Positions 1 to 64,000 of a stretch of 64,000 nucleotides of DNA are shown here, piece by piece. The DNA is from an uncultured bacterium. GTDB taxonomy: Bacteria; Omnitrophota; Omnitrophia; Omnitrophales; Abzuiibacteriaceae. The stretch lies in NCBI GenBank assembly GCA_964387845.1, contig CAYLXA010000001.1:224001-288000 (forward strand). The letters run 5' to 3'. How positions within the stretch are numbered: position 1 is the stretch's first letter; each line of letters begins with the position of its first letter. The position numbers and the translations under genes are program-made. The notes beneath the pieces were generated by a model. The model was given only the letters and a program-made list of their open reading frames with translations, ran no database searches and was not told where the DNA came from.

Positions 1-1130
1 TCATAGTCATTACTTTTGATAAGTTCCGCAAACTTGGGCGATCCCGTCACGTTAGTCCGTTCGCCGACATTCACAAAATTGGTTTCGGGCGTAATCACAA
101 GCGGCTCAAGCCCCGAGAGGCGGGTGTACGGTTTCAATTTCGGCGGAACACGCGGCGGATATTTCGCGGCAAGCTCGGCGATTTTCTGAATGTGCGCAGG
201 CGTTGTGCCGCAGCAGCCGCCGATAATGTTGAGAAATCCGTTTTTCAGGAATTCCTCAATCACTTTGCCCATGATTTCCGGAGAATCGTCGTAGCCGCCG
301 AATTGATTCGGAAGCCCGGCATTCGGATGTGCGCTGGTATAAAACTCCGAAAAATTGGAGAGTTCCTCAACGTACGGACGAAGCTCTTTGGCGCCGAGCG
401 CGCAATTAAATCCGAGTGATAACAAATTGGCGTGTGACATTGAAATTGCAAACGCTTGCGCCGTTTGGCCCGACAGCGTGCGGCCGCTGGCATCTGTAAT
501 GGTCCCCGAAACCATAATCGGAAAGTGTTTCTTTACTTTTTTGGAATATTCCTCAATCGCAAAAAGTGCGGCTTTGGCGTTCAGCGTATCAAAAACGGTT
601 TCGACCAATAAAATATCGGCACCGCCGTCAATCAATCCCCGGATTTGTTCCGTATAAGCATCCACCAATTCATCAAACGAGACCGCACGAAAACCGGGAT
701 TGTTCACATCGGGCGACAGCGATGCCGTCCGGTTGGTCGGGCCGATGGACCCTGCAACAAAACGGGGCTTTTTTGGGTTTTTGTCCGTAAATTCGAGCGT
801 GAGCTTTTTGGCAAGCTGCGCACCTTGAACATTCAAATCGTAAACCAGATTCTCCATTTTGTAATCTGCCATGGAAATCCGCTGTGAATTAAACGTGCTG
901 GTTTCCAAAATATCGGCGCCGGCTTCAAGATAAGCCCGATGGATATCGGAGATAATTTTAGGCTGCGTCAGGACAAGGAGGTCGTTATTGCCCTTCACGC
1001 TCACGGGGTGGTTGGCAAACTGCTTTCCGCGATAACCGGCCTCATCAAGCCCATAAGTCTGGACCATGGTGCCCATGGCACCGTCAAGAATCAAAATCCG
1101 CTTTTTAAGTTCCTGGGTAATATCGGTCAT
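1..1130 (-). CDS. metH: Methionine synthase (cobalamin-dependent), N-terminal homocysteine S-methyltransferase domain. The start codon is at 1130 and the gene runs off the window's left edge.
   Basis: The reverse-strand translation from the ATG at 1130 reads [24 protein letters not shown]...[11 protein letters not shown]. This is the Hcy-binding pterin/homocysteine methyltransferase fold, with the GGCCGT zinc-site motif. It is absent from the ORF track because it has no stop inside the window. Confidence 0.85.
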
Positions 1131-1193
1131 AAGTGGGATATTTTAGCAGACTTAGGGCAAAAACGCTTTAGAACTTTAAGAATACAAAGGGGG

Positions 1194-2438
1194 CTAAATA
1201 ATAAAGGCAAACGGCAAATGCAGAAGCGCCCAAAAAGCATATTTGAAGATGGTTTCCTTCCGGGCTTTCTTAGCCAAAACAGCGAAATAAATACCTTTCA
1301 TGATGGTATTACTCATCATGGTGAGCAAAATAGCAGACACAACAATACTCTGAATATCGGCAGTCCGGTGAATCATAGACAAAACAAACGGATCGACATC
1401 CACAACGCCGACAATGATCGACAAAAGATAAAGTCCGGCATCGCCAAAAAATTGTTTACAGAGCTCTATAATAATTGAGATTCCGACAAATAAGGCAGCG
1501 AAAATCAAAGCCGGACGGACTTCAAACGGATTCTTAAATGATTTAACAGCGCTCTTCGTGACAGAGCGCTCGTCCTGGGCAGTCGATAACGCAAGCCCTG
1601 CGCCGATAGCTGCCAGCACGAGCAGTTTCGGCCATAGATAAGCGATAAAATTTGAGTTCACAAACGAAACCAGCACCAGAATCCGAAGATACATAACACT
1701 GCTTGCTAAAAGAGTTGCTCGAAGCGCGTTCTTCGATTGTGCAGGCGACTGCTGGGCAATGCGGCCAGCGGCAATGCTGACAGCAGTTGACGAAACAATG
1801 CCGCCCATGATTCCCGAAAGCCAAAGGCCGACATTATTGCCGAAACGTTTGATCAAAAAATAGCCGCCGAAACTGATGCTTGAAACCATGATTACAATCA
1901 TCCAAATGGCTGCCGGATTGAGATTAAATTGCGTATAATTCCGGTTTGGCAGGACCGGGAAAATAATGACTGTCACCACAAGAAACCTGAGTGCGGCCAG
2001 AAATTCTGATTTTTCCAGGTTGGCAACTTGGTCTTCTATTTTTGCCTTCTCAGAAAGTAAAAGTGTGCTGATAATGCCGATCGTGATTGGAATCGTCACG
2101 TTCGCCATCAAGCAAAGCGCTCCGATTACAAATGTCAGAAGCGACATGACTTGGCTGGTCCATCCGAAATGTTCTTCCTGAATTTTAGCAAGATAAGTCA
2201 CAACCACGAGCGCCGTCATTGAAATCAATCCGACGGCGAATGCGAATCCAACGTTATAGTAACTTAGAATTGCGCAGCCGAATCCATAAAGTGAAATAAG
2301 GGTATAAGTTCTGACCCCTGCGCGATAGCGGTCGTCTTGGCGGGAGCTTTCGCGTTCAAGCCCGATCAAAATTCCGAGTGTAAACGCAAGAAAAAACCTG
2401 AATAAAAAAGTCCATTCAAACAAATTTAAATCGACCAT
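1194..2438 (-). CDS. MgtC/SapB-family membrane protein with a C-terminal DUF4010-type multi-TM domain
   Basis: N-terminal FLFRFFLAFTLGILIGLERE...AGVRTY is the MgtC signature. It is followed by a long polytopic hydrophobic region. Confidence 0.6.
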   Translation of the reverse strand: MVDLNLFEWTFLFRFFLAFTLGILIGLERESSRQDDRYRAGVRTYTLISLYGFGCAILSYYNVGFAFAVGLISMTALVVVTYLAKIQEEHFGWTSQVMSLLTFVIGALCLMANVTIPITIGIISTLLLSEKAKIEDQVANLEKSEFLAALRFLVVTVIIFPVLPNRNYTQFNLNPAAIWMIVIMVSSISFGGYFLIKRFGNNVGLWLSGIMGGIVSSTAVSIAAGRIAQQSPAQSKNALRATLLASSVMYLRILVLVSFVNSNFIAYLWPKLLVLAAIGAGLALSTAQDERSVTKSAVKSFKNPFEVRPALIFAALFVGISIIIELCKQFFGDAGLYLLSIIVGVVDVDPFVLSMIHRTADIQSIVVSAILLTMMSNTIMKGIYFAVLAKKARKETIFKYAFWALLHLPFAFII

Positions 2439-2532
2439 GCCGGCTTAGCCCTTTGCTTTTTGATTCAAACTGTCTCCACTTGTTAACGAACGGAAACACT
2501 AGAATCTTTAACCGTTTCAAATTCCGTTTTCG

Positions 2533-3144
2533 TCAAGATTTGCTCCGCTTTTTCTCCATCGCTCTGATATAACCCGCGCGGCCAGAGCCTTCTTTGTACA
2601 TTTCGTAGTGCACTTTATTTTTTTTGTAATATTGCTGATGATAATCTTCGGCCGGGAAAAAATCACCGGCAGGTTCAATGGAAGTGACGATCGGACGGTC
2701 GTACCAGCCGGAATTCACAATTTTTTCTTTGGAGGCCTGCGCAAGCTTCTTCTGCTCATCATCCAAATAGAAAATTGCGGTCCGGTATTGGGACCCTCGG
2801 TCGGCAAACTGCTGATCAACCGTTGTTGGATCGATGTTTTTCCAAAACACATCGAGCAATTTTTCATAGTCTACTTTTGACGGATCGTAGGCAACTTCAA
2901 TCACCTCTGCATGGCCACTTGCGCCCGATGAAACTTCTTCATAAGACGGATTGCTCGTTTTTCCGCCGGCGTACCCGACGCGGGTTTTAACAACACCTTC
3001 CGTTTGATCGAACGGCGGCTGCATGCACCAAAAACATCCCCCTGCAAAAATTGCGGTTTTCAAATTCATATCGGATTCCTCTTTCGCTTGAAGATTGATG
3101 TTAAACAAAACTGAAAATATTAAAAGGAGTGCAATCTTTTTCAT
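2533..3144 (-). CDS. msrA: Peptide methionine sulfoxide reductase MsrA with an N-terminal signal peptide
   Basis: GGCFWC active-site motif and VGYAGG...SGHAEV. The likely start is the internal MKKIALLLIF signal peptide, which removes the overlap with hemW. Confidence 0.85.
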   Translation of the reverse strand: MKKIALLLIFSVLFNINLQAKEESDMNLKTAIFAGGCFWCMQPPFDQTEGVVKTRVGYAGGKTSNPSYEEVSSGASGHAEVIEVAYDPSKVDYEKLLDVFWKNIDPTTVDQQFADRGSQYRTAIFYLDDEQKKLAQASKEKIVNSGWYDRPIVTSIEPAGDFFPAEDYHQQYYKKNKVHYEMYKEGSGRAGYIRAMEKKRSKS

Positions 3145-4265
3145 TCTTTTGCGATTAAATGCTGAATCACGGTTTCGCACAGAAACCGGCCGCGGGCCGT
3201 TAAGGCAACTCGATGCCCGGTTTTTGACAAAAGATTATTTTCAACTAAAAAGTCCAGCCGGTTTGATATGCGCGGCTTACTTAAAAGGAAATCGCCCATA
3301 TCAACACCCTGCCTGAGCCGGAGGCCGGTCATGAGATTTTCAATTTCACGTTCCTCGGCTGAAATTACGTCTTCGGTGTCATTCGCAAAATTTCCCGCTT
3401 CACACTTTTTGAAATAACGTGCCACATCGAGCGCGAATTGATAGCGGACGCCGTGCATATAAGAAAATGCGCCCGGCCCAAGTCCTAAATATTCCTGATT
3501 GTGCCAATAAATTAGATTATGCTTTGATTCGAATCCGGGCTTTGCGAAATTAGAAACCTCATACGGTAAAAATCCGGCTTCGGATAAAATTGATTCGGCG
3601 CTTGCGAACATTTGCTCGTGTGTATCGCTTGCAGGCAAACTCAATTTTCCCTGCTTCTGCATCCGGCCATAAACCGTTTTTTCGTGAACGTCTAAATCAT
3701 AAAGCGATACTTGCTGGGCACCCAACTCGAATGCGCGCCTAATTGAATCCTCGACATCCCGTATGGTTTGGTTCGGCAATTTGAGAATAAAATCCACGCT
3801 GATATTCTGAAAACCGGTTTCCCGCAAAAGCTCCATGGTGCGCATAATATCCGCAGCCGAATGAGTTCGGCCCATGGCTTTCAAGAGTTCGTCATTGAAT
3901 GATTGCGCGCCTACACTCATCCTATTTATTCCTAGATCCTTGTAGAATAATAATTTATGACGATCCGCGTCGCCGGGATTGATTTCGCAGGTGAACTCGT
4001 AACCGTTTTCAAATTCAAACTTGGCACGCAGCATCGCCAAAAGCTTTGACATTTCCTGCGACGATAAAAGCGAAGGCGTTCCGCCGCCCAAATAGAGCGT
4101 ATCGAAACGGAGCGTGCCGTATTTTTCCGCTGCAAAATCAATTTCTTTCCCAAGATTTTTGAAAAAACGCTTCCGTACTTCCGCAGAGTGATTCACTGTA
4201 ATCACAAAATCGCAGTAGAAACATTTCTTCGAACAAAATGGGATATGGACGTAAAGGCCGCGCAT
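3141..4265 (-). CDS. hemW: Radical SAM heme chaperone HemW (HemN-like, oxygen-independent coproporphyrinogen oxidase family)
   Basis: LYVHIPFCSKKCFYCDF contains the CxxxCxxC radical-SAM motif. A HemN C-terminal domain follows. The probable start is MRGLYVHIPFC. Confidence 0.8.
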   Translation of the reverse strand: MRGLYVHIPFCSKKCFYCDFVITVNHSAEVRKRFFKNLGKEIDFAAEKYGTLRFDTLYLGGGTPSLLSSQEMSKLLAMLRAKFEFENGYEFTCEINPGDADRHKLLFYKDLGINRMSVGAQSFNDELLKAMGRTHSAADIMRTMELLRETGFQNISVDFILKLPNQTIRDVEDSIRRAFELGAQQVSLYDLDVHEKTVYGRMQKQGKLSLPASDTHEQMFASAESILSEAGFLPYEVSNFAKPGFESKHNLIYWHNQEYLGLGPGAFSYMHGVRYQFALDVARYFKKCEAGNFANDTEDVISAEEREIENLMTGLRLRQGVDMGDFLLSKPRISNRLDFLVENNLLSKTGHRVALTARGRFLCETVIQHLIAKE

Positions 4266-4269
4266 GAAA

Positions 4270-5040
4270 CTATCGGATGATGAACCAGAATGAGAGTGCG
4301 ATAAAAATCCGGTAAAGGCCAAACAGGATAAACGTATGGTTTTTCACAAATTCAAGCAGCCATTTGATGCAAAAAATCGCAACCACAAAAGAAGTTAGAA
4401 ACCCTACAGCCAAGAAAATAAACTGATCGGATGAGAAAGTATAGGCGCTCTTCATTAAATCAAGGCCGGTTGCAGCCAGCATCGTCGGGACCGCCAATAA
4501 AAATGAAAACTCGACGATTAACTTCCGGTCAAGCCCGAGCATTAACCCGCCCACGATCGTTGCGGCAGATCTCGAAACGCCCGGAATCATGGCGAGCGAC
4601 TGAAAGACACCGATCAGCACCGCACTTTTAAACGGCATATCAGAAATCGAATTGACCGGCGTTTCTTTGTCCTTAAACCATAATTCAAATAAAATCAGGA
4701 AAATACCGCCGGCAAACAAGGACCACAAAACGACTTCCGTGCTTTCCAGCAGGACTTCCTTGATAACCTTGTACAAAAACAATCCGAGAACGGCGGTGGG
4801 AATAAAAGCGGCGATGACACGCGTGAGCGCTTTGAAATCGATTAAGAGCGATCTCCAATATAAAACTACCACGGCCAAAATGGCCCCGAGCTGAATCGCT
4901 ATTTCAAAACTTTTCAAAAAATCTGTTTGCTTAAGCCCAAGCAGTTTTGCGGTTAGAATCAGGTGGCCCGTAGATGAAATGGGGAGAAACTCCGAAGCGC
5001 CCTCAACAATTCCGAAGATAACTGCATGAAATAAATCCAT
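4270..5040 (-). CDS. uppP: Undecaprenyl-diphosphate phosphatase
   Basis: MDLFHAVIFGIVEGASEFLPISSTGHLIL is the BacA/UppP signature. The protein has 8 TM segments. Confidence 0.85.
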   Translation of the reverse strand: MDLFHAVIFGIVEGASEFLPISSTGHLILTAKLLGLKQTDFLKSFEIAIQLGAILAVVVLYWRSLLIDFKALTRVIAAFIPTAVLGLFLYKVIKEVLLESTEVVLWSLFAGGIFLILFELWFKDKETPVNSISDMPFKSAVLIGVFQSLAMIPGVSRSAATIVGGLMLGLDRKLIVEFSFLLAVPTMLAATGLDLMKSAYTFSSDQFIFLAVGFLTSFVVAIFCIKWLLEFVKNHTFILFGLYRIFIALSFWFIIR

Positions 5041-5084
5041 AGGCAGACATTATAGAATGAAACAAAAATTTGATAAATGAAGTT

Positions 5085-5510
5085 TTAGGAGGTCTTGCGC
5101 CAGATATGTTTTATCGCTTCAAGTCGCCCCGAACACTCGTCGCGGACTAATTGAAAGGACAACTGATTGCCCCGAAGTTCCGGTATGTAGACACCATCGC
5201 GGCCGCATTCGGGAATAATCAATCCGCCTTTGTCATTAAAAATCATTTGCCCATTGACGAGCTGGTAATAGCCCAAAATGTCCGGATTCTTGTCGCCCTC
5301 TGAATCAATTTTAAACTCACGGCTCCCTAAAAACTCGACGGTTTTATAAGCACCGGGTCCGCCGTTCACTTTCCAGGTACCAATGAGCGATTCGGGCGTA
5401 ACGCTTTGGATAGAGGGCTCTTTTTGACAACTCGAGAAGAGCATTACCGGCAGTAATCCTAGAACGATAAAAATGAGGGCGGATGATCGTTTGCGGCTCA
5501 TTGGCGTCAT
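5085..5510 (-). CDS. Small lipoprotein of unknown function
   Basis: Signal peptide with the lipobox LFSSC. Confidence 0.4.
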   Translation of the reverse strand: MTPMSRKRSSALIFIVLGLLPVMLFSSCQKEPSIQSVTPESLIGTWKVNGGPGAYKTVEFLGSREFKIDSEGDKNPDILGYYQLVNGQMIFNDKGGLIIPECGRDGVYIPELRGNQLSFQLVRDECSGRLEAIKHIWRKTS

Positions 5511-5520
5511 TTAAAAGCGA

Positions 5521-5565
5521 TGGTAGCGGGGGCCGGATTTGAACCGACGACCTTCAGGTTATGAG
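5521..5565 (-). repeat. Displaced 3' half of tRNA-Met, including an encoded CCA. This is the attR-side direct repeat of the island.
   Basis: The 42-nt stretch 5524..5565 is identical to 53424..53465, the 3' half of the intact tRNA-Met. It is preceded on the minus strand by CCA and sits next to the integrase. Confidence 0.8.
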
Positions 5566-5647
5566 TGCCCCACTCGTTCTTGTTACTTTTGTTTAATTTT
5601 GCTTAACTCTTGTTGTTATTATGAGTTAATTGAAATGGTTTTTGTTG

Positions 5648-6877
5648 CTAGTTCTTACAATTGTTTCTTATTTGTGCTGGTTTTGTTAGCACCATGTTAG
5701 CACGGCTTCCAAAAACTTCTTCATCCAATCTCTTCCCTACACCTTCATAAACAACCGGTAGCAAGTGTCCATATCGGTCAAGTGTTGTCTGAATAGAAGC
5801 ATGCCCTAATTGCGACTGAATAAGCTTAATATTTTCCCCCTGTGAAATCAAGAGGGTCGTGTAAGTATGTCTAAGGTCGTGAAACCGCACCCTTCTTAAT
5901 CCAGCCTTTTTGAGAGCACTAGAAAAATCCCGTTTCACCAAATTATCGGGATCCAGCGGATCGCCGTTTACATTGCAAAATATCAGATCGTGAAGTTTGG
6001 GAGGGAACAACTCACGGTATAAATTCAGTCCTTTCTCTAGAACTTTCGACATAACGATTGTTCTTATAGACCTTCTTGATTTTGGTGTAATAAATTTCCA
6101 ACGGTTACAATTCGTTTCTTTAATTTCGCGCCAACAGCGCCAATATAAACTCCTTCTCACGAAAATTATCTTCCGATTCCAGTCGATGTCTTTCCACTGG
6201 AGACCAAGCAACTCCCCTCTTCTCATCCCCGTCAGCACAGCTGTTAAAATGATGGTTCTTAGAGGTTCATCAGAGTTCTTTAAGAGAAGTCTGATATCTT
6301 GCGGTGTAAGAAAATCCATTTCTCTTTGCTCTTCTCGAATTCTGTCAATATCTGCCGCTGGATTTTCAAAGATATATTTCCATTTTCGAGCATGATTAAA
6401 CATGGTTTTTAAAAGGGACAGGTGGTGATTTACCGTCTTGGCGCTTCTTTTATCGTTTAACTCTGAAATGAATTTCTGAATATCATGCGGACGGATACCT
6501 AAAATAGCTCGGTCTCCCAACGCCGGAACAATGGTTGAATTAATCATTGACTCATAATTTCGGAATGTTGAGTCTTTAATAGAAACTCGAGCATAACTGT
6601 CTAGCCATTTCTTTGAAAATTCGGAAAACAAAATCTTGGGTGGCGCAAAGAAAGTTCCTTTATTAACGGATGAGAGTATTTCACTCAGCCTAGCCTCTGC
6701 GTCCTTTTTCTTCGGGCCAATGCGTTCCCACTTTTGCAAACGGCCTGACCTGAATATGATATAGTAGGCTGCTGATTGATGGCTGCATTTGCCGACACCG
6801 TCAGTCGCGTTTTTCCTGCATTTTCCACACCGCCATACGATACTACCTCTTGCCATGACTGCCTCCAGGATTAGCAA
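5648..6877 (-). CDS. int: Tyrosine-type site-specific integrase
   Basis: The C-terminal catalytic region HDLRHTYTTLLISQGENIKLIQSQLGHASIQTTLDRYGHL carries the R..H..R..Y motif. The gene is adjacent to the att repeat. The last ~10 codons read through a TGTTAGCAC repeat. Confidence 0.9.
   Translation of the reverse strand: MLILEAVMARGSIVWRCGKCRKNATDGVGKCSHQSAAYYIIFRSGRLQKWERIGPKKKDAEARLSEILSSVNKGTFFAPPKILFSEFSKKWLDSYARVSIKDSTFRNYESMINSTIVPALGDRAILGIRPHDIQKFISELNDKRSAKTVNHHLSLLKTMFNHARKWKYIFENPAADIDRIREEQREMDFLTPQDIRLLLKNSDEPLRTIILTAVLTGMRRGELLGLQWKDIDWNRKIIFVRRSLYWRCWREIKETNCNRWKFITPKSRRSIRTIVMSKVLEKGLNLYRELFPPKLHDLIFCNVNGDPLDPDNLVKRDFSSALKKAGLRRVRFHDLRHTYTTLLISQGENIKLIQSQLGHASIQTTLDRYGHLLPVVYEGVGKRLDEEVFGSRANMVLTKPAQIRNNCKN
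5685..5706. promoter_or_regulatory. Direct repeat TGTTAGCAC-N4-TGTTAGCAC. The same motif recurs at the other island end, so this is a candidate arm-type integrase-binding site.
   Basis: tgttagcaccatgttagcacgg here; tgttagcaccgtgttagcacgg at 53332..53353. Both lie just inside the att repeats. Confidence 0.4.
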
Positions 6878-6907
6878 GATTTATTGTACCGTATTTCGGT
6901 CTATTTA

Positions 6908-7117
6908 TCAACGCTTTCTTACAGGACGGCCGGCTTTTCTCCGTGTTTGAAGGTAATATCTGATGGAAGGCTCTTCTATAAGCCAGATTTTCGCGGTGTT
7001 CGTTATTTGCGCTTCCCTGCCCCTGATTAATCGCTTTCGAAGTAGGCGACGCAGATAACCCGGTGTCAATTTGTACTTCTTTGATGCTTCGAGTGTCGTT
7101 AGCATGACGTTTGCCAA
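6908..7117 (-). CDS. Small basic helix-turn-helix protein of the excisionase/AlpA type
   Basis: 69 aa. A YLRRLLRKRLI..G HTH sits next to the integrase. The C-terminus is basic. Confidence 0.45.
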   Translation of the reverse strand: MANVMLTTLEASKKYKLTPGYLRRLLRKRLIRGREAQITNTAKIWLIEEPSIRYYLQTRRKAGRPVRKR

Positions 7118-7131
7118 AAGAAATATTTGCC

Positions 7132-7329
7132 TTATGATACATTATTTCTGCTCGTTTGGAAGAACCTTATTACCTCATCCTGATTGAAGCGAACGTACTT
7201 TCCCATCTTGATATGCGGAATTGCCTTTTGGCCCAAGCGTGTACGCTGATAAATCCACGTTTTAGGAACTCGCAATACTTTTGAAAGTTCACTAACTGTG
7301 ACCAAATTCTCAGACTGATTTCGTATCAT
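7132..7329 (-). CDS. Excisionase-family DNA-binding protein (HTH_17/AlpA-like). This is the probable recombination directionality factor.
   Basis: LVTVSELSKVLRVPKTWIYQRTRLGQKAIPHIKMGKYVRFNQDEV matches the Xis/AlpA pattern. Confidence 0.6.
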   Translation of the reverse strand: MIRNQSENLVTVSELSKVLRVPKTWIYQRTRLGQKAIPHIKMGKYVRFNQDEVIRFFQTSRNNVS

Positions 7330-8076
7330 TTAGGATTGCCCCGGCAAACGCGCATTTAACTCGCTATATGTCTGCATATCACCGATATCCTTCCAAATGC
7401 CTTCAATGCGCATTGCCACAGTCGGAACCATTCTATAAAGCCATGTAATGAAATCGCCGATCCTGTCGGGCTCATGCTTGTAGATTTTTAGATACTTATA
7501 AATCATGAAAGGAATTTCTTTCGGCAACAAGTAGACTCCAGCGCTCACTAAAGTCGATTTTGGCGCGCGGGGCTTTTCATCAAAACTTGTAATAATATGG
7601 TCTTCGTTCATTTCAATGACGCCGTACTTCTTGGCTTGTTCAATATTCTTAATGTCATAGCAAGCCAACACCGGTTTTGGCAGATGATGAAGCGCCTGCA
7701 GGATGAAATGATTCAGGGGGTAATCAAAATAATTGTCACTCGCCAAGACCAAATACTCCGAACCTCTCACTCGGGAGTCGCAGACTGCATAATAAAGGTC
7801 TAAAACAGCGCCGTTTCTTTCGTCATTGGAATTTATCCCATTATTCAATATATGAATTGGAAACACGTATTTTTGAAATGACTTCCAATACACAAATTGC
7901 TCATAAAACCGGTTGTTCGTCACAATCAAAACAGAATCTGGTTTAGTCTTGGCGACATTTTCCATCAAATGCTCCAACAGGTATTTACCACCAATATCAA
8001 GCAGCGCTTTAGGCTTACCGAGAGTTAATGGATAAAGCCTTGTCCCAAATCCTCCCGCGAGAATGATCGTGTTCAA
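7330..8076 (-). CDS. Sugar-phosphate nucleotidyltransferase (glucose-1-phosphate thymidylyl/uridylyltransferase-like)
   Basis: MNTIILAGGFGTRLYPLTLGKPKALL is the NTP_transferase signature. The stop overlaps the start of the next gene. Confidence 0.7.
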   Translation of the reverse strand: MNTIILAGGFGTRLYPLTLGKPKALLDIGGKYLLEHLMENVAKTKPDSVLIVTNNRFYEQFVYWKSFQKYVFPIHILNNGINSNDERNGAVLDLYYAVCDSRVRGSEYLVLASDNYFDYPLNHFILQALHHLPKPVLACYDIKNIEQAKKYGVIEMNEDHIITSFDEKPRAPKSTLVSAGVYLLPKEIPFMIYKYLKIYKHEPDRIGDFITWLYRMVPTVAMRIEGIWKDIGDMQTYSELNARLPGQS

Positions 8077-9023
8077 TTCCGCACCTCTACATTCGGAATT
8101 TTCAGCACAAAGTCTGATTTGATTTGAACAAATCCGCGTAAACCCGGCACAAGACCCATCGGCGGATTGGTAAGCCGGACAAGAATTCGTGAGACATATT
8201 TTGTCCGGTAGATTTTCACGATTGTTTCTTCAACCTTAGCGTCTTTTTCGGAGATTTCGCCGTCGAAATTCCCCCGCACTGAATTAAACGTTACTCTAGC
8301 CCTGTCACCTACTTTTACATGGTTCAACTTCTCTTCTGTGATAAATGCCTCAAAATAGAACTCCTTGGGATTGAACAAAATACCAAGTTTTTCTCCTTGT
8401 TTGAAATAGCTCCCGATCCTCGGCTCAAGTTCACCTAGAAATATCCCGTCAAACGGCGCTTTAATTAGGAGCGATTCTTTGCGAAGTTGAAGCAGGTTTA
8501 AATACAGTGTTGATTGTTCAACGGCCTTAGCTTTCGCATTAAGTTTATCCTTAGCGGTATTTGCTTTGAATTCTTCATTATCAAGGTCAAGTTTTGAAAT
8601 AACTCCGTTTTCATACAAGACTCGCGCACTTTCTACGCGTTGACCCGCCAAGGCACTTTCCTTCTCCATTAGTTTTAACTCGTTTTCTTCAATTTCCTTC
8701 TTTTGAAGCAAATTCACAATTTCCAATTCAAGGTCTGGATTTTCGAATTCAAAAAGGATGTCATTGATATGGACCTCCTGCGCATTTCGAATATAGGCCT
8801 TCTTCAAAACACCTTCAGTCATGAGCTGAATATCGAGTTCCTGAGCGGATTTAGCCTTTCCTTCAATTGGGGACAGCATGGCGGGAACAATCTGAAATGC
8901 GAAATGCGCTGATAAAAGCAAGGCGAAAACCATTAATATTATTTTTATTTTTTTAAAAAGGTTCACCTTCTTTAATGGTTTATTTTTTTCTGATTCATCC
9001 AAAAGATTAGGTTCTTGTGTCAT
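8073..9023 (-). CDS. HlyD-family membrane fusion protein (periplasmic adaptor)
   Basis: N-terminal TM anchor, long coiled-coil region and a C-terminal beta-barrel (VKVGDRARVTF). The start codon overlaps the GT2 stop as ATGA at 9020..9023. Confidence 0.6.
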   Translation of the reverse strand: MTQEPNLLDESEKNKPLKKVNLFKKIKIILMVFALLLSAHFAFQIVPAMLSPIEGKAKSAQELDIQLMTEGVLKKAYIRNAQEVHINDILFEFENPDLELEIVNLLQKKEIEENELKLMEKESALAGQRVESARVLYENGVISKLDLDNEEFKANTAKDKLNAKAKAVEQSTLYLNLLQLRKESLLIKAPFDGIFLGELEPRIGSYFKQGEKLGILFNPKEFYFEAFITEEKLNHVKVGDRARVTFNSVRGNFDGEISEKDAKVEETIVKIYRTKYVSRILVRLTNPPMGLVPGLRGFVQIKSDFVLKIPNVEVRN

Positions 9024-10570
9024 ATAGTATTTATCCTTTTTCTGTGCATAGTTTTTGCTGAGTAATAAACAAGCGGAATAGAGAACAAAAGTGATGTGAA
9101 AATGGGGACTGCTGCCATATGGGGAAACGGTGTTCCTTGTGCTAGGTACCAAATACCCGTCAGTCCAATCACGGTCCCGGGCAACAACGCATCAATAGTT
9201 TCTGTCCACGTGATTTGCTCAAACGGATTTTTCTTCATGGGCTGCCAAATAAGCTTTTTAAGGGGGAGCGTCAGTATGTCAAATGCGGTGTAAACAAAAT
9301 TGCCCGCATAGATGAGCGTTGCAACAGTAATCTCATAGAGGAAGCGCTTAATATCATCAAATGTACGGATAAGGACTGCCTTGTGAAAGTAATTCACGAA
9401 AAGACTAAAGATCAAGATTCCGCAAAGCATCTCATTGGCCGGTTGCCCCAGGCATACGGTATTAACTTTAAATGAAATCAATTCACCGAATAGATAACTT
9501 TGCGATAAGAGGCCCAAGAGAAGCCAAAAGAGAAAAACCGGCTGCATGACGTAGCAGTAAATACCGTAAAAAGTCAAAAAACGGATAATAGGGCTGATGG
9601 ACTTCCTATATATAAGCGGAATCCCCTGCAAAGTGCCCTGCGCCCACCTAGATTCCCTGCGTCTTGATTCCAAATAATTAGAAGGCGTTTCATCATATGT
9701 CGTCACATCTGAAATAAACGCCACCCTTAATCCCAACTCATCGAGCAAGGCGGTGTCCCAGTTGTCATGTGAGAGCAGTCCTTTTGGCAGTTGAATTCTC
9801 TTAAACTGCTTTGCTCGTACGAGATGCTGATGGCCGAAAGAGATGGACTTCCTAAAGAGCGAAAAAAGAGTCGTGAAGTAAAGTCTCTGGCTTGATTCCG
9901 ACGCCAATCCTTCAAATTTGGCATAGTAAGTCTTAGCGTGCGCGGTTTTAATCAGCGTTTGAAATATGGCGATGTCCTCATTCTCCGGGTGTTGAGCCTT
10001 CCTCAGTAACTTGAGTACCGTTCTTGGAGGCACCATTGAATCGGCATCGCAGACATACAAATATTCATACACCGGATGACTGGATAGAAATTCGCTTAAA
10101 TTGCCTTGTTTCCGCTCAAAAGGTTCAGGCCGCCTTCTGTAAAACACTTTACGCCCAAGCGTTGCTTCGAGTTTTACTTGAAGTTGAAATTCTGATGGTT
10201 CATAGGCCGCGTCTGAATCACTCAGTATCCAAAAATCAACCCCGGGAAGCTGATTGTTCCTAAATGAATAAAGCATTCTTTCAAAGAGGCCGTCTTTCTC
10301 ATTTCGAATAAAATAGCAAAGCGCCGTTTTCGGAAAACGATTCACATACACTTCTTTCAGATGATGAGGCGGCGCAAACAAAAACATCAAAGCTAGGAGA
10401 AAAAGATAGATGACGTTAAGGAACAGGAAACCGAATCCGGCGATCCATCCGATTAAAATCAGACTCGACTGATATGCCGTAATCTGGTCCAAGACTAAAA
10501 ATACCGCGAGAGCATCCAGCCCGGCCAGCAACGCGATAAACCAATATTCCCGCAACCGCTTTTGTGTCAT
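9020..10570 (-). CDS. Processive family-2 glycosyltransferase, a membrane-embedded synthase of the OpgH/cellulose-synthase type
   Basis: Multi-TM N- and C-termini. It carries the DAD (DxD) motif, LLSHDNWDTALLDELG, and ESRRRESRWAQG (Q/RxxRW), as in OpgH/BcsA-type synthases. Confidence 0.7.
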   Translation of the reverse strand: MTQKRLREYWFIALLAGLDALAVFLVLDQITAYQSSLILIGWIAGFGFLFLNVIYLFLLALMFLFAPPHHLKEVYVNRFPKTALCYFIRNEKDGLFERMLYSFRNNQLPGVDFWILSDSDAAYEPSEFQLQVKLEATLGRKVFYRRRPEPFERKQGNLSEFLSSHPVYEYLYVCDADSMVPPRTVLKLLRKAQHPENEDIAIFQTLIKTAHAKTYYAKFEGLASESSQRLYFTTLFSLFRKSISFGHQHLVRAKQFKRIQLPKGLLSHDNWDTALLDELGLRVAFISDVTTYDETPSNYLESRRRESRWAQGTLQGIPLIYRKSISPIIRFLTFYGIYCYVMQPVFLFWLLLGLLSQSYLFGELISFKVNTVCLGQPANEMLCGILIFSLFVNYFHKAVLIRTFDDIKRFLYEITVATLIYAGNFVYTAFDILTLPLKKLIWQPMKKNPFEQITWTETIDALLPGTVIGLTGIWYLAQGTPFPHMAAVPIFTSLLFSIPLVYYSAKTMHRKRINTI

Positions 10571-11814
10571 GAAAGCATACCTCGCTTGAGCGCTTCCAGT
10601 TTCGCCTCGAGAATGCGGAAATTCGCAACACCTTGAATGAAATAAATCCGCGACTTTAAATAATCCTGATAAGCTTCAAAAACCTGAAGACGAGAGGCTT
10701 CGTTAACAATCATTTTCGTTTTTTCATTCTCATAGACCTCTTTCTTTTCCCGTTCAGCGGCTTTGTCTGCCTGAATCTTCTTCCTCGCAACTTCTAATTG
10801 AACCGACATGGCCTTGATCTGCCGTTCAAACTGTTTTATCTCAATCTCACCCTGCAGTTCCGCTTCCTCAACTTCCAGTCTTTTAGCTTGCACGAGATCC
10901 CGTGTCCGTCCAAAGTCCCAAATGTTCCACACGCCTTCAACGCCGAATTCGTAACGGTTCTGGTCCAGAAAGGAATCCTTGGCAACCTTGTACCGGTTTA
11001 GAACTGAAATCTGTGGATAAAGCGAAGAGCGCTCCCTCTTTTCTTCCAATCGCTTTTCTTGGGCGCGCAGCTTCACTTCCTGATAAATGGGATTTTCAGA
11101 ATATTGACTCAAGTCCGGTTTGAACCGTTTAAGATCTTGGAGGGGTTCAAGATCAATGCGAAAATCATCGGGCAGTTTCAAGAGATCTCGCAATAGGTCA
11201 ACCCCGTAATCCATCGTTTTCTTATGACTGACGAGCTCATACTGCGCAGATTTGTATAACGCTTCTGCGCGGTAAACTTCACGTTTTGTAATGAGCTCTT
11301 TTTCATGAAGCGCTTTAAAAGAGCGGTAAATCCTCTCTGACTCTTTCAGCCATTCTTGAGCAAGCAGAGTCATTTCCTTTTCCGTTATTGTTTGAATGAA
11401 AAGCGTCCTGACCTCAAACTGAACGCGCTCACGCTCATTTGAAATCTCGAGCTTCACCTGCTCTTTCTTAACAGAATGAATTTGCGCTTCGCTCCGTGCT
11501 TTCCATCCGTCAAATACCGGAAACACGATTTCGTTGGTCCAAAATAAAACGCCGGAATCCTTCTGCGTGACGGCTGCGCCGTAAGCGCTCGTTCTTACAT
11601 AAGGCCAGCAGAACTTCTTGGCATGTTTCAGCAGCGCTTGTTCCTTTTCAAGGCGGATTTGAAGCAGACGGATGCCCTCGTTGTCATTGAGCACCCGTTC
11701 AAAAGCTTCGTCCAACGTTAAGAGCTTTCCCGCTGGAAGGCCTTCTTCCGGAAACGCGGATGCCGCGTTTCCAAGAAGAAGCATGATGAGTAAACCTGCC
11801 CGCAACAATCTCAT
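10567..11814 (-). CDS. TolC-like outer-membrane efflux protein (OMF family)
   Basis: Signal peptide. A duplicated coiled-coil/beta architecture of ~415 aa. The stop overlaps the GT2 start. Confidence 0.65.
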   Translation of the reverse strand: MRLLRAGLLIMLLLGNAASAFPEEGLPAGKLLTLDEAFERVLNDNEGIRLLQIRLEKEQALLKHAKKFCWPYVRTSAYGAAVTQKDSGVLFWTNEIVFPVFDGWKARSEAQIHSVKKEQVKLEISNERERVQFEVRTLFIQTITEKEMTLLAQEWLKESERIYRSFKALHEKELITKREVYRAEALYKSAQYELVSHKKTMDYGVDLLRDLLKLPDDFRIDLEPLQDLKRFKPDLSQYSENPIYQEVKLRAQEKRLEEKRERSSLYPQISVLNRYKVAKDSFLDQNRYEFGVEGVWNIWDFGRTRDLVQAKRLEVEEAELQGEIEIKQFERQIKAMSVQLEVARKKIQADKAAEREKKEVYENEKTKMIVNEASRLQVFEAYQDYLKSRIYFIQGVANFRILEAKLEALKRGMLS

Positions 11815-11819
11815 CCTGT

Positions 11820-12065
11820 TTAGTCCGCCTTCCCGCTGCCCGTCTCGTCCATCAGCCGCTCAATGCCCTGCTTGAATTCGGCCAGCTTCGTCACGGCGAT
11901 AAACAATCCCTTTCCCGTGGCTTCTTTTGAGCCGTCTTCATGTATGTGATAGACCTGAATGTCCGCATAGGGCTTTCCCTTGTAATCCTTCACCGCAAAC
12001 TGCACTTCTTCGTATTTTGATTTTTCGAAGCTGTGCACCTTTCTCTTGTCGTAATATCTGCTCAT
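11820..12065 (-). CDS. PC4-like (transcriptional coactivator p15/YdbC-like) ssDNA-binding protein
   Basis: YDKRK...YKGKPYADIQVYHIHEDGSKEATGKGLFIAVTKLAEF matches the PC4 fold motif KGxPYvDiR...KKGi. It is a paralogue of 23142..23369. Confidence 0.6.
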   Translation of the reverse strand: MSRYYDKRKVHSFEKSKYEEVQFAVKDYKGKPYADIQVYHIHEDGSKEATGKGLFIAVTKLAEFKQGIERLMDETGSGKAD

Positions 12066-12083
12066 GCTTGTTCTCCTTTTTCA

Positions 12084-12980
12084 TTAAATCCCGTCCAGCA
12101 AAATCACCTGAATCGGGGTAAACCCGTCAACCGTGACGGATGTCTCGACTTTTACGTTCCGTAAATCCTGCCGGGCCTGGCCCGTTAAATTCTGGGCAAG
12201 GTTCATTCTGAGATTATCTTCCAATGAATAGGGGTCTCTGCTCACACCGCCTGCAAACAGACTCACCCCCGCAAGCGCTGTTTCGCCCACCGCTTTCAGA
12301 ATCCTCATGTCCGTCTGCTTGCTTACGCGCCCTTTGATGCCCGCTGAACCGTCCTCTGAAAGGGCAATCGCTCGAATCCGCCTTTCACTGCCGTCAGGCA
12401 TAATCAAAAGTTCAAAACGTACGTTGATGCGGTTGAGACTTTTTAAGACACCCGCTTCACCTAGAAACTTGGAATCCTTGGGGATAACAACTTTTCCTTC
12501 TGCTTCAAAATCTTTTGTAATAACCGCGGTTACAGGCGCCGCGACATTGAATGAAAAGATCGTATCCTTCACGAAGGCGGGAATCTTCGTGCCGGATGGA
12601 ATATTAAATTTCTGAAGCGTGGTTGATTGCGTGCCGTAAACGCTTTGGCTTCTTTTTTCCTCTTCCTTAAAAAGAAAGACATCGATATCCGTGTTGTAGT
12701 TTCTTGCTTTCCTGACCGGCCTTGCGCCGGAGAGTGCGGATGGTTTACCGTTTGATGCCTTAGGCGGCCCCGCAAAATCCGATTGGCCAAATATCTTCCT
12801 GCCGGCAGTCTCAGAATTCTTCGTGGGTTCCCCCTTATCCGTGCGCCTTTTCTGCTTGGCGCTTTGAGAATAGAAGAGAACAAGAATCATGAGCACAAGC
12901 AGTAAGACCAGCAAGACCCTGTGCTTCTTCGCCGCGCGCAACAATGTTAAGAGAGATGTCGATTTTCTAAATTCAGTCAT
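12084..12980 (-). CDS. trbI: T4SS component TrbI/VirB10
   Basis: N-terminal TM. A Pro-rich linker. The C-terminal domain IPSGTKIPAFVKDTIFSFNVAAPVTAVITKDFEAEGKVVIPKDSKFLGE...IMPDGSERRI matches the TrbI/VirB10 barrel. Confidence 0.8.
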   Translation of the reverse strand: MTEFRKSTSLLTLLRAAKKHRVLLVLLLVLMILVLFYSQSAKQKRRTDKGEPTKNSETAGRKIFGQSDFAGPPKASNGKPSALSGARPVRKARNYNTDIDVFLFKEEEKRSQSVYGTQSTTLQKFNIPSGTKIPAFVKDTIFSFNVAAPVTAVITKDFEAEGKVVIPKDSKFLGEAGVLKSLNRINVRFELLIMPDGSERRIRAIALSEDGSAGIKGRVSKQTDMRILKAVGETALAGVSLFAGGVSRDPYSLEDNLRMNLAQNLTGQARQDLRNVKVETSVTVDGFTPIQVILLDGI

Positions 12981-12990
12981 AATTATTTCC

Positions 12991-14007
12991 TCAATCTAGC
13001 CAGCGAAAGCCTTCGATCCGTAAGTTGCGCTCTCCCTCATCTTCAAACAGGAGGACTACCGGCTTTTCGCCTTTCTTCAAGGATCGTCTGTCAAATTGAA
13101 TGATGCCGTACTGATAAGAATCCGGAGCTACGCTTTTTTCACTCTTAAGATCAGACGGCAGTTCGACCAAGCCTTCTTTGACTTTGCGCAGACCCAAAGA
13201 TTTTTTCTCATAAGTCTGAAGCCCTACGACCATTTCCCTGATTTTGTAATCTGTTTTCGATAAATTACGAATACTGAACCTAAGATACGCTTTCTCGCCA
13301 ATCGTGGAGATGGTTAATAGGTTGAGCCTCACACCGCCCTCCTCTGCGTAATCTTTCAGCTGAACCGCTTCATTTCCTTTTTTGATTTCCTCTTTCAATT
13401 TTTCTTCGGACAAGTCCTCGGCTTTCGCATCAAGCGCTTCTTCCTTCTGTTTAAACTTTTCTTTTATAGCCGTTTCGGTTTCGTTAACCCGCTTTTCAAA
13501 TGCGTTGTCTACGATCATGTCCTCATCCGGATACCTGAAATCAATTACGAAATCAGCTGTTTCGGGTTTCCCGACCGTAACATCAAAAGTAAGCCGCGAG
13601 GATTGCGTCATGATAGTCAGATTTGTCCGCGCATCAGGATCATCCGTGACCGGTTTTATAATGACTTCCTTCTCAAAAACGCCGACTTTGAAGAGTTCCT
13701 GATCTCCGATAAACACCTTGAGCGCGGGCTCTGGCAGATCGATTGTGGAAGCATAACCGAGAGCTGTTTGGAGTTTGTAAACCACGTTCGGCCTCATGCT
13801 TGCGGAGTAAATCCTCTTCTCGCTAACGGAATTCCTATTGATCCGTTTTCTTTCGGCTACAGCGTCCTGCGGCACCTGGTCTGGGTTGGCGACGCTAAGC
13901 TCTGCTTGCTCTACGCTATTTAAATCCTTCCCAAATTCCTCTGCGCAATAGCCATCGTGCGCAAGTGCAATTAAAATTACTGCGATTAAAGTAAAGCATT
14001 TCATCAT
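12991..14007 (-). CDS. trbG: T4SS component TrbG/VirB9
   Basis: Signal peptide. A ~340-aa secretin-like outer-membrane-complex protein. The position between trbF and trbI matches the P-type order. Confidence 0.65.
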   Translation of the reverse strand: MMKCFTLIAVILIALAHDGYCAEEFGKDLNSVEQAELSVANPDQVPQDAVAERKRINRNSVSEKRIYSASMRPNVVYKLQTALGYASTIDLPEPALKVFIGDQELFKVGVFEKEVIIKPVTDDPDARTNLTIMTQSSRLTFDVTVGKPETADFVIDFRYPDEDMIVDNAFEKRVNETETAIKEKFKQKEEALDAKAEDLSEEKLKEEIKKGNEAVQLKDYAEEGGVRLNLLTISTIGEKAYLRFSIRNLSKTDYKIREMVVGLQTYEKKSLGLRKVKEGLVELPSDLKSEKSVAPDSYQYGIIQFDRRSLKKGEKPVVLLFEDEGERNLRIEGFRWLD

Positions 14008-14663
14008 GATTTCTGTTCATCCTTTCTTGACAAATCATTGAGAATCAACTCTTTGTAACCATCCACAAGAAGACCTTCGGGCGTGTTTGAACTTCGGGAG
14101 ACTTTCTTTAAAACGATATCTGCGCGGAATAAGATTTCCTCCCGGAAGGACGGTTCGTCATATCTCGAGATTCGCCTGACACCAAGGAGCGAAACAACCG
14201 CGGCATCGGGTGCATCACGCTCGATTTTCGTTTCTTTAAATTCAAGTTGGGTGTCAATTTGAGCGGTCTTCAGTTTTTCAACCAAGCCCGAATCAATAAG
14301 TGATTTTCTAGCCTCATGTTGAAGCCTCGTGGTCATTAAATTGAAGGCTTCCGCGAGGTCTTTTGTGACTGTGTACGAATTAAAGCCCGTATATCTGAGC
14401 GTAAACCGTTTTGATAGGGCAATGATTTCATGGTGCGTGGGCTCGTTATGTTTTGGCAGGTCTCGAATTACTTGTGCGCCCTCAACTTCTGAAACTCTGA
14501 TGACTACCGGAGGTTTCATGCCTAATATGACGGAACCCGCAAAGGCAAGCAGCACGATGAAGGCAAGTATAAGGTTGGCTTTCCTTAAGAATTGAATTTC
14601 CATTTCGAGGTCGCCAAAAGCTTCAAAGTAGCGGCGTTTGACCTTTGCAATGATTTCGCTCAT
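14004..14663 (-). CDS. trbF: T4SS component TrbF/VirB8
   Basis: Bitopic protein with an N-terminal TM and a periplasmic NTF2-like domain, at the expected position. It shares 4-nt overlaps with its neighbours. Confidence 0.6.
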   Translation of the reverse strand: MSEIIAKVKRRYFEAFGDLEMEIQFLRKANLILAFIVLLAFAGSVILGMKPPVVIRVSEVEGAQVIRDLPKHNEPTHHEIIALSKRFTLRYTGFNSYTVTKDLAEAFNLMTTRLQHEARKSLIDSGLVEKLKTAQIDTQLEFKETKIERDAPDAAVVSLLGVRRISRYDEPSFREEILFRADIVLKKVSRSSNTPEGLLVDGYKELILNDLSRKDEQKS

Positions 14664-15505
14664 GAATTTCCTCCTGAGTAATTCGTCTGCCCTCTGCGGC
14701 TAGGAGTGAACCGGACAGCCGGAATGTGCCGCACGATTCTTTCCATGATTCTTCCGCCGATGCCGAACACTCGTCCGCCCGCCTGCGTGAAACCTTCTGC
14801 GCCCCGGATCATCATCAAAGAAATCATGGGCACAAAGAAAAGTATGATCAAAATGATGATGACGTTCATCGCAAACAAATCAAGATTGAGCGTTTGGGTA
14901 TTGGTGTAAAACTCGAAGAAATTAAGTTCGAAGAGAATACGGACAAAAAGAGACAACACGACGTTCCAATTCAACACTTCAAAGAGCCAGCGTACCCATA
15001 TCCGTGCCATGCCGGGCTGGAAAATACCGACACCCAAGAAGACAGGCCCTGAGATATAAAGCGCTGAAAGGAAAACGATCCTCACCCATCCAAATCCCCG
15101 AAGAATTGCGTAGGATATGTTGTAAGTTCCCTGCATCATCAAATCGAGAAAAGTCATCTTAAGAAGCGCAAGCATTCCCAGGTCATGATTTTGACGATAA
15201 GCCGTGAAAATCTTCTGTATCTGGTCTTTAAATTCTTCAGCCGGCATGAAGAAATTGGCAAGCAAATCCATTCCTCTTGAAACTTCTTCAAAGAAGGGCG
15301 TATAAATTGAATAAAGGCCGGTGATGAGCAGGACTCGGACGAAAAGTCCCGCGTAGTCGCTCCGCCCCTCCATTCCGTGCAAAAATTCTTTAATCAAGGC
15401 GAGTGTTAGAAACACGAAGATAAAACTGTAGCCGACTTCCCGAACCTCATGATAGAAGGCCGCGAAAATAGTGATGATTTCTTGGGTGGTGGGAAGTGAA
15501 CTCAT
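14660..15505 (-). CDS. trbL: T4SS component TrbL/VirB6 (polytopic inner-membrane)
   Basis: 5-6 TM helices, Trp-rich, at the expected position. Confidence 0.6.
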   Translation of the reverse strand: MSSLPTTQEIITIFAAFYHEVREVGYSFIFVFLTLALIKEFLHGMEGRSDYAGLFVRVLLITGLYSIYTPFFEEVSRGMDLLANFFMPAEEFKDQIQKIFTAYRQNHDLGMLALLKMTFLDLMMQGTYNISYAILRGFGWVRIVFLSALYISGPVFLGVGIFQPGMARIWVRWLFEVLNWNVVLSLFVRILFELNFFEFYTNTQTLNLDLFAMNVIIILIILFFVPMISLMMIRGAEGFTQAGGRVFGIGGRIMERIVRHIPAVRFTPSRRGQTNYSGGNS

Positions 15506-16296
15506 CAGCCCGGCCTTCCCAAACTTTCAATACCAAGCTGCATCTCGCGCATATATTTAAGACGCTCCCGCTCGAAGCGCTTTTCATCGCGCGACACTTG
15601 CTCTAATTTGGTTGCTTCAACCTCAAGCAACTTGGCGAATATTTCCTGATTCTCTTGCGTAACGACAATCAATTTTCCGGAGGCATCCGCTGAAAGTCTT
15701 GCCGCCCCTTTTGGACTTGCCGTCTGCGATAATTCTTGAATGGTCTCGCCCGCTTGCTTTGTTTCATCTGAGCGCTTTCTAATTTCATGCGCCATTAAGT
15801 AAGCTTCGCCCACCTGCGATTCATCAAATGTGATATAGGGACGCTCCACAGATTGAGGGTCCATTCCATGAATGGTTTCAATATAGGACTTGATGCCTGA
15901 CGGGTCGCCGTAACCTTCAAGTATGGTCCCCAAATTTCGGATGGCGTCTTGTTCAACGGACGGTTCGAATCCAGCAAGGAATCCATCCCGAAATGTCGAC
16001 TGTGAATCTCTGAAGGCCCGCGCCGCATCCTGGACAAAACTTCTCACGAATTCTTCGATGCCAGCGTTAAAGCGCATCATTTCCTGATACGTGTTTTCAA
16101 GTTCCGTAAGCTGATCGAATAATACGATAATTTCCTGTGCAAACTGATTTTCCATCAAGGAATTGCGAAGTTCATTCAGCGCGGCATTGACAAAATCAAT
16201 CACAGGCAGATCCGCCTTCGCTGTGCCGGGGCAGACGGCTAGGCTTGCTGCTAAGTAAAGCGAGATGACCGTCAACCTTAATTTTGGTGATTTCAT
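15505..16296 (-). CDS. trbJ: T4SS component TrbJ/VirB5-like
   Basis: Signal peptide followed by an all-coiled-coil ~260-aa protein, at the expected position after VirB4. Confidence 0.55.
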   Translation of the reverse strand: MKSPKLRLTVISLYLAASLAVCPGTAKADLPVIDFVNAALNELRNSLMENQFAQEIIVLFDQLTELENTYQEMMRFNAGIEEFVRSFVQDAARAFRDSQSTFRDGFLAGFEPSVEQDAIRNLGTILEGYGDPSGIKSYIETIHGMDPQSVERPYITFDESQVGEAYLMAHEIRKRSDETKQAGETIQELSQTASPKGAARLSADASGKLIVVTQENQEIFAKLLEVEATKLEQVSRDEKRFERERLKYMREMQLGIESLGRPG

Positions 16297-18773
16297 ATGG
16301 CAGGAGCCTCCTTACGCCACGTGATTCCTCGCGGATATTTACCCGCGAGTATTCTCAGCCGTTCCAACTCACTCAAACTTGGCTCCATTGCGCGGAGCCT
16401 TTCCTCCTCGATTTGGTCGTTGGGCTCTGTTGTTGCAATCCAGTAGTCAAGGGGCGAGGGCTCAAGCTTAGCCGTGACAGCTTTGTTAAAAAACTTGATG
16501 AAGATTTCGGAGAAAACACCGGGCCTTATTTCCAATTCTTCGCAAGCGCTGACCTCATTCGGATTCAGGTCAAACTTAGACAGCAATTCATGCCCCTTTT
16601 GAAGCTTTAAAATGTATTTCACGTAGGAATTGGAAAGAATGGCGGGTGCCGCCTTTGATTGAAGAAAATCCACAGGGCTTTGGCTGATTGAAAGAACGAG
16701 ACCGTTTGTCTTTCTGGCTGTTCTGTAAAGCTCTTCAATCAGCTTTGAGCCGACATCGTCATTAAAAAAGCGCCATCCTTCGTCAATGACAATGATTTTG
16801 CGGAGCGAAATGTCACCCAGTTTTCTAGCAATGGCGGATCGGATCACAAAAAAAAGAATGGATTGCAGTTCAGGGTGCTGTGAAAGCTTGCCCAAGTCAA
16901 AAACAATGAATCGGTTATCAAAAGTCAGGCTGCTTTGCCGGTTCAAGAGCCTGCCAAAGCGACCTTCGGTCCACATGCTTAAATTCTTTGAGAATTGATA
17001 CGCTTTCCGCTTGTCCTCGTCATCACCCGCCGCATAATTTCGAAGAATCATTTGCACATCGCCCAAAAGAGGTCGGTGTGTATCCTGAATGCTTTCGTAG
17101 ACTTTCAGAATTGATTGTTCAAGAATTCGAAGCTCTGAACTTTTCACTCTCTCCCTCTCAGAGACCATCTTTTCAAGCAGGGTGCTCAGAAAACCTAAAA
17201 GATCGGCGTTCACTTCGCCGGGCTTTGGGAATAATTGACGTTTCTCAGGAAATAGGTTAAGCGCATATTCTTCCGTGCAGTCGATTTGCAAGTAATGACC
17301 GTCAAATAAACGCGCAAGTTTTTTATAACTGCCGCCCATATCGATTACGATAACGTGATTCCGATCTCCTGCGATGAGAAAACTGCTCAGCAAATGATTC
17401 GCAGTGAATGACTTCCCGGAACCCGTGCTCCCAATCATGACTGCATGCTTCGCCGGAAGCGACGGATCAAAAAGATTAAGCGCAAACCCTTCGTCTTCGT
17501 GAGTTTTGAGCAAAATATCGAAGTCATCCGTTCCCTTCCATTCTTCCCCGAGCGGCAATAGATGGCTCAATGCGCCTGTTAAGACAGGAAACACGGATTG
17601 ATTTTGATCGGCCTGCAGGGGTAAATGTGACAGAAACAACGTGTCATGCTCCAAATGATCGAAGATTCCGACTGAGCCGCCCAGTTTCGGGAAAGCTTTC
17701 AAAACAGCTTCCTTCTTACGAGCAAGCGCCGCTTCGTCCTTTGCCTTAATGAGCACAGAAAGCGAGATATCAAAGACGCTTTCGCCTTGCTCGGCCATTT
17801 GATGAAGAAATGATTCGTATTGGGACGCCTTTTGCCTTGCAAAGTGATCCTCTGAAATCCGGAAGAAGGCGTTTGCGTGCGCGAAATTGGCTCTGATTCG
17901 AAGCTTGCCAATTTCTTTGTCCTGGTCTTTCTTCCTAAGAGTAATCATCCATTCTGAATCATCCGGCATAAGGCGATCAAATGACTTAATCATTTTCAAG
18001 CCGACATGGCCGGGCAGCGTCCTTAAATTAGCAGCCGAATGAAAATAACCGTCCATATAAAGCGAATTTCTGTAAATTTTGGGCGGATGAAGCAAGAGCC
18101 GCGACCTCAGCGTTTCAAACTTGGGATTGGTTAATGGATTCTCCTGAAACGCGTCTTCGTATCGGACAATCTGAGATAGTGAAGGATTAAGTTTCCTGTA
18201 GTACTCGCGGATAACGTCCATTGCGGAAAGTCTCTCGACCGTGACACCCAAGGCCTTCAACGCCGTGATGATCAACGACTCAGCTTGAAGCAGATAAGCC
18301 TTGCCTTCTTCATGATTTGAGCGATGAAATGATCTTGACCGCTTCCGTTTTTTCTCAGGGCTTAAATGGCTTAAAAACAAAAAAATTTCCTTTTTTACCA
18401 AACGCGAATTTGTTAGTACATTTACTTTCTCCCGCACGATCACGTTGACCAATGGGTCTTGGCGTGAGGTGTTCGCTTGACACCTCCCGAGCATCTCATC
18501 GTCGCCCCGGCTTGAGCGTTTAACGAATGACAATAAAATCCCTGAGGGCAGCCGATTCAGCAGTTTCTGAAGTTCATGCATGAACGCGACTATTTCGGCG
18601 TCATCATAAAGAAGGTAATCAACACCTGAAACTTTATAGACAAGCGCCATTCGCCCTGAAACCCCGACGGCTAAGCCATCTTCTTCAACAGCCATGAGAT
18701 CAAGTGCCGGGAAAAATGGAACGCGTTGCAGTGAGTCGCTCAATTCTTTAATCGTCAGCAATGTTTCCATCAA
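16293..18773 (-). CDS. trbE: T4SS ATPase TrbE/VirB4
   Basis: 826 aa. Walker A GSTGSGKSF, and a Walker B/DExx region. This is the CagE/TrbE/VirB4 architecture. Confidence 0.85.
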   Translation of the reverse strand: MMETLLTIKELSDSLQRVPFFPALDLMAVEEDGLAVGVSGRMALVYKVSGVDYLLYDDAEIVAFMHELQKLLNRLPSGILLSFVKRSSRGDDEMLGRCQANTSRQDPLVNVIVREKVNVLTNSRLVKKEIFLFLSHLSPEKKRKRSRSFHRSNHEEGKAYLLQAESLIITALKALGVTVERLSAMDVIREYYRKLNPSLSQIVRYEDAFQENPLTNPKFETLRSRLLLHPPKIYRNSLYMDGYFHSAANLRTLPGHVGLKMIKSFDRLMPDDSEWMITLRKKDQDKEIGKLRIRANFAHANAFFRISEDHFARQKASQYESFLHQMAEQGESVFDISLSVLIKAKDEAALARKKEAVLKAFPKLGGSVGIFDHLEHDTLFLSHLPLQADQNQSVFPVLTGALSHLLPLGEEWKGTDDFDILLKTHEDEGFALNLFDPSLPAKHAVMIGSTGSGKSFTANHLLSSFLIAGDRNHVIVIDMGGSYKKLARLFDGHYLQIDCTEEYALNLFPEKRQLFPKPGEVNADLLGFLSTLLEKMVSERERVKSSELRILEQSILKVYESIQDTHRPLLGDVQMILRNYAAGDDEDKRKAYQFSKNLSMWTEGRFGRLLNRQSSLTFDNRFIVFDLGKLSQHPELQSILFFVIRSAIARKLGDISLRKIIVIDEGWRFFNDDVGSKLIEELYRTARKTNGLVLSISQSPVDFLQSKAAPAILSNSYVKYILKLQKGHELLSKFDLNPNEVSACEELEIRPGVFSEIFIKFFNKAVTAKLEPSPLDYWIATTEPNDQIEEERLRAMEPSLSELERLRILAGKYPRGITWRKEAPAI

Positions 18774-19033
18774 ATTTCCTCCCGTGTCTGTGTGAAATAG
18801 GCGGGCATGAAAAAATAACGAATCAAATTCTTAGTAAACCTGTCTGCCTTATTCCTTTTGTAATATCTGAGAAATAAATAGACCGCGAAGACAAATGAAA
18901 GATTGACCATGAGATTCTTTGAGCCGAGAAAGACCATAAGATAGACCGCTAACAAACCAAGCAAGTCCATCCATTCAAGACCGAAGAATTTGTTTTTTTG
19001 TGTAATCATTGGATACATCGTTATTGGCTTCAT
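18770..19033 (-). CDS. trbD: T4SS component TrbD/VirB3
   Basis: 87-aa two-TM protein immediately upstream of VirB4, with overlapping stop and start. Confidence 0.6.
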   Translation of the reverse strand: MKPITMYPMITQKNKFFGLEWMDLLGLLAVYLMVFLGSKNLMVNLSFVFAVYLFLRYYKRNKADRFTKNLIRYFFMPAYFTQTREEI

Positions 19034-19034
19034 G

Positions 19035-19337
19035 CTAAAACCCCGTCACATTCTTTATTAAGTCAAGCACTGCTCGGGCAAGCATAATGAGCGCTCCGCC
19101 CCCTGCTGCCAGGGCACCGCGCCTCATGCCTTGTTCATTTCCAAGCGCCATTGAAATACCAGATACCGCAATTCCGATCACAAGTATTCCAGGACCTACG
19201 CTCTGTATTAGAAAAGTCCCAACAGCATCCAGGAAATAGCCCAACTCTTCTTGATTCTGCGCCTCCGCATACGCAATGCCCGCGTGAAGATAAATAGCCG
19301 TCAGTATCACAAGATATTTCGCAATCATTTTCCGCAT
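19035..19337 (-). CDS. trbC: T4SS pilin TrbC/VirB2
   Basis: A 100-aa product from MRKMIAKYLVILTAIYLHAGIAYA (signal peptide) with two hydrophobic helices. Consensus RBS AAGGTG. The longer ORF-track start at 19430 runs through a conserved non-coding motif and is rejected. Confidence 0.65.
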   Translation of the reverse strand: MRKMIAKYLVILTAIYLHAGIAYAEAQNQEELGYFLDAVGTFLIQSVGPGILVIGIAVSGISMALGNEQGMRRGALAAGGGALIMLARAVLDLIKNVTGF

Positions 19338-19358
19338 ATATTCACCTTGGGGGATAGC

Positions 19359-19376
19359 GGGGTCAATTTTGACCCC
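19359..19376. promoter_or_regulatory. Perfect palindrome GGGGTCAATTTTGACCCC in the trbC leader. It is either an operator or a 5'-UTR hairpin.
   Basis: 8-bp arms around a TT centre, between the conserved promoter motif and the trbC RBS. Confidence 0.4.
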
Positions 19377-19412
19377 GCCCTTTGGAACAGCCGCATGCGC
19401 TGTAAAAGTCCC

Positions 19413-19462
19413 CTCATAGATGTTGTGCAAAAACGGGCATTTCGTAACAAGAAATTTAAAAT
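19413..19462 (-). promoter_or_regulatory. Conserved ~50-bp promoter/operator element, copy 1 (upstream of the trb operon)
   Basis: ctcatagatgttgtgcaaaaacGGGcatttcgtaacaagaaatttaaaat is about 88% identical to 26639..26688. The second copy is upstream of the traG/relaxase operon. Confidence 0.55.
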
Positions 19463-19468
19463 CCCATC

Positions 19469-19837
19469 TTAAAATTTATTTTTCAGTATCTGGATTCCCA
19501 CATATTTCTTGAGTTTGGTCGCAGCCCTGCGTATATGCATCCGTACGATCGCGCTATCTGAAATATTCAACTCTTCTGCTATTTCCAGATTGCTCAATCC
19601 TTGCAATGTTAATCTGACGCACTCACGCTCTCTCTTAGACAGCCCGGCACGACTTATGGCTCGTCTTGCCATTTCTTTCTGTTCATTTTCAATCAGCACC
19701 TCGACCGGCGAGGGCTGAGTGGCCACCTTCTTCAGAATTTCTTGATGCAAATCGGTTTTTGGGTCATTTTCGATCTTCTGAAAATCGACACCGATACGCA
19801 CCGTTCTCTTTGTTTTCCATTGAGTGTTGTTTTCCAT
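19469..19837 (-). CDS. Small sigma-70 region-4/LuxR-type HTH regulator
   Basis: RERECVRLTLQGLSNLEIAEELNISDSAIVRMHIRRAATKL is a sigma-70 r4 HTH. The gene is immediately upstream of the trb promoter motif. RBS GGAGGTGG. Confidence 0.6.
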   Translation of the reverse strand: MENNTQWKTKRTVRIGVDFQKIENDPKTDLHQEILKKVATQPSPVEVLIENEQKEMARRAISRAGLSKRERECVRLTLQGLSNLEIAEELNISDSAIVRMHIRRAATKLKKYVGIQILKNKF

Positions 19838-19940
19838 TTTCCACCTCCATATGGTGGAAAATGGGCGAATACCTCCTTCTATAACTCTTTAACTAATAAA
19901 TACTTACGATAATTTTATAGGCGAATATACGGATAGACAC

Positions 19941-19991
19941 AAAAAAAGACACCTGTAAGCGGACGAGGGCGGAAGGAATTCCGCCCTCGTT
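19941..19991 (-). terminator. Rho-independent terminator after the 19998..20312 gene
   Basis: 11-bp stem GACGAGGGCGG/CCGCCCTCGTT. On the minus strand it is followed by a T-run (forward aaaaaaag). Confidence 0.55.
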
Positions 19992-19997
19992 TCACAC

Positions 19998-20312
19998 TTA
20001 ATTCCTAATCCTCCGGATTGTTGAGATCCAAGCTTGAAGATCGCGATTCAAGAATCGCAACCGTTCAGCAATGTTTGCCATTGGAGGCTTCTGCTCGATG
20101 ACCTCAATACTCTTTGCGCCTGCCGAATTCGGCTGTCTGGCTTGGAGCCATCCCGCAAACGATTGGGCAAAGAAGCAAATTGCTAAGACCACCGGAGCGA
20201 TGAGAAACATTAAATTGATAAAGGCAGCCAGCATGCACTTCAGCAAGAAAATGGTGAAATTCCGCAGCCTGCCTAATGCCTTTTTTATTTCGGTTAGAAT
20301 GAATTGTTTCAT
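19998..20312 (-). CDS. Small membrane protein of unknown function
   Basis: 104 aa, two hydrophobic helices, followed by a terminator. Confidence 0.4.
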   Translation of the reverse strand: MKQFILTEIKKALGRLRNFTIFLLKCMLAAFINLMFLIAPVVLAICFFAQSFAGWLQARQPNSAGAKSIEVIEQKPPMANIAERLRFLNRDLQAWISTIRRIRN

Positions 20313-20324
20313 TTTGAATTATCC

Positions 20325-21362
20325 TTATACGAGTTGATATTGCCGGTTTTGAATTTCCAAGTTACTTTCCTCCTTTTCGTACTCCGTTAGATAATCAAAG
20401 CTGCAATCTTCACAGAATGAGCCGCCGGTTGCTTCGTCATAAAAGAGTTTGCCGGCTTCCACTTGGTCTTTACACAGTGAACATAGAAGCTTTGATTTTT
20501 CAGTGATGTTTGAATCTTCGAGAAATCCCATATACCGAAGCTCATCAAAGCTGTAGAGATAGGGATTCCCCGGCACTTTGAAGTCATCCTCTGTGAGCGA
20601 CTTGCGCATCGGGTTCTCCATCTCGCAAGGTATTTTTCGCATGGGACATTTTTCAGAAAGTTCTTCAACGTTAATTTTGTAAAGCACGTTGGATTGAATC
20701 TCGAGAAAATTGCCTTTCATGAAGTTTCTTGCAAGAGCGTATTGCAAGTGGATTTTCTCGCTCGACCAAAGCAAGGTTTTGAACTTAGGGACATAAACAG
20801 CGTAAAGCGTCCGTTCAACATTTCGGATGAGATAAAGCGTTTTCCTGTCATCCGTTTGCATGAATGCCAACGCAAAATCCCCAAACATCATCGAAAGCCG
20901 TTCAGCGACTTCTCTGTCGGAGGAGGCGCCATCCAAAACACGGAATACCGCCTCGCTATCGACGTCAGTTTTTTGCTCCGTGTTAAATCGTTTGAGAAGT
21001 TCAGTTCGATTTAGAAAATGCCCATTGTGCACACCGGCAAAATTCTCCGAGACAAACGGATGACAATTCCGGGATGAGATTGCTCCTACTGTGGCAAGCC
21101 GCGTATGGCCCAGAACAATGAGCGTATCCGCACCGATTTTCTTGATGACGTTACGCATCCGGACGGTGCGCAAAAGCTCGCTCGCTGGTCTGGCTTCCTT
21201 GAAAACGGTCATGCTCTCTTCTGCTGCTGTGAGCAATCCAGTTCCGTCTTGACCTCTTGTTTCATTGAGAAAAGCCAAATCCATCACTACGCCTTGAAGC
21301 CTCAGTTTCTCTGCTCCGCTTAAGGGCAGGGCCTCTCTCACAAATCCGAATATTCCACACAT
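20325..21362 (-). CDS. Class-II (Ntn-type) glutamine amidotransferase, YafJ-like, with a C-terminal zinc ribbon
   Basis: MCGIFGF gives the N-terminal nucleophile Cys2. The GATase-II fold continues through ...HTRLATVG...NCHPF. The C-terminus CSLCKD...CEDCS forms a CxxC-Xn-CxxC ribbon. Confidence 0.7.
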   Translation of the reverse strand: MCGIFGFVREALPLSGAEKLRLQGVVMDLAFLNETRGQDGTGLLTAAEESMTVFKEARPASELLRTVRMRNVIKKIGADTLIVLGHTRLATVGAISSRNCHPFVSENFAGVHNGHFLNRTELLKRFNTEQKTDVDSEAVFRVLDGASSDREVAERLSMMFGDFALAFMQTDDRKTLYLIRNVERTLYAVYVPKFKTLLWSSEKIHLQYALARNFMKGNFLEIQSNVLYKINVEELSEKCPMRKIPCEMENPMRKSLTEDDFKVPGNPYLYSFDELRYMGFLEDSNITEKSKLLCSLCKDQVEAGKLFYDEATGGSFCEDCSFDYLTEYEKEESNLEIQNRQYQLV

Positions 21363-21410
21363 GGTAAGTCTCCTTAGGTTTAATTGGGATTGAACTACTG
21401 AAGTGATAAA

Positions 21411-22685
21411 TTACTTTTGAACAGCTGCCAGAGTGGGAGCTGTTTCGAAGAACTTCTCGGGATGAAACTTTAAGATCCTTTGCTCGATGTAATTCCGAAT
21501 CTTCGTCCGGAATTTCAGCAGCACGCAGAATGCCTCAAACTGTTCTTTGAATGAAGCAAACTCCGAAAACCTGAAGTCTCTTTGACGCTTTGACTCGTCT
21601 ACGATCGCTTGGCAGATCACAATGAAATTTGTAATCTTAAGCGGGTTCGTTGTTCCCGAGTGATAGCGAAACTCCACTGAACGCCTGAAGAACCAAGAGT
21701 GAATGTTGACACCGAAGTATCTTGAGTTGTCAAACTTAGACTTCGTATCCACTCGCGCATTCCTTCTGCCGTACCAGAGCCGCTTTAAATCCATCTCATC
21801 TTTGACTTTGAACCGGAACCGTGATTTGGGAAATCGATTGAGCGGCACGGAGTAAGAACCGGAAAACCTTGATTCCGGAAGCATGGCATAAATCACCGGC
21901 TCAAACGCCACCGCAATCTTCAGCAATTTCTTGATGTTCTGAAAATCAAGATCCCGCCCATCAATGTGGACATGAAGACCGCAGCGCTTGTCCACGAAGT
22001 AATTCCAGTCAAGCAGCTTTTGAGTGAAAATGGCGATTTCGTTAAAGCCGTCATCGCCTTGAAGAATCGGGCTCGCAAATTCCATGCCCCAATCTCCCAG
22101 AGAGCCGTCATGCTGTTTGCTCCAAGCGCCCACTTCATCAACCGGAAGATGCATTTCCTCATCCCGAAGTATGGCTTCAATTTCCACGCCGTATTTTCTT
22201 TTTGATTTGCACAGTTTGAATTTAGCCGACGAAAATTCATGGTGCTGAATCAGCTCGCCGTTCTCCACCATGCGGTCGTAACAGTCTTCACAGTAAGTTG
22301 ACTCCCCTCTTCTAAAGCAGCGGGTAGAGTCAACCTCAGAACCGCAATCCTCGCAGAAGATTATGTTTTCAGATTCACAGGCGGAGCAGTAATAGACGTC
22401 CTGCAAATCTGAATAACGAGCGTCCTCTGACGCCGCATATTCCCCGCAGGCATTGCATTCCCTGTAATTGGCGTGAAAGCAGCTTTCACAAAGCCTCAAC
22501 CCTGCAACTGCAAAGGATTCGTCAAGCCACATGGGACGTTCGCATTTCCCGCACGGCTTCACACGTTTTTCAAAACACGCCGGGCAAAGATACCGGTCTT
22601 GATAGGTTTTAAACAAATCGACGTTTACGACAACACTGCAGGACGGGCATTTCTTTTCTTCTGCCCGTATTTCCAAAAGTTCCAT
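21411..22685 (-). CDS. Glutamine-synthetase/GCS2-like carboxylate-amine ligase (amidoligase) with an N-terminal array of four zinc ribbons
   Basis: Eight CxxC pairs lie in the first ~150 aa. They are followed by YGVEIEA, GMEFASP, GLHVHIDG and SVEFRYH, which resemble the E-x-E / H-x-H / EfR motifs of YbdK/GCS2-type ligases. Confidence 0.55.
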   Translation of the reverse strand: MELLEIRAEEKKCPSCSVVVNVDLFKTYQDRYLCPACFEKRVKPCGKCERPMWLDESFAVAGLRLCESCFHANYRECNACGEYAASEDARYSDLQDVYYCSACESENIIFCEDCGSEVDSTRCFRRGESTYCEDCYDRMVENGELIQHHEFSSAKFKLCKSKRKYGVEIEAILRDEEMHLPVDEVGAWSKQHDGSLGDWGMEFASPILQGDDGFNEIAIFTQKLLDWNYFVDKRCGLHVHIDGRDLDFQNIKKLLKIAVAFEPVIYAMLPESRFSGSYSVPLNRFPKSRFRFKVKDEMDLKRLWYGRRNARVDTKSKFDNSRYFGVNIHSWFFRRSVEFRYHSGTTNPLKITNFIVICQAIVDESKRQRDFRFSEFASFKEQFEAFCVLLKFRTKIRNYIEQRILKFHPEKFFETAPTLAAVQK

Positions 22686-22709
22686 GGCTCATCTCCTTTT
22701 CTATTGTTT

Positions 22710-22898
22710 TCAAACTGTCTGGTGATCTTGGCTTTGGTTTTTAACTGACATGCGATCTCTGCGCTTTCGCTCATAGAGACGCTTTAATATCCACAAGGGA
22801 ACGAACGTCCAATACCCTCTTGGCCTTCCTGTCCACTCCGAAAGCTGGTCCGCATAAACTGATTTGTCTTCTGAGTCAAAAATGATGTAGGGATTCAT
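22710..22898 (-). CDS. Small hypothetical protein (62 aa)
   Basis: Good RBS AAGGAG upstream. It lies between the amidoligase and a hairpin. Confidence 0.35.
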   Translation of the reverse strand: MNPYIIFDSEDKSVYADQLSEWTGRPRGYWTFVPLWILKRLYERKRRDRMSVKNQSQDHQTV

Positions 22899-22965
22899 GG
22901 CAAGCTCCTTAAGTGAGAGGGCGGAAACTTTTTATTTCCGCCCTCTTTGTGTGACATGGCTTTGA

Positions 22966-23061
22966 TCAGCGCAGGACAATGGCCCAGCCGAACCGAACAA
23001 AATCTGTAATAAGATCCGGCATCAGCATTGCTTTGGCGCGTGAAACAATCAGCGTCTTCAT
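22966..23061 (-). CDS. Possible 31-aa micro-ORF, MKTLIVSRAKAMLMPDLITDFVRFGWAIVLR
   Basis: Strong RBS AAAGGAGG 7 nt upstream of the ATG. The ORF is flanked by two GC-rich hairpins. Confidence 0.25.
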   Translation of the reverse strand: MKTLIVSRAKAMLMPDLITDFVRFGWAIVLR

Positions 23062-23141
23062 GGAATAAACCTCCTTTGAAAAGACAAAGGGCGAAGAATC
23101 GCTTCTCCGCCCTTTGCTTAATAGTTTGATCGAAGTTCTTA

Positions 23142-23369
23142 CTAGCTGACTTGGACTTGCTGTTCAGCTCTGCGCAAACCTTCAATCAGTTCGCCGATGA
23201 GCGCACAGTTAATTGTGACGCCTTTCTTCGTCGGCCGCGCTTCGCCCGTTACGGCATCAGCGAAAAAGACCCTGACATCAACGTAATCACGGTCTTTGTA
23301 CTTGCCGACTGAGATTTTAACTTCTTCGTTTTCATTACGTTTAAAACTGTAAATTTCCTGCTTTTCCAT
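23142..23369 (-). CDS. PC4-like ssDNA-binding protein (second paralogue)
   Basis: KYKDRDYVDVRVFFADAVTGEARPTKKGVTINCALIGELIEGL is the PC4/YdbC signature. RBS AAAGGAGA. Confidence 0.6.
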   Translation of the reverse strand: MEKQEIYSFKRNENEEVKISVGKYKDRDYVDVRVFFADAVTGEARPTKKGVTINCALIGELIEGLRRAEQQVQVS

Positions 23370-23452
23370 TTGAATTCTCCTTTTTTTGATTTAATGTTGG
23401 TTTATTTGAGCTTTAGTGTTTGGTCTCTTTCGCTTGAACCTCCTTTCTAAGA

Positions 23453-23493
23453 ACAAAAAAGGGGAAGAAGCCTGCTGAACAGACCTCTTCCCC
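23453..23493 (-). terminator. Rho-independent terminator after the coupling-protein gene
   Basis: GGGGAAGAAG...CTCTTCCCC hairpin. On the minus strand it is followed by TTTTTTG. Confidence 0.55.
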
Positions 23494-23536
23494 TCTTTTG
23501 ATTTAATGTTAAATTAGGACTTAATTAGCGATTAAC

Positions 23537-25360
23537 TCATCGTTTGGCTCCTCTTATCTTTTCAAATTTATGCGCAGTATCACTGAGCGTTTGAAACTGA
23601 TCGCTTTCGTCTTGAACGATTTCAGGCTTTGCGCTTTCACGTTTCCAATGCTCTGTTGCCCGCTCACGTTCATCTTTAATCTTCATGTGTATCCATGTTA
23701 AATTAATGTCTGTTTCAGAGGACAGCCGCAGATAATCAATTTTAAAACTTGGATATTTCATGACAACAATCGCTTCGCCGCGTCCAAGTGAACGAACCAA
23801 GTCAGGGTCGATGCGAAACGTCTGCGCTTCTCTGACAGATCCTCGCCCTGTCATGTCTGTGCCGAGCATGCCGGATTCAGTCTGATACGTGGAAACAAAA
23901 GTTCTTCGGGAGCCTCCAATTTTTGAATATTTGTCAATCGAGAATGGGTCATCCTGACGCATGATGATTTTTACGTTTGTGTTCTCGAGGATTTGCTGCT
24001 GAAAGGTCATGCGCTTCGCCGCGAGGTCAGCCAGGCTTTGGTGAAGAAGCGTTACAGCAAGTTTGGCGCCGCGCGCTTTATTCATGAAATCGATGAAGTT
24101 CTCGTAGACAAAGCTTGAAAATTCATCCACGTACACAGGAAAAAAGTGCCGCTCACCCTCTTCCATCTGCGTTTGAATGTAGTTGGAAACTGTTTTAATG
24201 TCCTGCAGGATGAGACGCCCGAATCTTTTCGCCGTTTCTTCGTAGCCCTGCGTATTGAGTGCGAAATAGACAATTTTATTCTTCTGATAAACCTCTAGGA
24301 GGTCAATTTTTGATTCCTGAGAATCCGTCAGTCTTGAAAACTCTGATTTAGTTACGAGGCCTAAATCCGCGATGAATCCAGAGAGAAACTTGGTATTATC
24401 ATGAAACATGTCTTTCATGACTTCCAAGTCCTTCGACATCCGGATATCGTCAAGCTGCGCTATCAGCGCTCGTAATTGATTCTTGTCCGTTAAAAGCTCA
24501 TACAAATCCCGGAACCTGACTTTTCTGTTCAAACTCACCAAAGCTCTGAGCAATGTCAATGCGGCTTCTTCCGCCTTTTTTCTGTAAAATTCCTCGCGCC
24601 ATTCAGTAGAGCCGATCAGTTTGTCCTTAATCTCTGATGCGTTTCCGCGCAAGAGTGGGTTGTATGTGTCCGATATTTCCGGATGTGATAGCGAGAAGAA
24701 TAGAAAGTCATCTTTCCTGCCGTTAATTTGAACAAAGTAACGAATCTTCGCCAATAATTCCAAATCGCCCTTGGCGTCCACGACTATCGCCCCGCGGCCT
24801 CGCTCGATATCCCTTTTAAGCAGCGGAAGCATGACTGATTCTGTTTTACCAACGCCCGTTGAACCTACAACATGCGTATGCATGAGCCTCATGTCATCCG
24901 TTAAGTAACAGCCCTTGCCCGACCAATAACTCGTACCCAGATAAGCTTGATTCGCCTCAACCGCCGTTTTTTGCTTCGTGATTTCTCTCGAAGAAATTCT
25001 CTTCAATCTGCGTTTCTTATCGTCAGAGGATGTATCTTTCGAATTCTTCATTGCATATCCCGTCAACATGAAAAACGGCAATGTAATCAACAAATAGGCG
25101 CTGTAGAGGCACGTAGCCGCGACTCCCGCTTTCGTCCAAGGTCTCGCCTCAAACCTTTCAACAAACCCATTTAAATATTTAATTGACCAAATGGTCGTAA
25201 GCGCTGCAAGCAAGGTGCTCAAATAAGCTATTATCTTGACCCAAGAACTAGATTGATTCTTGACCCATCCGTCAAGCTTCTTGCCCAACCATACCGGAAC
25301 GGATACGAAAAGGAATTCAAACGTTGACCCCGTAAGGCCCTTTGACGGCTTCTCATTCAT
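23537..25360 (-). CDS. traG: Type IV coupling protein (VirD4/TraG family)
   Basis: Two N-terminal TM helices. Walker A VVGSTGVGKTE. A TraG/TrwB-type nucleotide-binding domain of 607 aa. Confidence 0.8.
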   Translation of the reverse strand: MNEKPSKGLTGSTFEFLFVSVPVWLGKKLDGWVKNQSSSWVKIIAYLSTLLAALTTIWSIKYLNGFVERFEARPWTKAGVAATCLYSAYLLITLPFFMLTGYAMKNSKDTSSDDKKRRLKRISSREITKQKTAVEANQAYLGTSYWSGKGCYLTDDMRLMHTHVVGSTGVGKTESVMLPLLKRDIERGRGAIVVDAKGDLELLAKIRYFVQINGRKDDFLFFSLSHPEISDTYNPLLRGNASEIKDKLIGSTEWREEFYRKKAEEAALTLLRALVSLNRKVRFRDLYELLTDKNQLRALIAQLDDIRMSKDLEVMKDMFHDNTKFLSGFIADLGLVTKSEFSRLTDSQESKIDLLEVYQKNKIVYFALNTQGYEETAKRFGRLILQDIKTVSNYIQTQMEEGERHFFPVYVDEFSSFVYENFIDFMNKARGAKLAVTLLHQSLADLAAKRMTFQQQILENTNVKIIMRQDDPFSIDKYSKIGGSRRTFVSTYQTESGMLGTDMTGRGSVREAQTFRIDPDLVRSLGRGEAIVVMKYPSFKIDYLRLSSETDINLTWIHMKIKDERERATEHWKRESAKPEIVQDESDQFQTLSDTAHKFEKIRGAKR

Positions 25361-26088
25361 CCCAAGATGGAGCGTAGAGGAATTCTGGATGCCTTATTCA
25401 TCAGCTCCGCATCTTTCTTTTTCAGTAAGAGCTCATCATAGAGCACAAAGCAAAGCTTATTCTGAGGAACTTCAATGTCCAATAGCCAGCTCTTCACCAT
25501 GTGCCAAGACAGGATATAAATCACCAGGGTGAAATCATTTAGACGGCTGTATTTCGCAAACCTTGTCTCATACCTTTCCCGTTCCCTGAAGGAATTTTCA
25601 AGTTCAATCGCAATTCTCTGCCCGCTTACTTCGATGACCGCGTCAGGAAAAAATTCCCGGTCGTGCTCTTCTTTTCTGACAACCCGTTCGCTCAGCCATT
25701 TAACACCCTTAAAGTCCCGAAACAGGCACCGCAACGTCGCCAACTTGAGCGTATGCTCTATCGTATATTGGTTGATATCCCCGATTTCTCCAAAGCCACG
25801 GTCCAGCCCTTTCTCTTTCAAGACATCTATCCCCTCAGCCGTCAGCAGAAAAAGTCTCACTTTTTCTGATTTCGCCTTCTGGACATCCAAAGTCCTAATA
25901 AATCCTGCATCAACAAGCTTGCTCAAACGCTGCCTTGCAGTTCCTGACCTCACTTCGCTGTCAGGCCAAAATGCCGAGTAAATTTGATTCGCCATCATGT
26001 ACTTTTGTTCATTCAAGTACGTGAATATCTCGATATCACGCTCTGTAATGACGACACGCCGCAATTTATCCAATAAGTTTTCAGCCAC
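25357..26088 (-). CDS. Replication-relaxation (Replic_Relax) family protein, the candidate relaxase/mobilisation protein
   Basis: N-terminal wHTH (IFTYLNEQKYMMANQIYSAF...RLSKLVDAGFI). C-terminal FFPDAVIEV...IAIELENS matches the PDa...lEvD core of the Replic_Relax family. It overlaps traG by 4 nt. Confidence 0.5.
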   Translation of the reverse strand: MAENLLDKLRRVVITERDIEIFTYLNEQKYMMANQIYSAFWPDSEVRSGTARQRLSKLVDAGFIRTLDVQKAKSEKVRLFLLTAEGIDVLKEKGLDRGFGEIGDINQYTIEHTLKLATLRCLFRDFKGVKWLSERVVRKEEHDREFFPDAVIEVSGQRIAIELENSFRERERYETRFAKYSRLNDFTLVIYILSWHMVKSWLLDIEVPQNKLCFVLYDELLLKKKDAELMNKASRIPLRSILG

Positions 26089-26141
26089 AGATTCACTCCC
26101 TCGCCATGGAAAGCCGGTTGGGCCCTTCCATGGCTTGCGAA

Positions 26142-26549
26142 TTACCGAATGGCCAGATCGGCCATTTTCCTCGCTAGATTTCTTGTTTCACTGACCGTAT
26201 TGCCAATGCTCCTTAAGTCATCCCTCAAGTTCAGCTGCCTATCCTTAAACCGATTTGGCGTCTTTGGCGCTTGAACAGGCTTCATCTGATAAACTTTTGG
26301 GGCTACCGTCAAACGAGCCTCCCTTGCCGCTGGTTCAATCTTACTCACACCCGCCTCAGCGTCTTTTGTCCATTGCAATTTCATGACCTGTTTTACGAGA
26401 TAAGCAGGCAGAGTCAGCCCTATTGCCGTTGACCCGATGATCATCCAGCAAGAAATACTGATACTTACAAGCTTAACTCCTAGTTTTCTCAGCTTGAGAT
26501 CCGTACGATCAACCGTTTCACTGACTTGCTTTTCAATTTCTTTCAACAT
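26142..26549 (-). CDS. Hypothetical membrane protein, first gene of the traG operon
   Basis: 135 aa with one TM segment, preceded by the conserved promoter motif. Confidence 0.35.
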   Translation of the reverse strand: MLKEIEKQVSETVDRTDLKLRKLGVKLVSISISCWMIIGSTAIGLTLPAYLVKQVMKLQWTKDAEAGVSKIEPAAREARLTVAPKVYQMKPVQAPKTPNRFKDRQLNLRDDLRSIGNTVSETRNLARKMADLAIR

Positions 26550-26638
26550 TGTGGAACTCCTTATGTGGAAGCTTTATCGCTTCAAGTCTTTCATCCAAGT
26601 TTATGCTTGGCGGTTTCTGTTTATTTTTCGAAATGTTC

Positions 26639-26688
26639 TCTCATAGATGTTGTGCAAAAACAGCCATTTCGTAACAAGCAAATTCAAT
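26639..26688 (-). promoter_or_regulatory. Conserved ~50-bp promoter/operator element, copy 2 (upstream of the 26549 traG/relaxase operon)
   Basis: ctcatagatgttgtgcaaaaacAGCcatttcgtaacaagcaaattcaatt; see 19413..19462. Confidence 0.55.
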
Positions 26689-26766
26689 TAACAGATGGAA
26701 AATATTTTTTTATGTCTATTAATGAACTCAATTCATTCAACTCACCACTTCCTCACGAGCACCTGT

Positions 26767-26863
26767 CCAAAAACCCTATCTCTCTACACACACCACACCC
26801 ACTGACAAGTACCCCTCGATTACGGATGGGAGAGATAGGGTTTTTGGACGGGGACTCTCCCCG
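26767..26863. repeat. Inverted repeat with 18-bp perfect arms, CCAAAAACCCTATCTCTC...GAGAGATAGGGTTTTTGG, around a 45-nt loop. A 6-bp hairpin follows. Candidate oriT or structured RNA.
   Basis: The arms are read directly from the sequence at 26767..26784 and 26830..26847. It lies in the 450-bp non-coding gap between the STAND gene and the mobilisation operon. Confidence 0.5.
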
Positions 26864-27004
26864 ACGCTTGTGCGAAGTGAGGAAGTTACGTAGAATGCTT
26901 CAGTTACGAAGGAAGCGATGAATTCAAGTTCCCCTAAGTTACAATTTTTTGCGGGGATGAATGCGGAAATTTAAAATTAAACAAACATGTTCTTACGGTA
27001 ATGC

Positions 27005-30000
27005 TTATATAGTAGCCTCTGCGTCTTGGGTAAGCTCTTGTTTCATTTGTTCATCGCCGTAATTTCCAACATCTAAATAAAATTGATGCGCAGGGTGTTC
27101 TACACTAAAAAGCTTTGCGGTTTCCTTACCGCGAGTTGCTAGATTTTGGCTCTTTGCTGAGACTTCTCCAAATGACCTTGATGATCCCCCGCTAATTGCT
27201 ATTCCAAATAGATTGGATTTTACACGTTTAAGGCATTCAGCAGATTTATTTGAAGCCAATAGAATCAACTCTCCAACAAAAGCGTGCTCGTTAAATATAA
27301 AATTATCCTCCGCGTCTCTGACTAAAAGAGATATGCCCACAAGTTTATTTACAGTAGGATTTTTAAACCACTCTTTTAATATAGCTAAAGATTTAGCCGA
27401 ATACCCATCTGAAACTGCCCGAAAAAGCTTTTCAAGCCAAAAACGATCCGCTGTTTTTGCTAAAGACAGATTTCGAACTACTCTTACGTGCTTCTCATAT
27501 CCCATCATCGTGGAAATACCTTTATAAGCAGTGTCAAATCCTAAATACGGAAGGGGCGTATAATTTTCTCTTCTTGTAAGTTTTTTGACGGGCTTAGTTG
27601 ATTGACTATATAAATAGCGTGCAACTAAAAACTCAACGGCTGCCTGCGGATATTTTCTACAAACAAAAGAAAGGAATTCCTCAACATGGAAATCCTGCCG
27701 TTCAAAGATGTTAAATTTAACCAATTTGCTTAATAAGGATTTTAATTCGGTTTCATTCAGCTTAGAAAATGGAATGCCATAGTTCTCATTATAAATTTCA
27801 AAAAATTGGTCGAGCACTATTCCTCTTTCTTTCAAATCAATGCCCACAGCAAGTTTCTTAGCAGCTTCCGCATCAACCTGCCCTAGTTTTTGAAGTGCCT
27901 GAAGCGCCGTGCCAAAAATATTGTCGTTGCTATGTTTGAGTAAATACCCTACATTCTGGATATCCTCTTTAAAGGGTTTTTCTAAAAGGCCGCCCCAAGC
28001 GTAGGCATGAGCAATGTTGTGGTAGACGATTTGCCTTTTTGTTTTTAGTCCTTGTTTAATTAACGCCCTACTGATTTCTCGATAACTTTCCAATCCATTC
28101 AAGGGCCATAAAATTGATGAGCAAAATTTTTCCACTTCACCATTCTTTCTAGCGAGGCAAAGCTTAAATAATTTTACGGCGAAATCGGGATTGAGTTTTG
28201 TAATTTGAGAAAGAAGGTAATTGGGGTTAGCTGATCTTTTGTAGTGATTTAAATCGCGTAATCTTTTTTCTAAAACCATTAACAACTGACGAGGATTCTT
28301 AGCCTGTTTCAATAAGATTTCAGCTACCCCGCTCACCTCTTTTGCCGTTATTTCAGTTTGTTTACTAAAATCATGCTTTTTATTAACAAATTCTTCGAAA
28401 TCGTGAGCTATCGCACGGACAAGACGATATTCGAAATTCTCCGGTATAAGCTCATAAATACTTTTGATTTTTTTCTTTAATTCGTCGTGCCTTCCAAACA
28501 AACTAAACCAACGAAGTTGCGATCTTACGGCAAGTCGGAAACAGGACGACTTAATGATCTTTAATTTTCTTTTAACCAATTCGAGAATTGATAACTGTTC
28601 TGGCAAATAAACATCTTGCTCTGACTTTCCAGCGCGACGACCGTATAGTCCATGAGAATAGCTCAATGCTTTTAAGAGAGTATAAAGAGCTTCCATTAAC
28701 ATCTTTGGCGGGGCATCCGGTTGGATGAAGGAGCCAAGTAATTCTATAGTGCTATTACGCAAGTTTTTCACGGCTTCGTAATTTAAAGGCAAAGACCTGA
28801 AGGACATGCTTCCTTCATCGTACGAAGACTCTTCAATCTCTTTCGCGAGGAATTCTTCCAAAATATTCAAAGGTGTATAACGGTAAATAAAGTTATTTTT
28901 CTTGGCCACGGTTTCTTTAAGGAAGGCAAAAACTTTCTTATTGTAAACAAGGGGCTTTCCGACTTGATATTCAGCCAACTCTTTTAAGATTCTAACGGAA
29001 TGCTGCGGATGAGGATTTAATTCTCTTTCGTCAGTTTTTGCAATTTCCCAGAGAATTTTACAGGCAGGAGTGACATATTCTAAATTAAAGGCTATCTTTT
29101 TTAATATAGATGGAATTTTTTCCAATACATGACGATGCTTCCAGAAATCTCCATATAATTGCTTCTTAGGATTAGGGCGTGCGGGCGCTTTAATGGCGTG
29201 GTTTACTAGCTCTAATGCTTTATCAGGTTGATAATACGCCGACTCTTCGATTTCTTCCAAGATTTTAGTTCGCTCATAATGATCAGCTTTTCTAAAATCT
29301 TCGTGGATTTTTTTCCAAACGGAACTTAAAAGATCTACATTCAAGGCATTTTTTCTTGCTCGCCACTCTACTTCAGAAATATTTTTAAGAATGTTTTTTG
29401 CTAGAGTTGATTTAAATTTCTCATACACATGATCAGCAAATTTAGTGCTTGAGCCATCTTTGGCAATACAGGCTGAGTGAAGAATATGATCACTCAATAA
29501 ATCAGGAGCAAGCCTTGCCAACGCTCCGCGTCTTATCAAAACCCCTTTTTCTTCCATCGCATCAAATGCTTTGACAATATCAAAAACAGGACACGCAAGA
29601 AGTTCGGACAATTGTTTCCGTAACTCCTCGTTATTCAATCTCACTGGGGCAAGCACAGAAAGATATTGAAGAAGCTTATCTGCTAATCCCGGATTGGAGT
29701 AATTTTCTCCTTTAAGTTCATCTATAAATTTATCTAAAACGGTTCTTTGAAATTCATCGCTTTTGCTTATTTTGTATGGATGCAGCTTTTTATCGCGAAT
29801 TAATTTGCTGGCAATTACCGCTGCCAGGGGGCAGTCTCTGGTCATAGCCACGATATATTTAATCAGGCCAGAATCATGTCCGACAATGCTTTCAACGATT
29901 TCTTCTAAATCAACCTTTTTCAAATCACTTAACTCCGGAGGCCGTTCGATTTCGTTTAACAAAAGATTTGTATGCGCCAATACACTATCGACAAATTCTT

Positions 30001-30919
30001 TTCCGCGAGGGCGAATAGACAAAATGATTTTGATTTCGTCTTTCCGTGGAGAGTTGAAAATTGATAAAAGGTTGGGAAGACTCGTATATCTATGAGCATC
30101 ATCAATAACCAAAATGCTGCGGCCAGCCGGAAGAAGAGAAATTGTTTCAGTAGTTAGAACAAAGTTTTCACGAACAAATAAGACCCTAGCCCACTCACTC
30201 ACACCCACTTCTTGTTTTTTAGAAAATTCTAATAATAATTTACTTTTACCAATGCCGCCTCTTCCCGTAAGAACGATTACCTTCTTATCCGAGTTTGCAA
30301 AAGCTTCTAGACTAGACAATTCTGAGCTACGACCGACAAGATTAATCTCATGAGAAAATAAAACATCGCGCCGTAAGAGCGTACGAAAAAAATCTTGATA
30401 CGAAACAAGCGGCCCCTTTTTTCTATCTTCAAACTCCTTATAGGCGCTTATTGCGTTTAAAAATTCCTCACGAAGCTGATCAGACTCTGAAAATCTCTTA
30501 AATGTTCGCTCTTGTGCAACCTTATCAAAAAAAGCTTGGTGTTTCTTTTTTACTTCCAGGTCTTCGTCTTTAGGCTGCCATTCTTTTCCATTCGGAGTTT
30601 TTAAAAAAACAAAAACTTTTAAGCCTAAGCGGGTAGCTCGCTCATATTCTATTTGAGTATAAGAAATGCCAGCTTTGGGATTTACGGTTCCATACAGAGG
30701 CCCGATTAACAAGACAACGCAATCAGATCCCTCTAGATGCCGAAGACACGTTTCTTCAGGCGTATCAGGACTTGAAGGAAACCATTCCATTGCAGAAAAT
30801 TCTGTACCTTGTGCCGGAGTTAAACCTAAGAGGTTATTCCGTTCATCATTTAGACCAGCTTGTGGTGAACTTAAGAAGATTTTGAACTTTTTGAGGTCAG
30901 CCATTGAAAACTCTTCCAA
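27005..30919 (-). CDS. STAND-class P-loop NTPase. It has a DUF4062-like N-terminal domain and a ~900-aa C-terminal helical-repeat region, an architecture like the Avs/bNACHT antiphage sensors.
   Basis: N-terminal KIFLSSPQAGLNDERNNL matches the DUF4062-type start. Walker A is VLTGRGGIGKSKLL and Walker B is ILVIDDAH. The C-terminal ~900 aa have long alpha-helical repeats. The protein is 1304 aa. Confidence 0.6.
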   Translation of the reverse strand: MEEFSMADLKKFKIFLSSPQAGLNDERNNLLGLTPAQGTEFSAMEWFPSSPDTPEETCLRHLEGSDCVVLLIGPLYGTVNPKAGISYTQIEYERATRLGLKVFVFLKTPNGKEWQPKDEDLEVKKKHQAFFDKVAQERTFKRFSESDQLREEFLNAISAYKEFEDRKKGPLVSYQDFFRTLLRRDVLFSHEINLVGRSSELSSLEAFANSDKKVIVLTGRGGIGKSKLLLEFSKKQEVGVSEWARVLFVRENFVLTTETISLLPAGRSILVIDDAHRYTSLPNLLSIFNSPRKDEIKIILSIRPRGKEFVDSVLAHTNLLLNEIERPPELSDLKKVDLEEIVESIVGHDSGLIKYIVAMTRDCPLAAVIASKLIRDKKLHPYKISKSDEFQRTVLDKFIDELKGENYSNPGLADKLLQYLSVLAPVRLNNEELRKQLSELLACPVFDIVKAFDAMEEKGVLIRRGALARLAPDLLSDHILHSACIAKDGSSTKFADHVYEKFKSTLAKNILKNISEVEWRARKNALNVDLLSSVWKKIHEDFRKADHYERTKILEEIEESAYYQPDKALELVNHAIKAPARPNPKKQLYGDFWKHRHVLEKIPSILKKIAFNLEYVTPACKILWEIAKTDERELNPHPQHSVRILKELAEYQVGKPLVYNKKVFAFLKETVAKKNNFIYRYTPLNILEEFLAKEIEESSYDEGSMSFRSLPLNYEAVKNLRNSTIELLGSFIQPDAPPKMLMEALYTLLKALSYSHGLYGRRAGKSEQDVYLPEQLSILELVKRKLKIIKSSCFRLAVRSQLRWFSLFGRHDELKKKIKSIYELIPENFEYRLVRAIAHDFEEFVNKKHDFSKQTEITAKEVSGVAEILLKQAKNPRQLLMVLEKRLRDLNHYKRSANPNYLLSQITKLNPDFAVKLFKLCLARKNGEVEKFCSSILWPLNGLESYREISRALIKQGLKTKRQIVYHNIAHAYAWGGLLEKPFKEDIQNVGYLLKHSNDNIFGTALQALQKLGQVDAEAAKKLAVGIDLKERGIVLDQFFEIYNENYGIPFSKLNETELKSLLSKLVKFNIFERQDFHVEEFLSFVCRKYPQAAVEFLVARYLYSQSTKPVKKLTRRENYTPLPYLGFDTAYKGISTMMGYEKHVRVVRNLSLAKTADRFWLEKLFRAVSDGYSAKSLAILKEWFKNPTVNKLVGISLLVRDAEDNFIFNEHAFVGELILLASNKSAECLKRVKSNLFGIAISGGSSRSFGEVSAKSQNLATRGKETAKLFSVEHPAHQFYLDVGNYGDEQMKQELTQDAEATI

Positions 30920-31071
30920 TATTACTCTGGTGATTTGCGCTCTTTCTTATACATGATTCCATGACAAGAAATTATATCCTAATTTAGAGTTCCCCCATAA
31001 AACTAATTGGGGGGCAATTAGACTTAAACGAGGATCCTCACACTGCCCCAATCTCACTAGCGCGCAAAAAC

Positions 31072-31428
31072 TCACGCTGAGGAATTATCAAGTGAAATCG
31101 ATAAGAGCCAATGGCCATTGTGCTGATTTTTGATTTTTTTAAGATTTTCATACCGTTTAAACAAATCATCCGGCAAACGTTCAAGGGCGTTTTCGATATG
31201 CTTATTGACAGTCTTTGGCTTAATTTTCATGGCTTGAGCGATTTCCTTCCGCTTCATGAAAAGCGAGAGAATAAAAGACGCCTTCTGGCTTGCCGTCAGC
31301 GAACGGAATAAGACCGGAGAACGGGGATTAATCTTTTCAGAGAACACGCGAGAGTTTGATTGGTCTCGCTCCTGCTCTCTGACAAGTTGTTCTAATTCCG
31401 GTGAAAACTTTTTAAATTGTTTTGGCAT
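31072..31428 (-). CDS. Small sigma-70 region-4-type HTH regulator
   Basis: LTASQKASFILSLFMKRKEIAQAMKIKPKTVNKHIENALERL is an ECF sigma r4-like HTH. Confidence 0.5.
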   Translation of the reverse strand: MPKQFKKFSPELEQLVREQERDQSNSRVFSEKINPRSPVLFRSLTASQKASFILSLFMKRKEIAQAMKIKPKTVNKHIENALERLPDDLFKRYENLKKIKNQHNGHWLLSISLDNSSA

Positions 31429-31576
31429 AAGTTCTGAGAAATAAAACCGATTTCCTCAGAAGTCTCTTATGCCTGGCCGGCTTGCTGGAACGCGCTTCCT
31501 TTTGATCAAAATCAAAAGGCCAGCAGCGCTCCTGCCTCCAGCGTTAAGCCGACTTTCTGAAAACTTAGTTGGACTT

Positions 31577-31768
31577 TTACACGATAAGCCTGATTGGACT
31601 GTCCACGATTATTTCAGCGCGGACACCGAAACGGCCGGGTCGATCTATTCGTTGCTTGGGGACAATGGCGAGCTTGCCATTAATAATCTTAAGCCTGACT
31701 TCGCCAAATTCTACTTCCCCAAGAAAGTCTTCCATCTTTATTTCGGGGTGATCCATTTCTCTTGGCAC
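31577..31768 (-). CDS. Small hypothetical protein (63 aa)
   Basis: Strong RBS AAAAGGAGG upstream. I prefer it to the overlapping plus-strand ORF 31469..31783, which has no RBS. Confidence 0.4.
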   Translation of the reverse strand: MPREMDHPEIKMEDFLGEVEFGEVRLKIINGKLAIVPKQRIDRPGRFGVRAEIIVDSPIRLIV

Positions 31769-31884
31769 CTCCTTTTCTGTTGAAAGCTGTTATAAAAATC
31801 CAGTTTGAGCATTTTGAATATGACTCAACTTTAATCGGCGATGATGCACTGGTCAAGAAAATCGGTGCACATTTTGAGAGTTAT

Positions 31885-31921
31885 CTACTCACAGTAGATG
31901 AATATCCATCCACACTAGATA
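31885..31921. promoter_or_regulatory. Operator-like motif, copy A: two CACWSTAGAT direct repeats at 21-bp phasing
   Basis: tctactCACAGTAGATgaatatccatcCACACTAGATa. The 38-bp block is about 87% identical to 42093..42130. Confidence 0.45.
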
Positions 31922-31983
31922 TTTTTTAGACAAAGATTTGCAAAAGCTTTTTATAAAGTCGGGTGATTTATCTGTAACGATGA

Positions 31984-32409
31984 CTAACCTAACCTACGCA
32001 CTAGTCCTTTAGAAGTCAGAAATTGAAACACCTTATCATGGTCAAATGGCTTATCAAAAAAGGCGTCTGCCCCTTTGGTAAGCATGGCATATTTGAGAGA
32101 TGAGTCTGCCGATATGACGCAGACGACTATGCTTGGGTTTTGTGATTTGAACCAGCCTAAGAGCTGTATTCCCTGGAATTTATCATGTTCATGCAAATGC
32201 CCGTCCAATAGAATGACATGCGGGTTAAATGAATGAAATAGGGTCATCGCGTCTTTTGAGAACTCCGCTTCCTCGATTTGAAACACTCGTTCAAAAATTT
32301 CACGATAAGCCGAACGGATATCGCCCAAGTCTTCCACAATCAAGAGGCGTTTTTTCTTGATGCTTTTTTTGTGAAGATCCTCCGACCCTTCATCAAGATG
32401 ATAGTTCAT
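31984..32409 (-). CDS. Stand-alone receiver (REC) domain protein with a degenerate phospho-acceptor pocket
   Basis: Product from the internal start MNYHLDEG (RBS AAAGGAAA): KKRLLIVEDLGD...VILLDGHL...KP. The ORF-track N-terminal extension overlaps the upstream gene and a terminator hairpin at 32443..32470. Confidence 0.5.
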   Translation of the reverse strand: MNYHLDEGSEDLHKKSIKKKRLLIVEDLGDIRSAYREIFERVFQIEEAEFSKDAMTLFHSFNPHVILLDGHLHEHDKFQGIQLLGWFKSQNPSIVVCVISADSSLKYAMLTKGADAFFDKPFDHDKVFQFLTSKGLVRRLG

Positions 32410-32539
32410 GCTTCTAAATTTCCTTTCGTAACTAGAAATAGAAAACCCGGCATTTTTCAGCCGGGTTATGGAAATCCCGACAAACTTAGCCGGGTATGTA
32501 ATTTTTACTTTGTTACATTCTTGGTTGCATTGTTTATGT

Positions 32540-33172
32540 TTAAACTGGGAATTGACCTGTGTAATAATCAGCGCCTTTTTGCATAGCTTCAAAACGGTCC
32601 TTCGCAAAAGGTGTAGCGCGAAACCAATCATATTCTGTTGTTCGTGCCTTCAAATTTCTCATAAACTTGTACTCAAGTGGAAGTTTATCAATCAATTTGG
32701 GATTTAAAGCGAACGCCTTGATGATTTTGGCATCAAGAGCAGAGATATTGCCTTTAACATCCGTGGTAAATTTTAAATTTTCTTTGACTTTATCTTTAGC
32801 TGTTTTAGTCAGTTTCCAACGTTTAAGCAATCTCCCCTTCTCAATAAATCCTTTTCTTGAAAGAGAATCTATTATAGCGAGTTTAAAATTATTTACGGTT
32901 TTCAAATCAAAATAAAAATTGAGCGGCTGAGGGCAATGTAAAATTTTGATCAAATATTTCTCATGCCTCCGTAAGCGATGCTTTCTGCGTTGAAATTTTA
33001 GCACTGACTTGTCTTTACCATAGAACGCAATGATACCTTGCAATAGGAGCTCGAGAATGGAAACTCGCAATACATGTTCGAGTGCATGCCCGGTCAAAAG
33101 GCTTAACTCTGCGGCTGAAAGCTCATTGGCAGTATGCACGGCCTCAATTTTGTCGCTTGGTTGCGTAGTCAT
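32540..33172 (-). CDS. Hypothetical protein (210 aa), a candidate immunity or accessory gene downstream of the Rhs toxin
   Basis: No recognisable motif. Position only. Confidence 0.35.
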   Translation of the reverse strand: MTTQPSDKIEAVHTANELSAAELSLLTGHALEHVLRVSILELLLQGIIAFYGKDKSVLKFQRRKHRLRRHEKYLIKILHCPQPLNFYFDLKTVNNFKLAIIDSLSRKGFIEKGRLLKRWKLTKTAKDKVKENLKFTTDVKGNISALDAKIIKAFALNPKLIDKLPLEYKFMRNLKARTTEYDWFRATPFAKDRFEAMQKGADYYTGQFPV

Positions 33173-33188
33173 ATGGATTTTATAATTT

Positions 33189-33968
33189 TCAACTCAGTTT
33201 CTCTCTTGCTTTTTTCAGCCAATTCTCCCAATTTTCAAGCGACTCACTATTGTCTCTGCTATTGTCCTTTCTTGTATAATCGGCTGCCTTGTCATAACAA
33301 TCACGAGCTTGTTCGTAGTCTTCTTTTTCAAAATACTGATGGCCCCTTATGCCATAGGCGCCCGCCAATATATATGGTGCAACATCCTGTGCCATAATCA
33401 ATTTGTCAAAAAAGAAACTAGCAGATACTTCATCATCGATTTGCCAATAACAAGTAGCCAAGTCTAAATAAGCAGAGTACACTCTTTCTCTCTCAATATC
33501 GTCTTTGGGCGGATAAAATTCCTGAATAATCCTTCTCCCAAAAGTTATGGACTTTTCAAATTGATCCAAATTCTTATGACAGATGCTAAGAAGGCTCAGA
33601 ATATTTAAAAGAAATTTACTTCTGTTTTCCCCAGCCGATAACGCTTTCTCCAAATATCCTATCGCTTCAACATCGTTGCCCAAGGCAGAGTAAGATTGGC
33701 CAAGTGATTTATACAGAAAAGGTAGGTCCTTATGTTTTGGATTCATTGATAATGCTTCCTGGAAACACTCAATAGCTTTATTTTCCATATTATTTTCTGA
33801 ATATGCTTCGCCCAAAGTTTCCAAAAATTCATAACGAAGTTGTGAGTTCGAATCTTTGGGCACGTCGTTTATTATTGCTAACAGTTTTTTTAAAGCTTCC
33901 GATGCTTTGGCTTCATACATTAACTCGTCAGCCAATTTGATTTCTTTTTTGATTAAATTCGATCTCAT
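33189..33968 (-). CDS. TPR-repeat protein, a candidate immunity or accessory protein immediately after the Rhs toxin gene
   Basis: Multiple 34-aa repeats with the A/L/Y pattern (ALGNDVEAIGYLEKAL..., AYGIRGHQYFEKEDYEQARDCYDKA). Confidence 0.55.
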   Translation of the reverse strand: MRSNLIKKEIKLADELMYEAKASEALKKLLAIINDVPKDSNSQLRYEFLETLGEAYSENNMENKAIECFQEALSMNPKHKDLPFLYKSLGQSYSALGNDVEAIGYLEKALSAGENRSKFLLNILSLLSICHKNLDQFEKSITFGRRIIQEFYPPKDDIERERVYSAYLDLATCYWQIDDEVSASFFFDKLIMAQDVAPYILAGAYGIRGHQYFEKEDYEQARDCYDKAADYTRKDNSRDNSESLENWENWLKKAREKLS

Positions 33969-33979
33969 TATTTTAAACC

Positions 33980-36900
33980 CTAGTAATTATTTGTCGGATC
34001 GTGGTCAATATAATCTCTCGAAAATTCGCTGCCTTGATTTACTAACTTTGCAATGCCTTCTAGAAATCGGCCTATCTTAGTTTTGAATTGCTCCATCCTA
34101 ATTTGACGAGTAGGCTCGTTTGCTGGCCTTGGCCTAAATCTATCCATAGATTTTATGGCTTTTTGTTTAACTTTTTGATTTGCCCCTGGTTTTTCCCGCG
34201 AACTACGTTTTTGAAATTGTTTTTTAGGACTTGATCGACTTGTTTTTGCTTCTCTAAGCAAAATATCGGGAGCGGAAGCTACCTTTGCCGCAGAAATGGT
34301 TAGCGCGATCATGCCATCTGTTACGACGGGATAGTTACCCGCCGTCGGCGGCCCTCCGGGTAGCCCGGATCCCTCTCCTGGCAACTTAATGTTATCTACA
34401 AGCTTATCTGCTATCGCTTGTTTGTCAATGAATCGATCAATTGACTCTGAAAAATGTATTTCATTAGTCAAGCTTGCGCTTGTCATAGTTGCAGCGCTTA
34501 TTTGCGTAGCTGCGAGTGCCGCAGATGCAGATGCAATGCCGACAGCTTCTGAAATAGTAAAGGCGGAGCCTGATGCGGTGGTTAAAAGTGCGCTGCTTGC
34601 TTCTACATATACGTCGCCGCCTGCTAGCACAGCTTCACTGATAGTTATGTTGCCTGCGCCCGTACTCAACGCACCAGCTGCCGCTTGTAACGTTTGTAAA
34701 ATAACTGTGCCTGCCATTTGTATAATGGTAATAGCGGTTGTAGCTATAGTAATGGCTAACTTTACGACTGCGGCAATAATTGCAACTATAATCCACCAAA
34801 AATTACCGCTAGGATCGACAAATCTTATCGGATTATTCCTTGCGTAAGCATAACGATTGAAACTTTGCGGATCCTCGGGGCTTTGAATGAATGAATCGGG
34901 AGTAATAAAGCGACCTATTTGAGGATCGTAGTACCGGGCGCCAGCATAAATGAGATCAGACTCAAGATCTTCTTCATGGCCAGTATAAGTTCTATTAACA
35001 ATATCCGTTCCTTCCCGACGTTTTACTTCGCCATACGGTAAATACTCCATCAAAAGCGTTTGCATACCAGCTTCATTAGAAACAACATTGGTCGAACTTA
35101 AATGATCTTGATGGTAGAATCTTAAGTGCGGGATGCCTTGACTGGAAATTTCTAGATCGCTCACTCGTACTTCGCCCAGATAAAATCCCTTACGAGTCAA
35201 CAAATTATTAGGCCCATATTGAACTTCATAGTCCTTTCCTAAATAATAAGTGATTTGATTGTCGGCACTTTTCTTAACTCTTTGGCCCGTAGTATCGTAA
35301 ACATAAGAACCAATAAGTATAGGTTGATTGTCAGCAGGATTGCTTTGTATCGTGGCACTGATACTCTGAGAATTTGTAACATAAATCTTGTATGTTTTGC
35401 CAGTTTCCAATGTTGTGATGTCTGTAAATTCAGGGTCAATCACGAAGTGATCCCATGCTTGTGCGGTTGAATCCCAATACGAAATCTGGTCATAATCCGG
35501 ACCGATATTTAATCCAGAAAATATTTCCTGAATATCACTCATATATTGGCCGGACGTTGTGTTAAAAGGCTGGAAAGGGAGTGTGAAGGTATTCCATCCT
35601 GGATTAAATTGAAATGTATGATCTTGAGGTTCGCTAGATGCCCCCCTTGTCAGTTGCACAAGCTGGTTCTCAAAATCATACGTCAACAATTCATTATTCC
35701 GCTGGATCATATTGCCATTGGCATCATAGGAAAACGTGATTGTTTCCGATGAGTCTACGTATTGCGTAACTGCTTGGGGATGCAACGGGTCATTGTATTG
35801 AAGAGTGGCATTATTTTTTTGAGTCATGTTTCCAATTGCGTTGTATTGGAAATCATGAATTCCGTAACCTTGCGGATTAGAGGCTTGGATTAATCGATCA
35901 AGGTCGTCATATTGGAAGCTCTGTGAATTGGTGTTGATCGAATCCTGAATGGAAAGCACATTACCTTCGTTATCAAAGGAATATCCAAAATCCTGTAGTA
36001 ATTGATTTTGACCGCCTCGGGTTAATAGATGCGTTAATCGAAGTGATTGCGGATTATAGGTGTAATCTGTTGTGACACCATTCCCATATTGAATCTTTAT
36101 GACCTGCCCGGAGGGGTTATAGTCGACATTCGAAATGATTGACATTTGAGTTTGATCGGTGCGTATAAGCGCCATTATTTCCGTCTCGCCCATGCCGTTA
36201 TAAGTTATATTGAGAACATCGCCATCTGGATATTCAAGGGATGAGACTCTGTCTAGCGCATCATAAACTCGTGTAAAGACGTAATCATTTCCGTCATCAA
36301 GGGATTTTTTATCCTGAATGACACGACCTAGTGGGTCATAACGGAAAACCTGAATGCCGGAGTTGTCAGCAACTTTGACCAATTTTCCGATGGAATAATT
36401 AGTGCCAGGCAATCCGCCGCACGTATCAGATGGACATGAATCATACACGTAATCAACGTGGTTTCCGTCAGGGAATGTTTTCTTTGTGATCCGATTCAAC
36501 GGATCATATGTAAATTCTATTCGCGATCCACGCGCATCAATCTGAGCTGTTAAGTTATCGTTCGAGTCATACTCATATTGCCAGAATCCAGTATTAGGAT
36601 CATTGACGCTCCTTTTACGGCCTAATGTATCGTAAATGATGATCGTTTCATGTCCATAATGGTCGATAGTTTTCGTCAAACGACTTTGCGCATCGTATTC
36701 ATACTGCGTTGTATATATTTCTGCGCCATTAAACTCCTGCACTTCAACAATATTGCCAAACGCATCCTGCGAGATTCTTTTTTGATGATTATTTCGATCG
36801 ATTTCGGTCCTCACAAAGTCATCATAAATTATTCTGGAAAATGTTAAATCTGGATAGGTGGTTTTGATGATGCGACCCATCGGGTCGTAATCGTACGTGA

Positions 36901-45663: not shown

Positions 45664-46155
45664 TCACGCCTTATTTGATGAATCTTCTCTTTGTGGCCCC
45701 AAAATCTTCTTCAAAGCTGTAATCAAATTCAAATGAAAGGACTCATTTTTTGGAATAACAGCATGAAATAAAACTCCTTCTAACTGATAGTACCATTCCA
45801 TCCGTGGAAATTCATCTGTCGTGAGGCAAAGCATTGGGAGTTTTATGCCAGCATTTTTTATTCTGCGCGCAAGCTGAATTCCCCAATTAAAATCGATCTT
45901 GGTATCTTTCAATTTTAACAAATGTTTGGCGAGCGGTAGATTTGATTGCGTTCTCATGGACAAAGCAAGAGATTCTCCCCCAATTCGCATTTCTTTGGAA
46001 ATCACAATTGCATCGACTTCATGCCTCCTAATGGCTTCTTCAATAAAGTTTTCACTAGATATTCCTATAACCTCATAGGCAAAGGATTCAAGAATTGGCC
46101 GCAAATCAGCTACCAGATAATCTTCCTCTATGAAGAGAAGTCTTTTCATAAACAT
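45664..46155 (-). CDS. Degenerate receiver-like (pseudo-receiver) protein
   Basis: REC-like alternation of strands and helices, but the acidic pocket reads EED and the phospho-site position is Ser (IVISKEM). Confidence 0.4.
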   Translation of the reverse strand: MFMKRLLFIEEDYLVADLRPILESFAYEVIGISSENFIEEAIRRHEVDAIVISKEMRIGGESLALSMRTQSNLPLAKHLLKLKDTKIDFNWGIQLARRIKNAGIKLPMLCLTTDEFPRMEWYYQLEGVLFHAVIPKNESFHLNLITALKKILGPQREDSSNKA

Positions 46156-48434
46156 TACGATTCTGATTCTCGGTTCTCATTTACGGCATTTTCGGTGGGA
46201 AGCCAAAACACAAACTTTGATCCGCCTTCAAGTCGCTTCTCAAGCCAAATTTTTCCACCATGAAACTCTTCTATAATTTTCCGGCAAACATATAAACCCT
46301 GTCCATGCCCCGCATCCATTGAGATAACTGATTGTGGTTTGGGTTTCGTAGAAAACCCTTGTGAGAAAACCTTATCAAAGAGTGATTCAGGAACTCCAGG
46401 GCCCTCATCCCAATATTCAAACCATGTTACCGGTTTTTCGTTATTGTCACGTTCTGAACCAGTAAGATAAATTAAATCGTTCGGTTGTCCCGCTAAAGCA
46501 TCAATCGAATTCTTAAATAAATTCTCAAATACCTGCTCCATCATGTACACATTCCCGAATAATTTAAATCCTTCGGAGAGCGTGACTTTAAATTTTGGCG
46601 TGTCATCAATGTTCAAATTGCGCTTTGCTGTTTCCCACGGTACCCTAAAATCCATGACTTGCTTCATGTTCTTATCTCCCGCAAGAGCGCCAACAACTGA
46701 ATCCACAACTAACTTGACTCGATCTGCCATGCCTTCAATATCACGCGAATACTTAACGATCGATGCATCAATCTCTTCAAGCTGTCTAGCTTCAATATTG
46801 GTTAGTTTATCTTTAAGTTTATTTTTTAAGCGATTCACGCGGTCTGGCAAATGAAGGCGCATGTTAATGGCAGCACTTCCAACTCCCACTAACTTATTAC
46901 CAGCTTCGTGCTTTAAGCTCCTGGTGAAATTAACTTGTTCGGCAATCTTTTGCGCTTTGACTTTTTCTTCACGCTCAATAACAATATCATTTACGAGTCT
47001 TGTATTTTCTGTGGCAATGGCTGAATCCTGGGCAATTGTAAAAAAAACATCCAAATCCTCGCTTGTGTATGGCTCGTCAGATTTCTTACCGCCAAGAACT
47101 AGCACATTGGAGATTTTCTGATTAAATCCATTGCTTTCAATATCAGGCTGACCAATAAAACTAGGAATTAATGCTTCCGCTTTCAATGCATTGAAAATGT
47201 TGAGAATGTCAGACTGAGATTGAGAATCGAGTCTTTCATCTTTCATATTTTTTTCAATGGAATATGCTGTGATTGGACCATTCTGCGATGTTAATAATCT
47301 GATTACCGGGTGGTTTTCGGAAATTGTTAGCCGCGGACGATTACTTCTACCACCGTATCCTAATGGATACCTCAGATCATATTCATTATTATTGGTTCGC
47401 ATTAAGATTCCCGCATTTCTAATCCTCCCCTGTTTAACCAAATATGCGGAAACTTGTTTAGCTAATTCGTCCAAACTGTGGATGAATGCGATTTGCTTTG
47501 CATTCTCTTTGAGAAGTTTGTGGTAGTCGTATTTTTTTTGGAATAAAAATTTATCAGTAATATTGGTTAAAATTTTTTCCACGGGTCTATAAATAAAAAC
47601 AGATGCTGCAATTCCACATATCATGAGAAAAAAAGGTGATATGCCCACCGTTCTTCCAATAATCATCTGAGTCAACCCTATGGGAATAGAAATCGTCAGA
47701 ACAGATATCGTTACAACTCCAGCAAATACTAGAGTTCGCTTAATAATAAGTTTTATATCCAACAACTGATATTTAACAATTGAAAATGCCACGGTAGCAA
47801 CGTAAACCGCTACCAAAATATTTCCGACAGGTGGAATTTTTATGTTATACCACAAGAAATGATTTGTCATTCCGCCCAAGAAACCTATGAGCGTACCTAA
47901 AAGAACACTAAAATTTCTCTTCCAGACAATTGAATGCTTCTCCTTGATCAGCCAAACAATCATTAAATAATGCGAAACAGTAACATTTAAGGCAAACCAC
48001 AAATGAAATGCATAGAAAAGCGGTCCAGGAACAGGCCAATAGGCAAATGTTAAGCGTTGTTCGACAGTTTGGATGAAATAAGCATTGAATGAGAAAAATA
48101 TTATGACAACACCAAAAATCAAATTCATTAAACGAATAATTCTGTGCTCAGATTCCTTTCCCAGCAGATGGATTATAAACTCGGTAAAAGAAGGCGGTAT
48201 CAAGGTTGAGCCTACCATTGCTAAGCGTATCCAAAATAGCGCTACATCCGCACTAGCAGACGTCATTGTCCATACCCAGACAGCATAACACGCAGCCCAA
48301 AATCCAACGCTAATAGCGAATATTACAAATATAAGATTCAATCGTTTTGTGGGGTTTTTGTGAAGGACAAGAAAACTTACGGAAAAACTTGTAAGAGCGT
48401 TAATAATCGCGGACCAAAAATAATAACCTGTCAT
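46155..48434 (-). CDS. Membrane sensor histidine kinase (7TMR-DISM-type N-terminus, C-terminal HATPase)
   Basis: ~8 N-terminal TM helices. H-box-like SLKHEAGNKL. N/G1/G2 boxes ...NLFKNSIDA..., YWDEGPGVPE, GHGQGLYVCRKII. Confidence 0.7.
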   Translation of the reverse strand: MTGYYFWSAIINALTSFSVSFLVLHKNPTKRLNLIFVIFAISVGFWAACYAVWVWTMTSASADVALFWIRLAMVGSTLIPPSFTEFIIHLLGKESEHRIIRLMNLIFGVVIIFFSFNAYFIQTVEQRLTFAYWPVPGPLFYAFHLWFALNVTVSHYLMIVWLIKEKHSIVWKRNFSVLLGTLIGFLGGMTNHFLWYNIKIPPVGNILVAVYVATVAFSIVKYQLLDIKLIIKRTLVFAGVVTISVLTISIPIGLTQMIIGRTVGISPFFLMICGIAASVFIYRPVEKILTNITDKFLFQKKYDYHKLLKENAKQIAFIHSLDELAKQVSAYLVKQGRIRNAGILMRTNNNEYDLRYPLGYGGRSNRPRLTISENHPVIRLLTSQNGPITAYSIEKNMKDERLDSQSQSDILNIFNALKAEALIPSFIGQPDIESNGFNQKISNVLVLGGKKSDEPYTSEDLDVFFTIAQDSAIATENTRLVNDIVIEREEKVKAQKIAEQVNFTRSLKHEAGNKLVGVGSAAINMRLHLPDRVNRLKNKLKDKLTNIEARQLEEIDASIVKYSRDIEGMADRVKLVVDSVVGALAGDKNMKQVMDFRVPWETAKRNLNIDDTPKFKVTLSEGFKLFGNVYMMEQVFENLFKNSIDALAGQPNDLIYLTGSERDNNEKPVTWFEYWDEGPGVPESLFDKVFSQGFSTKPKPQSVISMDAGHGQGLYVCRKIIEEFHGGKIWLEKRLEGGSKFVFWLPTENAVNENRESES

Positions 48435-49450
48435 GTGCCATTCTTCGCAAAACAGTATTGAATAACACCTTGCTGCTCATATTCTATGCTTAAATCAGCA
48501 AGTTTAAATCCAGAATCAAGAAATATCTTCTTAAATTCATCTTCCGTTCGATAAACAAGATTCCACTCGCCGACCCATTCCATAAAGTGTATGGCCGGAT
48601 TGCTATATTTATCAAAATAATTCGCGATTACCAATACACCATTCGGGCGCAATAATTTCTTCAGATTTGAAACAAGGCGCACGGAAATCTTCTCATCCAA
48701 ATAATCAAATAATCCCGTTGAGAAAATCAAGTCATATGGTTTTGGAAACTCATGCACTATATCTTTTTTTAAAGCCATACGAACAACATTCTGCTTTACA
48801 AATGAAATGTTTGATAAATCACCTAAAAGCTTCTTTGCGTATGCAATTGCGTTTTCGTCATTGTCTAAACAATCAATATGAATATTTTCTTTGCTGAATT
48901 GAACTTGATCAATAAGTTCCTTAATATCGCGACACGGTCCCGAAGCCAGGTCCATGATATTTATTTTCTCACCATTAACTTTTCGCTCATTAATAAATTT
49001 ACTGATGATCCTTTTGAAATCGTCTTTTCTGTTCCTTGTTGCAACGGAAGCAGCGGATATTTGAAAATAATTATCAAACAATCTATCAAAACCAACGGAT
49101 GTGGGATTGTTCAAATATATATCATCGATGATTTGGAAATCGCCCGCATAACCGAAAGGTTTGTCCACACTCCATTTTATATATTGACCATAAACAAAAT
49201 CTTTCCTCAATTTTGATACAAAAAAGCGTTTCAACTTATACAGCTTTTCTTCATTGCCCCTTGCAATATTTTCCTTTTCAAATAGCATAATGTCGCGAAA
49301 AATGCCGTTTATTTCTTGATTAAATTCACTTTGAAATTTTCCCCATTTATTAGGATCAGCATACAATAATGCCTTAAGTTCCACCGCACGTTTTTTGTAT
49401 CGCTTGATTTTGCTAAGTAAAACTAAGTTTGGCTCGCCAATAGAAAACAT
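48431..49450 (-). CDS. Class-I SAM-dependent methyltransferase
   Basis: Motif I IMDLASGPCRDI, acidic motif II, and a Rossmann-fold pattern. It is not CheR-like. Confidence 0.6.
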   Translation of the reverse strand: MFSIGEPNLVLLSKIKRYKKRAVELKALLYADPNKWGKFQSEFNQEINGIFRDIMLFEKENIARGNEEKLYKLKRFFVSKLRKDFVYGQYIKWSVDKPFGYAGDFQIIDDIYLNNPTSVGFDRLFDNYFQISAASVATRNRKDDFKRIISKFINERKVNGEKINIMDLASGPCRDIKELIDQVQFSKENIHIDCLDNDENAIAYAKKLLGDLSNISFVKQNVVRMALKKDIVHEFPKPYDLIFSTGLFDYLDEKISVRLVSNLKKLLRPNGVLVIANYFDKYSNPAIHFMEWVGEWNLVYRTEDEFKKIFLDSGFKLADLSIEYEQQGVIQYCFAKNGT

Positions 49451-49453
49451 TGC

Positions 49454-49831
49454 TTACACTCCCAAACAATCCATAACTGTTTTCAATAGCTCCCTTATAT
49501 CAAAGGGCTTCATTATATAAGCAATCGGATTCAGCTTTCTCGCCTCACGCTCTATATTATCATCTGCAAATCCAGTAACAAAAATAGTGGGAATTTTCTT
49601 TTGCTTTTTACTCATGTTTTCTTGAATTTGACGCACGGTTTCAACGCCGCTCAGCCCTGGCATGCGTATATCCGAAATAACAAGATCAAAGTCATCTTCG
49701 TCCATTATAGCCACCGCGTCAGACCCATTGCGCACGGTATAAACTTCGTATCCCTGCTTTTCAAGAAGCCGACTCAGAGACTTAATGAGCAATTCCTCAT
49801 CATCAATTACCAAAATTTTCTTTGCTGACAT
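49454..49831 (-). CDS. Single-domain response regulator (CheY-like)
   Basis: KILVIDDEELLIKSL...LVISDIRMPGLSG...KP. Confidence 0.75.
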   Translation of the reverse strand: MSAKKILVIDDEELLIKSLSRLLEKQGYEVYTVRNGSDAVAIMDEDDFDLVISDIRMPGLSGVETVRQIQENMSKKQKKIPTIFVTGFADDNIEREARKLNPIAYIMKPFDIRELLKTVMDCLGV

Positions 49832-49848
49832 TACACAGCTCCTGTTTT

Positions 49849-50088
49849 TTATTTGTTGTCTAGTTTCTCAATAACGTATTGAATGATATCTTGTACTTTG
49901 TTCATTTTTGCAGCATCTTCATCGGAAATCTCAATGTTAAACTCCTCTTCAATTGCCATAATGAGTTCGACCGAATCCAAGGAATCTAATTCGAGATCCT
50001 TAATCAGTTCAGAGTCAGGCGAAACTTCTTCAGGTTTGACTCCCAACTGATCACAAATGACTTCCCTGACTCGAGCTTCAATATTCAT
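49849..50088 (-). CDS. Acyl carrier protein-like
   Basis: ELDSLDSVELIMAIEEEF carries the DSL phosphopantetheine-attachment serine motif in a 79-aa acidic four-helix protein. Confidence 0.7.
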   Translation of the reverse strand: MNIEARVREVICDQLGVKPEEVSPDSELIKDLELDSLDSVELIMAIEEEFNIEISDEDAAKMNKVQDIIQYVIEKLDNK

Positions 50089-50093
50089 AACAA

Positions 50094-50435
50094 CTATTTG
50101 GCGTTGAAACCATGAGTCATTACTTTCATGCGCTGAATAAGCTTCTCGATGATTTTCATACCTCTTTGCCTACTTTCACGGGACTGCCGTTCTTTTGAAT
50201 GTAGGATCTGGATAAGTTCGCGACAAAGGTCCTTGTCTTTATCCGTAAATGCCGTTGTCACTAGTATTTCATTAATTCTATTAATGAAATCCGGAATTCT
50301 TTCTTCAAGCATTCTTTCACAATCATTAGATGAAAATGCTATGTAAATTGGGTAAAGCTTATTTCTTTGATATGCCAGCAGTCTCTTGATGGCTTCCTTT
50401 TGTACTTTTGACCGTTCAAATGTCAATTTTTTCAT
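50094..50435 (-). CDS. Hypothetical protein (113 aa), first gene of the island's two-component operon
   Basis: Position only; there is no motif. Confidence 0.3.
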   Translation of the reverse strand: MKKLTFERSKVQKEAIKRLLAYQRNKLYPIYIAFSSNDCERMLEERIPDFINRINEILVTTAFTDKDKDLCRELIQILHSKERQSRESRQRGMKIIEKLIQRMKVMTHGFNAK

Positions 50436-50624
50436 CAGATTGGTGGCAAAATTCTATCACATTTCTCTATGCAAACTGATGTGAAATAATCAGTTCGCAG
50501 GATTGGCTTAACAGTATAAATACGGCACTTTTAAGCCGTTTTTTGACTTATGATGGAATTTGAAAACAGGAGAGTTTAGCTGAATAACATTGCTGATTGT
50601 GAAATGGGTGCTATAATAAAAACG

Positions 50625-50685
50625 TGGCTAGAGAGCGCTCGACCCGGCACGGAAGAACCTCTCAGGGCATTAAGCCTTTTCGCCA
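50625..50685. repeat. ~60-bp repeat R, copy 2
   Basis: See 41952..42013. Confidence 0.55.
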
Positions 50686-50759
50686 CGCTTGACTAATGTT
50701 AACTCTCCTTATAACCGCTACCTACAACGCGTTTAGGCAAATCCATTGTTCGCAATGAT

Positions 50760-52502
50760 TCAGGTAATTGAACCTGAAATGGCCTCTACAAGCCTTCTTC
50801 TAAAGTAAGCCGTCACAGATTTCTCGGAATTCATTTGGAGAAAGGCTGGGTTGACATTGCCTGTGAGGTCTCCGCGCCACCCACGAAAGATCCAACCTTC
50901 GGCAGTATTTGGAATAGCGTGCAATTGAACTTTAAATCCTTCCTGATATCGCCCGAAAGCATCAGGTAAAGGCAATTGGTTCACTATGCCGTCACCTACT
51001 ATGCCGATCTTGATTCCATGTTTCGGGAATAAGCCAGAATGTTTGCTATCTCGATGAAGTGCAGGCCATGGTAGAAAATTTGAATGAGCCTGCTGAGTGT
51101 CAAATGAAAAAAATCCAACTTCAAATGGATAACCTAGATTTTTCATGGACATCACTACATCGGTGTCTCCGTCCGTCCTTAAATCAGTGATCATTGCCGT
51201 GCCGGTCGACCCGATTTCTCCACCCGGGGGAACAGGAACTTGCGCTGGAAAGCCTGGCAGCATGTTACCCTCTTTTGACCATGCATATATTTTTCCTGAA
51301 GGAGCAAGAAAAACTAAGTCATATGAAGAGTCACCATTAATATCAGCGATGGTTACATTGCTCTTTGTGATATAGGAGTACTCAGGCATGATGGGCTGAG
51401 GCCATCCGGGAAACGGAGTTCCGTTCGATTTGAGTACGTTCACATAACCGTCCGAAAGGAATGCAATTTCAAGCGTTTGATCACCATCGAGGTCGGCCAA
51501 ACTAGGGCTCCCGAGTGAAAAGCCCCATCCCGATACAGTCCGCGGCCATCCGGTTAACTGCGTGCCATTTGCATTAAGAACATTGATGCGTGCGGTAGCC
51601 GTTGTGGAATCCTCCAAAACAACAACATTCAAATTTCCGTCATTATCAACATCGCCTACGGACAAGCTGGATATCTTTCCACCGACAGTGACCGGCCACC
51701 CAGGCAAGTCGCTTCCATCTTTACAGCGAATGGCATACACCTTGTTTTGGCCTCGGATGAGAATGTCTTCGATCCCGTCGTTGTCGAGATCGCCAACTGC
51801 CAAAGAGGACCCGGCGAAATTAGAGATGATTTTTGGGTAGGTATTATTGAATAAGGTTCCGTCATTCTTGAACAGGTAAAGCATTGCGGTAGGCGGCGTT
51901 CCAGGTGTTGTAATATATTGTGCGCTTAAAATTGCAATTTCGCTCTCACCATCGTGATCAAAATCCCAAACTAAAGGAGTGCTTACGACGCGACCGTTTT
52001 GAGTAGGACCAGAAATCGACACTCCTGCTACCGGCCAATTGGGGAAAACATTGCCATCAGGTCTAAGCACGAGCAATTTACTATCATGTATATTACCGGG
52101 TCGATTAATTCCCACGCTAGCTATAATTTCTTGAACACCGTCGCCGTCAAGGTCAGCTATGGCAGGCATCGTTTCTACAACATCATCCACACTACTAAAA
52201 GCGGGTGGATTTGCTAGTGTAAAAAGATTAACGGGAAATCCTGGCAGGTCGTTACCAAAGGAATCCACACCGTACAAGAACCCATTATTCGCCCCCGCCA
52301 GTATTTCCATTTGACCATCAGGTTTTAAATCACTGACTACAACGGGACCCAGATAATGAAACGCGGACGCGGAAATCCAGCGAATAAATGTTTCGTCGTC
52401 AGCGCGAGCTTCCTTCACACCCAAGTTTAACGTCAACAAAAAAAGACAAATGAGCAGTCTAATTAAGAATCTTCTTACGACGAATACAATTTCGTTTAAC
52501 AT
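50760..52502 (-). CDS. Secreted FG-GAP/VCBS beta-propeller protein with a C-terminal InlB-B-repeat-like domain
   Basis: Signal peptide. Seven D-x-D/N-x-D-G calcium-loop repeats: DLDGDGVQE, DFDHDGESE, DLDNDGIED, DVDNDGNLN, DLDGDQTLE, DINGDSSYD and DLRTDGDTD. C-terminal GWIFRGWRGDL. Confidence 0.55.
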   Translation of the reverse strand: MLNEIVFVVRRFLIRLLICLFLLTLNLGVKEARADDETFIRWISASAFHYLGPVVVSDLKPDGQMEILAGANNGFLYGVDSFGNDLPGFPVNLFTLANPPAFSSVDDVVETMPAIADLDGDGVQEIIASVGINRPGNIHDSKLLVLRPDGNVFPNWPVAGVSISGPTQNGRVVSTPLVWDFDHDGESEIAILSAQYITTPGTPPTAMLYLFKNDGTLFNNTYPKIISNFAGSSLAVGDLDNDGIEDILIRGQNKVYAIRCKDGSDLPGWPVTVGGKISSLSVGDVDNDGNLNVVVLEDSTTATARINVLNANGTQLTGWPRTVSGWGFSLGSPSLADLDGDQTLEIAFLSDGYVNVLKSNGTPFPGWPQPIMPEYSYITKSNVTIADINGDSSYDLVFLAPSGKIYAWSKEGNMLPGFPAQVPVPPGGEIGSTGTAMITDLRTDGDTDVVMSMKNLGYPFEVGFFSFDTQQAHSNFLPWPALHRDSKHSGLFPKHGIKIGIVGDGIVNQLPLPDAFGRYQEGFKVQLHAIPNTAEGWIFRGWRGDLTGNVNPAFLQMNSEKSVTAYFRRRLVEAISGSIT

Positions 52503-52528
52503 AGGGGTCTCCTTTCCACAATTAATGA

Positions 52529-53152
52529 CTATTTTTCAATGGCTTCTCTTTTTCGAATATTTTCACGGACTACGCGCAAGAAATCATCCACGGAGAAAGG
52601 TTTAAAAAGACAATCATCAACTCCAAGTTCTATTGCCTGTGTCTGTGGGTCGCCTTCATGAAAACCAGTGATCAACATTTCTCCTGCGCGAGGCCTACCT
52701 AGACTCTTTTGCGCCTTCCGAATTGCTCGAATGGTATCAAGTCCATTCATTTTCGGCATGCGAATATCGGAGATGATTAGATCGAAAAACGTTTCTTTAA
52801 TTTTCTCAATTGCGGATTCTCCGTTCTCTGCTGTTGTGACGCCATAATTCGCTTGTTTAAGCACTTTCGACAGTGAATTGCGAATAAGCTGGTCATCATC
52901 AATCAAGAGAATTTGTCTTATTTTGCCTCTGCTCTGCCGCAATTTACCCTGGCCAATAATACGAGTTACATCATTTGCATCAAAACGCAAAACACCGCCG
53001 ATCCGAATGGGAACTAACAAGCCTTTCTTTATCCAAACAAATATGGTGGAGCGATTCACTGAAAGGATCTCGGCCACTTCTTCCACACGGAGAAATTTTT
53101 GTTCCGACGCAGTATCACTTTTCAATTTCTTCTCTTTTGCCATTGTGAGCAA
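52529..53152 (-). CDS. Excisionase-family HTH (HTH_17) fused to a receiver domain, next to attL
   Basis: N-terminal LRVEEVAEILSVNRSTIFVWIKKGLLVPIRIGGVLRFDANDV is a Xis/AlpA-type HTH. C-terminal ILLIDDDQLIRNSL...LIISDIRMPKMNGLD...KP is a canonical REC domain. Confidence 0.65.
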   Translation of the reverse strand: MLTMAKEKKLKSDTASEQKFLRVEEVAEILSVNRSTIFVWIKKGLLVPIRIGGVLRFDANDVTRIIGQGKLRQSRGKIRQILLIDDDQLIRNSLSKVLKQANYGVTTAENGESAIEKIKETFFDLIISDIRMPKMNGLDTIRAIRKAQKSLGRPRAGEMLITGFHEGDPQTQAIELGVDDCLFKPFSVDDFLRVVRENIRKREAIEK

Positions 53153-53168
53153 TTCCTCAATAGTTAAA

Positions 53169-53220
53169 AGTCTAATTTAGTCTTAATTAGTCTTAATTAG
53201 TCGCTAATATAACTAATATC
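53169..53220. repeat. Tandem degenerate 10-mers (TCTTAATTAG x ~4) immediately upstream of the HTH-REC gene
   Basis: tctaatttag tcttaattag tcttaattag tcgctaatat, read directly from the sequence. Confidence 0.5.
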
Positions 53221-53331
53221 TCGGACAAGTCAACAAAAACTTTAAAAAAATTTTCATCGATCTGTCAAGTCTGACATAGACCACGTCTTTGATGATAAGC
53301 GAGAAGCATGTGTGGTGAGTTTTTCAAGGTT

Positions 53332-53353
53332 TGTTAGCACCGTGTTAGCACGG
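53332..53353. promoter_or_regulatory. TGTTAGCAC direct repeat, the attL-side copy of the candidate arm-type site
   Basis: tgttagcaccgtgttagcacgg; compare 5685..5706. Confidence 0.4.
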
Positions 53354-53371
53354 AGTGATATTTGGGCACAA

Positions 53372-53416
53372 ACAAAAAAATAGCCATCGATGTAACTATC
53401 GATGGCTATTTTATTT
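53372..53416 (-). terminator. Terminator hairpin downstream of tRNA-Met
   Basis: 13-bp perfect inverted repeat AATAGCCATCGAT/ATCGATGGCTATT flanked by A- and T-runs. Confidence 0.55.
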
Positions 53417-53423
53417 ACGAAAC

Positions 53424-53497
<74 letters not shown>

Positions 53498-53560
53498 ATA
53501 AAAGATAAAAACGAAGATGTATTATATAAAGCGAATGACAGATTTGCAAGCGCGGCTAAT

Positions 53561-53857
53561 TTAGGGCGTTTTGGCCGGAGGTTCGGAATCTTCGGGAACT
53601 ACTTTGTAAACCACTTCGCCCGGCTTCACGAGTTTCAGCTCTTCGCGGATTACCTGCTCCAAATGCTCGGCATCGTTCCGGATCAGGTAATTTTCGCGCT
53701 CCAGATCGCTGATTTTTTTCTCAAGCGTCTCTACTTCAGCCGTCAACTTTTCTTCCGAGCGCTTAAGCTCTAAATATTTCGACAGCACCGGAAAAAACAG
53801 CAGAAACACGCCCGCCAAAATTGCGAAAATCCAAAAGAGACGGTCGATGCGCTTCAT
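53561..53857 (-). CDS. ftsB: Septum-formation initiator FtsB/DivIC-like
   Basis: N-terminal TM plus a coiled coil, 98 aa, in conserved synteny downstream of eno. Confidence 0.65.
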   Translation of the reverse strand: MKRIDRLFWIFAILAGVFLLFFPVLSKYLELKRSEEKLTAEVETLEKKISDLERENYLIRNDAEHLEQVIREELKLVKPGEVVYKVVPEDSEPPAKTP

Positions 53858-53867
53858 TCAAACCGGC

Positions 53868-55202
<1,335 letters not shown>

Positions 55203-55245
55203 TTAGGATCAATCTGGTTACAAAAACGAGAGTGGCATTATAGTA

Positions 55246-55323
55246 GGGTCAGGGGTCAGGGGTCAAGTGCCAAGGCGCAAAAGACTCTTCTAAAATGGGC
55301 CTTGACACTTGCCCCTTGACCCT
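55246..55323. repeat. Long imperfect inverted repeat (GGGTCAGGGGTCAAGTGCCAAGG ... CCTTGACACTTGCCCCTTGACCC) between eno and the next gene
   Basis: Read directly from the sequence. Confidence 0.4.
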
Positions 55324-56213
55324 TAATCGTAGTCGGAGATGATAAATTCTTCGTTCTGATCGCGGACAGACCGGCTGAAAAAGTCATCGAGACGTTCGAT
55401 TGCAGTCCATTCGTCAATCTGCTTCAAAACCGGAAAAGACCGGAAGGGGCGCCAAACCGTGTGCTTGACGGCGCCGACATCGTTGAACCGTTTCCACACG
55501 AGCCAATAATCGACCCGTTTTAAATCGCGCGTACCTGCCAGCGCATAAAACAGTTCGGATGTGCTATCGAAGGAGCGCTTGTATTTGAGCTCTCCGTCGA
55601 TCCGGCTGATGTCTTCGGTGTTCATGAACATTTTCCAGCTGATCGGAATTTTAATTCTCGGATGTAAGTGATGTTTTTCTTTAAATTCACGGTTCCAATC
55701 CTTGAAATAGAGATAACTCGACCAGCTGAATTTGATTCCGCGATTGATGAAAGCCGCGGGCGTTTCATCAAGCTGATCTTCTGCATAATTTTTTGTTTTT
55801 AAGATCCATTTCATTTTACGCGCTTTCACTTCGGATTTAGGCAGCGGCTCCCACGGATCCCGGAATTTGACGGATGCGGTAAAGGGATCCTCTTTGAGCG
55901 AAAGCGGCGTGACGCCGAATCCGAAATATTCATCAATAATCCACACCCGCCACCACGTGTTCCAAATAATGTGCCTCGGAAAGGGTGAGCGCCGTTTAAC
56001 ATCCGGAGGCACAGAAATCCAGGTGCTGGCTGCGCGTACTTCGGCGTTGGGGTTTGGAATGACGACTGTGACAGGTGTTTGGTCGCTCGAAAAAATAGCT
56101 GGAGAAAAAGTGAAGCTTAGACTTACTAAAATGAAGATGAAGCGGGCAATATCGGTTTTGCGGGAATTTCCAAATCTAAACCGGCTTTCCTCCCTTAACT
56201 TGTTCTCCTGCAC
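55323..56213 (-). CDS. Hypothetical exported/membrane-anchored protein (296 aa)
   Basis: N-terminal hydrophobic anchor, Trp-rich, no motif recognised. Confidence 0.35.
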   Translation of the reverse strand: MQENKLREESRFRFGNSRKTDIARFIFILVSLSFTFSPAIFSSDQTPVTVVIPNPNAEVRAASTWISVPPDVKRRSPFPRHIIWNTWWRVWIIDEYFGFGVTPLSLKEDPFTASVKFRDPWEPLPKSEVKARKMKWILKTKNYAEDQLDETPAAFINRGIKFSWSSYLYFKDWNREFKEKHHLHPRIKIPISWKMFMNTEDISRIDGELKYKRSFDSTSELFYALAGTRDLKRVDYWLVWKRFNDVGAVKHTVWRPFRSFPVLKQIDEWTAIERLDDFFSRSVRDQNEEFIISDYD

Positions 56214-56832
56214 ATGAATTCACGACCTTTCCGTTGACAACTTTCAATTTTCCGTCCACAAGCCACTGAACCGCCAGCGGATAAACTTCATATTCCGCTG
56301 CATGTATTTTTTGCTCCAAAGATTCCAATGTGTCGGAATCTAATCTCACAACTTTTTTCTGAAAAATAACCGGGCCCGTATCGATCCCTTCATCCACAAA
56401 ATGAACCGTGACGCCGGTTTCTTTTGCCTTAGCGTTCCACGCATCTTGAATCGCATGAGCGCCCGGAAACTTCGGCAAAAGCGCCGGATGGATATTGACG
56501 ATTCTTTGCGGATAAGCCCGGATAAACTCGGGGCTGAGGATCCGCATAAAACCCGCCAACACCACAAAATCAATTTTTTCCGCTTTCAATGAACCCAGAA
56601 TTGCGTTTTCAAAATCAGCTTTCGTTTTAAAATCTTTCCGGTCAAAAATCTGCGATTTTAAATTAAATCGCTTGCTCCGCTCGAGTGCCTTCGCCTGCGG
56701 ATTATCCGTCACGACAAGCCGGATTTCACAATTTTTAAGCCTACTTTGCCGGATTGAGTCAGCCAAATTTTCGAGGTTGGTCCCCGACCCCGATACAAAA
56801 ACCGCTAATTTTTTGACGCTTCCGTGTGCCAT
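56176..56832 (-). CDS. purN: Phosphoribosylglycinamide formyltransferase
   Basis: KLAVFVSGSGTNLENL and a formyl-transferase core of 218 aa. Confidence 0.8.
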   Translation of the reverse strand: MAHGSVKKLAVFVSGSGTNLENLADSIRQSRLKNCEIRLVVTDNPQAKALERSKRFNLKSQIFDRKDFKTKADFENAILGSLKAEKIDFVVLAGFMRILSPEFIRAYPQRIVNIHPALLPKFPGAHAIQDAWNAKAKETGVTVHFVDEGIDTGPVIFQKKVVRLDSDTLESLEQKIHAAEYEVYPLAVQWLVDGKLKVVNGKVVNSCAGEQVKGGKPV

Positions 56833-56890
56833 TTAAAGTGTACCATTCAGATTATCTGAATACAAACCGCCCCAACAGATAAAAATTGCT

Positions 56891-57580
56891 CTACTCTCTT
56901 ATGCCTTCAATAATAATGACAAATTCGCCGAGAATTTTACGTTTTTCAAAGTGACGGAAAACCTCCGCCGCTCTTCCCCGCACCGTTTCTTCAAATTTCT
57001 TGGTAAGTTCGCGCGCAACCGCAATTCTGCGGTCCTGAAAAATATCGGAAATATCATGGAGCGATTTCACAAGCCGATGCGGCGACTCGTAAAAAATCAG
57101 CGTTTTTTCTTCATTCAAAACGCTTTCCAAAACTTCCCTGCGCTTTTTTTCTTTATTCGGCAAATAACCGAAAAATGCAAACGGCTCACACGAAAATCCG
57201 CTCACAACCAAAGCGCTGATAACGGCCGAAGGCCCCGGAATTGATTCGATCCGGATTTGATTTTCAATCGCTTCGCGCACAAGCGGAAATCCGGGATCCG
57301 AAATCAAAGGCGTTCCGGCATCGCTCACAAGCGCAACAGACTTTCCGGATTGAAGCTCATCGATCAATAAAAAGCGTTTTGAATCTTTGCTGTGCTCGTG
57401 AAAACTTTGAAGCGGTTTTTTAATTGCGAGATGCTTTAAAAGAGTGCCCGTGTGGCGCGTGTCTTCACATGCAACGATATCAACGGATTTCAGAATCTCG
57501 ATTGCGCGAAGCGTGATGTCCGACAAATTACCGATCGGGGTCGCAACCAAATATAAAGTTCCGGGAGTTGCAGTCTGCAT
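56891..57580 (-). CDS. rsmI: 16S rRNA (cytidine1402-2'-O)-methyltransferase
   Basis: GTLYLVATPIGNLSDITLRAIEIL...ACEDTR is the RsmI/tetrapyrrole-methylase-fold signature. Confidence 0.8.
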   Translation of the reverse strand: MQTATPGTLYLVATPIGNLSDITLRAIEILKSVDIVACEDTRHTGTLLKHLAIKKPLQSFHEHSKDSKRFLLIDELQSGKSVALVSDAGTPLISDPGFPLVREAIENQIRIESIPGPSAVISALVVSGFSCEPFAFFGYLPNKEKKRREVLESVLNEEKTLIFYESPHRLVKSLHDISDIFQDRRIAVARELTKKFEETVRGRAAEVFRHFEKRKILGEFVIIIEGIRE

Positions 57581-57603
57581 GAATGCGTCAGGCGGTGAAA
57601 CGG

Positions 57604-58587
57604 TTAACGGTTCCGTTCCAGAATGTAATCCAAAAGCAGGCCGAGACTTTTCTTGGCCGGATGATCGCCGAATGATGAAAGTTCAAGCCGTGCCAAATCC
57701 GTCAATTCCTTGGCGCGCTGATAGGAATAATCCAGCGCTTCATACTGGTTCAGGTAGTCCAACAGCCGGCGAAGCCGGTTCGGCTGTTTTTCATCTTTGA
57801 GCAATTCAATCACGTCCTGTTTCGTTTTCGGATCCGCAAGCGAAAGCAGGCGGATAATCGGAAGCGTTAAGACGCCCTGCGCTAAATCAGAGCCGAGCGT
57901 TTTTCCAAATTCGTTCTCTTCGCCGGCAAAATCAAGGCAGTCATCCACAATCTGAAACGCATTTCCAAAATGAATGCCGTAGCGTTTAAGGTGAGCGGCT
58001 TGTTCATCAGACAAGCCTGCCAACAAAGCGCCTGTTTCGAGGCAGCATGCCAAAAGCGCGGCTGTTTTCCTTTCGATGATCGTAAGGTATTTTTGCTCGG
58101 TTAACGCAAAATTTCCTTTTTCACTCAGCTCCAATATTTCGCCGTCGCAAACAATGCCGGCTGTTTCCAAAAATGATGCGATCACCTTCGGATGATTGAG
58201 CTGAAACACGGAGCCGATCGCTTTATCATGCAGAAAATCCCCCACCAAAACCGCGACTTGCGAATTCCAGGCCGCATTAATGGTCGGCATATTGCGCCTC
58301 AAGTAAGCAGAGTCTATAATGTCATCGTGGATCAAGGTTGCTGAATGGAATATTTCGAGCGCCGCGGCCATCTGAACGGCTTTGGCATCCGTTTGGCTGC
58401 CGAGACTGGCGCCAAACAGGCAAAGTGCCGGCCTTAAAAATTTGCCTTTGGCTTTGAAAAAATAACGGATAACATCGCTCGACAATTCGTTTGTTGTGGC
58501 TAAAATATCTAAGATTTTATCTTCCGCCTGAGGCAGGCGGTCTTGAATCGGAGCATAAATGGCTTCTAAATTGAGCGCTGTTTTCAT
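57604..58587 (-). CDS. Polyprenyl diphosphate synthase (all-trans, IspB-like)
   Basis: First Asp-rich motif LIHDDIID and second motif GNAFQIVDDCLDF. Confidence 0.8.
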   Translation of the reverse strand: MKTALNLEAIYAPIQDRLPQAEDKILDILATTNELSSDVIRYFFKAKGKFLRPALCLFGASLGSQTDAKAVQMAAALEIFHSATLIHDDIIDSAYLRRNMPTINAAWNSQVAVLVGDFLHDKAIGSVFQLNHPKVIASFLETAGIVCDGEILELSEKGNFALTEQKYLTIIERKTAALLACCLETGALLAGLSDEQAAHLKRYGIHFGNAFQIVDDCLDFAGEENEFGKTLGSDLAQGVLTLPIIRLLSLADPKTKQDVIELLKDEKQPNRLRRLLDYLNQYEALDYSYQRAKELTDLARLELSSFGDHPAKKSLGLLLDYILERNR

Positions 58588-58691
58588 GAATTTTTAGGGG
58601 TTTTGAAAGCCGTATTATGCCACGTGAAAAGCGGTGCTACAACTTTTTTCGAAACAGCCGATGATTTAGGTACAAAGTCGGCTTTTAACCT

Positions 58692-59063
58692 ATGAAAAAG
58701 ATACTCATTATCGACGACGAACCCGAGATTTGCGATGCGGTGGCTGAATTCCTGAAAGAAGACGGCTATGAAACCATTGTCGCGCACCGGGGCCATGAAG
58801 CGCTTGATAAAACACTCAAAGAAAAGCCGGATCTTTTGATTTTAGACGTCGCACTGCCGGATGTGGACGGCACGGTGGTTTATGAGACGCTCCGCAAGAT
58901 TCCCGAAACCAAAGAGATCAACGTGATTTTCCTGACCGCACTGGCATCGGGAGCGCCGCAGCAATTTGTCGGCGTTGACCGCGCACACTATTCCCTGCTT
59001 TCAAAACCGGTTGAAGTCGAGGTTCTTCGGCAAGAAGTCGTGCGCATGATCGGCAAGCCATAA
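58692..59063 (+). CDS. Single-domain response regulator in the chromosomal core
   Basis: KILIIDDEPEICDAVAEFL...LLILDVALPDVDG...KP. Confidence 0.7.
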   Translation: MKKILIIDDEPEICDAVAEFLKEDGYETIVAHRGHEALDKTLKEKPDLLILDVALPDVDGTVVYETLRKIPETKEINVIFLTALASGAPQQFVGVDRAHYSLLSKPVEVEVLRQEVVRMIGKP

Positions 59064-59075
59064 AACTATGATATT

Positions 59076-59170
59076 TTCCCTCTCCCTCTGGGAGAGGGTC
59101 AGGGTGAGGGAGATATCTTCTAAACTATCACCCTCATCCTAGCCTTCTCCCTCTAAAGAGGGAGAAGGAA
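59076..59170. terminator. GA/CT-rich hairpins between convergent genes; a probable bidirectional terminator
   Basis: CCTTCTCCCTCT-aaa-AGAGGGAGAAGG, a 12-bp stem with a 3-nt loop, and an upstream TCTCCCTC...GAGGGAGA pairing. Confidence 0.4.
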
Positions 59171-59698
59171 TATTTGAGAAAGCCCTAAGCTTTCCGCAAT
59201 CCGGTAAGCCAAAATTCCCGCAGCCACCGAAGCATTTAAAGAATTTTTCTCACCCAACATCGGAATTTCAACCGCCAGATCGGCAATTGAAACCAGGCTC
59301 TCATCAACGCCCGTAACTTCGTTTCCAATCACCAAACAAACCGGCGCTTTGGGTTTTGCTTCAGCATACGAAATACTGGAATTTGTGTGCTCAAGCACGA
59401 TGAGCTGAGTTCCGTTTTCTTTCAAATGGTTTGCAATTTCAAATGCATCCGCGCGATATTCCCACGGCACGGACATTTCGGCACCAAGCGCTGTCTTTGT
59501 AATCATCCGGCTTGGCGGCTTTCCGGTAATGCCGCATAAATAAATTTTCTCGGCGCGGATGCCGTCCGCGATTCTGAAAATGGCGCCGACATTGTGCAGG
59601 CTCCGGATATCATTCAAAAGAAGCGAGATTGGATTGCGTCTAGCGGATTGATTCTGCTCACGTAATCTGAGGATTTCTTCGTGGGTGAGTTTCTTCAT
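59153..59698 (-). CDS. TrmH/SpoU-family RNA 2'-O-methyltransferase
   Basis: SPOUT fold motifs LEHTNSS, GNEVTGV, EIPMLGEKNSLNASVAAGILAY. Confidence 0.7.
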   Translation of the reverse strand: MKKLTHEEILRLREQNQSARRNPISLLLNDIRSLHNVGAIFRIADGIRAEKIYLCGITGKPPSRMITKTALGAEMSVPWEYRADAFEIANHLKENGTQLIVLEHTNSSISYAEAKPKAPVCLVIGNEVTGVDESLVSIADLAVEIPMLGEKNSLNASVAAGILAYRIAESLGLSQIFLLPL

Positions 59699-59799
59699 AG
59701 CGTTCAGCGGACAGCGTTTAGCGTATAGGAAAGATAAACAAATGATTCATTTTGACTATCTCAAATCAGTCCTATCCGCTATACGCTGTGCGCTATCCG

Positions 59800-60798
59800 C
59801 TAGATTTTGAGTTTCCGGACACGCACTCCGGCTTCTTTGAGAAGATTGAGCGCCGTGCCGCCGAGCGGATAATCTACGTTATAAACCACTTCCTTCAGGC
59901 CGCTATTGATGATCATTTTGGTACACAAAAGGCAGGGTGAAAATGTTGTGTAAATCGTTGCGCCGCCGATATTGACGCCGTGGTAAGCCGATTGCGTGAT
60001 GGCGTTTTCTTCGCCGTGTGAGCAGAGGCATTCTTCTAGTTTTGTTCCGGAAGTCGTAAAGCTATTGCAGCGCGGGCACCCGCCTTCGTTGCAATTTTTA
60101 ACGCCGCGCGGCGTTCCGTTGTAGCCCGTGGAAATGATGCGTTTGTCTTTAACAATAACGGCCGCGACTTTGCGCTTCACACAATTTGACCTCAGGGAAA
60201 CGACTTTCGCGATTTCCATGAAGTATTCGTCCCAGTCAGGCCTTTTTTTTTGCGCAGAAATTTTCATGACAAGTTTCGCGATTTTATCATGAAATTCCGA
60301 AACTGTGCCCGAATTTTGCACCGTGTGATCGGCGAGCTCTAAAGTCCGGTCAAGCTGCTGGTCGCTTCCGACTTTGCTCTTCCCTTCGACATTCTCGAGC
60401 CGTTGAAATTCCGAAAAAGTAATCGGGTCTTTTTCGCGCCCGCGTTTTTTGATCCGCTGAAACCGGATTTTGGGAGAAGCCGCTACTTGAACCAACACAA
60501 AACCGTTTTTCGCGCGCAACTCCCGGACTTCTTCCGGATGCCGGATTGAATCGATCACATAATGCTTGTCGACATCTATTTTCTCGAGCGTCCGCTTCGC
60601 CAGAACACCTGCACCGTATTTTTGGCGGAGATCATTGCCGATTGCGATTAAATTTTCACGCGTGACGGGTTTTTTGCGCTTTTTGGCTTCATCCCGGACC
60701 ACATCCGAAAGCGAGAGATAATGAAAGCCGCGGTCCTTCAAAAAATCGGCAGCTACGCCCTTTCCGGAACCATTCTTGCCTGTTAAACCAATTAACAT
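59800..60798 (-). CDS. Bifunctional-looking protein: N-terminal P-loop nucleotide kinase-like domain fused to a dCMP deaminase (ComEB-type) domain
   Basis: Walker A GLTGKNGSGKG. C-terminal HGEENAI...PCLLCTKMI is the cytidine/dCMP deaminase zinc motif. Confidence 0.65.
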   Translation of the reverse strand: MLIGLTGKNGSGKGVAADFLKDRGFHYLSLSDVVRDEAKKRKKPVTRENLIAIGNDLRQKYGAGVLAKRTLEKIDVDKHYVIDSIRHPEEVRELRAKNGFVLVQVAASPKIRFQRIKKRGREKDPITFSEFQRLENVEGKSKVGSDQQLDRTLELADHTVQNSGTVSEFHDKIAKLVMKISAQKKRPDWDEYFMEIAKVVSLRSNCVKRKVAAVIVKDKRIISTGYNGTPRGVKNCNEGGCPRCNSFTTSGTKLEECLCSHGEENAITQSAYHGVNIGGATIYTTFSPCLLCTKMIINSGLKEVVYNVDYPLGGTALNLLKEAGVRVRKLKI

Positions 60799-60824
60799 GA
60801 ACCTTTTCTCCGACTTTACAAACC

Positions 60825-61754
60825 ATGAATGAGTGCCGAAATTCTATATTACACGCTTTCAGTGTTCAAGGTGTTATTTATATGGGAAAACTTACAAAAT
60901 CCACCCGCCGCGGCATTTTCTATATGGTTGCCGCTTCACTCGGGTTTGCCACCATGGCTGCTTTGGTGAAAATTTTGAGCCACAGCCTGCCGCCGTTTGA
61001 AATTGTATTCTTTCGCAGTTTGTTTGGTTCTCTGATCATGGCTGCTGTGCTTTTTAGAAAGCGGAAGTCATTCGTCGGGAAAAATCCAAAGTTGTTGGTT
61101 TGGCGGGGCGTGTTTGGGTTTGCAGCGCTTCTGATGAACTTTTATTCGATTTCAGAACTGAATCTCGGAACCGCAGTCATGCTGAACAACACCTCTCCAA
61201 TTTTTGTTGCGGTCCTTTCATCCATACTATTAAAAGAACGGATTTCGCTCCGGCTTTGGGTTTTAACACTTGCATGCTTCGCAGGCGTGTATTTGCTCAC
61301 GGCTCATCAGCTACTCATTGAACCATTTCCGGTTGTGGTTGGCATACTTTCAGGAGTTCTCGCAGCGGCCGCATTCTTGACCATCAGCGTGGCGGAAGAA
61401 TCAGAATCTTCTTACACTATCATTTTTTATTTTACGACTATTTCTGCAATCGGAAGCTTGCCGCTTTTGAAATTTGGATACGTAACGCCTCATTTAAATG
61501 ATTGGTGGGTCATCGGCGGCATTGCCATCACGTCATTTTTCGCGCAAGTTTATGTCACGCGCTCATTCCGGATTGCCCCGCCTTCGGTGGTAAGCCCATT
61601 TGGATATTTAATGCCGGTGTGTTCGTTTGGTTACGGATTTTTGCTTTGGAAAGACCCTGTAACGCCTAGTATGTTTTTGGGAGCGCTTCTCATCATCATC
61701 AGCGGAGTTCTTATTTACCTCTTCGAACACAAAGCTCGCCCGCTCACTGATTAG
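60825..61754 (+). CDS. EamA/DMT-family transporter
   Basis: 10 TM segments forming two EamA repeats. The start is probably the internal MGKL. Confidence 0.65.
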   Translation: MNECRNSILHAFSVQGVIYMGKLTKSTRRGIFYMVAASLGFATMAALVKILSHSLPPFEIVFFRSLFGSLIMAAVLFRKRKSFVGKNPKLLVWRGVFGFAALLMNFYSISELNLGTAVMLNNTSPIFVAVLSSILLKERISLRLWVLTLACFAGVYLLTAHQLLIEPFPVVVGILSGVLAAAAFLTISVAEESESSYTIIFYFTTISAIGSLPLLKFGYVTPHLNDWWVIGGIAITSFFAQVYVTRSFRIAPPSVVSPFGYLMPVCSFGYGFLLWKDPVTPSMFLGALLIIISGVLIYLFEHKARPLTD

Positions 61755-61797
61755 AAAATAAAAGGATTAAATCAGGCACGGACTCTGTGCTTTGAAC

Positions 61798-62391
61798 TTA
61801 CGAAGAAATGATGCTGACCAGAAACTCAACGTTGCGCCTGAGCGCGGCGGGATCCTGGAAAGCGCGGGCAAGCAGGTAGGCGCCCTGAATTTGCGACAAA
61901 ATCGCTTCGGCGGCTTCTCTCGGAATAATCGACTGCCGGAATTCATCCTCGTCAATTCCTTCCTGAATGACGCCTTCCAAGTGAGAAGCATAACGGATGA
62001 AGTAGTCGTTTAACTTTTCCTGAAAAAAAGAATGCCGGTCTGCAAGCTCTGCCGTTAGATTTCCGAACACATCACCCGTTTTGCCGCCGCCTGACTCAAA
62101 CTGCTTTACGAGAAACTCGGCAAGCTGCTCGAGCCGCTCCTTGGGAGAAAGTGATTTGTTGCTGAGGATTTTCTGCCAGATTTCTTCATCCACTTTTTCG
62201 AGCATCGCGTCGAATGCGGCCATCGCACAGGCCTCTTTGCTCTCGTAGTGGTAATAAAAGTTGCTTTTTTTGACGCCGCTTTTTTCGAGAATATCATCCA
62301 CGGTCATGTGGTGATAGCCCTTTTCGCGCATCAGGGCAATCGTTGCGTCAATCAATTTGAACTTGTTCCGCCTGCGGATTAGGATTTCCAT
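61798..62391 (-). CDS. TetR-family transcriptional regulator
   Basis: N-terminal KLIDATIALMREKGYHHMTVDDILEKSGVKKSNFYYHY is a TetR HTH. Confidence 0.75.
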   Translation of the reverse strand: MEILIRRRNKFKLIDATIALMREKGYHHMTVDDILEKSGVKKSNFYYHYESKEACAMAAFDAMLEKVDEEIWQKILSNKSLSPKERLEQLAEFLVKQFESGGGKTGDVFGNLTAELADRHSFFQEKLNDYFIRYASHLEGVIQEGIDEDEFRQSIIPREAAEAILSQIQGAYLLARAFQDPAALRRNVEFLVSIISS

Positions 62392-62394
62392 AGG

Positions 62395-62742
62395 TTATGT
62401 TTTGAGCTGCTTGGGTAGTTTATCAATTTTTGCAGCCAAAATAAAATCATTTTCTGAGAGGCCGCCGATCGCGTGCGTGCTGAGTTCGACGGTCAGTTTC
62501 CGGTAGGACGTTAAATGAAGGTCCGGGTGATGATTTTCCAGCTCTGCAATTTCCATGATTTTATTGATTAAATCAACGGCACATCTGAAATTTTTCATCA
62601 CGTAGCCGGCCTTAATCAATTTGGCATCCGGCGCCAAAACCCATCCCGACAAGCCCATGAGCAGTTCTTCGGATTGCGACCTTGTAAGCGGCTGCGCACC
62701 GCCTTCGCACGGCACGCATTTTTTATCGGCCAGCGAGCTCAT
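62395..62742 (-). CDS. Pterin-4a-carbinolamine dehydratase (PCD/DCoH)
   Basis: HHPDLHLTSYRKLTVELSTHAIGGLSENDFILAAKID. Confidence 0.75.
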   Translation of the reverse strand: MSSLADKKCVPCEGGAQPLTRSQSEELLMGLSGWVLAPDAKLIKAGYVMKNFRCAVDLINKIMEIAELENHHPDLHLTSYRKLTVELSTHAIGGLSENDFILAAKIDKLPKQLKT

Positions 62743-62984
62743 TGAACATCCGCTTTCGGAGGATTTGGATTGGTGAATTCATAGGTATCTAAAATGTAAG
62801 TTTTCTGCACTCTTTCGCCCGGTTTTTCATTCACGTAAGTCGCACCGCCCCACAAGCGAATGCAGCCGGTTTGAATCACCGATAGCGTCAATAAACAAAC
62901 GGCCAAAAGAAATAACCGGGGCCTGATTTTATTCTGTCTAAAAGAAAAGCGCATATTTGGCATACGGCGCTGCCGCTCCCGCAA
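62739..62984 (-). CDS. Small exported/lipoprotein-like protein
   Basis: N-terminal signal sequence with a Cys after the hydrophobic core (VIQTGC). Confidence 0.3.
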   Translation of the reverse strand: MRERQRRMPNMRFSFRQNKIRPRLFLLAVCLLTLSVIQTGCIRLWGGATYVNEKPGERVQKTYILDTYEFTNPNPPKADVQ

Positions 62985-63255
62985 TATCCCACAAGCCGCT
63001 CATTAAATAAGAAACGGTTTTGGCGGTCCCGCCGACAGCTCCGTTCAGTATACCGATCGGCGGCGCTTGTGTGAAAGATTTTTGCAATAAGTGGGCCGGA
63101 AGTTGGAACGGGGCCGATACGACCTTCCCGAAACCTTGCATGAAGCGGGATGTATCAGAATACTCAACTGCATAAGCGGGTGCTAAAAAAACGAGGAAAC
63201 AGATAAAAAATCCGCCGATGACCGATAAAGAAGAGTGTGTCTTTTTCTGTTTCAT
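62938..63255 (-). CDS. Small membrane protein with a signal peptide
   Basis: Hydrophobic N-terminus plus a second TM-like segment. Confidence 0.3.
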   Translation of the reverse strand: MKQKKTHSSLSVIGGFFICFLVFLAPAYAVEYSDTSRFMQGFGKVVSAPFQLPAHLLQKSFTQAPPIGILNGAVGGTAKTVSYLMSGLWDIAGAAAPYAKYALFF

Positions 63256-63324
63256 GAGAAACCGTTATTTAGAAAATGCCGGTATATTGAATATCGGCCT
63301 TCGTGGAGCAAAAATAATCTCTTT

Positions 63325-63930
63325 TTACCAGCCGAGCCCTAATTTCTTAAATGCCTCAATCAAACGTGCGGGCGATATGAATTGAATGCCGTGAATACCG
63401 ACCCGTTCCGCGGCTTGTACAAATTCAGCGACATCATCAACAAAAACCGACTCCTCGGGTTTTTGCCCAGACACTTCAAGTGCATGGCGAAAGATCGCTT
63501 CATCGGGTTTACGGTAACCGACTTCGTGAGAGGGAAAATGACGCTTGAAGTGCTTTAAAACAGGAAATTTCTGTTTGATGAATTCAAAGTGAAGTTCGTT
63601 CGTGTTCGAAATCAAAAAAAGCGGATACTGTTTCGAAAGCGCTGCCACCAAATCCAGCATGCCGTCATTTTCCGTGAAAATGTCGTTCCACATTTCTGAA
63701 AATGATTCAAAAGTAATTTGAGCCGGATAACGGGCTTTGATTTGATTGAAGAATTCAAGTGACGAGATTTTTCCGGTCGTGTAAGAACGTTCCAAATCGG
63801 AAACAAAAAGGTCCCGCCATAATTGCGCCTCACTAATGCCAAATGCTTTTGACAATTTTCCGGCCGCGATATTGGCGTCAAATTTGACCAACACGTTTCC
63901 CAAATCAAAAAAGATTGCGCGAATCGCCAT
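63325..63930 (-). CDS. HAD-superfamily hydrolase
   Basis: MAIRAIFFDLGNVLV carries the DxG motif I. It also has the downstream ISNT and VDD motifs. Confidence 0.7.
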   Translation of the reverse strand: MAIRAIFFDLGNVLVKFDANIAAGKLSKAFGISEAQLWRDLFVSDLERSYTTGKISSLEFFNQIKARYPAQITFESFSEMWNDIFTENDGMLDLVAALSKQYPLFLISNTNELHFEFIKQKFPVLKHFKRHFPSHEVGYRKPDEAIFRHALEVSGQKPEESVFVDDVAEFVQAAERVGIHGIQFISPARLIEAFKKLGLGW

Positions 63931-64000
63931 CAGACTGCCGTTTCTCCCTCTTTTTCCAAGTGATCCAGGAATTTCTCATCCTTTTTCCAATCTTTGCGCT

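Follow-up and report, generated by a model that had tools for sequence, protein, structure and literature searches.

Paired direct repeats just inside both ends of an integrative conjugative element as putative arm-type sites of its tyrosine integrase

Introduction

What are the short, nearly identical repeats that lie just inside both ends of the island in the window (the whole 64-kb stretch of DNA analysed here), and which protein do they serve? An earlier note on this DNA took them for candidate arm-type sites of the island's integrase. In phage lambda, the arm-type sites P1, P2 and P'1-P'3 of attP are bound by the N-terminal domain of Int.

Results

The host element and its tRNA-Met target

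A 42-bp direct repeat (TAGCGGGGGCCGGATTTGAACCGACGACCTTCAGGTTATGAG), with copies at 5524-5565 and 53424-53465, marks the two ends of the island, which, judging by the conjugation module that it encodes, is a 48-kb integrative conjugative element (ICE) inserted in a tRNA-Met gene. The target looks like an initiator tRNA gene, as suggested by the C1-U72 mismatch in its sequence. The att repeats, the target, the recombination genes and the conjugation module are as follows.

5524..5565, minus strand: distal copy of the 42-bp att repeat, a displaced tRNA-Met 3' part running from the anticodon loop to the discriminator, with the CCA still following
53424..53465, minus strand: copy of the 42-bp att repeat within the intact tRNA-Met gene, the putative core/crossover region
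53423..53498, minus strand: tRNA-Met(CAT) target gene, of which the 42-bp repeat is the 3' part
5648..6856, minus strand: tyrosine integrase P0001, 402 amino acids from ATG, with Phage_int_SAM_3 and Phage_integrase domains
6908-7117: small ORF near int
7132..7329, minus strand: small HTH_17 (excisionase-type) protein adjoining int, a candidate recombination directionality factor (RDF)
52529-53152: HTH_17-receiver regulator near the other island end
12084..26088, minus strand: conjugation module, the basis for calling the island an ICE
12084-12980, minus strand: TrbI/VirB10 of the conjugation module
12991-14007, minus strand: CagX/VirB9 of the conjugation module
16293-18773, minus strand: VirB4/TraC ATPase of the conjugation module
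23537-25360, minus strand: coupling protein of the conjugation module
25357-26088, minus strand: Replic_Relax protein, relaxase-like, of the conjugation module

Two pairs of 9-bp units, one at each island end

The 22-mer TGTTAGCACCRTGTTAGCACGG has exactly two matches in the 64-kb window, the same two being found when three mismatches are allowed, and none of 100 shuffles contained any match. The copies lie at 5684-5705 and 53332-53353, both on the plus strand, and are therefore direct repeats, which rules out the terminal inverted repeats of transposons. The presence of the repeat at both ends, its second position and the shared orientation are as the earlier note gave them, whereas the first copy, placed there at 5685-5706, had to be shifted by one base. 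Each copy has the form TGTTAGCAC-N2-TGTTAGCAC, i.e., two exact 9-bp units at 11-bp spacing, and a single spacer base (A/G) is the sole difference between the two 22-mers (21/22 bases the same). The four exact TGTTAGCAC 9-mers of the window are confined to the two island ends, and no extra copy of the motif with one mismatch or fewer was found within ~300 bp of either end. Identity between the two copies is limited to ~24 bp; beyond it, the 80-bp flanks match at 34-35% of positions on each side, no more than at random, and the longer terminal duplication that the earlier note had weighed against its own proposal does not apply.

5684..5705, minus strand: putative integrase-proximal arm-site pair, sense strand CC-GTGCTAACA-TG-GTGCTAACA, units 11 bp apart
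53332..53353, minus strand: putative tRNA-proximal arm-site pair, sense strand CC-GTGCTAACA-CG-GTGCTAACA, noncoding, 70 bp past the tRNA 3' end
53377..53412, minus strand: element-supplied intrinsic terminator hairpin, 15 pairs with a T run, separating the core from the tRNA-proximal pair

The integrase-proximal pair is embedded in codons 384-391 (R-A-N-M-V-L-T) of the integrase ORF (5648-6856, minus strand), which agrees with the overlap with the integrase 3' end claimed earlier; the distances to the att repeats, previously put at ~120 bp and ~70 bp, are 118 bp (5565 to 5684) and 70 bp (53353 to 53424). The motif is near-palindromic, TGCTAACA matching its complement TGTTAGCA at 6/8 positions. 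Its orientation with respect to the tRNA is clear where it reads exactly TGCTAACA or TCTAACA, and the TGCTAACA 8-mer lies on the tRNA sense strand in the window and in the related loci L017 and L018; in divergent relatives such as L186 the near-palindromy makes orientation calls uncertain.

When attP is rebuilt from the two ends, the core is separated by 118 bp from the pair on the integrase side and by 70 bp from the pair on the tRNA 3' side, the latter lying past the terminator hairpin, and both pairs point in the same direction. The sequence of the pairs is distinct from that of the 42-bp core. Thus, a short consensus that is not related to the core recurs on both attP arms and just inside the integrated ends, as is characteristic of arm-type sites, which are placed tens to ~150 bp away from the crossover, and the paired units at a spacing of one helical turn, the tRNA 3' core and the terminator ahead of one pair reproduce the plan of mycobacteriophage L5.

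The integrase and its N-terminal domain

The integrase matches Pfam Phage_integrase with an E value of 7.9e-28, and residues R212, K259, H326, R329, H352 and Y362, the R-K-H-R-H-Y catalytic set of tyrosine recombinases, are invariant among 30 homologues. A look-up of the exact P0001 sequence gave no match, and its nearest relatives come from metagenome-assembled genomes of Omnitrophota and Planctomycetota. Among Mycobacterium phage records, 1028 show a match to this integrase, and a scan of viral contigs yielded distant relatives only (at most 38% identity), including three contiguous attP examples. Foldseek found the best match for the core-binding and catalytic part in Tn1549 Int (6emz, E 2.6e-15), and the full model matched full-length lambda Int (1z1b_B, 355 columns over a 350-residue target; also 5j0n).

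6623..6856, minus strand: integrase N-terminal domain, residues 1-78, the putative arm-binding domain

The AF2 model places a beta-beta-beta-alpha N-domain ahead of the core-binding domain, consisting of beta1 (4-10), a Cys-rich insert (C10, C13, C24, H26), beta2 (29-37), beta3 (40-47) and a helix (50-66). The integrase is thus predicted to have, at its N-terminus, an additional beta3-alpha domain whose topology is that of known arm-binding domains, and structure comparison matched the N-domain to known arm-binding folds weakly. No Pfam arm-binding family was found in residues 1-83 at E values up to 10, and for three family members the first 70-80 residues likewise gave nothing but spurious weak matches at E values up to 10. 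At the other terminus, the tail (residues 387-402) is predicted to be disordered, with pLDDT below 50 from residue 387.

Recurrence of the tandem in related loci

Across 239 related loci (2.85 Mb) there are 263 exact tandems of at least 8 bp at an 11-bp offset, and 90 of these lie directly behind the integrase catalytic domain, in windows that make up 2% of the sequence, where the rate found elsewhere would give an estimated ~3.6; at offsets of 10 bp and 12 bp there are only 9 tandems each. Counted by locus, an exact 11-bp-phased tandem lies within ~30 bp of the catalytic-domain end in 83 of 211 related integrase loci, as against 5/219 windows upstream of int and ~8/237 random windows. Conservation of the repeat in related islands, which the earlier note had named as a check, is thus strongly borne out. 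The int-tail position is common, not universal, since the exact tandem right after int is absent in 26 of the 47 closest relatives (at least 45% identity); in those 26, other genes follow int and the arms are elsewhere or imperfect.

The related-locus tandems begin with 63 distinct 8-mers. The motif varies between elements and its copies within one element agree, as with GTGCTAACA, ATCTAACA, TGTTAGAAAA, TGTTAGCAAA, GGTAGCAAAAC, CCGTTAGAA, CCGCAACC and CTGCCTGC. A pair is present on each arm in all 12 relatives for which both arms were captured, namely nine integrated elements (among them L161, L011, L003, L006, L186, L023, L019 and L202) and three contiguous phage attP sites (L124, L128 and L132). 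In these relatives the pair on the anticodon side is ~115-120 bp from the core and the other is 56-92 bp past the tRNA 3' end, and a terminator hairpin occupies the same position in L011, L003, L124, L128 and L5.

Motif class follows the type of N-domain across tRNA targets: GGTAGCAAA accompanies MACxRKRR-type N-domains at both tRNA-Met and tRNA-Phe, and GTGCTAACA is seen at both tRNA-Met and tRNA-Thr. This association is clear, though linkage or shared ancestry would yield the same pattern; the co-variation of motif and integrase lineage is inseparable from shared ancestry because any int-linked cis site behaves likewise. Among related elements the position is thus conserved while the sequence changes with the integrase, as in arm sites, with shared ancestry as a possible cause.

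Individual loci depart, or seem to depart, from the common layout. L023 carries a further, third tandem, which lies ~385 bp upstream of where int starts. In L005, TGCTAGCA occurs twice near the tRNA and TGCTAACA twice at a distance of 12 kb, and a direct repeat was not detectable. L031, in which the far-end pair is apparently missing, is no counter-example, its remote direct repeat being on the side of the tRNA that faces away from the element.

Comparison with known systems

Run on the attP of mycobacteriophage L5 as a positive control, the same script recovered TGCAACTC twice at 11-bp spacing, ~125 bp, the tRNA-Gly-like core, the terminator and TGCAACTC/TGCGACTC at 11-bp spacing. The L5 attP resembles that of the ICE in having pairs of ~8-11-bp units (P1/P2 and P4/P5) at 11-bp spacing on each side of a tRNA 3' core, with ~120 bp from core to pair on one side and a stem-loop terminator before the other pair (PMC3203893, PMC10865867), and the two integrases are homologous over their core-binding and catalytic domains (25% identity, E 3e-16). 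Giles and Cluster K/L are related mycobacteriophage examples, with putative arm-site pairs of their own. In Cluster K phages, 11-bp arm-type repeat pairs flank the core and a terminator lies between core and P3, and in L5 and Giles the arm-type pairs are in direct orientation (PMC3203893; PMC10865867). L5 is an actinophage, whereas the present element is an ICE of an uncultivated lineage. The L5 attP is upstream of int, whereas in the ICE one pair overlaps the int 3' coding end; L5 has the additional arm sites P3, P6 and P7 (PMC3203893), whereas only 2+2 are detectable in the ICE; the arm motif is TGCAACTC in L5 and GTGCTAACA in the ICE; and the ICE N-domain has a Cys-rich insert, unlike that of L5.

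The likeness to lambda is one of heterobivalent logic, with an extra N-terminal domain of beta-sheet and helix (predicted for the ICE) and arm sites that are distinct from the core sites, present on both arms and split between attL and attR upon integration. In both systems int is transcribed toward attP. Lambda has an asymmetric 2+3 set, used in mixed fashion for integration and for excision, whereas the ICE has a symmetric 2+2 set of exact repeats and, unlike lambda, targets a tRNA gene. Among conjugative elements, the tyrosine integrases of Tn916/Tn1549 and CTnDOT have an arm-binding domain and recognize repeats (DR2-type) located just inside both ends (PMC8138268); these elements, in contrast to the ICE, do not target a tRNA via a long identity core and tolerate overlap heterology.

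Discussion

Probable arm-type sites of a heterobivalent integrase

The four GTGCTAACA units are, in our judgement, quite probably arm-type sites of the heterobivalent tyrosine integrase of this ICE. At the sequence level, the layout on both arms, the conservation in relatives, the predicted N-domain and the likeness to L5 all speak for this function, which the earlier note had proposed. Upon excision, the ends of the element would be joined into one ~270-bp attP in the order int 3' end, pair A (integrase-proximal), 118-bp AT-rich spacer, 42-bp tRNA-Met 3'-half core, terminator hairpin and pair B (tRNA-proximal). Each integrase protomer would presumably contact one arm unit via its N-terminal beta3-alpha domain, while its core-binding and catalytic domains engage the core, at the anticodon stem-loop of the tRNA, the crossover plausibly falling in the anticodon loop. 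Bending of the spacers would allow four protomers to bridge arms and core in an intasome, within which attP and the tRNA-Met gene of the chromosome would recombine. Integration would separate the pairs, leaving A within the junction on the int side and B within that on the tRNA side, which is the layout in the window, and excision would reassemble the pairs, probably with the aid of the adjoining HTH_17 excisionase-like protein.

Alternative explanations

The repeats might instead be sites of another accessory protein, with the integrase touching the core only. Candidates are the HTH_17 excisionase-like protein (7132-7329), the small ORF (6908-7117) and the HTH_17-receiver regulator (52529-53152), and HTH_17 genes do adjoin both int and the other end. 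Tandem direct repeats in helical phase are typical of excisionase/RDF sites too, and the integrase N-domain belongs to no known arm-binding family by sequence and is weakly assigned by fold. Sites of lambda-type RDFs are, however, usually found on one arm, between arm site and core, whereas the present repeats are symmetric, lie on both arms and are the outermost detectable ones. Moreover, the feature follows the integrase family over many phyla and element types with unrelated neighbour genes, it is seen in the phage attP sites of L124, L128 and L132, and the same architecture in L5 has been reported as Int arm-type sites (PMC3203893). On balance, we regard an accessory protein as the unlikely owner of these sites.

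Somewhat less probable still is that the repeats control expression at the element ends and are dispensable for synapsis, for example as a roadblock or operator for int read-through or within the promoter of the end-proximal regulator. The left pair is within the int 3' end, int transcription in the circle would cross pair A, the core and the terminator hairpin, and the third tandem of L023 lies upstream of int. Yet the geometry about the tRNA core (~115-120 bp and 56-92 bp) is conserved whatever the adjacent genes or int orientation, which points to a role linked to the recombination site, as opposed to a particular promoter. Regulation could also exist alongside arm-site function.

The left copy could also have been kept as a functional C-terminal tail of the integrase (...ANxxLTK...), the right copy being fortuitous or vestigial, and an ANxxLT(K/E) tail after a conserved DxQVFG is indeed common to several homologues. 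However, translation runs through the two units in different frames (GCT-AAC as A-N, CTA-ACA as L-T), which points to conservation at the DNA level, the tail is predicted to be disordered from residue 387, and the second copy is noncoding, yet identical at 21/22 bases. Both arm copies of L006 are noncoding, and where int is next to the tRNA the motif is on the strand opposite to int. Going by these arrangements, the sites are independent of int coding, and a coding origin is largely refuted and very improbable. A chance repeat or the remnant of a longer duplication has nothing in its favour but the shortness of the repeat, and is refuted by 0/100 shuffles, flanks of 34-35% identity and a layout that recurs with other motifs across dozens of independent elements.

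Significance

Integrase arm sites are a well-known kind of feature, and the concept of how such integrases work is unchanged; the element that carries the putative sites here is new. For this 48-kb element of an uncultivated lineage, the recombination module can now be defined by a core, two putative arm pairs, a terminator, an integrase and a candidate excisionase, and the pairs also support the island boundaries.

A more speculative extension, which we hold to be improbable, is that the arm sites double as a form-dependent feedback device on int. Pair A lies within the int 3' end, and the tRNA terminator is downstream of int, ~190 bp past its stop, in the excised circle only, an arrangement that makes such a role possible. 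Integrase bound at the 3' end of its own gene would block int transcription, and the 3' ends of int mRNA would differ between the integrated and excised states. If true, arm sites and a tRNA terminator would together provide a retroregulation logic like that of lambda sib, and the feedback could be general to many relatives with the int-tail arrangement.

For the family as a whole, a very large clade of L5-like integrases that target tRNA genes and span phyla, the survey suggests a simple rule: an exact 11-bp-spaced tandem is to be sought directly behind the catalytic domain, and its twin ~250 bp off within attP or at the island's far end. Such a rule could aid the delimitation of islands and prophages in metagenome bins and the choice of minimal attP fragments for integrase-based tools.

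Paired repeats at both ends of the inserted element

A search of the 64-kb window with the pattern TGTTAGCACCRTGTTAGCACGG, permitting up to three mismatches, returned exactly two matches, each made of two exact TGTTAGCAC units at a spacing of 11 bp. These are the repeats that the earlier note had proposed as arm-type integrase sites; both lie on the same strand, as it had stated, and the first begins one base earlier than it had placed it (5684, not 5685). The insertion is 48 kb long, its borders are 42-bp direct repeats, and the features of its two ends are:

5524-5565, second copy of the 42-bp direct repeat
5648-6856, minus strand, tyrosine integrase (int), 402 aa, with Phage_int_SAM_3 and Phage_integrase domains
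5684-5705, plus strand, integrase-side repeat pair (pattern search)
7132-7329, HTH_17 (excisionase-type) protein, 65 aa, beside int
52529-53152, HTH_17-plus-receiver regulator gene
53332-53353, plus strand, tRNA-side repeat pair (pattern search)
53377-53412, tRNA strand, terminator hairpin with a 15-bp stem and T run, between the tRNA and the tRNA-side pair
53423-53498, minus strand, tRNA-Met(CAT), the only tRNA found by ARAGORN
53424-53465, minus strand, direct-repeat copy in tRNA-Met, comprising the 42-bp 3' part from anticodon loop to discriminator

The int gene adjoins the left direct repeat and is transcribed towards it. The integrase-side pair is 118 bp from this repeat, within int codons 384-391, and the tRNA-side pair is 70 bp past the tRNA 3' end, in agreement with the distances (about 120 and 70 bp) and the overlap with the 3' end of int noted earlier. 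Single units with at most one mismatch occur elsewhere in the window at chance level (10 seen vs 8.5 expected), and none of these ten is near the element ends. When the element ends are joined, the parts of the rebuilt attP, taken in order along the sense strand of the tRNA, are the int 3' end, GTGCTAACA-tg-GTGCTAACA, 118 bp, 42-bp core, terminator and GTGCTAACA-cg-GTGCTAACA, with a start-to-start distance of 252 bp between the two pairs. The unit is near-palindromic (TGCTAACA against its reverse complement TGTTAGCA, 6/8); the right copy (53332-53353) contains a short, perfect palindrome, CCGTG-TTAG-CACGG.

Among the products of the insertion are TrbI/VirB10, CagX/VirB9, a VirB4/TraC ATPase, a type IV coupling protein and a Replic_Relax protein; this set identifies it as an integrative conjugative element (ICE) rather than a prophage. 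Two-component genes are part of its cargo, as are an Rhs/Tc-type toxin and a STAND NTPase. The cargo at 20325-22685, 27005-30919 and 33980-40192 includes an amidoligase paired with a glutamine amidotransferase, a DUF4062/STAND NTPase of 1304 aa and an Rhs/TcdB/SpvB-type toxin of 2070 aa that has FG-GAP repeats. Between the regulator start and two promoter-like sites (53268-53239 and 53233-53206, minus strand), four head-to-tail 10-bp units (53170-53209; GTCTAATTTA GTCTTAATTA GTCTTAATTA GTCGCTAATA) look like an operator array; they bear no relation to the arm motif. The displaced tRNA fragment (5517-5527) still ends in ...CCCCGCTA-CCA and the element-supplied tRNA 3' end (53417-53427) reads ...CCCCGCTA-GTTTCG; the latter is without CCA, and therefore the encoded CCA of tRNA-Met was lost on insertion. 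This tRNA looks like an initiator tRNA (C1-U72 mismatch).

Integrase-linked tandems in relatives

Homologues of the integrase number in the thousands, and those closest to it are 50-57% identical (its own NCBI entry set aside). We fetched 239 loci encoding its relatives from genomes, viral contigs and metagenomes, the genome hosts being MAGs labelled Omnitrophota, Planctomycetota, Zixibacteria, Ignavibacteria, Nitrospirota, Actinomycetota and others, and all exact repeats of at least 8 nt at offsets of 10, 11 or 12 bp were listed by script. Offset 11 gave 263 tandems in 2.85 Mb, 90 of which fall in the 57.5 kb (2%) between -30 and +250 bp from the catalytic-domain end, where about 3.6 would be expected from the rate outside these windows; offsets 10 and 12 gave only 9 each. 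Conservation in related islands, a check suggested in the earlier note, is borne out by a tandem past the catalytic domain in 83 of 211 loci vs 5 of 219 equal windows upstream of int, and random windows gave an 11-bp tandem in about 8 of 237. The majority of post-int tandems are no more than 0-30 bp from the VFG motif. The repeated units have 63 distinct 8-mer starts (for example, GTGCTAACA, ATCTAACA, TGTTAGAAAA, TGTTAGCAAA, CATTAGCAAAC, GGTAGCAAAAC, CCGTTAGAA, CCGCAACC, CTGCCTGC and AGTCGGGAAAA), and copies agree inside one element though units vary between elements.

Genes are arranged either as in the window (tRNA, element, int, arm pair, displaced tRNA fragment) or as int, arm pair and an intact tRNA on the opposite strand. 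Every relative captured with both of its ends, or with a contiguous attP, carries its motif in a second, directly oriented pair, and no counter-example with a pair on only one arm was found among these.

Repeat pairs in fetched loci (L) encoding relatives of the window integrase
L161/L001: (C/G)TGCTAACA; tRNA-Met; pairs at both ends
L011, L003: ATCTAACA; tRNA-Met; pairs at both ends
L006: GTGCTAACA; tRNA-Thr-type core; both pairs noncoding
L186: TGCTTACAA; pairs at both ends
L023: CCGTTAGAA; tRNA-Leu; a third tandem upstream of int besides
L019: imperfect TGATGACA/TGCTTACA; tRNA-Ala
L202: TGCAAGC; pairs at both ends
L124, L128, L132 (viral contigs): pair-to-pair distance 219-265 bp

Arm distances are nearly constant: one arm is about 115-120 bp away from the core's anticodon-loop edge, the other 56-92 bp past the tRNA 3' end. 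In L124 and L128 a tRNA-like 3' fragment and a terminator lie between the two pairs. The window, L017 and L018 all have the 8-mer TGCTAACA on the tRNA sense strand, even though int is inverted relative to the core in L017 and L018. Since the motif is near-palindromic, its orientation is uncertain in divergent relatives.

Several loci show further peculiarities. L006 (1745-1810, 11220-11293, 12387-12440) is an island in a tRNA-Thr-type gene at whose junction ARAGORN no longer calls a tRNA; its own complete tRNA-Thr(CGT) directly after int is reminiscent of 'tRNA-dependent lysogeny' (PMC10865867). The far-end tRNA-Met 3' fragment of L161 (11275-11385; equivalent to L001) contains an interruption of about 60 bp, which separates ...CTCATAACCTTGAGGT from ...AAATCTGGCCCCCGCAACCA. 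The third, arm-like pair of L023 (CGGTTAGAA, 9616-9634) precedes the int start by about 385 bp. L031, in which five consecutive GGTAGCAA units follow int (1212-1262), was rejected as an exception, its second direct repeat falling outside the element.

The integrase and known systems

An AlphaFold2 model of the integrase, built with a 30-sequence alignment (mean pLDDT 83), predicts an N-terminal unit (strands 4-10, 29-37 and 40-47, helix 50-66) followed by the core-binding domain, which is helical, and by the catalytic domain; modelled alone, the N-domain has the same predicted fold. A Cys-rich insert between β1 and β2 of this predicted arm-binding domain (residues 10-26, window 6779-6829) may be a zinc ribbon. 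Conservation of its C10, C13 and C24 is at least 90% whether 30 or 25 homologues are aligned, and that of H26 is at least 90% among the 30; P0074 has no such insert, nor do relatives whose int adjoins the tRNA. N-domain sequence classes track motif classes even across different tRNA targets, MACxRKRR-type N-domains pairing with GGTAGCAAA at both tRNA-Met and tRNA-Phe, a correspondence that shared ancestry could also explain.

Many phage integrases, among them 1028 Mycobacterium phage records, share about 30% identity with the window integrase, which is 25% identical (E 3e-16) to that of mycobacteriophage L5 over the core-binding and catalytic domains. With the same script, the L5 attP reads TGCAACTC-ctg-TGCAACTC, about 125 bp, tRNA-Gly-like core, terminator hairpin and TGCAACTC-ttg-TGCGACTC, which is the plan of the window attP. 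Cluster K phages have 11-bp repeats in two pairs around the common core, and a terminator separates the core from P3; L5 and Giles carry pairs in direct orientation (PMC3203893); an arm-binding domain is present in most ICE and phage tyrosine recombinases (PMC8138268). The window differs from L5 in that one of its pairs lies over the 3' coding end of int, whereas the L5 attP is upstream of int; no more than 2+2 sites can be detected in the window, and its integrase N-domain carries a Cys-rich insert.

Pairs on both arms, geometry conserved in relatives and the shared L5 plan support the earlier proposal, and we consider it quite probable that the repeats are arm-type sites of the ICE integrase. 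Binding by another accessory protein instead is a less probable alternative that fits poorly with repeats that sit on both arms and persist across element types with only the integrase in common. A purely regulatory role is unlikely given a geometry fixed relative to the core, though a secondary one besides arm function is possible. When 30 homologues are aligned, their tails vary past the conserved DxQVFG; the ANxxLT(K/E) shared by several reflects the DNA repeat, translated in two frames (GCT-AAC and CTA-ACA). Coding constraint on the tail, as an explanation of the left copy, is contradicted by this frame shift between the two units, by the disorder predicted for the tail at residues 387 onwards, a stretch encoded by the arm pair and the sequence past it, and by the existence of noncoding copies. 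Chance, or the longer terminal duplication raised in the earlier note, is excluded, as TGTTAGCACCRTGTTAGCACGG has matches in 0 of 100 dinucleotide-preserving shuffles and the 80-bp flanks either side of both copies are only 34-35% identical, so that the repeat is not the visible piece of a longer duplication.

Proposed mechanism and implications

Beyond the sequence architecture and its conservation, which are demonstrated, we infer that four integrase protomers would each place the N-domain on one arm unit while holding one core half-site via the core-binding and catalytic domains. The 11-bp spacing would set both units of a pair on the same helix face, and the AT-rich spacers would bend, with or without a host factor, bringing arms and core together. 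Within the 42-bp identity block, strand exchange would most likely occur at the end formed by the anticodon loop, where we place it because of the rule, reportedly set out by Williams in 2002, that identity blocks from anticodon loop to tRNA 3' end mark anticodon-loop crossovers. Integration would split the pairs onto the two junctions, matching the observed layout, and excision would reunite them, the HTH_17 protein probably being the directionality factor; the circular ICE would then be moved by its own type IV secretion system. Judged from its sequence, the window feature appears to be a fresh instance of an already known kind, with modest differences, and the analysis also yields a useful rule for the whole family, the 11-bp tandem.

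Follow-up and report, generated by a model that had tools for sequence, protein, structure and literature searches.

A candidate synthase-dependent glycan exporter encoded within the T4SS operon of an Omnitrophota ICE family

That a membrane GT2 synthase may take the place of the pump in a tripartite TolC machine is an idea drawn so far from two systems, one for mixed-linkage beta-glucan (MLG) and one for cyanobacterial extracellular cellulose. The MLG system of Sinorhizobium meliloti, BgsA-BgsB(-TolC), is portable between hosts and consists of a membrane GT2 and an adjoining HlyD-family MFP, with no inner-membrane pump; it needs a TolC-family protein. Its synthase, adaptor and channel are proposed to form a tripartite complex, with a direct role of TolC as glucan conduit unproven according to the discussion of that study (PMC13438883). 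BgsA is BcsA-like and activated by c-di-GMP (PMC13438883). Loss of tolC abolishes the synthesis of MLG. As relayed in a review, the same logic of GT2, HlyD-like adaptor and TolC-like channel has been proposed for XcsA-XcsB-TolC, in which XcsA, a PilZ-bearing cellulose synthase, is of the BcsA type and the genes are scattered in Thermosynechococcus (Maeda 2018 via PMC12430437). The tolC gene is unlinked in both systems, and reviewers call the XcsA-XcsB-TolC model unvalidated because its three genes do not share an operon (review PMC12430437).

Other described systems share individual parts with the locus reported here. OpgH/MdoH, the closest HMM family of its GT2, has the D, DxD, HD, RxxRW signature in common with it, but OpgH/MdoH proteins are ~600-850 aa long and have OpgG as partner, whereas here a synthase of 516 aa is accompanied by an MFP and an OMF instead. 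Cgs is a multidomain protein of ~2,800 aa with phosphorylase and cyclase domains, and the ABC transporter ChvA/NdvA exports its product to the periplasm; neither those domains nor an ABC transporter is found in the module here. As in EmrAB-TolC, HlyBD-TolC and MacAB-TolC, a TM-anchored MFP without a membrane-proximal (MP) domain is combined with a TolC-family OMF. In contrast to tripartite efflux and type I secretion, which use an MFS, ABC or RND transporter, a GT2 synthase stands in that place, and polymerisation itself presumably drives export instead of an energised transporter.

The locus lies in a 64,000-nucleotide stretch of DNA from an uncultured Omnitrophota bacterium (the window; coordinates in Table 1). 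We consider it probable, at roughly 0.6, that its module is a self-contained synthase-MFP-OMF glycan exporter that was recruited into an ICE/T4SS lineage and likely supports transfer at the cell surface, a reading that draws on the observed gene content, fold class, motifs, operon coupling, conserved synteny and co-divergence. It differs from BgsA-BgsB in that the synthase is OpgH/Cgs-like and without PilZ, the operon, coupled in translation, takes in the OMF gene and an NDP-sugar pyrophosphorylase of its own, and the whole is embedded in a T4SS operon, and from XcsA-XcsB-TolC in that all three genes are contiguous and overlapping. The arrangement was not described in the literature that we found on Omnitrophota T4SS/conjugation, ICE glucan synthases or OpgH-HlyD.

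Table 1. Features of the module and of the surrounding ICE (positions in the window)
Feature	Position	Strand	Remarks
att repeat, distal copy of tRNA-Met 3' half	5524-5565	.	one ICE end; integrase beside
Tyrosine integrase	5648-6877	-	PF00589, E 8e-28
Small ORF	6908-7117	-	integrase-excisionase interval
Excisionase (Xis)	7132-7329	-	TIGR01764 excise; immediately downstream of module
NTP_transferase (NTP), sugar-1-phosphate nucleotidyltransferase	7330-8076	-	248 aa
MFP, HlyD/EmrA-type	8073-9023	-	316 aa, counting from ATG at 9023
Membrane GT2 synthase, OpgH/Cgs-like	9020-10570	-	516 aa
OMF, TolC family	10567-11814	-	415 aa; signal peptide (ASA|F), without lipobox
PC4-like small protein	11820-12065	-	81 aa; VirB10-OMF interval; PF02229, E 2e-4, below cutoff
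T4SS mating-pore genes	12084-19430	-	Pfam/NCBIfam; directly upstream of module, same strand
VirB10	12084-12980	-	mating-pore block
VirB9	12991-14007	-	mating-pore block
VirB8-like	14004-14663	-	VirB8 domain seen in the orthologue of locus L051
VirB4	16293-18773	-	two unknown genes between VirB8-like and VirB4
VirB3-like	between VirB4 and pilin gene	-	mating-pore block
VirB2/TrbC pilin	19035-19430	-	mating-pore block
Coupling protein VirD4	23537-25360	-	PF02534, E 3e-10; PF12696
Putative relaxase, Replic_Relax domain	25357-26088	-	243 aa; PF13814, E 5e-7; directly upstream of VirD4
tRNA-Met, integration target	53423-53498	-	ARAGORN; its 3'-terminal 42 nt form the second att repeat

The element is an ICE, with integrase and Xis, att repeats at a tRNA gene, T4SS genes and a coupling protein. 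Perfect direct repeats of 42 nt (5524-5565 = 53424-53465) lie at the two ends and thus delimit the ICE to ~5524-53465 (47.9 kb); at an unoccupied site in a related genome, the corresponding flanks are ~0.6 kb apart and the element is absent. The T4SS gene order seen here recurs in related loci. No canonical MOB-family relaxase was detected on the ICE.

Within this element the module has VirB10 on one side and Xis/Int on the other. An earlier note, made from the letters of the window, had given four ORFs in the operon order OMF-GT2-MFP-NTP, between integrase/Xis and the T4SS and running in the same direction; this was exact to the base, with all four ORFs on the minus strand, and fits the ICE context. 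The ATGA coupling of GT2 and MFP that it described was confirmed when we read the junctions directly; the OMF stop and GT2 start overlap in ATGA as well, the MFP/NTP overlap is TTGA, and the NTP stop TAA directly abuts the ATG of Xis. Intergenic gaps are 5 nt between the PC4-like gene and the OMF gene and 18 nt between VirB10 and the PC4-like gene, a homologue of which is found at the equivalent position in 37 of 40 VirB10-anchored loci. Judged by this spacing, the module is very probably co-transcribed with the T4SS genes. A promoter and terminator scan of positions 5500-20500 gave no signal above shuffled expectation, so we claim no internal signals of either kind. In a Pfam scan of the ICE ORFs we found no ABC, RND or MFS pump, in agreement with the note's statement that ABC and RND pumps are lacking, and no energised transporter was found beside the MFP in related loci either. 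Service of the MFP and OMF to a pump elsewhere on the ICE was rejected because none is encoded there.

The GT2 matched PF13632 (E 4e-11) and nine NCBIfam MdoH/OpgH models (best E 5e-45), all nine below their own cutoffs. With the best model, NF003958, the score was 153.9 bits and the cutoff is 419; since all curated OpgH cutoffs lie at 328 bits or more, against 154 for the GT2, the sugar and linkage are not transferable from OpgH/Cgs. The sole match in a PDB sequence search was the cyclic beta-1,2-glucan synthase (Cgs/NdvB/ChvB; PDB 8rf0, 8rf9), with LSHD and RxxRW in common, and neither this search nor the fold comparisons with the PDB returned an OpgH structure. Across 56 homologues, S117-D118-S119, D175-x-D177, H268-D269 (LLSHD) and R305..R308-W309..G312 (RRESRWAQG) are invariant, so that the DAD, LLSHD and RRESRWAQG motifs quoted in the earlier note are real, and the D, DxD, catalytic D, RxxRW signature is present in a polytopic protein. 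The AlphaFold2 model (pLDDT 92.4, pTM 0.91) has 6-7 TM helices, arranged as a pair of N-terminal TM helices, a GT-A domain in the cytoplasm, interface helices with RxxRW and 4-5 C-terminal TM helices. It superposes on BcsA, Cgs, HAS and CesA across 450-466 of 516 residues, with Foldseek TM scores of 0.70-0.75 against BcsA and Cgs. Fold and motifs speak against a simple non-processive transferase, and the modelled fold points to a processive enzyme, as the earlier note had proposed, with its own translocation channel. The note's label 'OpgH/BcsA-like' stands for the OpgH part, which is the family picked by the HMM matches and widens to an OpgH/Cgs class with the PDB match, and falls for the BcsA/BgsA part: we found no PilZ match in the GT2, the chain of which stops at residue 516, right after the last TM helix, and no match to cellulose-synthase NCBIfam models at E <= 0.01. 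The likeness that the note saw to synthase-MFP systems such as BgsA/BgsB extends to the tripartite layout and not to the class of synthase.

Homologues of the GT2 form a distinct clade. In a representative search, ~35 clusters (50% identity) scored >250 bits, followed by OpgH-like proteins of 600-850 aa at ~205 bits or less. OpgH-like proteins are the next-nearest homologues in the databases searched, and those encoded next to MdoG have 27% identity. All matches of a PLSDB plasmid search (tblastn) were classical MdoH proteins with <30% identity. One of them, on a Leptospira plasmid, was rejected as a member of the clade, being an OpgG-OpgH pair.

The OMF matched PF02321 OEP (E 7e-30) in two stretches and TIGR01844 TolC at E 1e-9, below cutoff, and a PDB sequence search with it gave no match. 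The MFP has HlyD_D23 and HlyD_3 domains, matches TIGR01730 RND_mfp (E 1e-17) and has EmrA as its sole PDB sequence match. Its order is an N-terminal TM anchor, a lipoyl domain, an alpha-hairpin of ~2 x 40 residues with an invariant tip (LYENGVI) and a beta-barrel, without an MP domain, and this modelled architecture is that of a typical TolC-docking adaptor. A word-indexed search gave only five MFP homologues, so confidence in the whole AlphaFold2 model is modest (pLDDT 68.6), and we rely on just the domain order and the hairpin (residues 96-183, pLDDT >90). The NTP matched PF00483 (E 3e-38), and its closest PDB relatives are a Man-1-P guanylyltransferase (7e-16) and a Glc-1-P thymidylyltransferase (8e-14); neither HMM nor PDB similarity assigned its sugar specificity.

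The arrangement is conserved in loci that come nearly all from Omnitrophota metagenome-assembled genomes. The order VirB9-VirB10-(PC4-like)-OMF-GT2-MFP-NTP is found in 29 of 31 informative VirB10-anchored loci, and VirB10 lies upstream of GT2 in 26 of 33 GT2-anchored loci. The MFP directly adjoins the clade GT2 in 45 of 46 informative loci, including chromosomal T4SS-free loci, which with the lack of a pump on the ICE argues against a separate transporter for the MFP and OMF to serve, in line with the reading of the earlier note. The OMF gene is upstream of GT2 in 35 of 39 informative loci, and NTP is downstream of MFP in 30 of 40 GT2-anchored and 25 of 27 VirB10-anchored loci. These counts are not fully independent, because the two locus sets partly overlap and one contig may enter both. 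Repeats of the same order on dozens of independent contigs are far beyond chance. For 27 non-redundant loci, Mantel correlations with GT2 were 0.90 for OMF, 0.82 for MFP, 0.78 for NTP, 0.79 for VirB9 and 0.69 for VirB10, compared to 0.56 between VirB9 and VirB10; mean identity was 61% for GT2 and 60-62% for VirB9 and VirB10. The integration modules joined to the T4SS-plus-module block differ, being either a tyrosine Int with Xis or a large serine recombinase. A single metagenome-assembled genome can hold as many as four module copies. The view that the module is merely 'riding' on the ICE is not borne out: throughout the ICE family it belongs to the T4SS gene block, conserved there and co-diverging with it. 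One T4SS lineage (L078, L080, L084, L092) lacks OMF-GT2-MFP while VirB8-10, Xis and Int are intact, which shows that the module is dispensable for at least some elements. The basal branches of a GT2 neighbour-joining tree, drawn without support values, are T4SS-free GT2-MFP(-OMF) loci, and the module probably originated when such chromosomal clusters were recruited into the T4SS operon of an Omnitrophota ICE family.

In the mechanism that we propose, the nucleotidyltransferase would supply an NDP-sugar donor, the GT2 would polymerise the sugar at the cytoplasmic face and thread the chain through its own TM channel, and the membrane-anchored HlyD-type adaptor would link the synthase with the TolC-like channel. 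With these three steps in place, export of the polymer would call for no pump powered by ATP or PMF. GT2, MFP and OMF are probably coupled physically. The polymer is probably a beta-glucan, and its linkage may be beta-1,2, as suggested by the nearest relatives of the synthase. Such a product could serve donor-recipient adhesion, a mating-junction matrix or conditioning of the envelope for the T4SS; the earlier note had suggested that it may aid mating aggregation, or exclusion. More tentatively, and with the odds against it, the glucan machine could be a functional T4SS accessory in Omnitrophota, produced alongside the mating pore and required if donor and recipient, or nanobacterium and host, are to make contact efficiently; an extruded beta-1,2-type glucan might, for instance, act as 'glue' or junction matrix.

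The same data bear on whether the module is instead adaptive cargo for the host cell, independent of transfer and found near the T4SS through hitch-hiking. Surface-polysaccharide genes are common on ICEs, this ICE also carries obvious cargo (RHS/Tc toxin, STAND NTPase, two-component systems), T4SS-free chromosomal GT2-MFP-OMF clusters exist, and the T4SS lineage without OMF, GT2 and MFP persists. However, ICE cargo regions normally vary, whereas the order, position and strand of the module are constant in 29 of the 31 VirB10-anchored loci, its co-divergence with VirB9/VirB10 is as tight as that between VirB9 and VirB10, and it lies in the run of genes from transfer to excision, where codons overlap or abut, outside the variable region of the ICE at 26-53 kb. 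We regard the cargo explanation as rather unlikely. Under it, the module could benefit its bearer by giving a capsule or a biofilm matrix, by shielding against phages or predators, by protecting against desiccation or osmotic stress, or by helping these nanobacteria to attach to a host cell.

It is highly improbable that the OMF and MFP are structural T4SS parts, a conduit or anchor replacing VirB7 or a cap, with the GT2 decorating the apparatus or pilin. The OMF gene does come directly after VirB10 and the PC4-like gene, and we recognised no homologue of VirB7, VirB11 or VirB1 on the ICE. The two proteins that make up the outer-membrane core in known T4SSs, VirB9 and VirB10, are present, though, and the GT2 has the full TM-channel architecture of polymer-translocating synthases. 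The OMF as T4SS outer-membrane pore was rejected as a main reading, since GT2-MFP-OMF clusters occur without any T4SS and loci with intact VirB8-10 occur without OMF, GT2 and MFP. Somewhat less remote, but still improbable, is that the product of the GT2 is OPG-like glucan that stays in the periplasm and prepares the envelope for assembly of the T4SS, while the MFP and OMF would just vent or trim surplus product or have an unrelated function. The nearest sequence families of the GT2, OpgH and Cgs, are beta-1,2-glucan synthases, and Agrobacterium chvA/chvB mutants, which lack periplasmic beta-1,2-glucan, are avirulent, do not attach to plant cells and have altered periplasmic proteins (PMC4285021). 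Unlike true OpgH homologues (locus L052; Leptospira plasmid L103), which adjoin MdoG or a 'glucan biosynthesis protein', the GT2 has no OpgG/MdoG partner on the ICE or among the GT2-flanking ORFs of related loci. The near-constant MFP linkage and the OMF-GT2 correlation favour one export machine over a periplasmic end point.

If the module is such an exporter, it would be the first natural operon with all three parts of tripartite synthase-dependent secretion, and with a synthase that is OpgH-like rather than BcsA-like. Translationally coupled, co-diverging synthase, adaptor and channel genes in dozens of elements give the tripartite model strong comparative support, and the same architecture on a separate OpgH/Cgs-like lineage suggests that synthase-MFP-OMF export may be general and not BcsA-specific. 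At 4.5 kb, the cassette is compact and can be put to the test. Omnitrophota mobile elements are mostly non-canonical according to the literature that we found, and the module defines a widespread ICE family among them. Its conservation in a T4SS operon of an ultra-small, possibly host-dependent candidate phylum suggests that conjugation or cell-cell contact includes a glycan step so far overlooked. Were the module a T4SS accessory, a polysaccharide-based system for mating-pair stabilisation would for the first time be seen built into the operon of a T4SS.

The ORF listing agreed exactly with the earlier note in the coordinates of four consecutive minus-strand genes, which we refer to as the module: OMF (a TolC-like channel), GT2 (a membrane synthase), MFP (an HlyD-type adaptor), and NTP (a sugar-1-phosphate nucleotidyltransferase). 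For MFP, the ATG at 9023, which yields a protein of 316 aa, is the biologically sensible start within a longer ORF. Reading the sequence directly, we found ATGA stop/start overlaps at both the OMF/GT2 and GT2/MFP junctions and a TTGA overlap at the MFP/NTP junction; the excisionase ATG abuts the NTP stop with no gap, and the PC4-like gene between VirB10 and OMF lies 5 nt from OMF and 18 nt from virB10. In a consensus scan of the module/T4SS region, promoter- and terminator-like sites did not rise above the level expected from shuffled sequence, which would fit one long transcription unit and does not prove one.

Features of the window discussed in the text, in order of coordinates
Feature	Coordinates	Strand	Description
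42-nt repeat copy	5524-5565		perfect second copy of the 3' 42 nt of tRNA-Met
Tyrosine integrase	5648-6877		beside the 42-nt repeat copy
NTP	7330-8076	-	248 aa; sugar-1-phosphate nucleotidyltransferase; PF00483, E 3e-38
MFP	8073-9152 (ORF)	-	HlyD-type membrane fusion protein; HlyD_D23, HlyD_3, and RND_mfp matches
GT2	9020-10570	-	516 aa; membrane glycosyltransferase; Pfam Glyco_trans_2_3 and nine NCBIfam MdoH/OpgH models
OMF	10567-11814	-	415 aa; TolC-family outer-membrane factor; Pfam OEP, E 7e-30
PC4-like gene	11820-12065		81 aa; weak PC4/ssDNA-binding similarity (E 2e-4, below cutoff)
80-nt direct repeat	19404-19483 and 26631-26710		78% identity
Glutamine amidotransferase (class II) and Amidoligase_2 protein	20325-22685		between T4SS genes and VirD4
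DUF4062 + STAND NTPase protein	27005-30919		1304 aa
Signalling genes	31072-32631 and 44423-53152		variable half of the element
Ig/glucodextranase-B-domain and toxin-like proteins	33980-41705		ICE cargo; 503 aa, followed by 2070 aa (SpvB/TcdB/RHS repeat)
56-nt direct repeat	41952-42007 and 50625-50680		89% identity; both copies intergenic, cargo half
tRNA-Met	53423-53498	-	sole tRNA gene of the window

The MdoH/OpgH matches to GT2, the best with an E value of 5e-45, all fall far below the curated cutoffs, and GT2 does not belong to curated OpgH. It belongs to a compact family of about 100 proteins of 500-550 aa, whose named sources are nearly all Omnitrophota MAGs. In an exhaustive profile search, ~35 clusters (50% identity) scored >250 bits against the GT2 profile, below which scores drop to at most ~205 bits for longer, OpgH-like proteins of 600-850 aa. 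One 716-aa homologue, 27% identical to GT2, adjoins MdoG/OpgG and is thus a true OpgH. The residues S117-D118-S119, D175xD177, H268-D269, and R305xxR308-W309 of GT2 are invariant in 56 sequences. Among PDB sequences, the GT2 profile matched only cyclic beta-1,2-glucan synthase, with the LSHD and RxxRW motifs aligned, and in sequence GT2 stands nearest to the beta-1,2-glucan synthases. A confident AlphaFold2 model of GT2 (pLDDT 92.4, pTM 0.91) starts with two TM helices, continues with a GT-A domain and interface helices, and ends with four to five TM helices, a predicted architecture that is that of a polymer-translocating synthase. When the model was searched with Foldseek, Cgs (TM 0.74-0.75) and BcsA ranked at the top, followed by hyaluronan and plant cellulose synthases, and neither a domain search nor the model revealed a PilZ domain. 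We refine the earlier description of GT2 as OpgH/BcsA-like to OpgH/Cgs-like; the Foldseek match to BcsA has a TM of 0.70.

The MFP model is moderately confident overall (68.6), with hairpin residues 96-183 at pLDDT >90, and its domains run from a TM anchor through a lipoyl domain and a hairpin of ~40+40 residues to a beta-barrel, without a membrane-proximal domain. The hairpin tip, LYENGVI, is invariant in an alignment of six homologues, and EmrA is the sole solved relative by sequence; adaptors of the MFP type dock to TolC and have inner-membrane partners other than RND proteins. OMF starts with a cleavable signal peptide and contains two OEP repeats. In HMM and PDB sequence comparisons, NTP resembled mannose-1-phosphate guanylyl- and glucose-1-phosphate thymidylyl/uridylyl-transferases about equally.

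The pair of 42-nt repeats, one forming the 3' end of tRNA-Met and the other adjoining the integrase gene, delimits an integrated element (ICE) of 47.9 kb. It encodes integration functions (Int, a small ORF, and Xis), mating-pore proteins (VirB10, VirB9, a VirB8-like protein, two unknowns, VirB4, a VirB3-like protein, and a VirB2/TrbC pilin), a VirD4 coupling protein, and a Replic_Relax-domain protein, with a variable region holding a STAND NTPase, an RHS/Tc-type toxin, Ig-domain proteins, and several two-component genes. Pfam/NCBIfam annotation found no ABC, RND, or MFS transporter among the ICE genes. In a related genome (L100; enolase 94% identical, DNA 74-78%), the same flanking genes, enolase-DivIC on one side and lipoprotein-BacA on the other, lie only ~0.6 kb apart with tRNA-Met in the gap, showing that this site is unoccupied by the element. 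Named relatives of the enolase flanking the ICE are almost all from Candidatus Omnitrophota, which identifies the host as a member of this phylum. At the unoccupied L100 site (11700-11930), tRNA-Met has the opposite orientation to that in the window with respect to the enolase/BacA flanks, and ~130 nt away there is a partial, 19-nt copy of the tRNA-Met 3' end, which may be a scar left by another small element.

We also noted other features of the element. The 80-nt repeat (core CTCATAGATGTTGTGCAAAAAC.G.CATTTCGTAACAAG) has one copy immediately 5' of the virB2 pilin gene and the other upstream of a small gene, itself followed by the relaxase/VirD4 genes; the repeat looks like a promoter or operator common to the two transfer operons. 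The amidotransferase and Amidoligase_2 protein may form a pair, belonging to the transfer region, that modifies peptides or metabolites, and an amidotransferase homologue also occurs upstream of the T4SS in L058, L090, and L091. The DUF4062 + STAND NTPase protein is possibly a defence gene. The variable half is unusually rich in signalling genes, with five response-regulator receiver proteins, a 7TM histidine kinase, a methyltransferase, an HTH-cupin regulator, and a LuxR/sigma-like protein.

A GT2-anchored scan of one genome per species yielded 47 loci. Almost all of these belong to Omnitrophota MAGs, and several MAGs carry two to four copies. All ORFs of the loci were then compared with the window proteins by tblastn and, after that, by jackhmmer profiles. 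Loci with long enough flanks and a GT2 identity of at least 42% all read VirB4-x-x-VirB8-VirB9-VirB10-(PC4-like)-OMF-GT2-MFP-NTP on a single strand; the module had been placed between the integrase/Xis genes and the T4SS, and the window reads this way. Among informative loci, MFP adjoins GT2 in 45/46 (the single exception being the true OpgH locus), OMF lies beside GT2 in 35/39, VirB10 is upstream in 26/33, and NTP is beside GT2 in 30/40. A separate metagenome scan started from the T4SS side found GT2 after VirB10 in 29/31 informative VirB10-anchored loci; the two collections share some contigs, so these counts partly overlap and are not fully independent. The PC4-like gene keeps its position next to VirB10 in 37/40 VirB10-anchored loci (homologues in L053, L055, L056, L071, L074, L077, L078, and others), including a reduced lineage (L078 2881-7799, L080, L084, and L092) that reads VirB10-PC4-like-NTP (28% identity)-184 aa-Xis-Int, with OMF-GT2-MFP cleanly absent. 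At L095 490-2298, VirB10 is followed directly by MFP and then by a MarR regulator. Separately, ~2.5 kb is inserted between VirB10 and OMF in L057 (10810-13363).

More distant GT2 homologues (33-42% identity; L032, L036-L039, L043, L047, and L049/L050) lie in T4SS-free loci, still adjoined by MFP and in several cases near an OMF gene. In a neighbour-joining tree rooted on OpgH, without support values, these loci are basal and the T4SS-linked ones form a large derived group. In the chromosomal, T4SS-free L049 locus (8001-17533), GT2-MFP is accompanied by two unknown proteins (248/274 and 463 aa), an OEP protein of 393-417 aa encoded on the opposite strand, and a protein of 1350 aa whose OEP similarity is weak; the locus adjoins enolase/DivIC and a PilZ protein, and L050 is a second contig with the same genes.

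A homologous tyrosine integrase follows the module in half of the informative loci (15/30), and L004 (13360-18323) and L021 (13820-18306) instead have a YhcG-type PDDEXK nuclease and a large serine recombinase. Since the same block of T4SS and module occurs with different integration modules, the module travels with the T4SS block and not with one integration module. Mantel comparisons of pairwise distances across 27 non-redundant loci (all p = 0.001) gave r values of 0.90 for GT2-OMF, 0.82 for GT2-MFP, 0.78 for GT2-NTP, 0.79 for GT2-VirB9, 0.69 for GT2-VirB10, and 0.56 for VirB9-VirB10, and GT2 is as conserved (mean identity, 61%) as VirB9/VirB10 (60-62%). The module does lie on the ICE, as the earlier note had it, not as incidental cargo but as a conserved T4SS-linked unit.

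Because of this position, conservation, and co-divergence, we argue that the module serves transfer, or at least the life cycle of the element, and is not interchangeable cargo. As candidate roles, it may make a surface glucan that helps donor and recipient adhere or serves as matrix of the mating junction, or it may, by analogy, condition the envelope for T4SS assembly. The module may instead be of pure host benefit, as a capsule, in biofilm, or in shielding, and the lineage that lost OMF-GT2-MFP shows that it is not indispensable. It is unlikely that OMF and MFP are structural parts of the T4SS, since GT2-MFP-OMF clusters exist without a T4SS and T4SS loci exist without OMF.

The simplest account of the module is a synthase-dependent tripartite secretion machine, in which NTP would supply an activated sugar, the OpgH/Cgs-like GT2 would polymerise it and translocate the polymer across the inner membrane, and MFP would couple GT2 to the TolC-like tunnel; polymerisation is proposed to drive export, so that no energised pump would be needed. 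The domains, the synthase fold, the lack of an ABC or RND pump among the ICE genes, and the constancy of the GT2-MFP pair all support the synthase-MFP-TolC export reading originally proposed. Mixed-linkage glucan made by BgsA/BgsB requires TolC, and a BgsA-BgsB-TolC complex has been proposed, with an indirect role of TolC also possible (PMC13438883); for cyanobacterial cellulose, an XcsA-XcsB-TolC system has been put forward, a model that a review regards as unvalidated on the ground that its genes do not share an operon (PMC12430437). Unlike both systems, the ICE synthase is OpgH/Cgs-like and without a c-di-GMP receptor, all three components and a precursor enzyme are linked in one overlapping gene string, and the unit has a conserved place within a conjugative T4SS operon, an arrangement of which we found no description in the literature searched. 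Synthase-MFP-TolC secretion is a known principle, and its genomic and biological setting here is new. The comparative support that the loci lend to the tripartite synthase model is unusually clean, the cassette is compact and suited to experiments, and there is a hint that conjugation in this poorly known phylum involves a glycan step.

Follow-up and report, generated by a model that had tools for sequence, protein, structure and literature searches.

The region 12084-26549 of the 64-kb stretch of DNA analysed here (the window), from a Candidatus Omnitrophota genome, is likely to be the transfer core of a 47.9-kb ICE with a MOBC relaxase and a VirB-like T4SS. Transfer genes had been placed in this region by a sequence-only reading and were found where it put them, in a T4SS operon (19337-12084) and a mob operon (26549-23537), both on the minus strand. 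The genes are real, but they are less unorthodox than that reading supposed.

Borders and cargo of the island

The island extends over approximately 5524-53465 (47.9 kb) and is flanked by 42-bp tRNA-Met repeats. The 34-nt core of the repeat has exactly two occurrences in the window, against 0 expected by chance (pattern search), and the insertion site is the 3' end of the tRNA-Met gene. Features at the two ends are:
5524-5565, no strand assigned: distal att repeat, 42 bp identical to the 3' part of tRNA-Met (sequence reading)
53423-53498, minus strand: tRNA-Met (CAT) gene found with ARAGORN, the 3' 42 nt of which (53424-53465) are the other att repeat
5648-6877, minus strand: tyrosine integrase (Pfam Phage_integrase, 97.8 bits) with SAM-like N-terminal domains
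7132-7329, minus strand: 65-aa HTH_17 protein (Pfam HTH_17, 32.1 bits), candidate excisionase (Xis) or regulator

The putative Xis or regulatory role of the HTH_17 protein is proposed because its gene adjoins that of the integrase. Between the integrase and the T4SS operon is a module for the envelope, which travels with the T4SS, as the same order follows virB10 in the related loci L014 and L015. A further gene pair sits between the two transfer operons and is present in L014 too. These genes are:
7330-11814, minus strand: four-gene envelope module beside the T4SS (Pfam), comprising the next four entries
7330-8076, minus strand: NTP_transferase (Pfam)
8076-9023, minus strand: HlyD-like MFP (tblastn, 65% identity to the L014 protein; stop-free translation)
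9020-10570, minus strand: GT2 glycosyltransferase (Pfam)
10567-11814, minus strand: TolC-like OEP (Pfam)
20325-21362, minus strand: class-II glutamine amidotransferase (Pfam)
21411-22685, minus strand: Amidoligase_2 (Pfam)

The island cargo also includes surface proteins, among them an RHS/Tc-toxin-like one of 2070 aa, and several island ORFs gave no family match. The host was assigned to Omnitrophota from its enolase, for which almost all of the best named matches are Omnitrophica/Omnitrophota, and relatives are from Omnitrophota MAGs.

The mob operon and the nested repeat upstream of it

Three genes make up the mob operon, as had been described from the sequence: one for a small membrane protein, one for the 243-aa Replic_Relax protein and one for a VirD4 coupling protein. 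Its features, and those adjoining it, are:
26747-26886, no strand assigned: candidate oriT, a 140-bp nested inverted repeat upstream of the operon (repeat search)
26640-26678, minus strand: 39-nt box upstream of the operon, twin of 19413-19451 (blastn)
26142-26549, minus strand: bitopic membrane protein of 135 aa encoded at the start of the operon, with a single TM segment (25-45)
25357-26088, minus strand: candidate relaxase of the MOBC (Replic_Relax) family, 243 aa, with an N-terminal wHTH and a C-terminal PD-(D/E)XK nuclease
23537-25360, minus strand: VirD4-type coupling protein (T4CP), 607 aa (Pfam T4SS-DNA_transf and TraG-D_C)
23456-23498, minus strand: strong intrinsic terminator closing the operon, a 20-pair stem followed by a T run
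23142-23369, minus strand: PC4-like small protein, candidate ssDNA binder, copy 2 (Pfam PC4, 42.3 bits)

The relaxase and T4CP genes overlap by 4 nt. The layout of small protein, MobC and T4CP, together with pilin, VirB3 and VirB4, is kept in L002, L003, L004, L008 and L014, and in L001, L004 and L014 a PC4-like gene likewise follows that of the T4CP. The 135-aa protein is conserved in seven loci and had no family match in Pfam; it may, for instance, act as a relaxosome accessory protein or as a tether to the membrane.

The nested repeat consists of outer arms at 26747-26756 and 26877-26886 and inner arms at 26757-26784 and 26830-26857, with an asymmetric unpaired segment containing invariant TCG and TCCCCG. 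It was also found in six related loci (seven loci in all) with strong covariation, 97% of positions being paired across 36 pairs and 17 of these showing double substitutions, and its DNA fold has z = -7.8. It is regarded as a candidate oriT by analogy with the oriT2 region of pTEF1, a pAD1-type plasmid of Enterococcus faecalis, where a nested inverted repeat of about 140 bp (19498-19639) likewise lies beside the relaxase gene. The two regions differ in that 12-nt direct repeats form a clear array next to the nested repeat of pTEF1, whereas no more than two loose copies of 15 nt occur in the window, and in gene order, which is T4CP, oriT, relaxase in pTEF1 and oriT, small gene, relaxase, T4CP in the window.

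It is rather unlikely, though worth weighing, that the repeat acts in transcription, whether as an operator, as a structured leader RNA or by terminating the STAND gene upstream of it. The repeat does lie between two co-directional genes, and covariation alone cannot tell an RNA role from a DNA role. However, in the inner helix all 13 changed pairs are double Watson-Crick substitutions and 0 are one-sided changes to G-U, a pattern suited to a DNA palindrome; the repeat is not followed by a T run, a search of Rfam gave no match, and its size and nesting are those of the pTEF1 repeat. It also probably lies outside the mob transcript, because it is upstream of the 39-nt box common to both operons. 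The boxes preceding the T4SS and mob operons are 95% identical, as seen when the intergenic region was compared with the window by blastn, and L014 has a 51-nt match at 90% in the place equivalent to that of the T4SS box. They are candidates for a promoter or operator common to the two operons; a search for a sigma-70 promoter found none. The inverted repeat is put forward as a candidate oriT, and it could serve another DNA-level role.

The relaxase and the coupling protein

The 243-aa protein matched the Replic_Relax profile of Pfam (30.4 bits, gathering score 25.3) and has the wHTH and the PDA...IELENS core claimed for it, in the form FFPDA...AIELENS. Residues E134, D149, E162 and E164 are invariant in its family, and the D149/E162/E164 triad fits the DEE motif reported for MOBC relaxases. 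PF13814 was matched by 15 of the 16 family members and the NCBIfam model 'MobC family replication-relaxation protein' by all 16, the window relaxase with an E value of 2e-15, although at 56.6 bits it is far below the cutoff of 200 for this curated subfamily.

Replic_Relax (PF13814) is the MobC of CONJscan, and MOBC belongs to the original six MOB families, with TraX of pAD1 and MobC of CloDF13 as prototypes. The view that there is no MOB-family (HUH) relaxase is therefore wrong for MOB and holds only for HUH: no HUH relaxase was detected by Pfam among island ORFs of at least 50 aa or by tblastn with TrwC and F TraI, but the reading's own 243-aa candidate formally is a MOB relaxase, a find that had been named as evidence against that view. 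The main conjecture stands, in that this protein is the sole relaxase candidate and very probably the relaxase; its framing as non-canonical does not.

TraX of pAD1/pTEF1 resembles the window relaxase in combining a wHTH with PD-(D/E)XK in about 245-260 aa, in the D...ExE triad and in a tyrosine, Y181 of TraX being aligned with Y173. Identity is only about 22% (BLASTP E 0.09), and hhalign to the pTEF1 TraX homolog gave a weak match (E 0.037). The MobC/MobB system of CloDF13 and MobC of the Acinetobacter plasmid pAYTCM-4, from Proteobacteria, represent the same family, and NF041423 matches the window protein; pAYTCM-4 MobC shares 26% identity with it over 151 aa (BLASTP), with the H, PDA and IELE motifs aligned, and MOB-suite types this plasmid as MOBC. 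As in the window, the relaxase gene of these plasmids adjoins a T4CP-like gene, but the order is T4CP then relaxase and they are small mobilizable plasmids without a T4SS of their own. The streptococcal IME_Class_8 elements (Coluzzi et al. 2017) are, like the window element, integrated and carry a PF13814 relaxase (Rel_PF13814/MobC) and VirD4, but they belong to Bacillota, use a serine integrase and, lacking a T4SS, are mobilizable only.

Among the references tested, the coupling protein is closest in sequence to the TraW-like T4CP of pTEF1 (BLASTP 76.3 and 41.6 bits, against 27.7 for TrwB and 20 for F TraD).

The Pfam family name covers 'replication-relaxation', which together with the low score on curated MobC models would suit a replication initiator, regulator or plain nuclease, and the actual relaxase would in that case be supplied in trans or be an unrecognised protein, whether one of the island ORFs without any family or a TcpM-like recombinase, MOBM relaxases being tyrosine recombinases. 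This is improbable, as the family keeps both the wHTH and the DEE catalytic residues and the gene is translationally coupled to that of a TraW-like T4CP near a pAD1-like nested repeat. Moreover, the only recombinase of the island is in the usual position of an integrase, at the att end beside the Xis-like gene, and in L003 the mob operon directly adjoins host lipid-synthesis genes with no further DNA-processing gene.

The T4SS and the proposed course of transfer

Ten minus-strand ORFs lie across 12084-19430. The T4SS genes and their neighbours are:
19469-19837, minus strand: LuxR/GerE-type (sigma70 region 4-like) regulator (Pfam GerE, 43.5 bits)
19413-19451, minus strand: 39-nt box upstream of the operon
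19035-19337, minus strand: VirB2/TrbC pilin (Pfam TrbC, 34.7 bits)
18770-19033, minus strand: VirB3/TraL-like small membrane protein (Pfam TraL, 24.1 bits, gathering score 24.4)
16293-18773, minus strand: VirB4-type ATPase (Pfam P-loop_TraG, 112 bits)
15505-16296, minus strand: VirB5/TrbJ-like secreted coiled-coil protein, by position and topology only, with a signal-peptide-like N-terminus
14660-15505, minus strand: VirB6-like polytopic membrane protein, by position and topology only, with at least four hydrophobic segments
14004-14663, minus strand: VirB8-family protein, bitopic, with homologs carrying PF04335
12991-14007, minus strand: VirB9/CagX homolog (Pfam CagX, 42.1 bits; TIGR02781 VirB9, 50.6 bits) with a signal peptide
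12084-12980, minus strand: VirB10/TrbI homolog (Pfam TrbI, 54.2 bits) with an N-terminal TM segment
11820-12065, minus strand: PC4-like small protein, candidate ssDNA binder, copy 1 (Pfam PC4, 21.4 bits, gathering score 25)

The order trbC-D-E-J-L-F-G-I given earlier stands as an order, with profile matches for pilin, VirB4, VirB9 and VirB10. The trbJ and trbL assignments are by position and topology, neither protein having a family profile or a PDB sequence match, and that of trbF is transitive: no direct profile match was obtained, but many homologs at 45-49% identity carry PF04335 VirB8. The VirB3 ortholog in L004 gave a weak VirB3 match, and neither VirB1 nor VirB7 was identified. Most junctions are the 4-nt overlaps described (at 14004, 14660, 16293 and 18770); at 15505 the overlap is only 1 nt, and two further junctions are gaps, of 10 nt and 1 nt. 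The pilin probably starts at ATG 19337 (100 aa) rather than at TTG 19430 of the mechanical ORF, as its homologs have 100-104 aa and the extended ORF overlaps the 39-nt box. The regulator gene directly upstream keeps its position in L002, L008, L014 and L015, and PC4-like copy 1 corresponds to a PC4-like gene in L015 and an unannotated 81-aa ORF in L014.

The absence of TrbB/VirB11 is borne out. Neither VirB11 nor an HUH relaxase is present in the 64-kb window; for VirB11, there was no Pfam match among island ORFs of at least 50 aa and nothing at E<=1 by tblastn with R388 TrwD, and Walker-A motifs in open frames of at least 60 aa occur only in VirB4, the T4CP and a STAND NTPase, apart from one site that lies within the integrase gene but out of its frame. 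The P-type (Trb) assignment is not supported by the scores of VirB4, which reached 254.6 bits on the F-type TraC model TIGR02746 (below its cutoff of 567) against 67 bits on the TrbE model, and 83.6 bits with F TraC against 40.8 with R388 TrwK (BLASTP).

The T4SS shares the order B2-B3-B4-B5-B6-B8-B9-B10 and a minimal gene set with the MPF_T systems, R388 Trw and Agrobacterium VirB, but R388 also has VirB11 (TrwD), VirB1 and a MOBF relaxase. Like the F plasmid Tra system (MPF_F) it is without VirB11, and the VirB4 and TraL matches are further F-type likenesses; the gene order of F differs, and no F-specific genes (TraF/H/N/U/W, TrbC, TraG) were found by Pfam among the island ORFs. In PLSDB the best VirB4 match was in the Myxococcus stipitatus plasmid pYRE (NZ_CP102771; 25.7% identity over 98%, 229-248 bits, BLASTP 248), where a block encoding small-small-VirB4-248-308-236-329 aa is syntenic with the window T4SS. 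Its VirB8-position protein (BLASTP E 2.6e-10), VirB10 C-terminus and T4CP are homologous to those of the window; this Myxococcota plasmid has a 240-aa gene after its T4CP without detectable relation to MOBC, and MOB-suite types it as non-mobilizable. The T4SS of the pAD1 plasmid type is monoderm, whereas that of the window ICE is diderm because it has VirB9 and VirB10.

Most studied Gram-negative T4SSs require VirB11, and the gene order resembles that of MPF_T systems having it, such as R388, so that the island might be decayed, its T4SS being unable to assemble or to translocate DNA, or need helper machinery for DNA transfer. This is very improbable: all T4SS genes are intact and tightly coupled, and the VirB11-less layout recurs in L014 and L015 (45-76% protein identity) and in pYRE, which argues for purifying selection. 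Furthermore, the absence of VirB11 matters only if the T4SS is MPF_T, VirB11 being rare outside that class, and the VirB4 scores point to F-type instead. A T4SS that is not conjugative but delivers effectors, releases DNA or attaches cells to one another in host-associated Omnitrophota, with relaxase and T4CP as relics, would suit the toxin-like and surface-protein cargo and the linked polysaccharide-like module but is highly improbable, given that the island has every part of an ICE (att repeats, integrase, T4CP, relaxase, oriT-like repeat) and given the conservation of relaxase, T4CP and repeat across divergent relatives.

For a conjugative element, transfer would begin with excision by the tyrosine integrase, in which the HTH_17 protein probably assists. 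The MOBC-type relaxase would bind DNA via its winged helix and, with its metal-dependent PD-(D/E)XK site (E134/D149/E162/E164), may nick one strand inside or beside the 140-bp repeat; MOBC relaxases, even the prototypes, are not known to form a covalent DNA intermediate with which to pilot the strand. The co-translated TraW-like coupling protein would pass the strand to the eight-gene envelope-spanning T4SS, presumably driven only by VirB4, as are F-type systems and most others outside MPF_T. The LuxR-type regulator and the 39-nt box would probably co-ordinate expression of both operons.

New in this analysis are the host assignment, the island borders, the integrase, the Xis candidate, the candidate oriT repeat and the pTEF1-like coupling protein. 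MOBC relaxases, of restriction-endonuclease type, are a known yet little-studied family, and the element, as read from its genes, is probably a self-transmissible ICE belonging to known kinds.

Probable relaxase and coupling protein of the mob operon

The mob operon comprises three genes, the second and third of which overlap by 4 nt, a linkage kept in all related loci that cover the downstream region.

26549-23537, minus strand: mob operon, encoding a 135-aa single-TM protein, a 243-aa protein and a 607-aa VirD4-type T4CP

The 243-aa protein matched Pfam Replic_Relax (PF13814) with 30.4 bits, exceeding the gathering score (25.3), as anticipated in the sequence-only reading, and NCBIfam NF041423 ('MobC family replication-relaxation protein', MobC_subf) with an E value of 2.2e-15 and 56.6 bits, the naming cutoff of this model being 200. 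In the close family, NF041423 was matched by all 16 members and PF13814 by 15 of the 16. The protein has an N-terminal winged helix-turn-helix (wHTH) domain and a catalytic domain with the PD-(D/E)XK restriction-endonuclease fold, in which the acidic triad D149, E162 and E164, together with E134, is invariant across the 16 family sequences and corresponds to the DEE metal-binding motif reported for MOBC. The PD...E-x-E motif was also present in Acinetobacter MobC, in fragments from CloDF13 and in the TraX homolog of pTEF1, a pAD1-type plasmid of Enterococcus faecalis, and the motifs of the Acinetobacter pAYTCM-4 protein (MOB-suite type MOBC) align with those of the window protein at 26% identity. 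In a weak hhalign match (E 0.037) to the TraX homolog of pTEF1, Y173, found in 15 of the 16 family members, falls on Y181, and Y180 is present in all 16; Y181 of TraX, the pAD1 relaxase, is reported to be essential for transfer. A PDB search with the relaxase profile returned a weak wHTH match only.

Coluzzi et al. (2017) equated PF13814 with the CONJscan MobC superfamily and counted it among the canonical relaxases. A 2025 review places pAD1 TraX and CloDF13 MobC in MOBC, whose members are restriction-endonuclease-like with an N-terminal wHTH and occur, in both Gram types, on ICEs and on conjugative and mobilizable plasmids; according to this review, a covalent DNA intermediate has not been observed for MOBC. 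TraX and CloDF13 MobC are the only members studied. Because of the profile matches, the CONJscan equivalence and the aligned motifs, the 243-aa Replic_Relax protein was assigned to MOBC and is very probably the relaxase. MOBC is an established family with members on ICEs and on conjugative plasmids, pAD1 among them. The earlier statement that there is no MOB-family relaxase was therefore not borne out, Replic_Relax being MOBC, a recognised family (PF13814, NF041423). The proposed 'non-canonical Replic_Relax-type relaxase' is indeed of non-HUH type, but does not fall outside the MOB families. Overall, the observation of the sequence-only reading was confirmed in large part, and its interpretation was half right.

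CloDF13 (L005, NC_002119, from PLSDB) was rejected as a quantitative reference, as its mob region is frameshifted and offers only MobC fragments with PD...FEVERTVK. At 6400-7600 of this entry, mobC and mobB are in short frames, apparently through old sequencing errors, and consequently MOB-suite types the MOBC prototype as non-mobilizable.

In BLASTP, the window T4CP gave 76.3 + 41.6 bits with the T4CP of pTEF1, 27.7 bits with R388 TrwB and 20 bits with F TraD. By these scores the pTEF1 protein is the most similar among the references tested, which is consistent with a published link between MOBC and one VirD4 clade. The 135-aa single-TM protein is conserved, and the operon ends in a terminator with a 20-pair stem (23498-23456), which alone stood out in a scan for sigma-70 promoters and terminators that showed no enrichment over shuffles.

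A 39-nt box (95% identical) is located at 19413-19451 and 26640-26678, ahead of the T4SS and mob operons, and also upstream of the pilin gene of the related locus L014. It is likely to be a common promoter or operator, for which the neighbouring LuxR/sigma70-region-4-like gene (19469-19837) would most obviously encode the regulator. Upstream of the 135-aa gene, just before the ribosome-binding site (26560-26630, minus sense), the short palindromes CCAAGCAnAAACTTGG and GAAGCGAnAAAGCTTC are conserved in the window and in the related loci L002, L004, L007, L008 and L009, and may represent operator sites or leader hairpins. Two small PC4/Whirly-like proteins (11820-12065 and 23142-23369, minus strand) are encoded one after each transfer operon and recur in the related loci L001, L004, L008, L014 and L015; these could be the ssDNA-binding proteins of the element, replacing a classical SSB.

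Type IV secretion system

A tightly packed array of T4SS ORFs occupies 12084-19430 on the minus strand. The ORFs overlap by 4 nt at 14004, 14660, 16293 and 18770 and by 1 nt at 15505, and two further junctions have gaps of 10 nt and 1 nt. Five of its proteins were named by profile searches.

Proteins of the T4SS array named by profile searches
T4SS array, minus strand: TrbI/VirB10, 54 bits
T4SS array, minus strand: CagX/VirB9, CagX 42 bits and TIGR02781 51 bits
T4SS array, minus strand: VirB4-type ATPase, P-loop_TraG 112 bits
T4SS array, minus strand: TraL/VirB3-like protein, profile match
T4SS array, minus strand: TrbC/VirB2 pilin, profile match

Neither a direct profile match nor a meaningful PDB sequence match was obtained for the three ORFs that separate VirB4 from VirB9. 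Their predicted topologies (signal peptide and coiled coil, polytopic membrane, and bitopic) fit VirB5, VirB6 and VirB8, and PF04335 VirB8 is present in many proteins that share 45-49% identity with the 219-aa one. The mechanical pilin ORF is overlong, and as its 5' end runs into the 39-nt box and the homologs are of 100-104 aa, the true start is probably ATG 19337. The gene map of both operons in the sequence-only reading was essentially right.

A Pfam scan that took in every substantial island ORF gave no match to a VirB11/T2SSE ATPase or to an HUH-type relaxase domain, and tblastn of R388 TrwD (VirB11), TrwC and F TraI against the window gave no match at E<=1. Walker-A sites in six-frame open frames of at least 60 aa were confined to VirB4, the T4CP, the STAND NTPase and one out-of-frame site in the integrase gene. 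The absence of VirB11 (Pfam, TrwD tblastn, no third Walker-A ORF) and of an HUH relaxase (Pfam, TrwC and F TraI tblastn), both claimed earlier, is real within the 64-kb window.

The gene order virB2-3-4 ... 8-9-10 was confirmed and equals the R388 order and the published MPF_T core. The VirB4 protein scored 254.6 bits with the TraC-F-type model, 144 with the general VirB4_CagE model, 70 with Bacteroides TraG, 67, 25.6 and 16.9 with the TrbE models and 42 with the ICE-type PFL_4706; every score was below the curated cutoff, including that of the best model, TraC-F-type (trusted cutoff 567). By BLASTP, VirB4 gave 83.6 bits with F TraC versus 40.8 with R388 TrwK. The sequences thus gave no support to the designation 'P-type', VirB4 scoring higher with F TraC than with TrwK or TrbE. 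The window has the core gene order in common with MPF_T, but not its VirB4 group or VirB11/TrbB, and it differs from MPF_F in the F-specific assembly genes: no Pfam match to F-specific TraF, TraH, TraN, TraU, TraW or TrbC was found among island ORFs, and F TraG, TraK, TraB and TraE had no tblastn match in the window.

Among 72,556 plasmids, the best VirB4 match was in Myxococcus stipitatus pYRE (L011, NZ_CP102771), with 25.7% identity over 98% of the length. This plasmid, typed as non-mobilizable by MOB-suite, has a syntenic T4SS, and its VirB8-position, VirB10 and T4CP proteins are homologous to those of the window. The T4CP and the syntenic homologous minimal T4SS lie at 9723-22596 of pYRE, where an 813-aa protein with the annotation 'protein kinase' ends in the VirB10-like domain. 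A relaxase was not recognised in this segment, and the 240-aa protein encoded after the T4CP gene was rejected as a MOBC relative, no relationship having been found. From the VirB4 scores, the best match in pYRE and the absence of F-specific genes, the T4SS was classified by sequence comparison as a minimal VirB-like system of an unassigned lineage; that it is an unclassified MPF group deserving a formal description is possible, though less likely than not. Seen in this way, the absence of VirB11 is not remarkable. Systems other than MPF_T normally do without VirB11, and the VirB11-less layout is kept in the relatives L014 and L015.

A module conserved after virB10 in three related elements (window 7330-12065, minus strand; L014 12597-17341; L015 12730-18085) encodes a PC4-like protein, a TolC-like OEP, a 516-aa GT2 glycosyltransferase, a HlyD-like membrane-fusion protein (8076-9023) and an NDP-sugar pyrophosphorylase. 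It resembles a synthase-dependent unit for exopolysaccharide export that travels with the T4SS and may serve mating aggregation.

Candidate oriT

The spacer upstream of the mob operon (456 bp) contains a nested inverted repeat.

26747-26886, 140 bp: nested inverted repeat, candidate oriT

The outer arms are ACTTCCTCAC/GTGAGGAAGT, and the inner arms, of 28 nt each, have a 45-nt loop between them. Six related loci have the same architecture at the equivalent position; sequence is conserved in the outer arm and in the unpaired TCG ... TCCCCG segment, and varies in the inner arms. In a 7-sequence alignment, 36 pairs were 97.2% paired versus 40-49% when partners were slid, and 17 pairs had double substitutions versus 3-7. 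The covariation score was reached by none of 500 shuffles, and the window repeat folded as ssDNA gave z = -7.8. Each of the 13 pairs that vary in the inner helix is changed in both partners, with no one-sided change to G-U, and an Rfam scan of 26000-27100 gave no credible family. The double-sided changes, the lack of an Rfam match and the position of the repeat upstream of the 39-nt box common to both operons favour a DNA-level palindrome rather than an RNA.

The spacer between the T4CP and TraX-homolog genes of pTEF1 contains a comparable nested repeat at 19498-19639 (142 bp; outer arms 18 nt, inner arms 25 nt), followed by five 12-nt direct repeats. The oriT2 of pAD1 is reportedly an inverted repeat of ~140 bp that includes the nic site, near short direct repeats. 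By analogy with this pTEF1/pAD1 structure, 26747-26886 is proposed as a candidate oriT. The TraX binding site is described in the 2025 review as five direct repeats, 70-120 bp from nic.

The element, its relatives and their significance

The 42 nt at the 3' end of a tRNA-Met gene (53423-53498), lying at 53424-53465, have an exact copy at 5524-5565, and these repeats bound an island of 47.9 kb with a tyrosine integrase gene (5648-6877) and a gene for a 65-aa HTH_17 protein just inside the distal repeat. The genes outside the att repeats are housekeeping genes (BacA, HemN, MsrA, enolase, DivIC). Nearly all best named matches of the flanking enolase were Candidatus Omnitrophica/Omnitrophota MAGs (73-77% identity), from which an Omnitrophota host was inferred. 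The island holds the gene set of an ICE, with integrase, tRNA-flanking repeats, its own relaxase candidate, a T4CP and a VirB4-containing T4SS, and its cargo includes a STAND NTPase, a giant RHS/Tc-toxin-like protein, Ig-like and FG-GAP proteins and several two-component genes. A description of an Omnitrophota ICE of such type was not found in the searchable literature.

A stretch of low GC content (38%) directly upstream of the candidate oriT encodes a 1304-aa protein with DUF4062 and a STAND-type NTPase (27005-30919, minus strand), which may be defence or signalling cargo. An Amidoligase_2 and class-II glutamine amidotransferase pair (20325-22685, minus strand) is located between the transfer operons and is kept in L014 (1911-4284). 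A PADLOC scan of this amidoligase/GATase pair, the STAND NTPase and two unknown ORFs gave no match. At 33980-41705 (minus strand), the gene for a 503-aa Ig-like/glucodextranase-B protein (40194-41705) is transcribed ahead of that for a 2070-aa protein with SpvB, TcdB_toxin_midN, FG-GAP and RHS repeats, and this is classed as Tc-toxin/RHS-type cargo on the ICE.

A word-indexed search found only 17 close relatives, and an exhaustive profile search of 1.84 billion cluster representatives returned 14 at E<1e-30, 267 at E<1e-10 and 1416 at E<1e-3; by sequence, the window relaxase group is thus placed as a small distinct subfamily of a large superfamily. A scan of genome contigs returned one related locus only, and an identical contig is present in the metagenome SRR15237813. 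All related contigs of sufficient length have the layout small membrane protein, MOBC, T4CP, PC4-like, LuxR-type, pilin, VirB3, VirB4, and one relative sits in a Candidatus Omnitrophota MAG. A hidden relaxase upstream of the mob operon of L003, another related locus, was rejected, the genes there being host lipid-synthesis and protease genes. At L009/L010 (1-10561), the MOBC gene of one relative is truncated (186 aa) and the mob region adjoins a defence cluster (Type ISP restriction enzyme, PIF1-like helicase, GmrSD), which suggests an element in decay or a hot spot of recombination.

The relaxase and the element belong to known kinds. We put forward only tentatively that the window is the type specimen of an undescribed lineage of Omnitrophota conjugative elements, uniting a pAD1-type module with a VirB11-less T4SS and having nic in the unpaired segment. 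In such a lineage the pAD1-type module would consist of a MOBC relaxase, a TraW-like T4CP and a 140-bp nested-repeat oriT, the diderm eight-gene T4SS would be a ninth MPF group shared with Myxococcus pYRE, and the invariant unpaired TCG...TCCCCG segment would hold the nic site. If true, this would provide a compact, phylogenetically distant system for MOBC DNA movement without a detectable covalent intermediate, MOBC being the least understood relaxase family. Three features lift the finding slightly above routine, namely the divergent lineage in an uncultured phylum, the clear covarying pAD1-shaped repeat and the under-calling to be expected from standard typing tools.

The invariant bases inside the covarying repeat offer concrete nic-site predictions. 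The occurrence of the same module (wHTH and PD-(D/E)XK relaxase, TraW-like T4CP, ~140-bp repeat) in a diderm uncultured phylum suggests that this oriT architecture is an old and conserved property of the MOBC family. Typing tools can miss such systems, pYRE being called 'non-mobilizable' and the relaxase scoring well under the NCBIfam naming cutoff, and hence conjugative capacity is probably under-counted in Omnitrophota and similar lineages.

Follow-up and report, generated by a model that had tools for sequence, protein, structure and literature searches.

Two copies of a ~50-bp element precede the two conjugation operons of a ~48-kb ICE integrated in tRNA-Met, and we suggest that this element serves as a promoter/operator module specific to the ICE, placing both transfer operons under common regulation, probably via the region-4-like (r4) proteins that the ICE itself encodes. 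We regard this reading, which draws on sequence comparison, as reasonably likely. A dedicated promoter/operator is strongly favored because five related ICEs each carry their own version of the element at the same two places. The features concerned lie in the window, that is, the whole 64,000-nt stretch of DNA that was analysed, as follows.

16293-18773, - strand: virB4, after the virB3/traL-like gene
18770-19033, - strand: virB3/traL-like gene, after trbC
19035..19337, - strand: trbC/VirB2 pilin gene, first gene of the T4SS operon downstream of copy 1
19338..19415, - strand: trbC leader, containing the hairpin at 19357-19378
19357..19378, - strand: 'palindrome' hairpin, GCGGGGTCAA-TT-TTGACCCCGC (+ strand as written), with a 9-10-bp stem
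19413..19451, - strand: element copy 1 (trb copy), 39-nt core CTTGTTACGAAATGCCCGTTTTTGCACAACATCTATGAG
19469..19837, - strand: r4-A, 122 aa, sigma region 4 / LuxR-GerE HTH only, directly upstream of copy 1
23537..26549, - strand: mob operon, downstream of copy 2
23537-25360, - strand: coupling protein (T4CP) of the mob operon
25357-26088, - strand: Replic_Relax relaxase of the mob operon
26142-26549, - strand: 135-aa membrane protein, first gene of the mob operon
26640..26678, - strand: element copy 2 (mob copy), 39-nt core CTTGTTACGAAATGGCTGTTTTTGCACAACATCTATGAG
26747..26886, no strand assigned: large inverted repeat just upstream of copy 2, outer arms ACTTCCTCAC/GTGAGGAAGT
31072..31428, - strand: r4-B, 118-aa region-4-like HTH protein, a distant r4-A paralogue
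31577..31768, - strand: beta-rich ORF of ~60 aa, directly upstream of r4-B

The first-pass annotation had reported a ~50-bp repeat before both conjugation operons in the same orientation, and a pattern scan of the 64 kb bears this out. The pattern CTCATAGATGTTGTGCAAAAACNNNCATTTCGTAACAAG matches with 0 mismatches at 19413-19451 and 26640-26678, so that the start given earlier for copy 1 (19413) holds and that for copy 2 (26639) moves to 26640. On the coding (-) strand the 39-nt core reads CTTGTTACGAAATG-NNN-GTTTTTGCACAACATCTATGAG; it occurs twice in the 64 kb, with no further site at up to 3 mismatches, no match in 100 shuffles and 0 expected by chance, and half-site scans and a profile HMM found no third copy. 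The copies form a direct repeat with a spacing of 7227 bp and are oriented alike relative to the transfer genes, all of which lie on the - strand. The core of copy 1 is 75 nt from the trbC ATG (19337), and that of copy 2 is 90 nt from the ATG (26549) of the 135-aa protein gene that opens the relaxase operon. In a repeat search the pair extended to 80 nt at 78% identity (19404-19483 versus 26631-26710), with weaker similarity reaching 26710 in copy 2 and, in the A/T tracts of copy 1, running up to 19483 and overlapping the final r4-A codons. Mechanically called ORFs overlap the copies (19035-19430, 19251-19472 and 26526-26921).

We compared the window (lineage W) with five related ICEs from uncultivated groundwater bacteria, Omnitrophota or Planctomycetes where the source organism is named: J (L003/L004), N (L014), O (L005), K (L007) and M (L009). 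All six lineages, the window included, carry exactly two copies of their own ~45-50-nt sequence, and in each one copy precedes mob and the other trb, both oriented alike, the sequence itself differing among lineages. The N mob copy was predicted beforehand and then found, and it carries the N-specific box TTGCAGTCRAAGG. The copies are 6.1 to 8.9 kb apart, with differing cargo between them, whereas the position of the element relative to the two start codons is fixed. Proteins of W and J differ by ~30%, and the core differs at one base (in J-mob), the free NNN triplet aside; the r4-A of N is only 45% identical to that of W, and the 22-nt downstream half shows 1 substitution in N-trb and 2 in N-mob. 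The final r4-A codons (AAAAATAAATTTTAA) are kept at the nucleotide level, but the preceding coding sequence is not. These comparisons indicate that selection, in the form of strong purifying selection, acts on the DNA of the element. Within a lineage, copy-to-copy identity is high from ~-45 to +3 relative to the terminal GAG and collapses directly downstream, as fits an element ending at the transcription start, and 1-nt indels distinguish the trb from the mob copy in O and M. The alignments further indicate that both copies evolve in concert, lineage by lineage.

The same skeleton recurs in every lineage: A/T tracts come first, then a box specific to the lineage, a T-tract, and a TATA-like -10-type box followed by GAG. 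The A/T tracts are phased and UP-element-like (about -70 to -45); they are followed by the lineage-specific upstream box (TTGTTACGAAATG in the window), by 2-3 unconstrained bases and by a downstream half in which a T-tract and a lineage-specific stretch lead up to the -10-type box. In the relatives this box reads TATAGT, AATAGT or TAGATT, a hexamer that immediately precedes GAG and has A as its second and T as its sixth base, whereas the window has only a poor -10-like hexamer (ATCTAT or TATGAG). The GAG at the element end is invariant, and the sequence from there on is operon-specific (GAGGGGA in trb, GAGAGAAC in mob). There is no consistent -35 across the lineages, and a sigma-70 consensus scan called no site at either window copy, in agreement with the earlier remark that the element does not resemble a strong sigma-70 promoter.

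In the trb leader of every lineage, the GAGGGGA directly after the element pairs with CCCCUC near the RBS (in the window, with CCCCC just before the RBS) to close a long 5' stem, and the stem of N carries one compensatory G-C to A-U change. Transcription would most likely start at GAG or a few nucleotides away. However, the leader pairing and the TATA-like box do not fit one simple geometry. A start at the G of GAG, as suggested by the leader pairing, puts the box at -6 to -1 and therefore too close for a -10 element of the sigma-70 family; with the box as a true -10, the start would fall ~7 nt further downstream, leaving the conserved GAGGGG pairing outside the RNA.

The trbC leader also contains what had been described as a perfect palindrome, GGGGTCAATTTTGACCCC (19359-19376). 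The site is there; in strict terms it consists of two 10-bp arms, perfectly inverted, around a 2-nt center. No U-tract follows this hairpin, which occurs only in the trbC leader and whose stem shows two compensatory pairs between lineages; such changes point to a hairpin in the 5' UTR, not an operator. Thus, of the common control originally proposed for the two operons, the shared cis element is strongly supported, being paired in 6 of 6 lineages, and the palindrome as part of a common operator does not.

The best candidates for a regulator are encoded nearby. In each of the six lineages the gene immediately upstream of the trb copy is r4-A, which, as annotated at first pass, encodes a region-4-only protein: it exceeds the Pfam cut-off for Sigma70_r4_2 (31.7 bits), region 2 being absent by Pfam, and that for GerE/LuxR as well (43.5 bits). 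Its closest matches in a PDB profile search are the DNA-binding domains of NarL and GerE; in structural alignments, however, more columns of its AF2 model match sigma region 4.1-4.2 than match GerE or NarL (78-88 columns with region 4 versus 45-60 with LuxR-type HTH). GerE-type proteins bind short dyads as dimers, whereas the element has no dyad. r4-A and r4-B are paralogues (hhalign probability 95.8%, E 6.8e-9), and the part of ECF sigma models that each of them matches is the C-terminal half (linker plus region 4). A conserved r4-B is present in W, O, K and M; in the relatives it lies just upstream of the mob copy, a STAND NTPase gene lying between them in the window; beside the mob copy it was not found in the J or N sequence examined. 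In the same four lineages the ~60-aa beta-rich ORF directly precedes r4-B, and it is possibly a third regulatory component. Between W and N, the HTH of r4-A is 33% identical, against 51% in the N-terminal half, and this divergence parallels that of the upstream box while the downstream half is constant. A co-variation of recognition helix and upstream box is weakly suggested by these sequences, and is confounded by phylogeny. Searches of the ICE and its relatives turned up neither a region-2 partner nor a gene for an RNA polymerase. The prime candidate for the cognate factor is r4-A.

Under the promoter/operator reading, mob (135-aa protein, relaxase and T4CP) and trb (pilin, VirB3, VirB4 and the remaining T4SS) would come under one control. 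Since the window element offers no usable -35 and no good -10 to a housekeeping sigma, it would not be transcribed unless a specificity factor encoded by the ICE brought in host RNA polymerase. r4-A and r4-B would be the best candidates for this factor, the assignment of either protein to either half being our conjecture. It is rather unlikely, in our view, that the element is instead an ordinary host-sigma promoter (housekeeping or alternative, for example sigma-32-like CCCCATNT), doubled to respond to the same host signal, with no direct role for the r4 proteins. The UP-element-like A/T-rich tracts would suit such a promoter, as would O-mob, which the sigma-70 scan called as TCGACC-17-TATAGT, and the CCCCAT/CCCCCT directly before the TATA box in O and M, which we take to resemble a sigma-32 -10. 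However, the window copies have no sigma-70-type match, and the spacing from TTG to the CCCCAT-like box is 18-19 nt, whereas E. coli sigma-32 promoters have 13-15 nt. Moreover, the stretch from the A/T tracts to the TATA box differs wholly from one lineage to the next and is near-identical in the two copies of a lineage, and a shared host factor would impose one consensus.

No terminator lies between r4-A and copy 1, so read-through transcripts are possible, and the element might act as RNA in transcripts from further upstream, such as from the r4-A promoter, as a processing site or an anti-termination recruitment site (ops/RfaH-type or LoaP-type) marking the start of each long operon. The stable leader stems, which begin exactly at its 3' edge as they would after cleavage in the AU-rich TATA stretch, are in keeping with this idea. 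We nevertheless consider it improbable: the element RNA is no more structured than shuffled controls (z -0.80 to +1.59) and matches no Rfam family, conservation reaches into A/T tracts typical of promoter-upstream DNA, and before copy 2 there is an intergenic region plus a candidate oriT hairpin rather than a regulatory gene of like orientation. In addition, Pfam scans of the ICE ORFs found no NusG/KOW-type protein, and ops elements span 8-12 nt, against ~45 nt here.

Still less probable is a DNA-processing site, either a second oriT/nic or a site-specific recombination target whose repeats flank an excisable 7.2-kb segment, as could be imagined from the direct repeats 7227 bp apart and from the relaxase operon adjoining copy 2; dual oriTs do exist in ICEclc. 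A better oriT candidate is the large inverted repeat upstream of the mob operon, whose outer arms are present in W, J, N and O and whose right arm is present in all six lineages. This repeat occurs once per ICE, since a second arm copy would appear as a direct repeat, and is therefore distinct from the duplicated element. The element itself lacks a dyad and an associated recombinase, and spacing and cargo vary around fixed start-codon positions. Finally, a chance match or part of a longer duplicated coding remnant, the latter raised at first pass and the mechanical ORFs overlapping both copies being in its favor, is of negligible probability and already refuted by comparative data, with 0 expected in shuffles, similarity ending within 80 nt, the indels of O and M, and intergenic conservation in six lineages.

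Parts of the proposed promoter/operator module resemble known systems. Tn916 Orf7 is annotated as sigma-like, with region 4 only. The small ICE-encoded Orf7 and Orf8 activate Porf7, ultimately giving transfer gene expression (PMC5812530). The likeness of our candidate activators to them is one of description, and Tn916 differs in that a single promoter reads through the circularised element, with no duplicated promoter module and in a Firmicute host. SigO, a sigma-4-containing protein, functions without a sigma-2 domain of its own and requires RsoA, a partner with sigma-2 function encoded in the same yvrI-yvrHa operon (PMC8103513). r4-A and r4-B are similar in that their match to ECF sigma models is confined to the half made up of linker and region 4; however, there are two region-4 paralogues here in place of a sigma-2 partner. 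T7-type promoters offer another parallel, in the contiguous ~23-bp conserved block with an A/T-rich segment near -17 to -14 and a lineage-specific middle, in the TATA directly before a purine-rich start (CTATAGTGAGGGGA versus T7 CACTATAGGGAGA) and in the leader opening with a 5' stem. However, conservation of the element runs ~25 nt further upstream, and no single-subunit RNA polymerase gene or large unassigned conserved gene was found in the ICE or its relatives.

A further analogy is with master-activator regulons, such as the SetCD boxes of SXT/R391 ICEs, the TraR tra boxes of Ti plasmids and the TrbA/KorB operators at the IncP-1 trb and tra promoters. The motif described here differs in being ~45 nt long, non-palindromic and bipartite, running through the -10 region to the presumed start, and its candidate regulators, known from sequence, consist of a sigma-region-4-like domain only and are not FlhCD-like, autoinducer-binding LuxR or ParB/KorB-like. 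What is alike is the arrangement, in which one element-encoded regulator system and one DNA motif serve separate operons for mating-pair formation and DNA processing; with such a shared motif, the transfer functions would fire together.

The window carries an integrated ICE of ~48 kb (~47.9 kb), bordered by perfect direct repeats, 42 nt long (5524-5565 and 53424-53465), that copy the 3' end of a tRNA-Met gene, and every transfer gene in it lies on the - strand. A second repeat, TTTGTTAGCACC(A/G)TGTTAGCACGG, lies close to either end (5682-5705 and 53330-53353) and may be an arm site of the integrase. The features discussed first are these.

5648-6877, - strand: tyrosine integrase gene.
19035-19337, - strand: trbC/VirB2, first gene of the T4SS (trb) operon, followed by VirB3/TraL-like, VirB4, VirB9-like and VirB10-like genes.
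19413-19451, - strand: trb copy of the element, before trbC.
19469-19837, - strand: r4-A, a sigma-region-4-like protein.
26142-26549, - strand: 135-aa membrane protein of the mob operon, which also encodes the Replic_Relax relaxase and the coupling protein (T4CP).
26640-26678, - strand: mob copy of the element, before the mob operon.
31072-31428, - strand: r4-B, paralog of r4-A.
53423-53498, - strand: tRNA-Met gene whose 3' end the 42-nt repeat duplicates.

Cargo between and beyond the transfer operons (20325-22685 and 33980-40192, both - strand) includes an amidoligase_2/GATase pair and a 2070-aa RHS/Tc-toxin-like protein; the stretch 44423-49831 holds several two-component system genes. A pair of ~56-nt direct repeats of 89% identity in the cargo (41952-42007 and 50625-50680), near genes for Ig-like/FG-GAP surface proteins, may be a further shared regulatory or leader sequence.

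The repeat that the first-pass annotation reported ahead of both conjugation operons is real. Its 39-nt core, CTTGTTACGAAATG-NNN-GTTTTTGCACAACATCTATGAG on the coding strand, is present in the two copies with no mismatch outside the central NNN; no further match was found in the window at up to three mismatches, and 100 shuffles gave none. Similarity between the copies reaches 80 nt at 78% identity and is at background beyond that. The core ends 75 nt from the ATG of trbC and 90 nt from that of the mob operon.

The family of r4-A is very rare, with four members among 5.8 billion protein clusters, a profile query included. Related ICEs were found through r4-A, the coupling protein, the 135-aa protein and the DNA pattern, and besides the window's own lineage (W) they comprise five lineages and one fragment; contig L012, which appears chimeric upstream of the leader, was left out.

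Lineage J: L003 and L004 (JGI contig Ga0268299_1000078) and L001 (Logan contig, identical sequence).
Lineage N: L006 (NCBI contig) and L014 (ENA contig); element TTGCAGTCRAAGGCCTRTTTTTGCATAACATCTATGAG.
Lineage O: L005, L010 and L011 (MAGs labelled Candidatus Omnitrophota and Planctomycetes); element TTCTTGCCG...CCCATCTATAGTGAG.
Lineage K: L007 (JGI contig) and L008 (Logan contig); element TTTATTTTTATGTCAACAYGAGTCRRTTTCAAACACATATTAATAGTGAG.
Lineage M: L009 (Logan contig); element AATTTTTTTCTGTGGAGACCCCYRTTTCGAYCCCCCTATAGATT(A)GAG.
Fragment P: L013 (Logan contig).

All complete lineages share one gene order: r4-B (where present), a large inverted repeat, the 135-aa gene, the relaxase and T4CP, then variable small genes, r4-A, trbC, virB3 and virB4. 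Each has its own sequence of ~45-50 nt exactly twice, before the mob operon and before trbC, in the same orientation. Within each of the six lineages one motif thus stands in fixed orientation and at similar distance before separate transfer operons, as a transfer-regulon motif of the SetCD/TraR/TrbA type should. Lineage N was known first from its trb copy, and its mob copy proved to have the same N-specific upstream box, in keeping with the concerted evolution that had been expected inside each ICE. A profile HMM trained on all copies returned 12 of them, two in each ICE, from ~150 kb of sequence (the window plus six loci); these matches arise by construction, and the informative part is the absence of a third copy, which neither mismatch scans nor the HMM revealed in that sequence (next best match 6.6 bits, E 1.3). 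A viral contig scan and a plasmid database gave no match, and no description of the ICE family or the motif was found in the literature. Four short-read contigs (three Logan, one NCBI MAG) end at or near the 3' edge of the element, its GAG (L001 end, L002 end, L008 start and L011 start), as expected where the two copies share more than k bases; such assembly breaks may mark paired promoters of this kind in other assemblies.

Across lineages, phased A/T tracts at roughly -70 to -45 are followed by a lineage-specific upstream box, by 2-3 positions that vary even between both copies of one ICE, by a T-tract (TTTC/TTTG), a further lineage-specific stretch and a TATA-like box, and finally by an invariant GAG. 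Directly past the GAG it is the operon, not the lineage, that sets the sequence: GAGGGGA ahead of trbC and GAGAGAAC/GAGAACA ahead of the mob operon. The six bases in front of the GAG are TATAGT in O, AATAGT in K and TAGATT in M, each with A second and T last; they are ATAAGT in P, and in W, J and N only ATCTAT, or TATGAG when shifted. Internal direct repeats shared by the halves, such as TTGCAGTCAA and TTGCATAA in N or GACCCC twice in M, were rejected as an organizing feature, their spacing of 12-19 nt being inconsistent.

The nucleotides of the element are conserved beyond the proteins around it. Between W and J, whose proteins are ~70% identical, the core differs by one base (in the J mob copy) outside the free NNN triplet. 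Between N and W, whose r4-A proteins are 45% identical, the 22-nt downstream half has one change in the N trb copy and two in the N mob copy, and the upstream box is changed. Furthermore, an A/T-rich block, AAAAATAAATTTTAAGRTGG, overlaps the last codons of r4-A and is invariant in nucleotides across W, J and N, whereas the coding sequence before it is not; the mob copies have similar A-tract and T-tract blocks in non-coding DNA.

The leaders downstream do have structure. Their MFE folds in W, J, O, K and M join the first bases past the element, GAGGGGA..., to a CCCCUC tract just ahead of the RBS, and in the W/J/N alignment the closing stem of the trb leader shows one compensatory change from G-C to A-U. 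This pairing suggests that transcription would start at the GAG. A start there would put the TATA box at -6 to -1, where T7-type promoters have theirs; if the TATA-like box is instead a sigma-70-type -10, the start would fall ~7 nt further downstream of the GAG. The "perfect palindrome" described in the trbC leader is a perfect 10-bp inverted repeat (19357-19378), except that its arms flank a 2-nt centre. It had been proposed as part of a common operator, a role that does not fit: it is confined to the trb leader of the W/J/N group and has two compensatory pairs in that alignment, which argues for a leader hairpin without a U-tract rather than a shared operator. Two small hairpins stand in tandem in the 5' leader of the mob operon, their loops of the ATAAA type (26568-26583 and 26595-26610, - strand; CCAAGCATAAACTTGG and GAAGCGATAAAGCTTC). 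Both are kept in W, J, N, O, K and M and also in P, with the second stem compensatorily changed in K (AAAGTCATAAAACTTT), and they could serve to stabilise the RNA or as repeats that bind protein.

The candidate regulators are inherited together with the motif. In six of six lineages the gene immediately before the trb copy is r4-A (29-69% identity). r4-B is kept in four (W, O, K and M; 29-41% identity), and in O, K and M it precedes the mob copy by 0.2-1.3 kb. The window differs in having a 3.9-kb gene inserted between r4-B and the mob copy; it encodes a defence-like DUF4062 and STAND NTPase protein of 1304 aa (27005-30919, - strand, between r4-B and the oriT/mob region) and, being absent from O, K and M and found only in the window's ICE, is probably cargo inserted into the regulatory region. 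The first-pass description of r4-A as a region-4-only protein encoded directly upstream of the trb copy stands: its 122 aa pass the Pfam thresholds for GerE/LuxR (PF00196, 43.5 against 23.5) and Sigma70_r4_2 (PF08281, 31.7 against 25.7), with no region 2. r4-B passes only GerE (24.6 against 23.5), and a profile comparison relates the two (hhalign probability 95.8%, E 6.8e-9). Modelled with AF2 (mean pLDDT 74.8), r4-A aligns with region 4 of SigH, SigA and ECF sigmas over 78-88 columns at 2-3.5 A rmsd, whereas only 45-60 columns align with NarL, GerE and VpsT. Neither protein is a full ECF sigma factor: at 118-122 aa they match ECF models only in the C-terminal half (positions ~80-164 of 165) and below cut-offs (TIGR02937, 34.4 bits against 42.9). 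In r4-A, the W and N proteins are 33% identical over the HTH and 51% over the N-terminal half; this HTH divergence parallels that of the upstream box, and such co-variation of recognition helices with upstream boxes is weak, confounded by phylogeny and suggestive only.

Two small conserved genes accompany the candidate regulators.

31577-31768, - strand (L005 6480-6665; L007 7886-8068; L009 291-524): beta-rich ORF of ~60 aa, found immediately before r4-B in four lineages.
19998-20312, - strand (L004 3182-3496; L014 9517-9831; L005 13575-13922; L009 9218-9559): ~104-115-aa membrane protein just upstream of r4-A.

The first has the motif F.xEVGxGE.K.K...GK....P.Q and, in Pfam, nothing beyond a weak DUF2292 match. 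The second has the C-terminal motif RDL..W(I/L) and is conceivably an anti-sigma-like partner; a G+C-rich hairpin (GAGGGCGGA...TCCGCCCTC) lies 3' of its gene. Neither the ICE nor the conserved neighbours yielded a sigma region 2, an RNA polymerase or a NusG-like protein.

Taken together, the element is probably a promoter/operator module controlling both operons, a reading drawn from comparative sequence. Such a dedicated module would couple expression of the DNA-processing operon to that of the mating-pore operon, with the ICE's own region-4-like proteins probably giving the lineage-specific recognition and host RNA polymerase reading the more conserved A/T tracts and TATA-like box. Given that reading, there is about an even chance that r4-A, r4-B or both bind the element directly. 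A genuinely sigma-like role, as a region-4 replacement or a split sigma, appears unlikely.

The first-pass annotation saw no strong sigma-70 promoter here, and we agree. A TTGACA-like -35 and a TATAAT-like -10 (A at 2, T at 6), 16-18 bp apart, were sought by consensus scan, which was empty at both window copies and had no sense-strand match in the K and M copies; the sole pass was the O mob copy (TCGACC-17-TATAGT, 9/12), and the window copies do not qualify as housekeeping sigma-70 promoters. A sigma-54 promoter, with GG and GC exactly 10 nt apart (TGGCAC-N5-TTGCW), also fails, as the mob copy has TGGCTGTTTTTGCA (GG-N8-GC) and the trb copy TGCC without the GG. For sigma-54, sigma-28, ECF, sigma-32 and Bacteroidetes-type promoters alike, spacing or key bases are unfit or not conserved across lineages. 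An antisense or divergent promoter (TTGTGC-16-TAACAA on the + strand of the window, TTGAAA-17-AAAAAT in K) was also rejected, as it is not conserved in O or M. A LuxR-type operator (lux box) would be a dimer-bound inverted repeat of 18-20 bp, and the element has no internal dyad (best single-strand fold -2.2 or -2.9 kcal/mol, at shuffle level). For a T7-type promoter, no cognate single-subunit RNA polymerase is among the ICE ORFs scanned: Pfam found no polymerase domain in the larger ones (>=180 aa) and many smaller ones, and the relatives have no conserved gene large enough; the T7 resemblance is therefore taken as architectural only. Among the rivals to the module, a promoter read by host sigma with no ICE factors survives best; it could draw on the O mob copy, and we consider it improbable, since the sequence of the element is wholly lineage-specific.

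A site of RNA-level processing or anti-termination is less probable still. The leaders do fold, and six element copies folded as RNA are not more stable than shuffles (z -0.80 to +1.59), a hairpin with the variable NNN as its loop being marginal (-2.2 kcal/mol) and no better than shuffles; with no Rfam match at the element (E<=1), a structured cis-regulatory RNA was also rejected. An oriT or recombination site is very unlikely: an oriT would be a single site by the relaxase gene with a nic-adjacent inverted repeat, whereas the element has two copies and no dyad, and a better candidate lies just upstream of the mob copy.

26747-26886 (L003 ~1238-1370; L005 ~8140-8275; L014 ~1343-1495): ~140-nt inverted repeat, once per ICE.

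Its outer arms, ACTTCCTCAC/GTGAGGAAGT, are seen in four lineages (W, J, N and O) and its right arm, GTGAGGAAG, in six of six. The inner arms of the W/J/N group are unlike those of O yet stay complementary; this repeat is likely the oriT. That the element is a chance match or a coding remnant has a negligible probability.

Shared operators or activator boxes of conjugative elements are known from SetCD, TraR and TrbA/KorB, and natural appropriation of sigma from T4 AsiA/MotA. In function the element resembles the former, and there is also a likeness to small ICE activators such as Tn916 Orf7/8 (PMC5812530). We thus see an undescribed ICE family of uncultivated groundwater bacteria in which the element is a variation on known transfer-gene control. 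It would be tempting to go further, and to regard r4-A and r4-B as detachable promoter-recognition modules, one per element half, in a private ICE promoter class whose specificity would co-evolve with the element lineage by lineage. Under this idea, to which we give a low probability, they would either take the place of the host sigma's region 4 on RNA polymerase or make up a new kind of split sigma that lacks a canonical region-2 subunit. Proteins limited to region 4 bring to mind SigO, from the split sigma SigO-RsoA, which differs in having a defining sigma-2 partner (PMC8103513); none was found for r4-A or r4-B, no Sigma70_r2 match was obtained, and conserved neighbours are not sigma-2-like by Pfam, so a split sigma of that type was rejected, a very divergent partner being conceivable.

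Almost nothing has been characterised of conjugative elements in Omnitrophota and the uncultivated phyla near them, and the module offers a first regulatory handle on this ICE family: it marks both predicted transfer promoters, proposes the switch proteins and has as its signature paired lineage-specific 45-mers ending in TATA-like-GAG. If it is merely an activator-dependent promoter, it would be a clean and unsurprising case of co-ordinated transfer-gene control. If region-4-only proteins direct polymerase, they would form compact, orthogonal and naturally diversified promoter/factor pairs, with at least five specificities visible, which would bear on how sigma-like specificity is split or appropriated and might be a new way to redirect host RNA polymerase.
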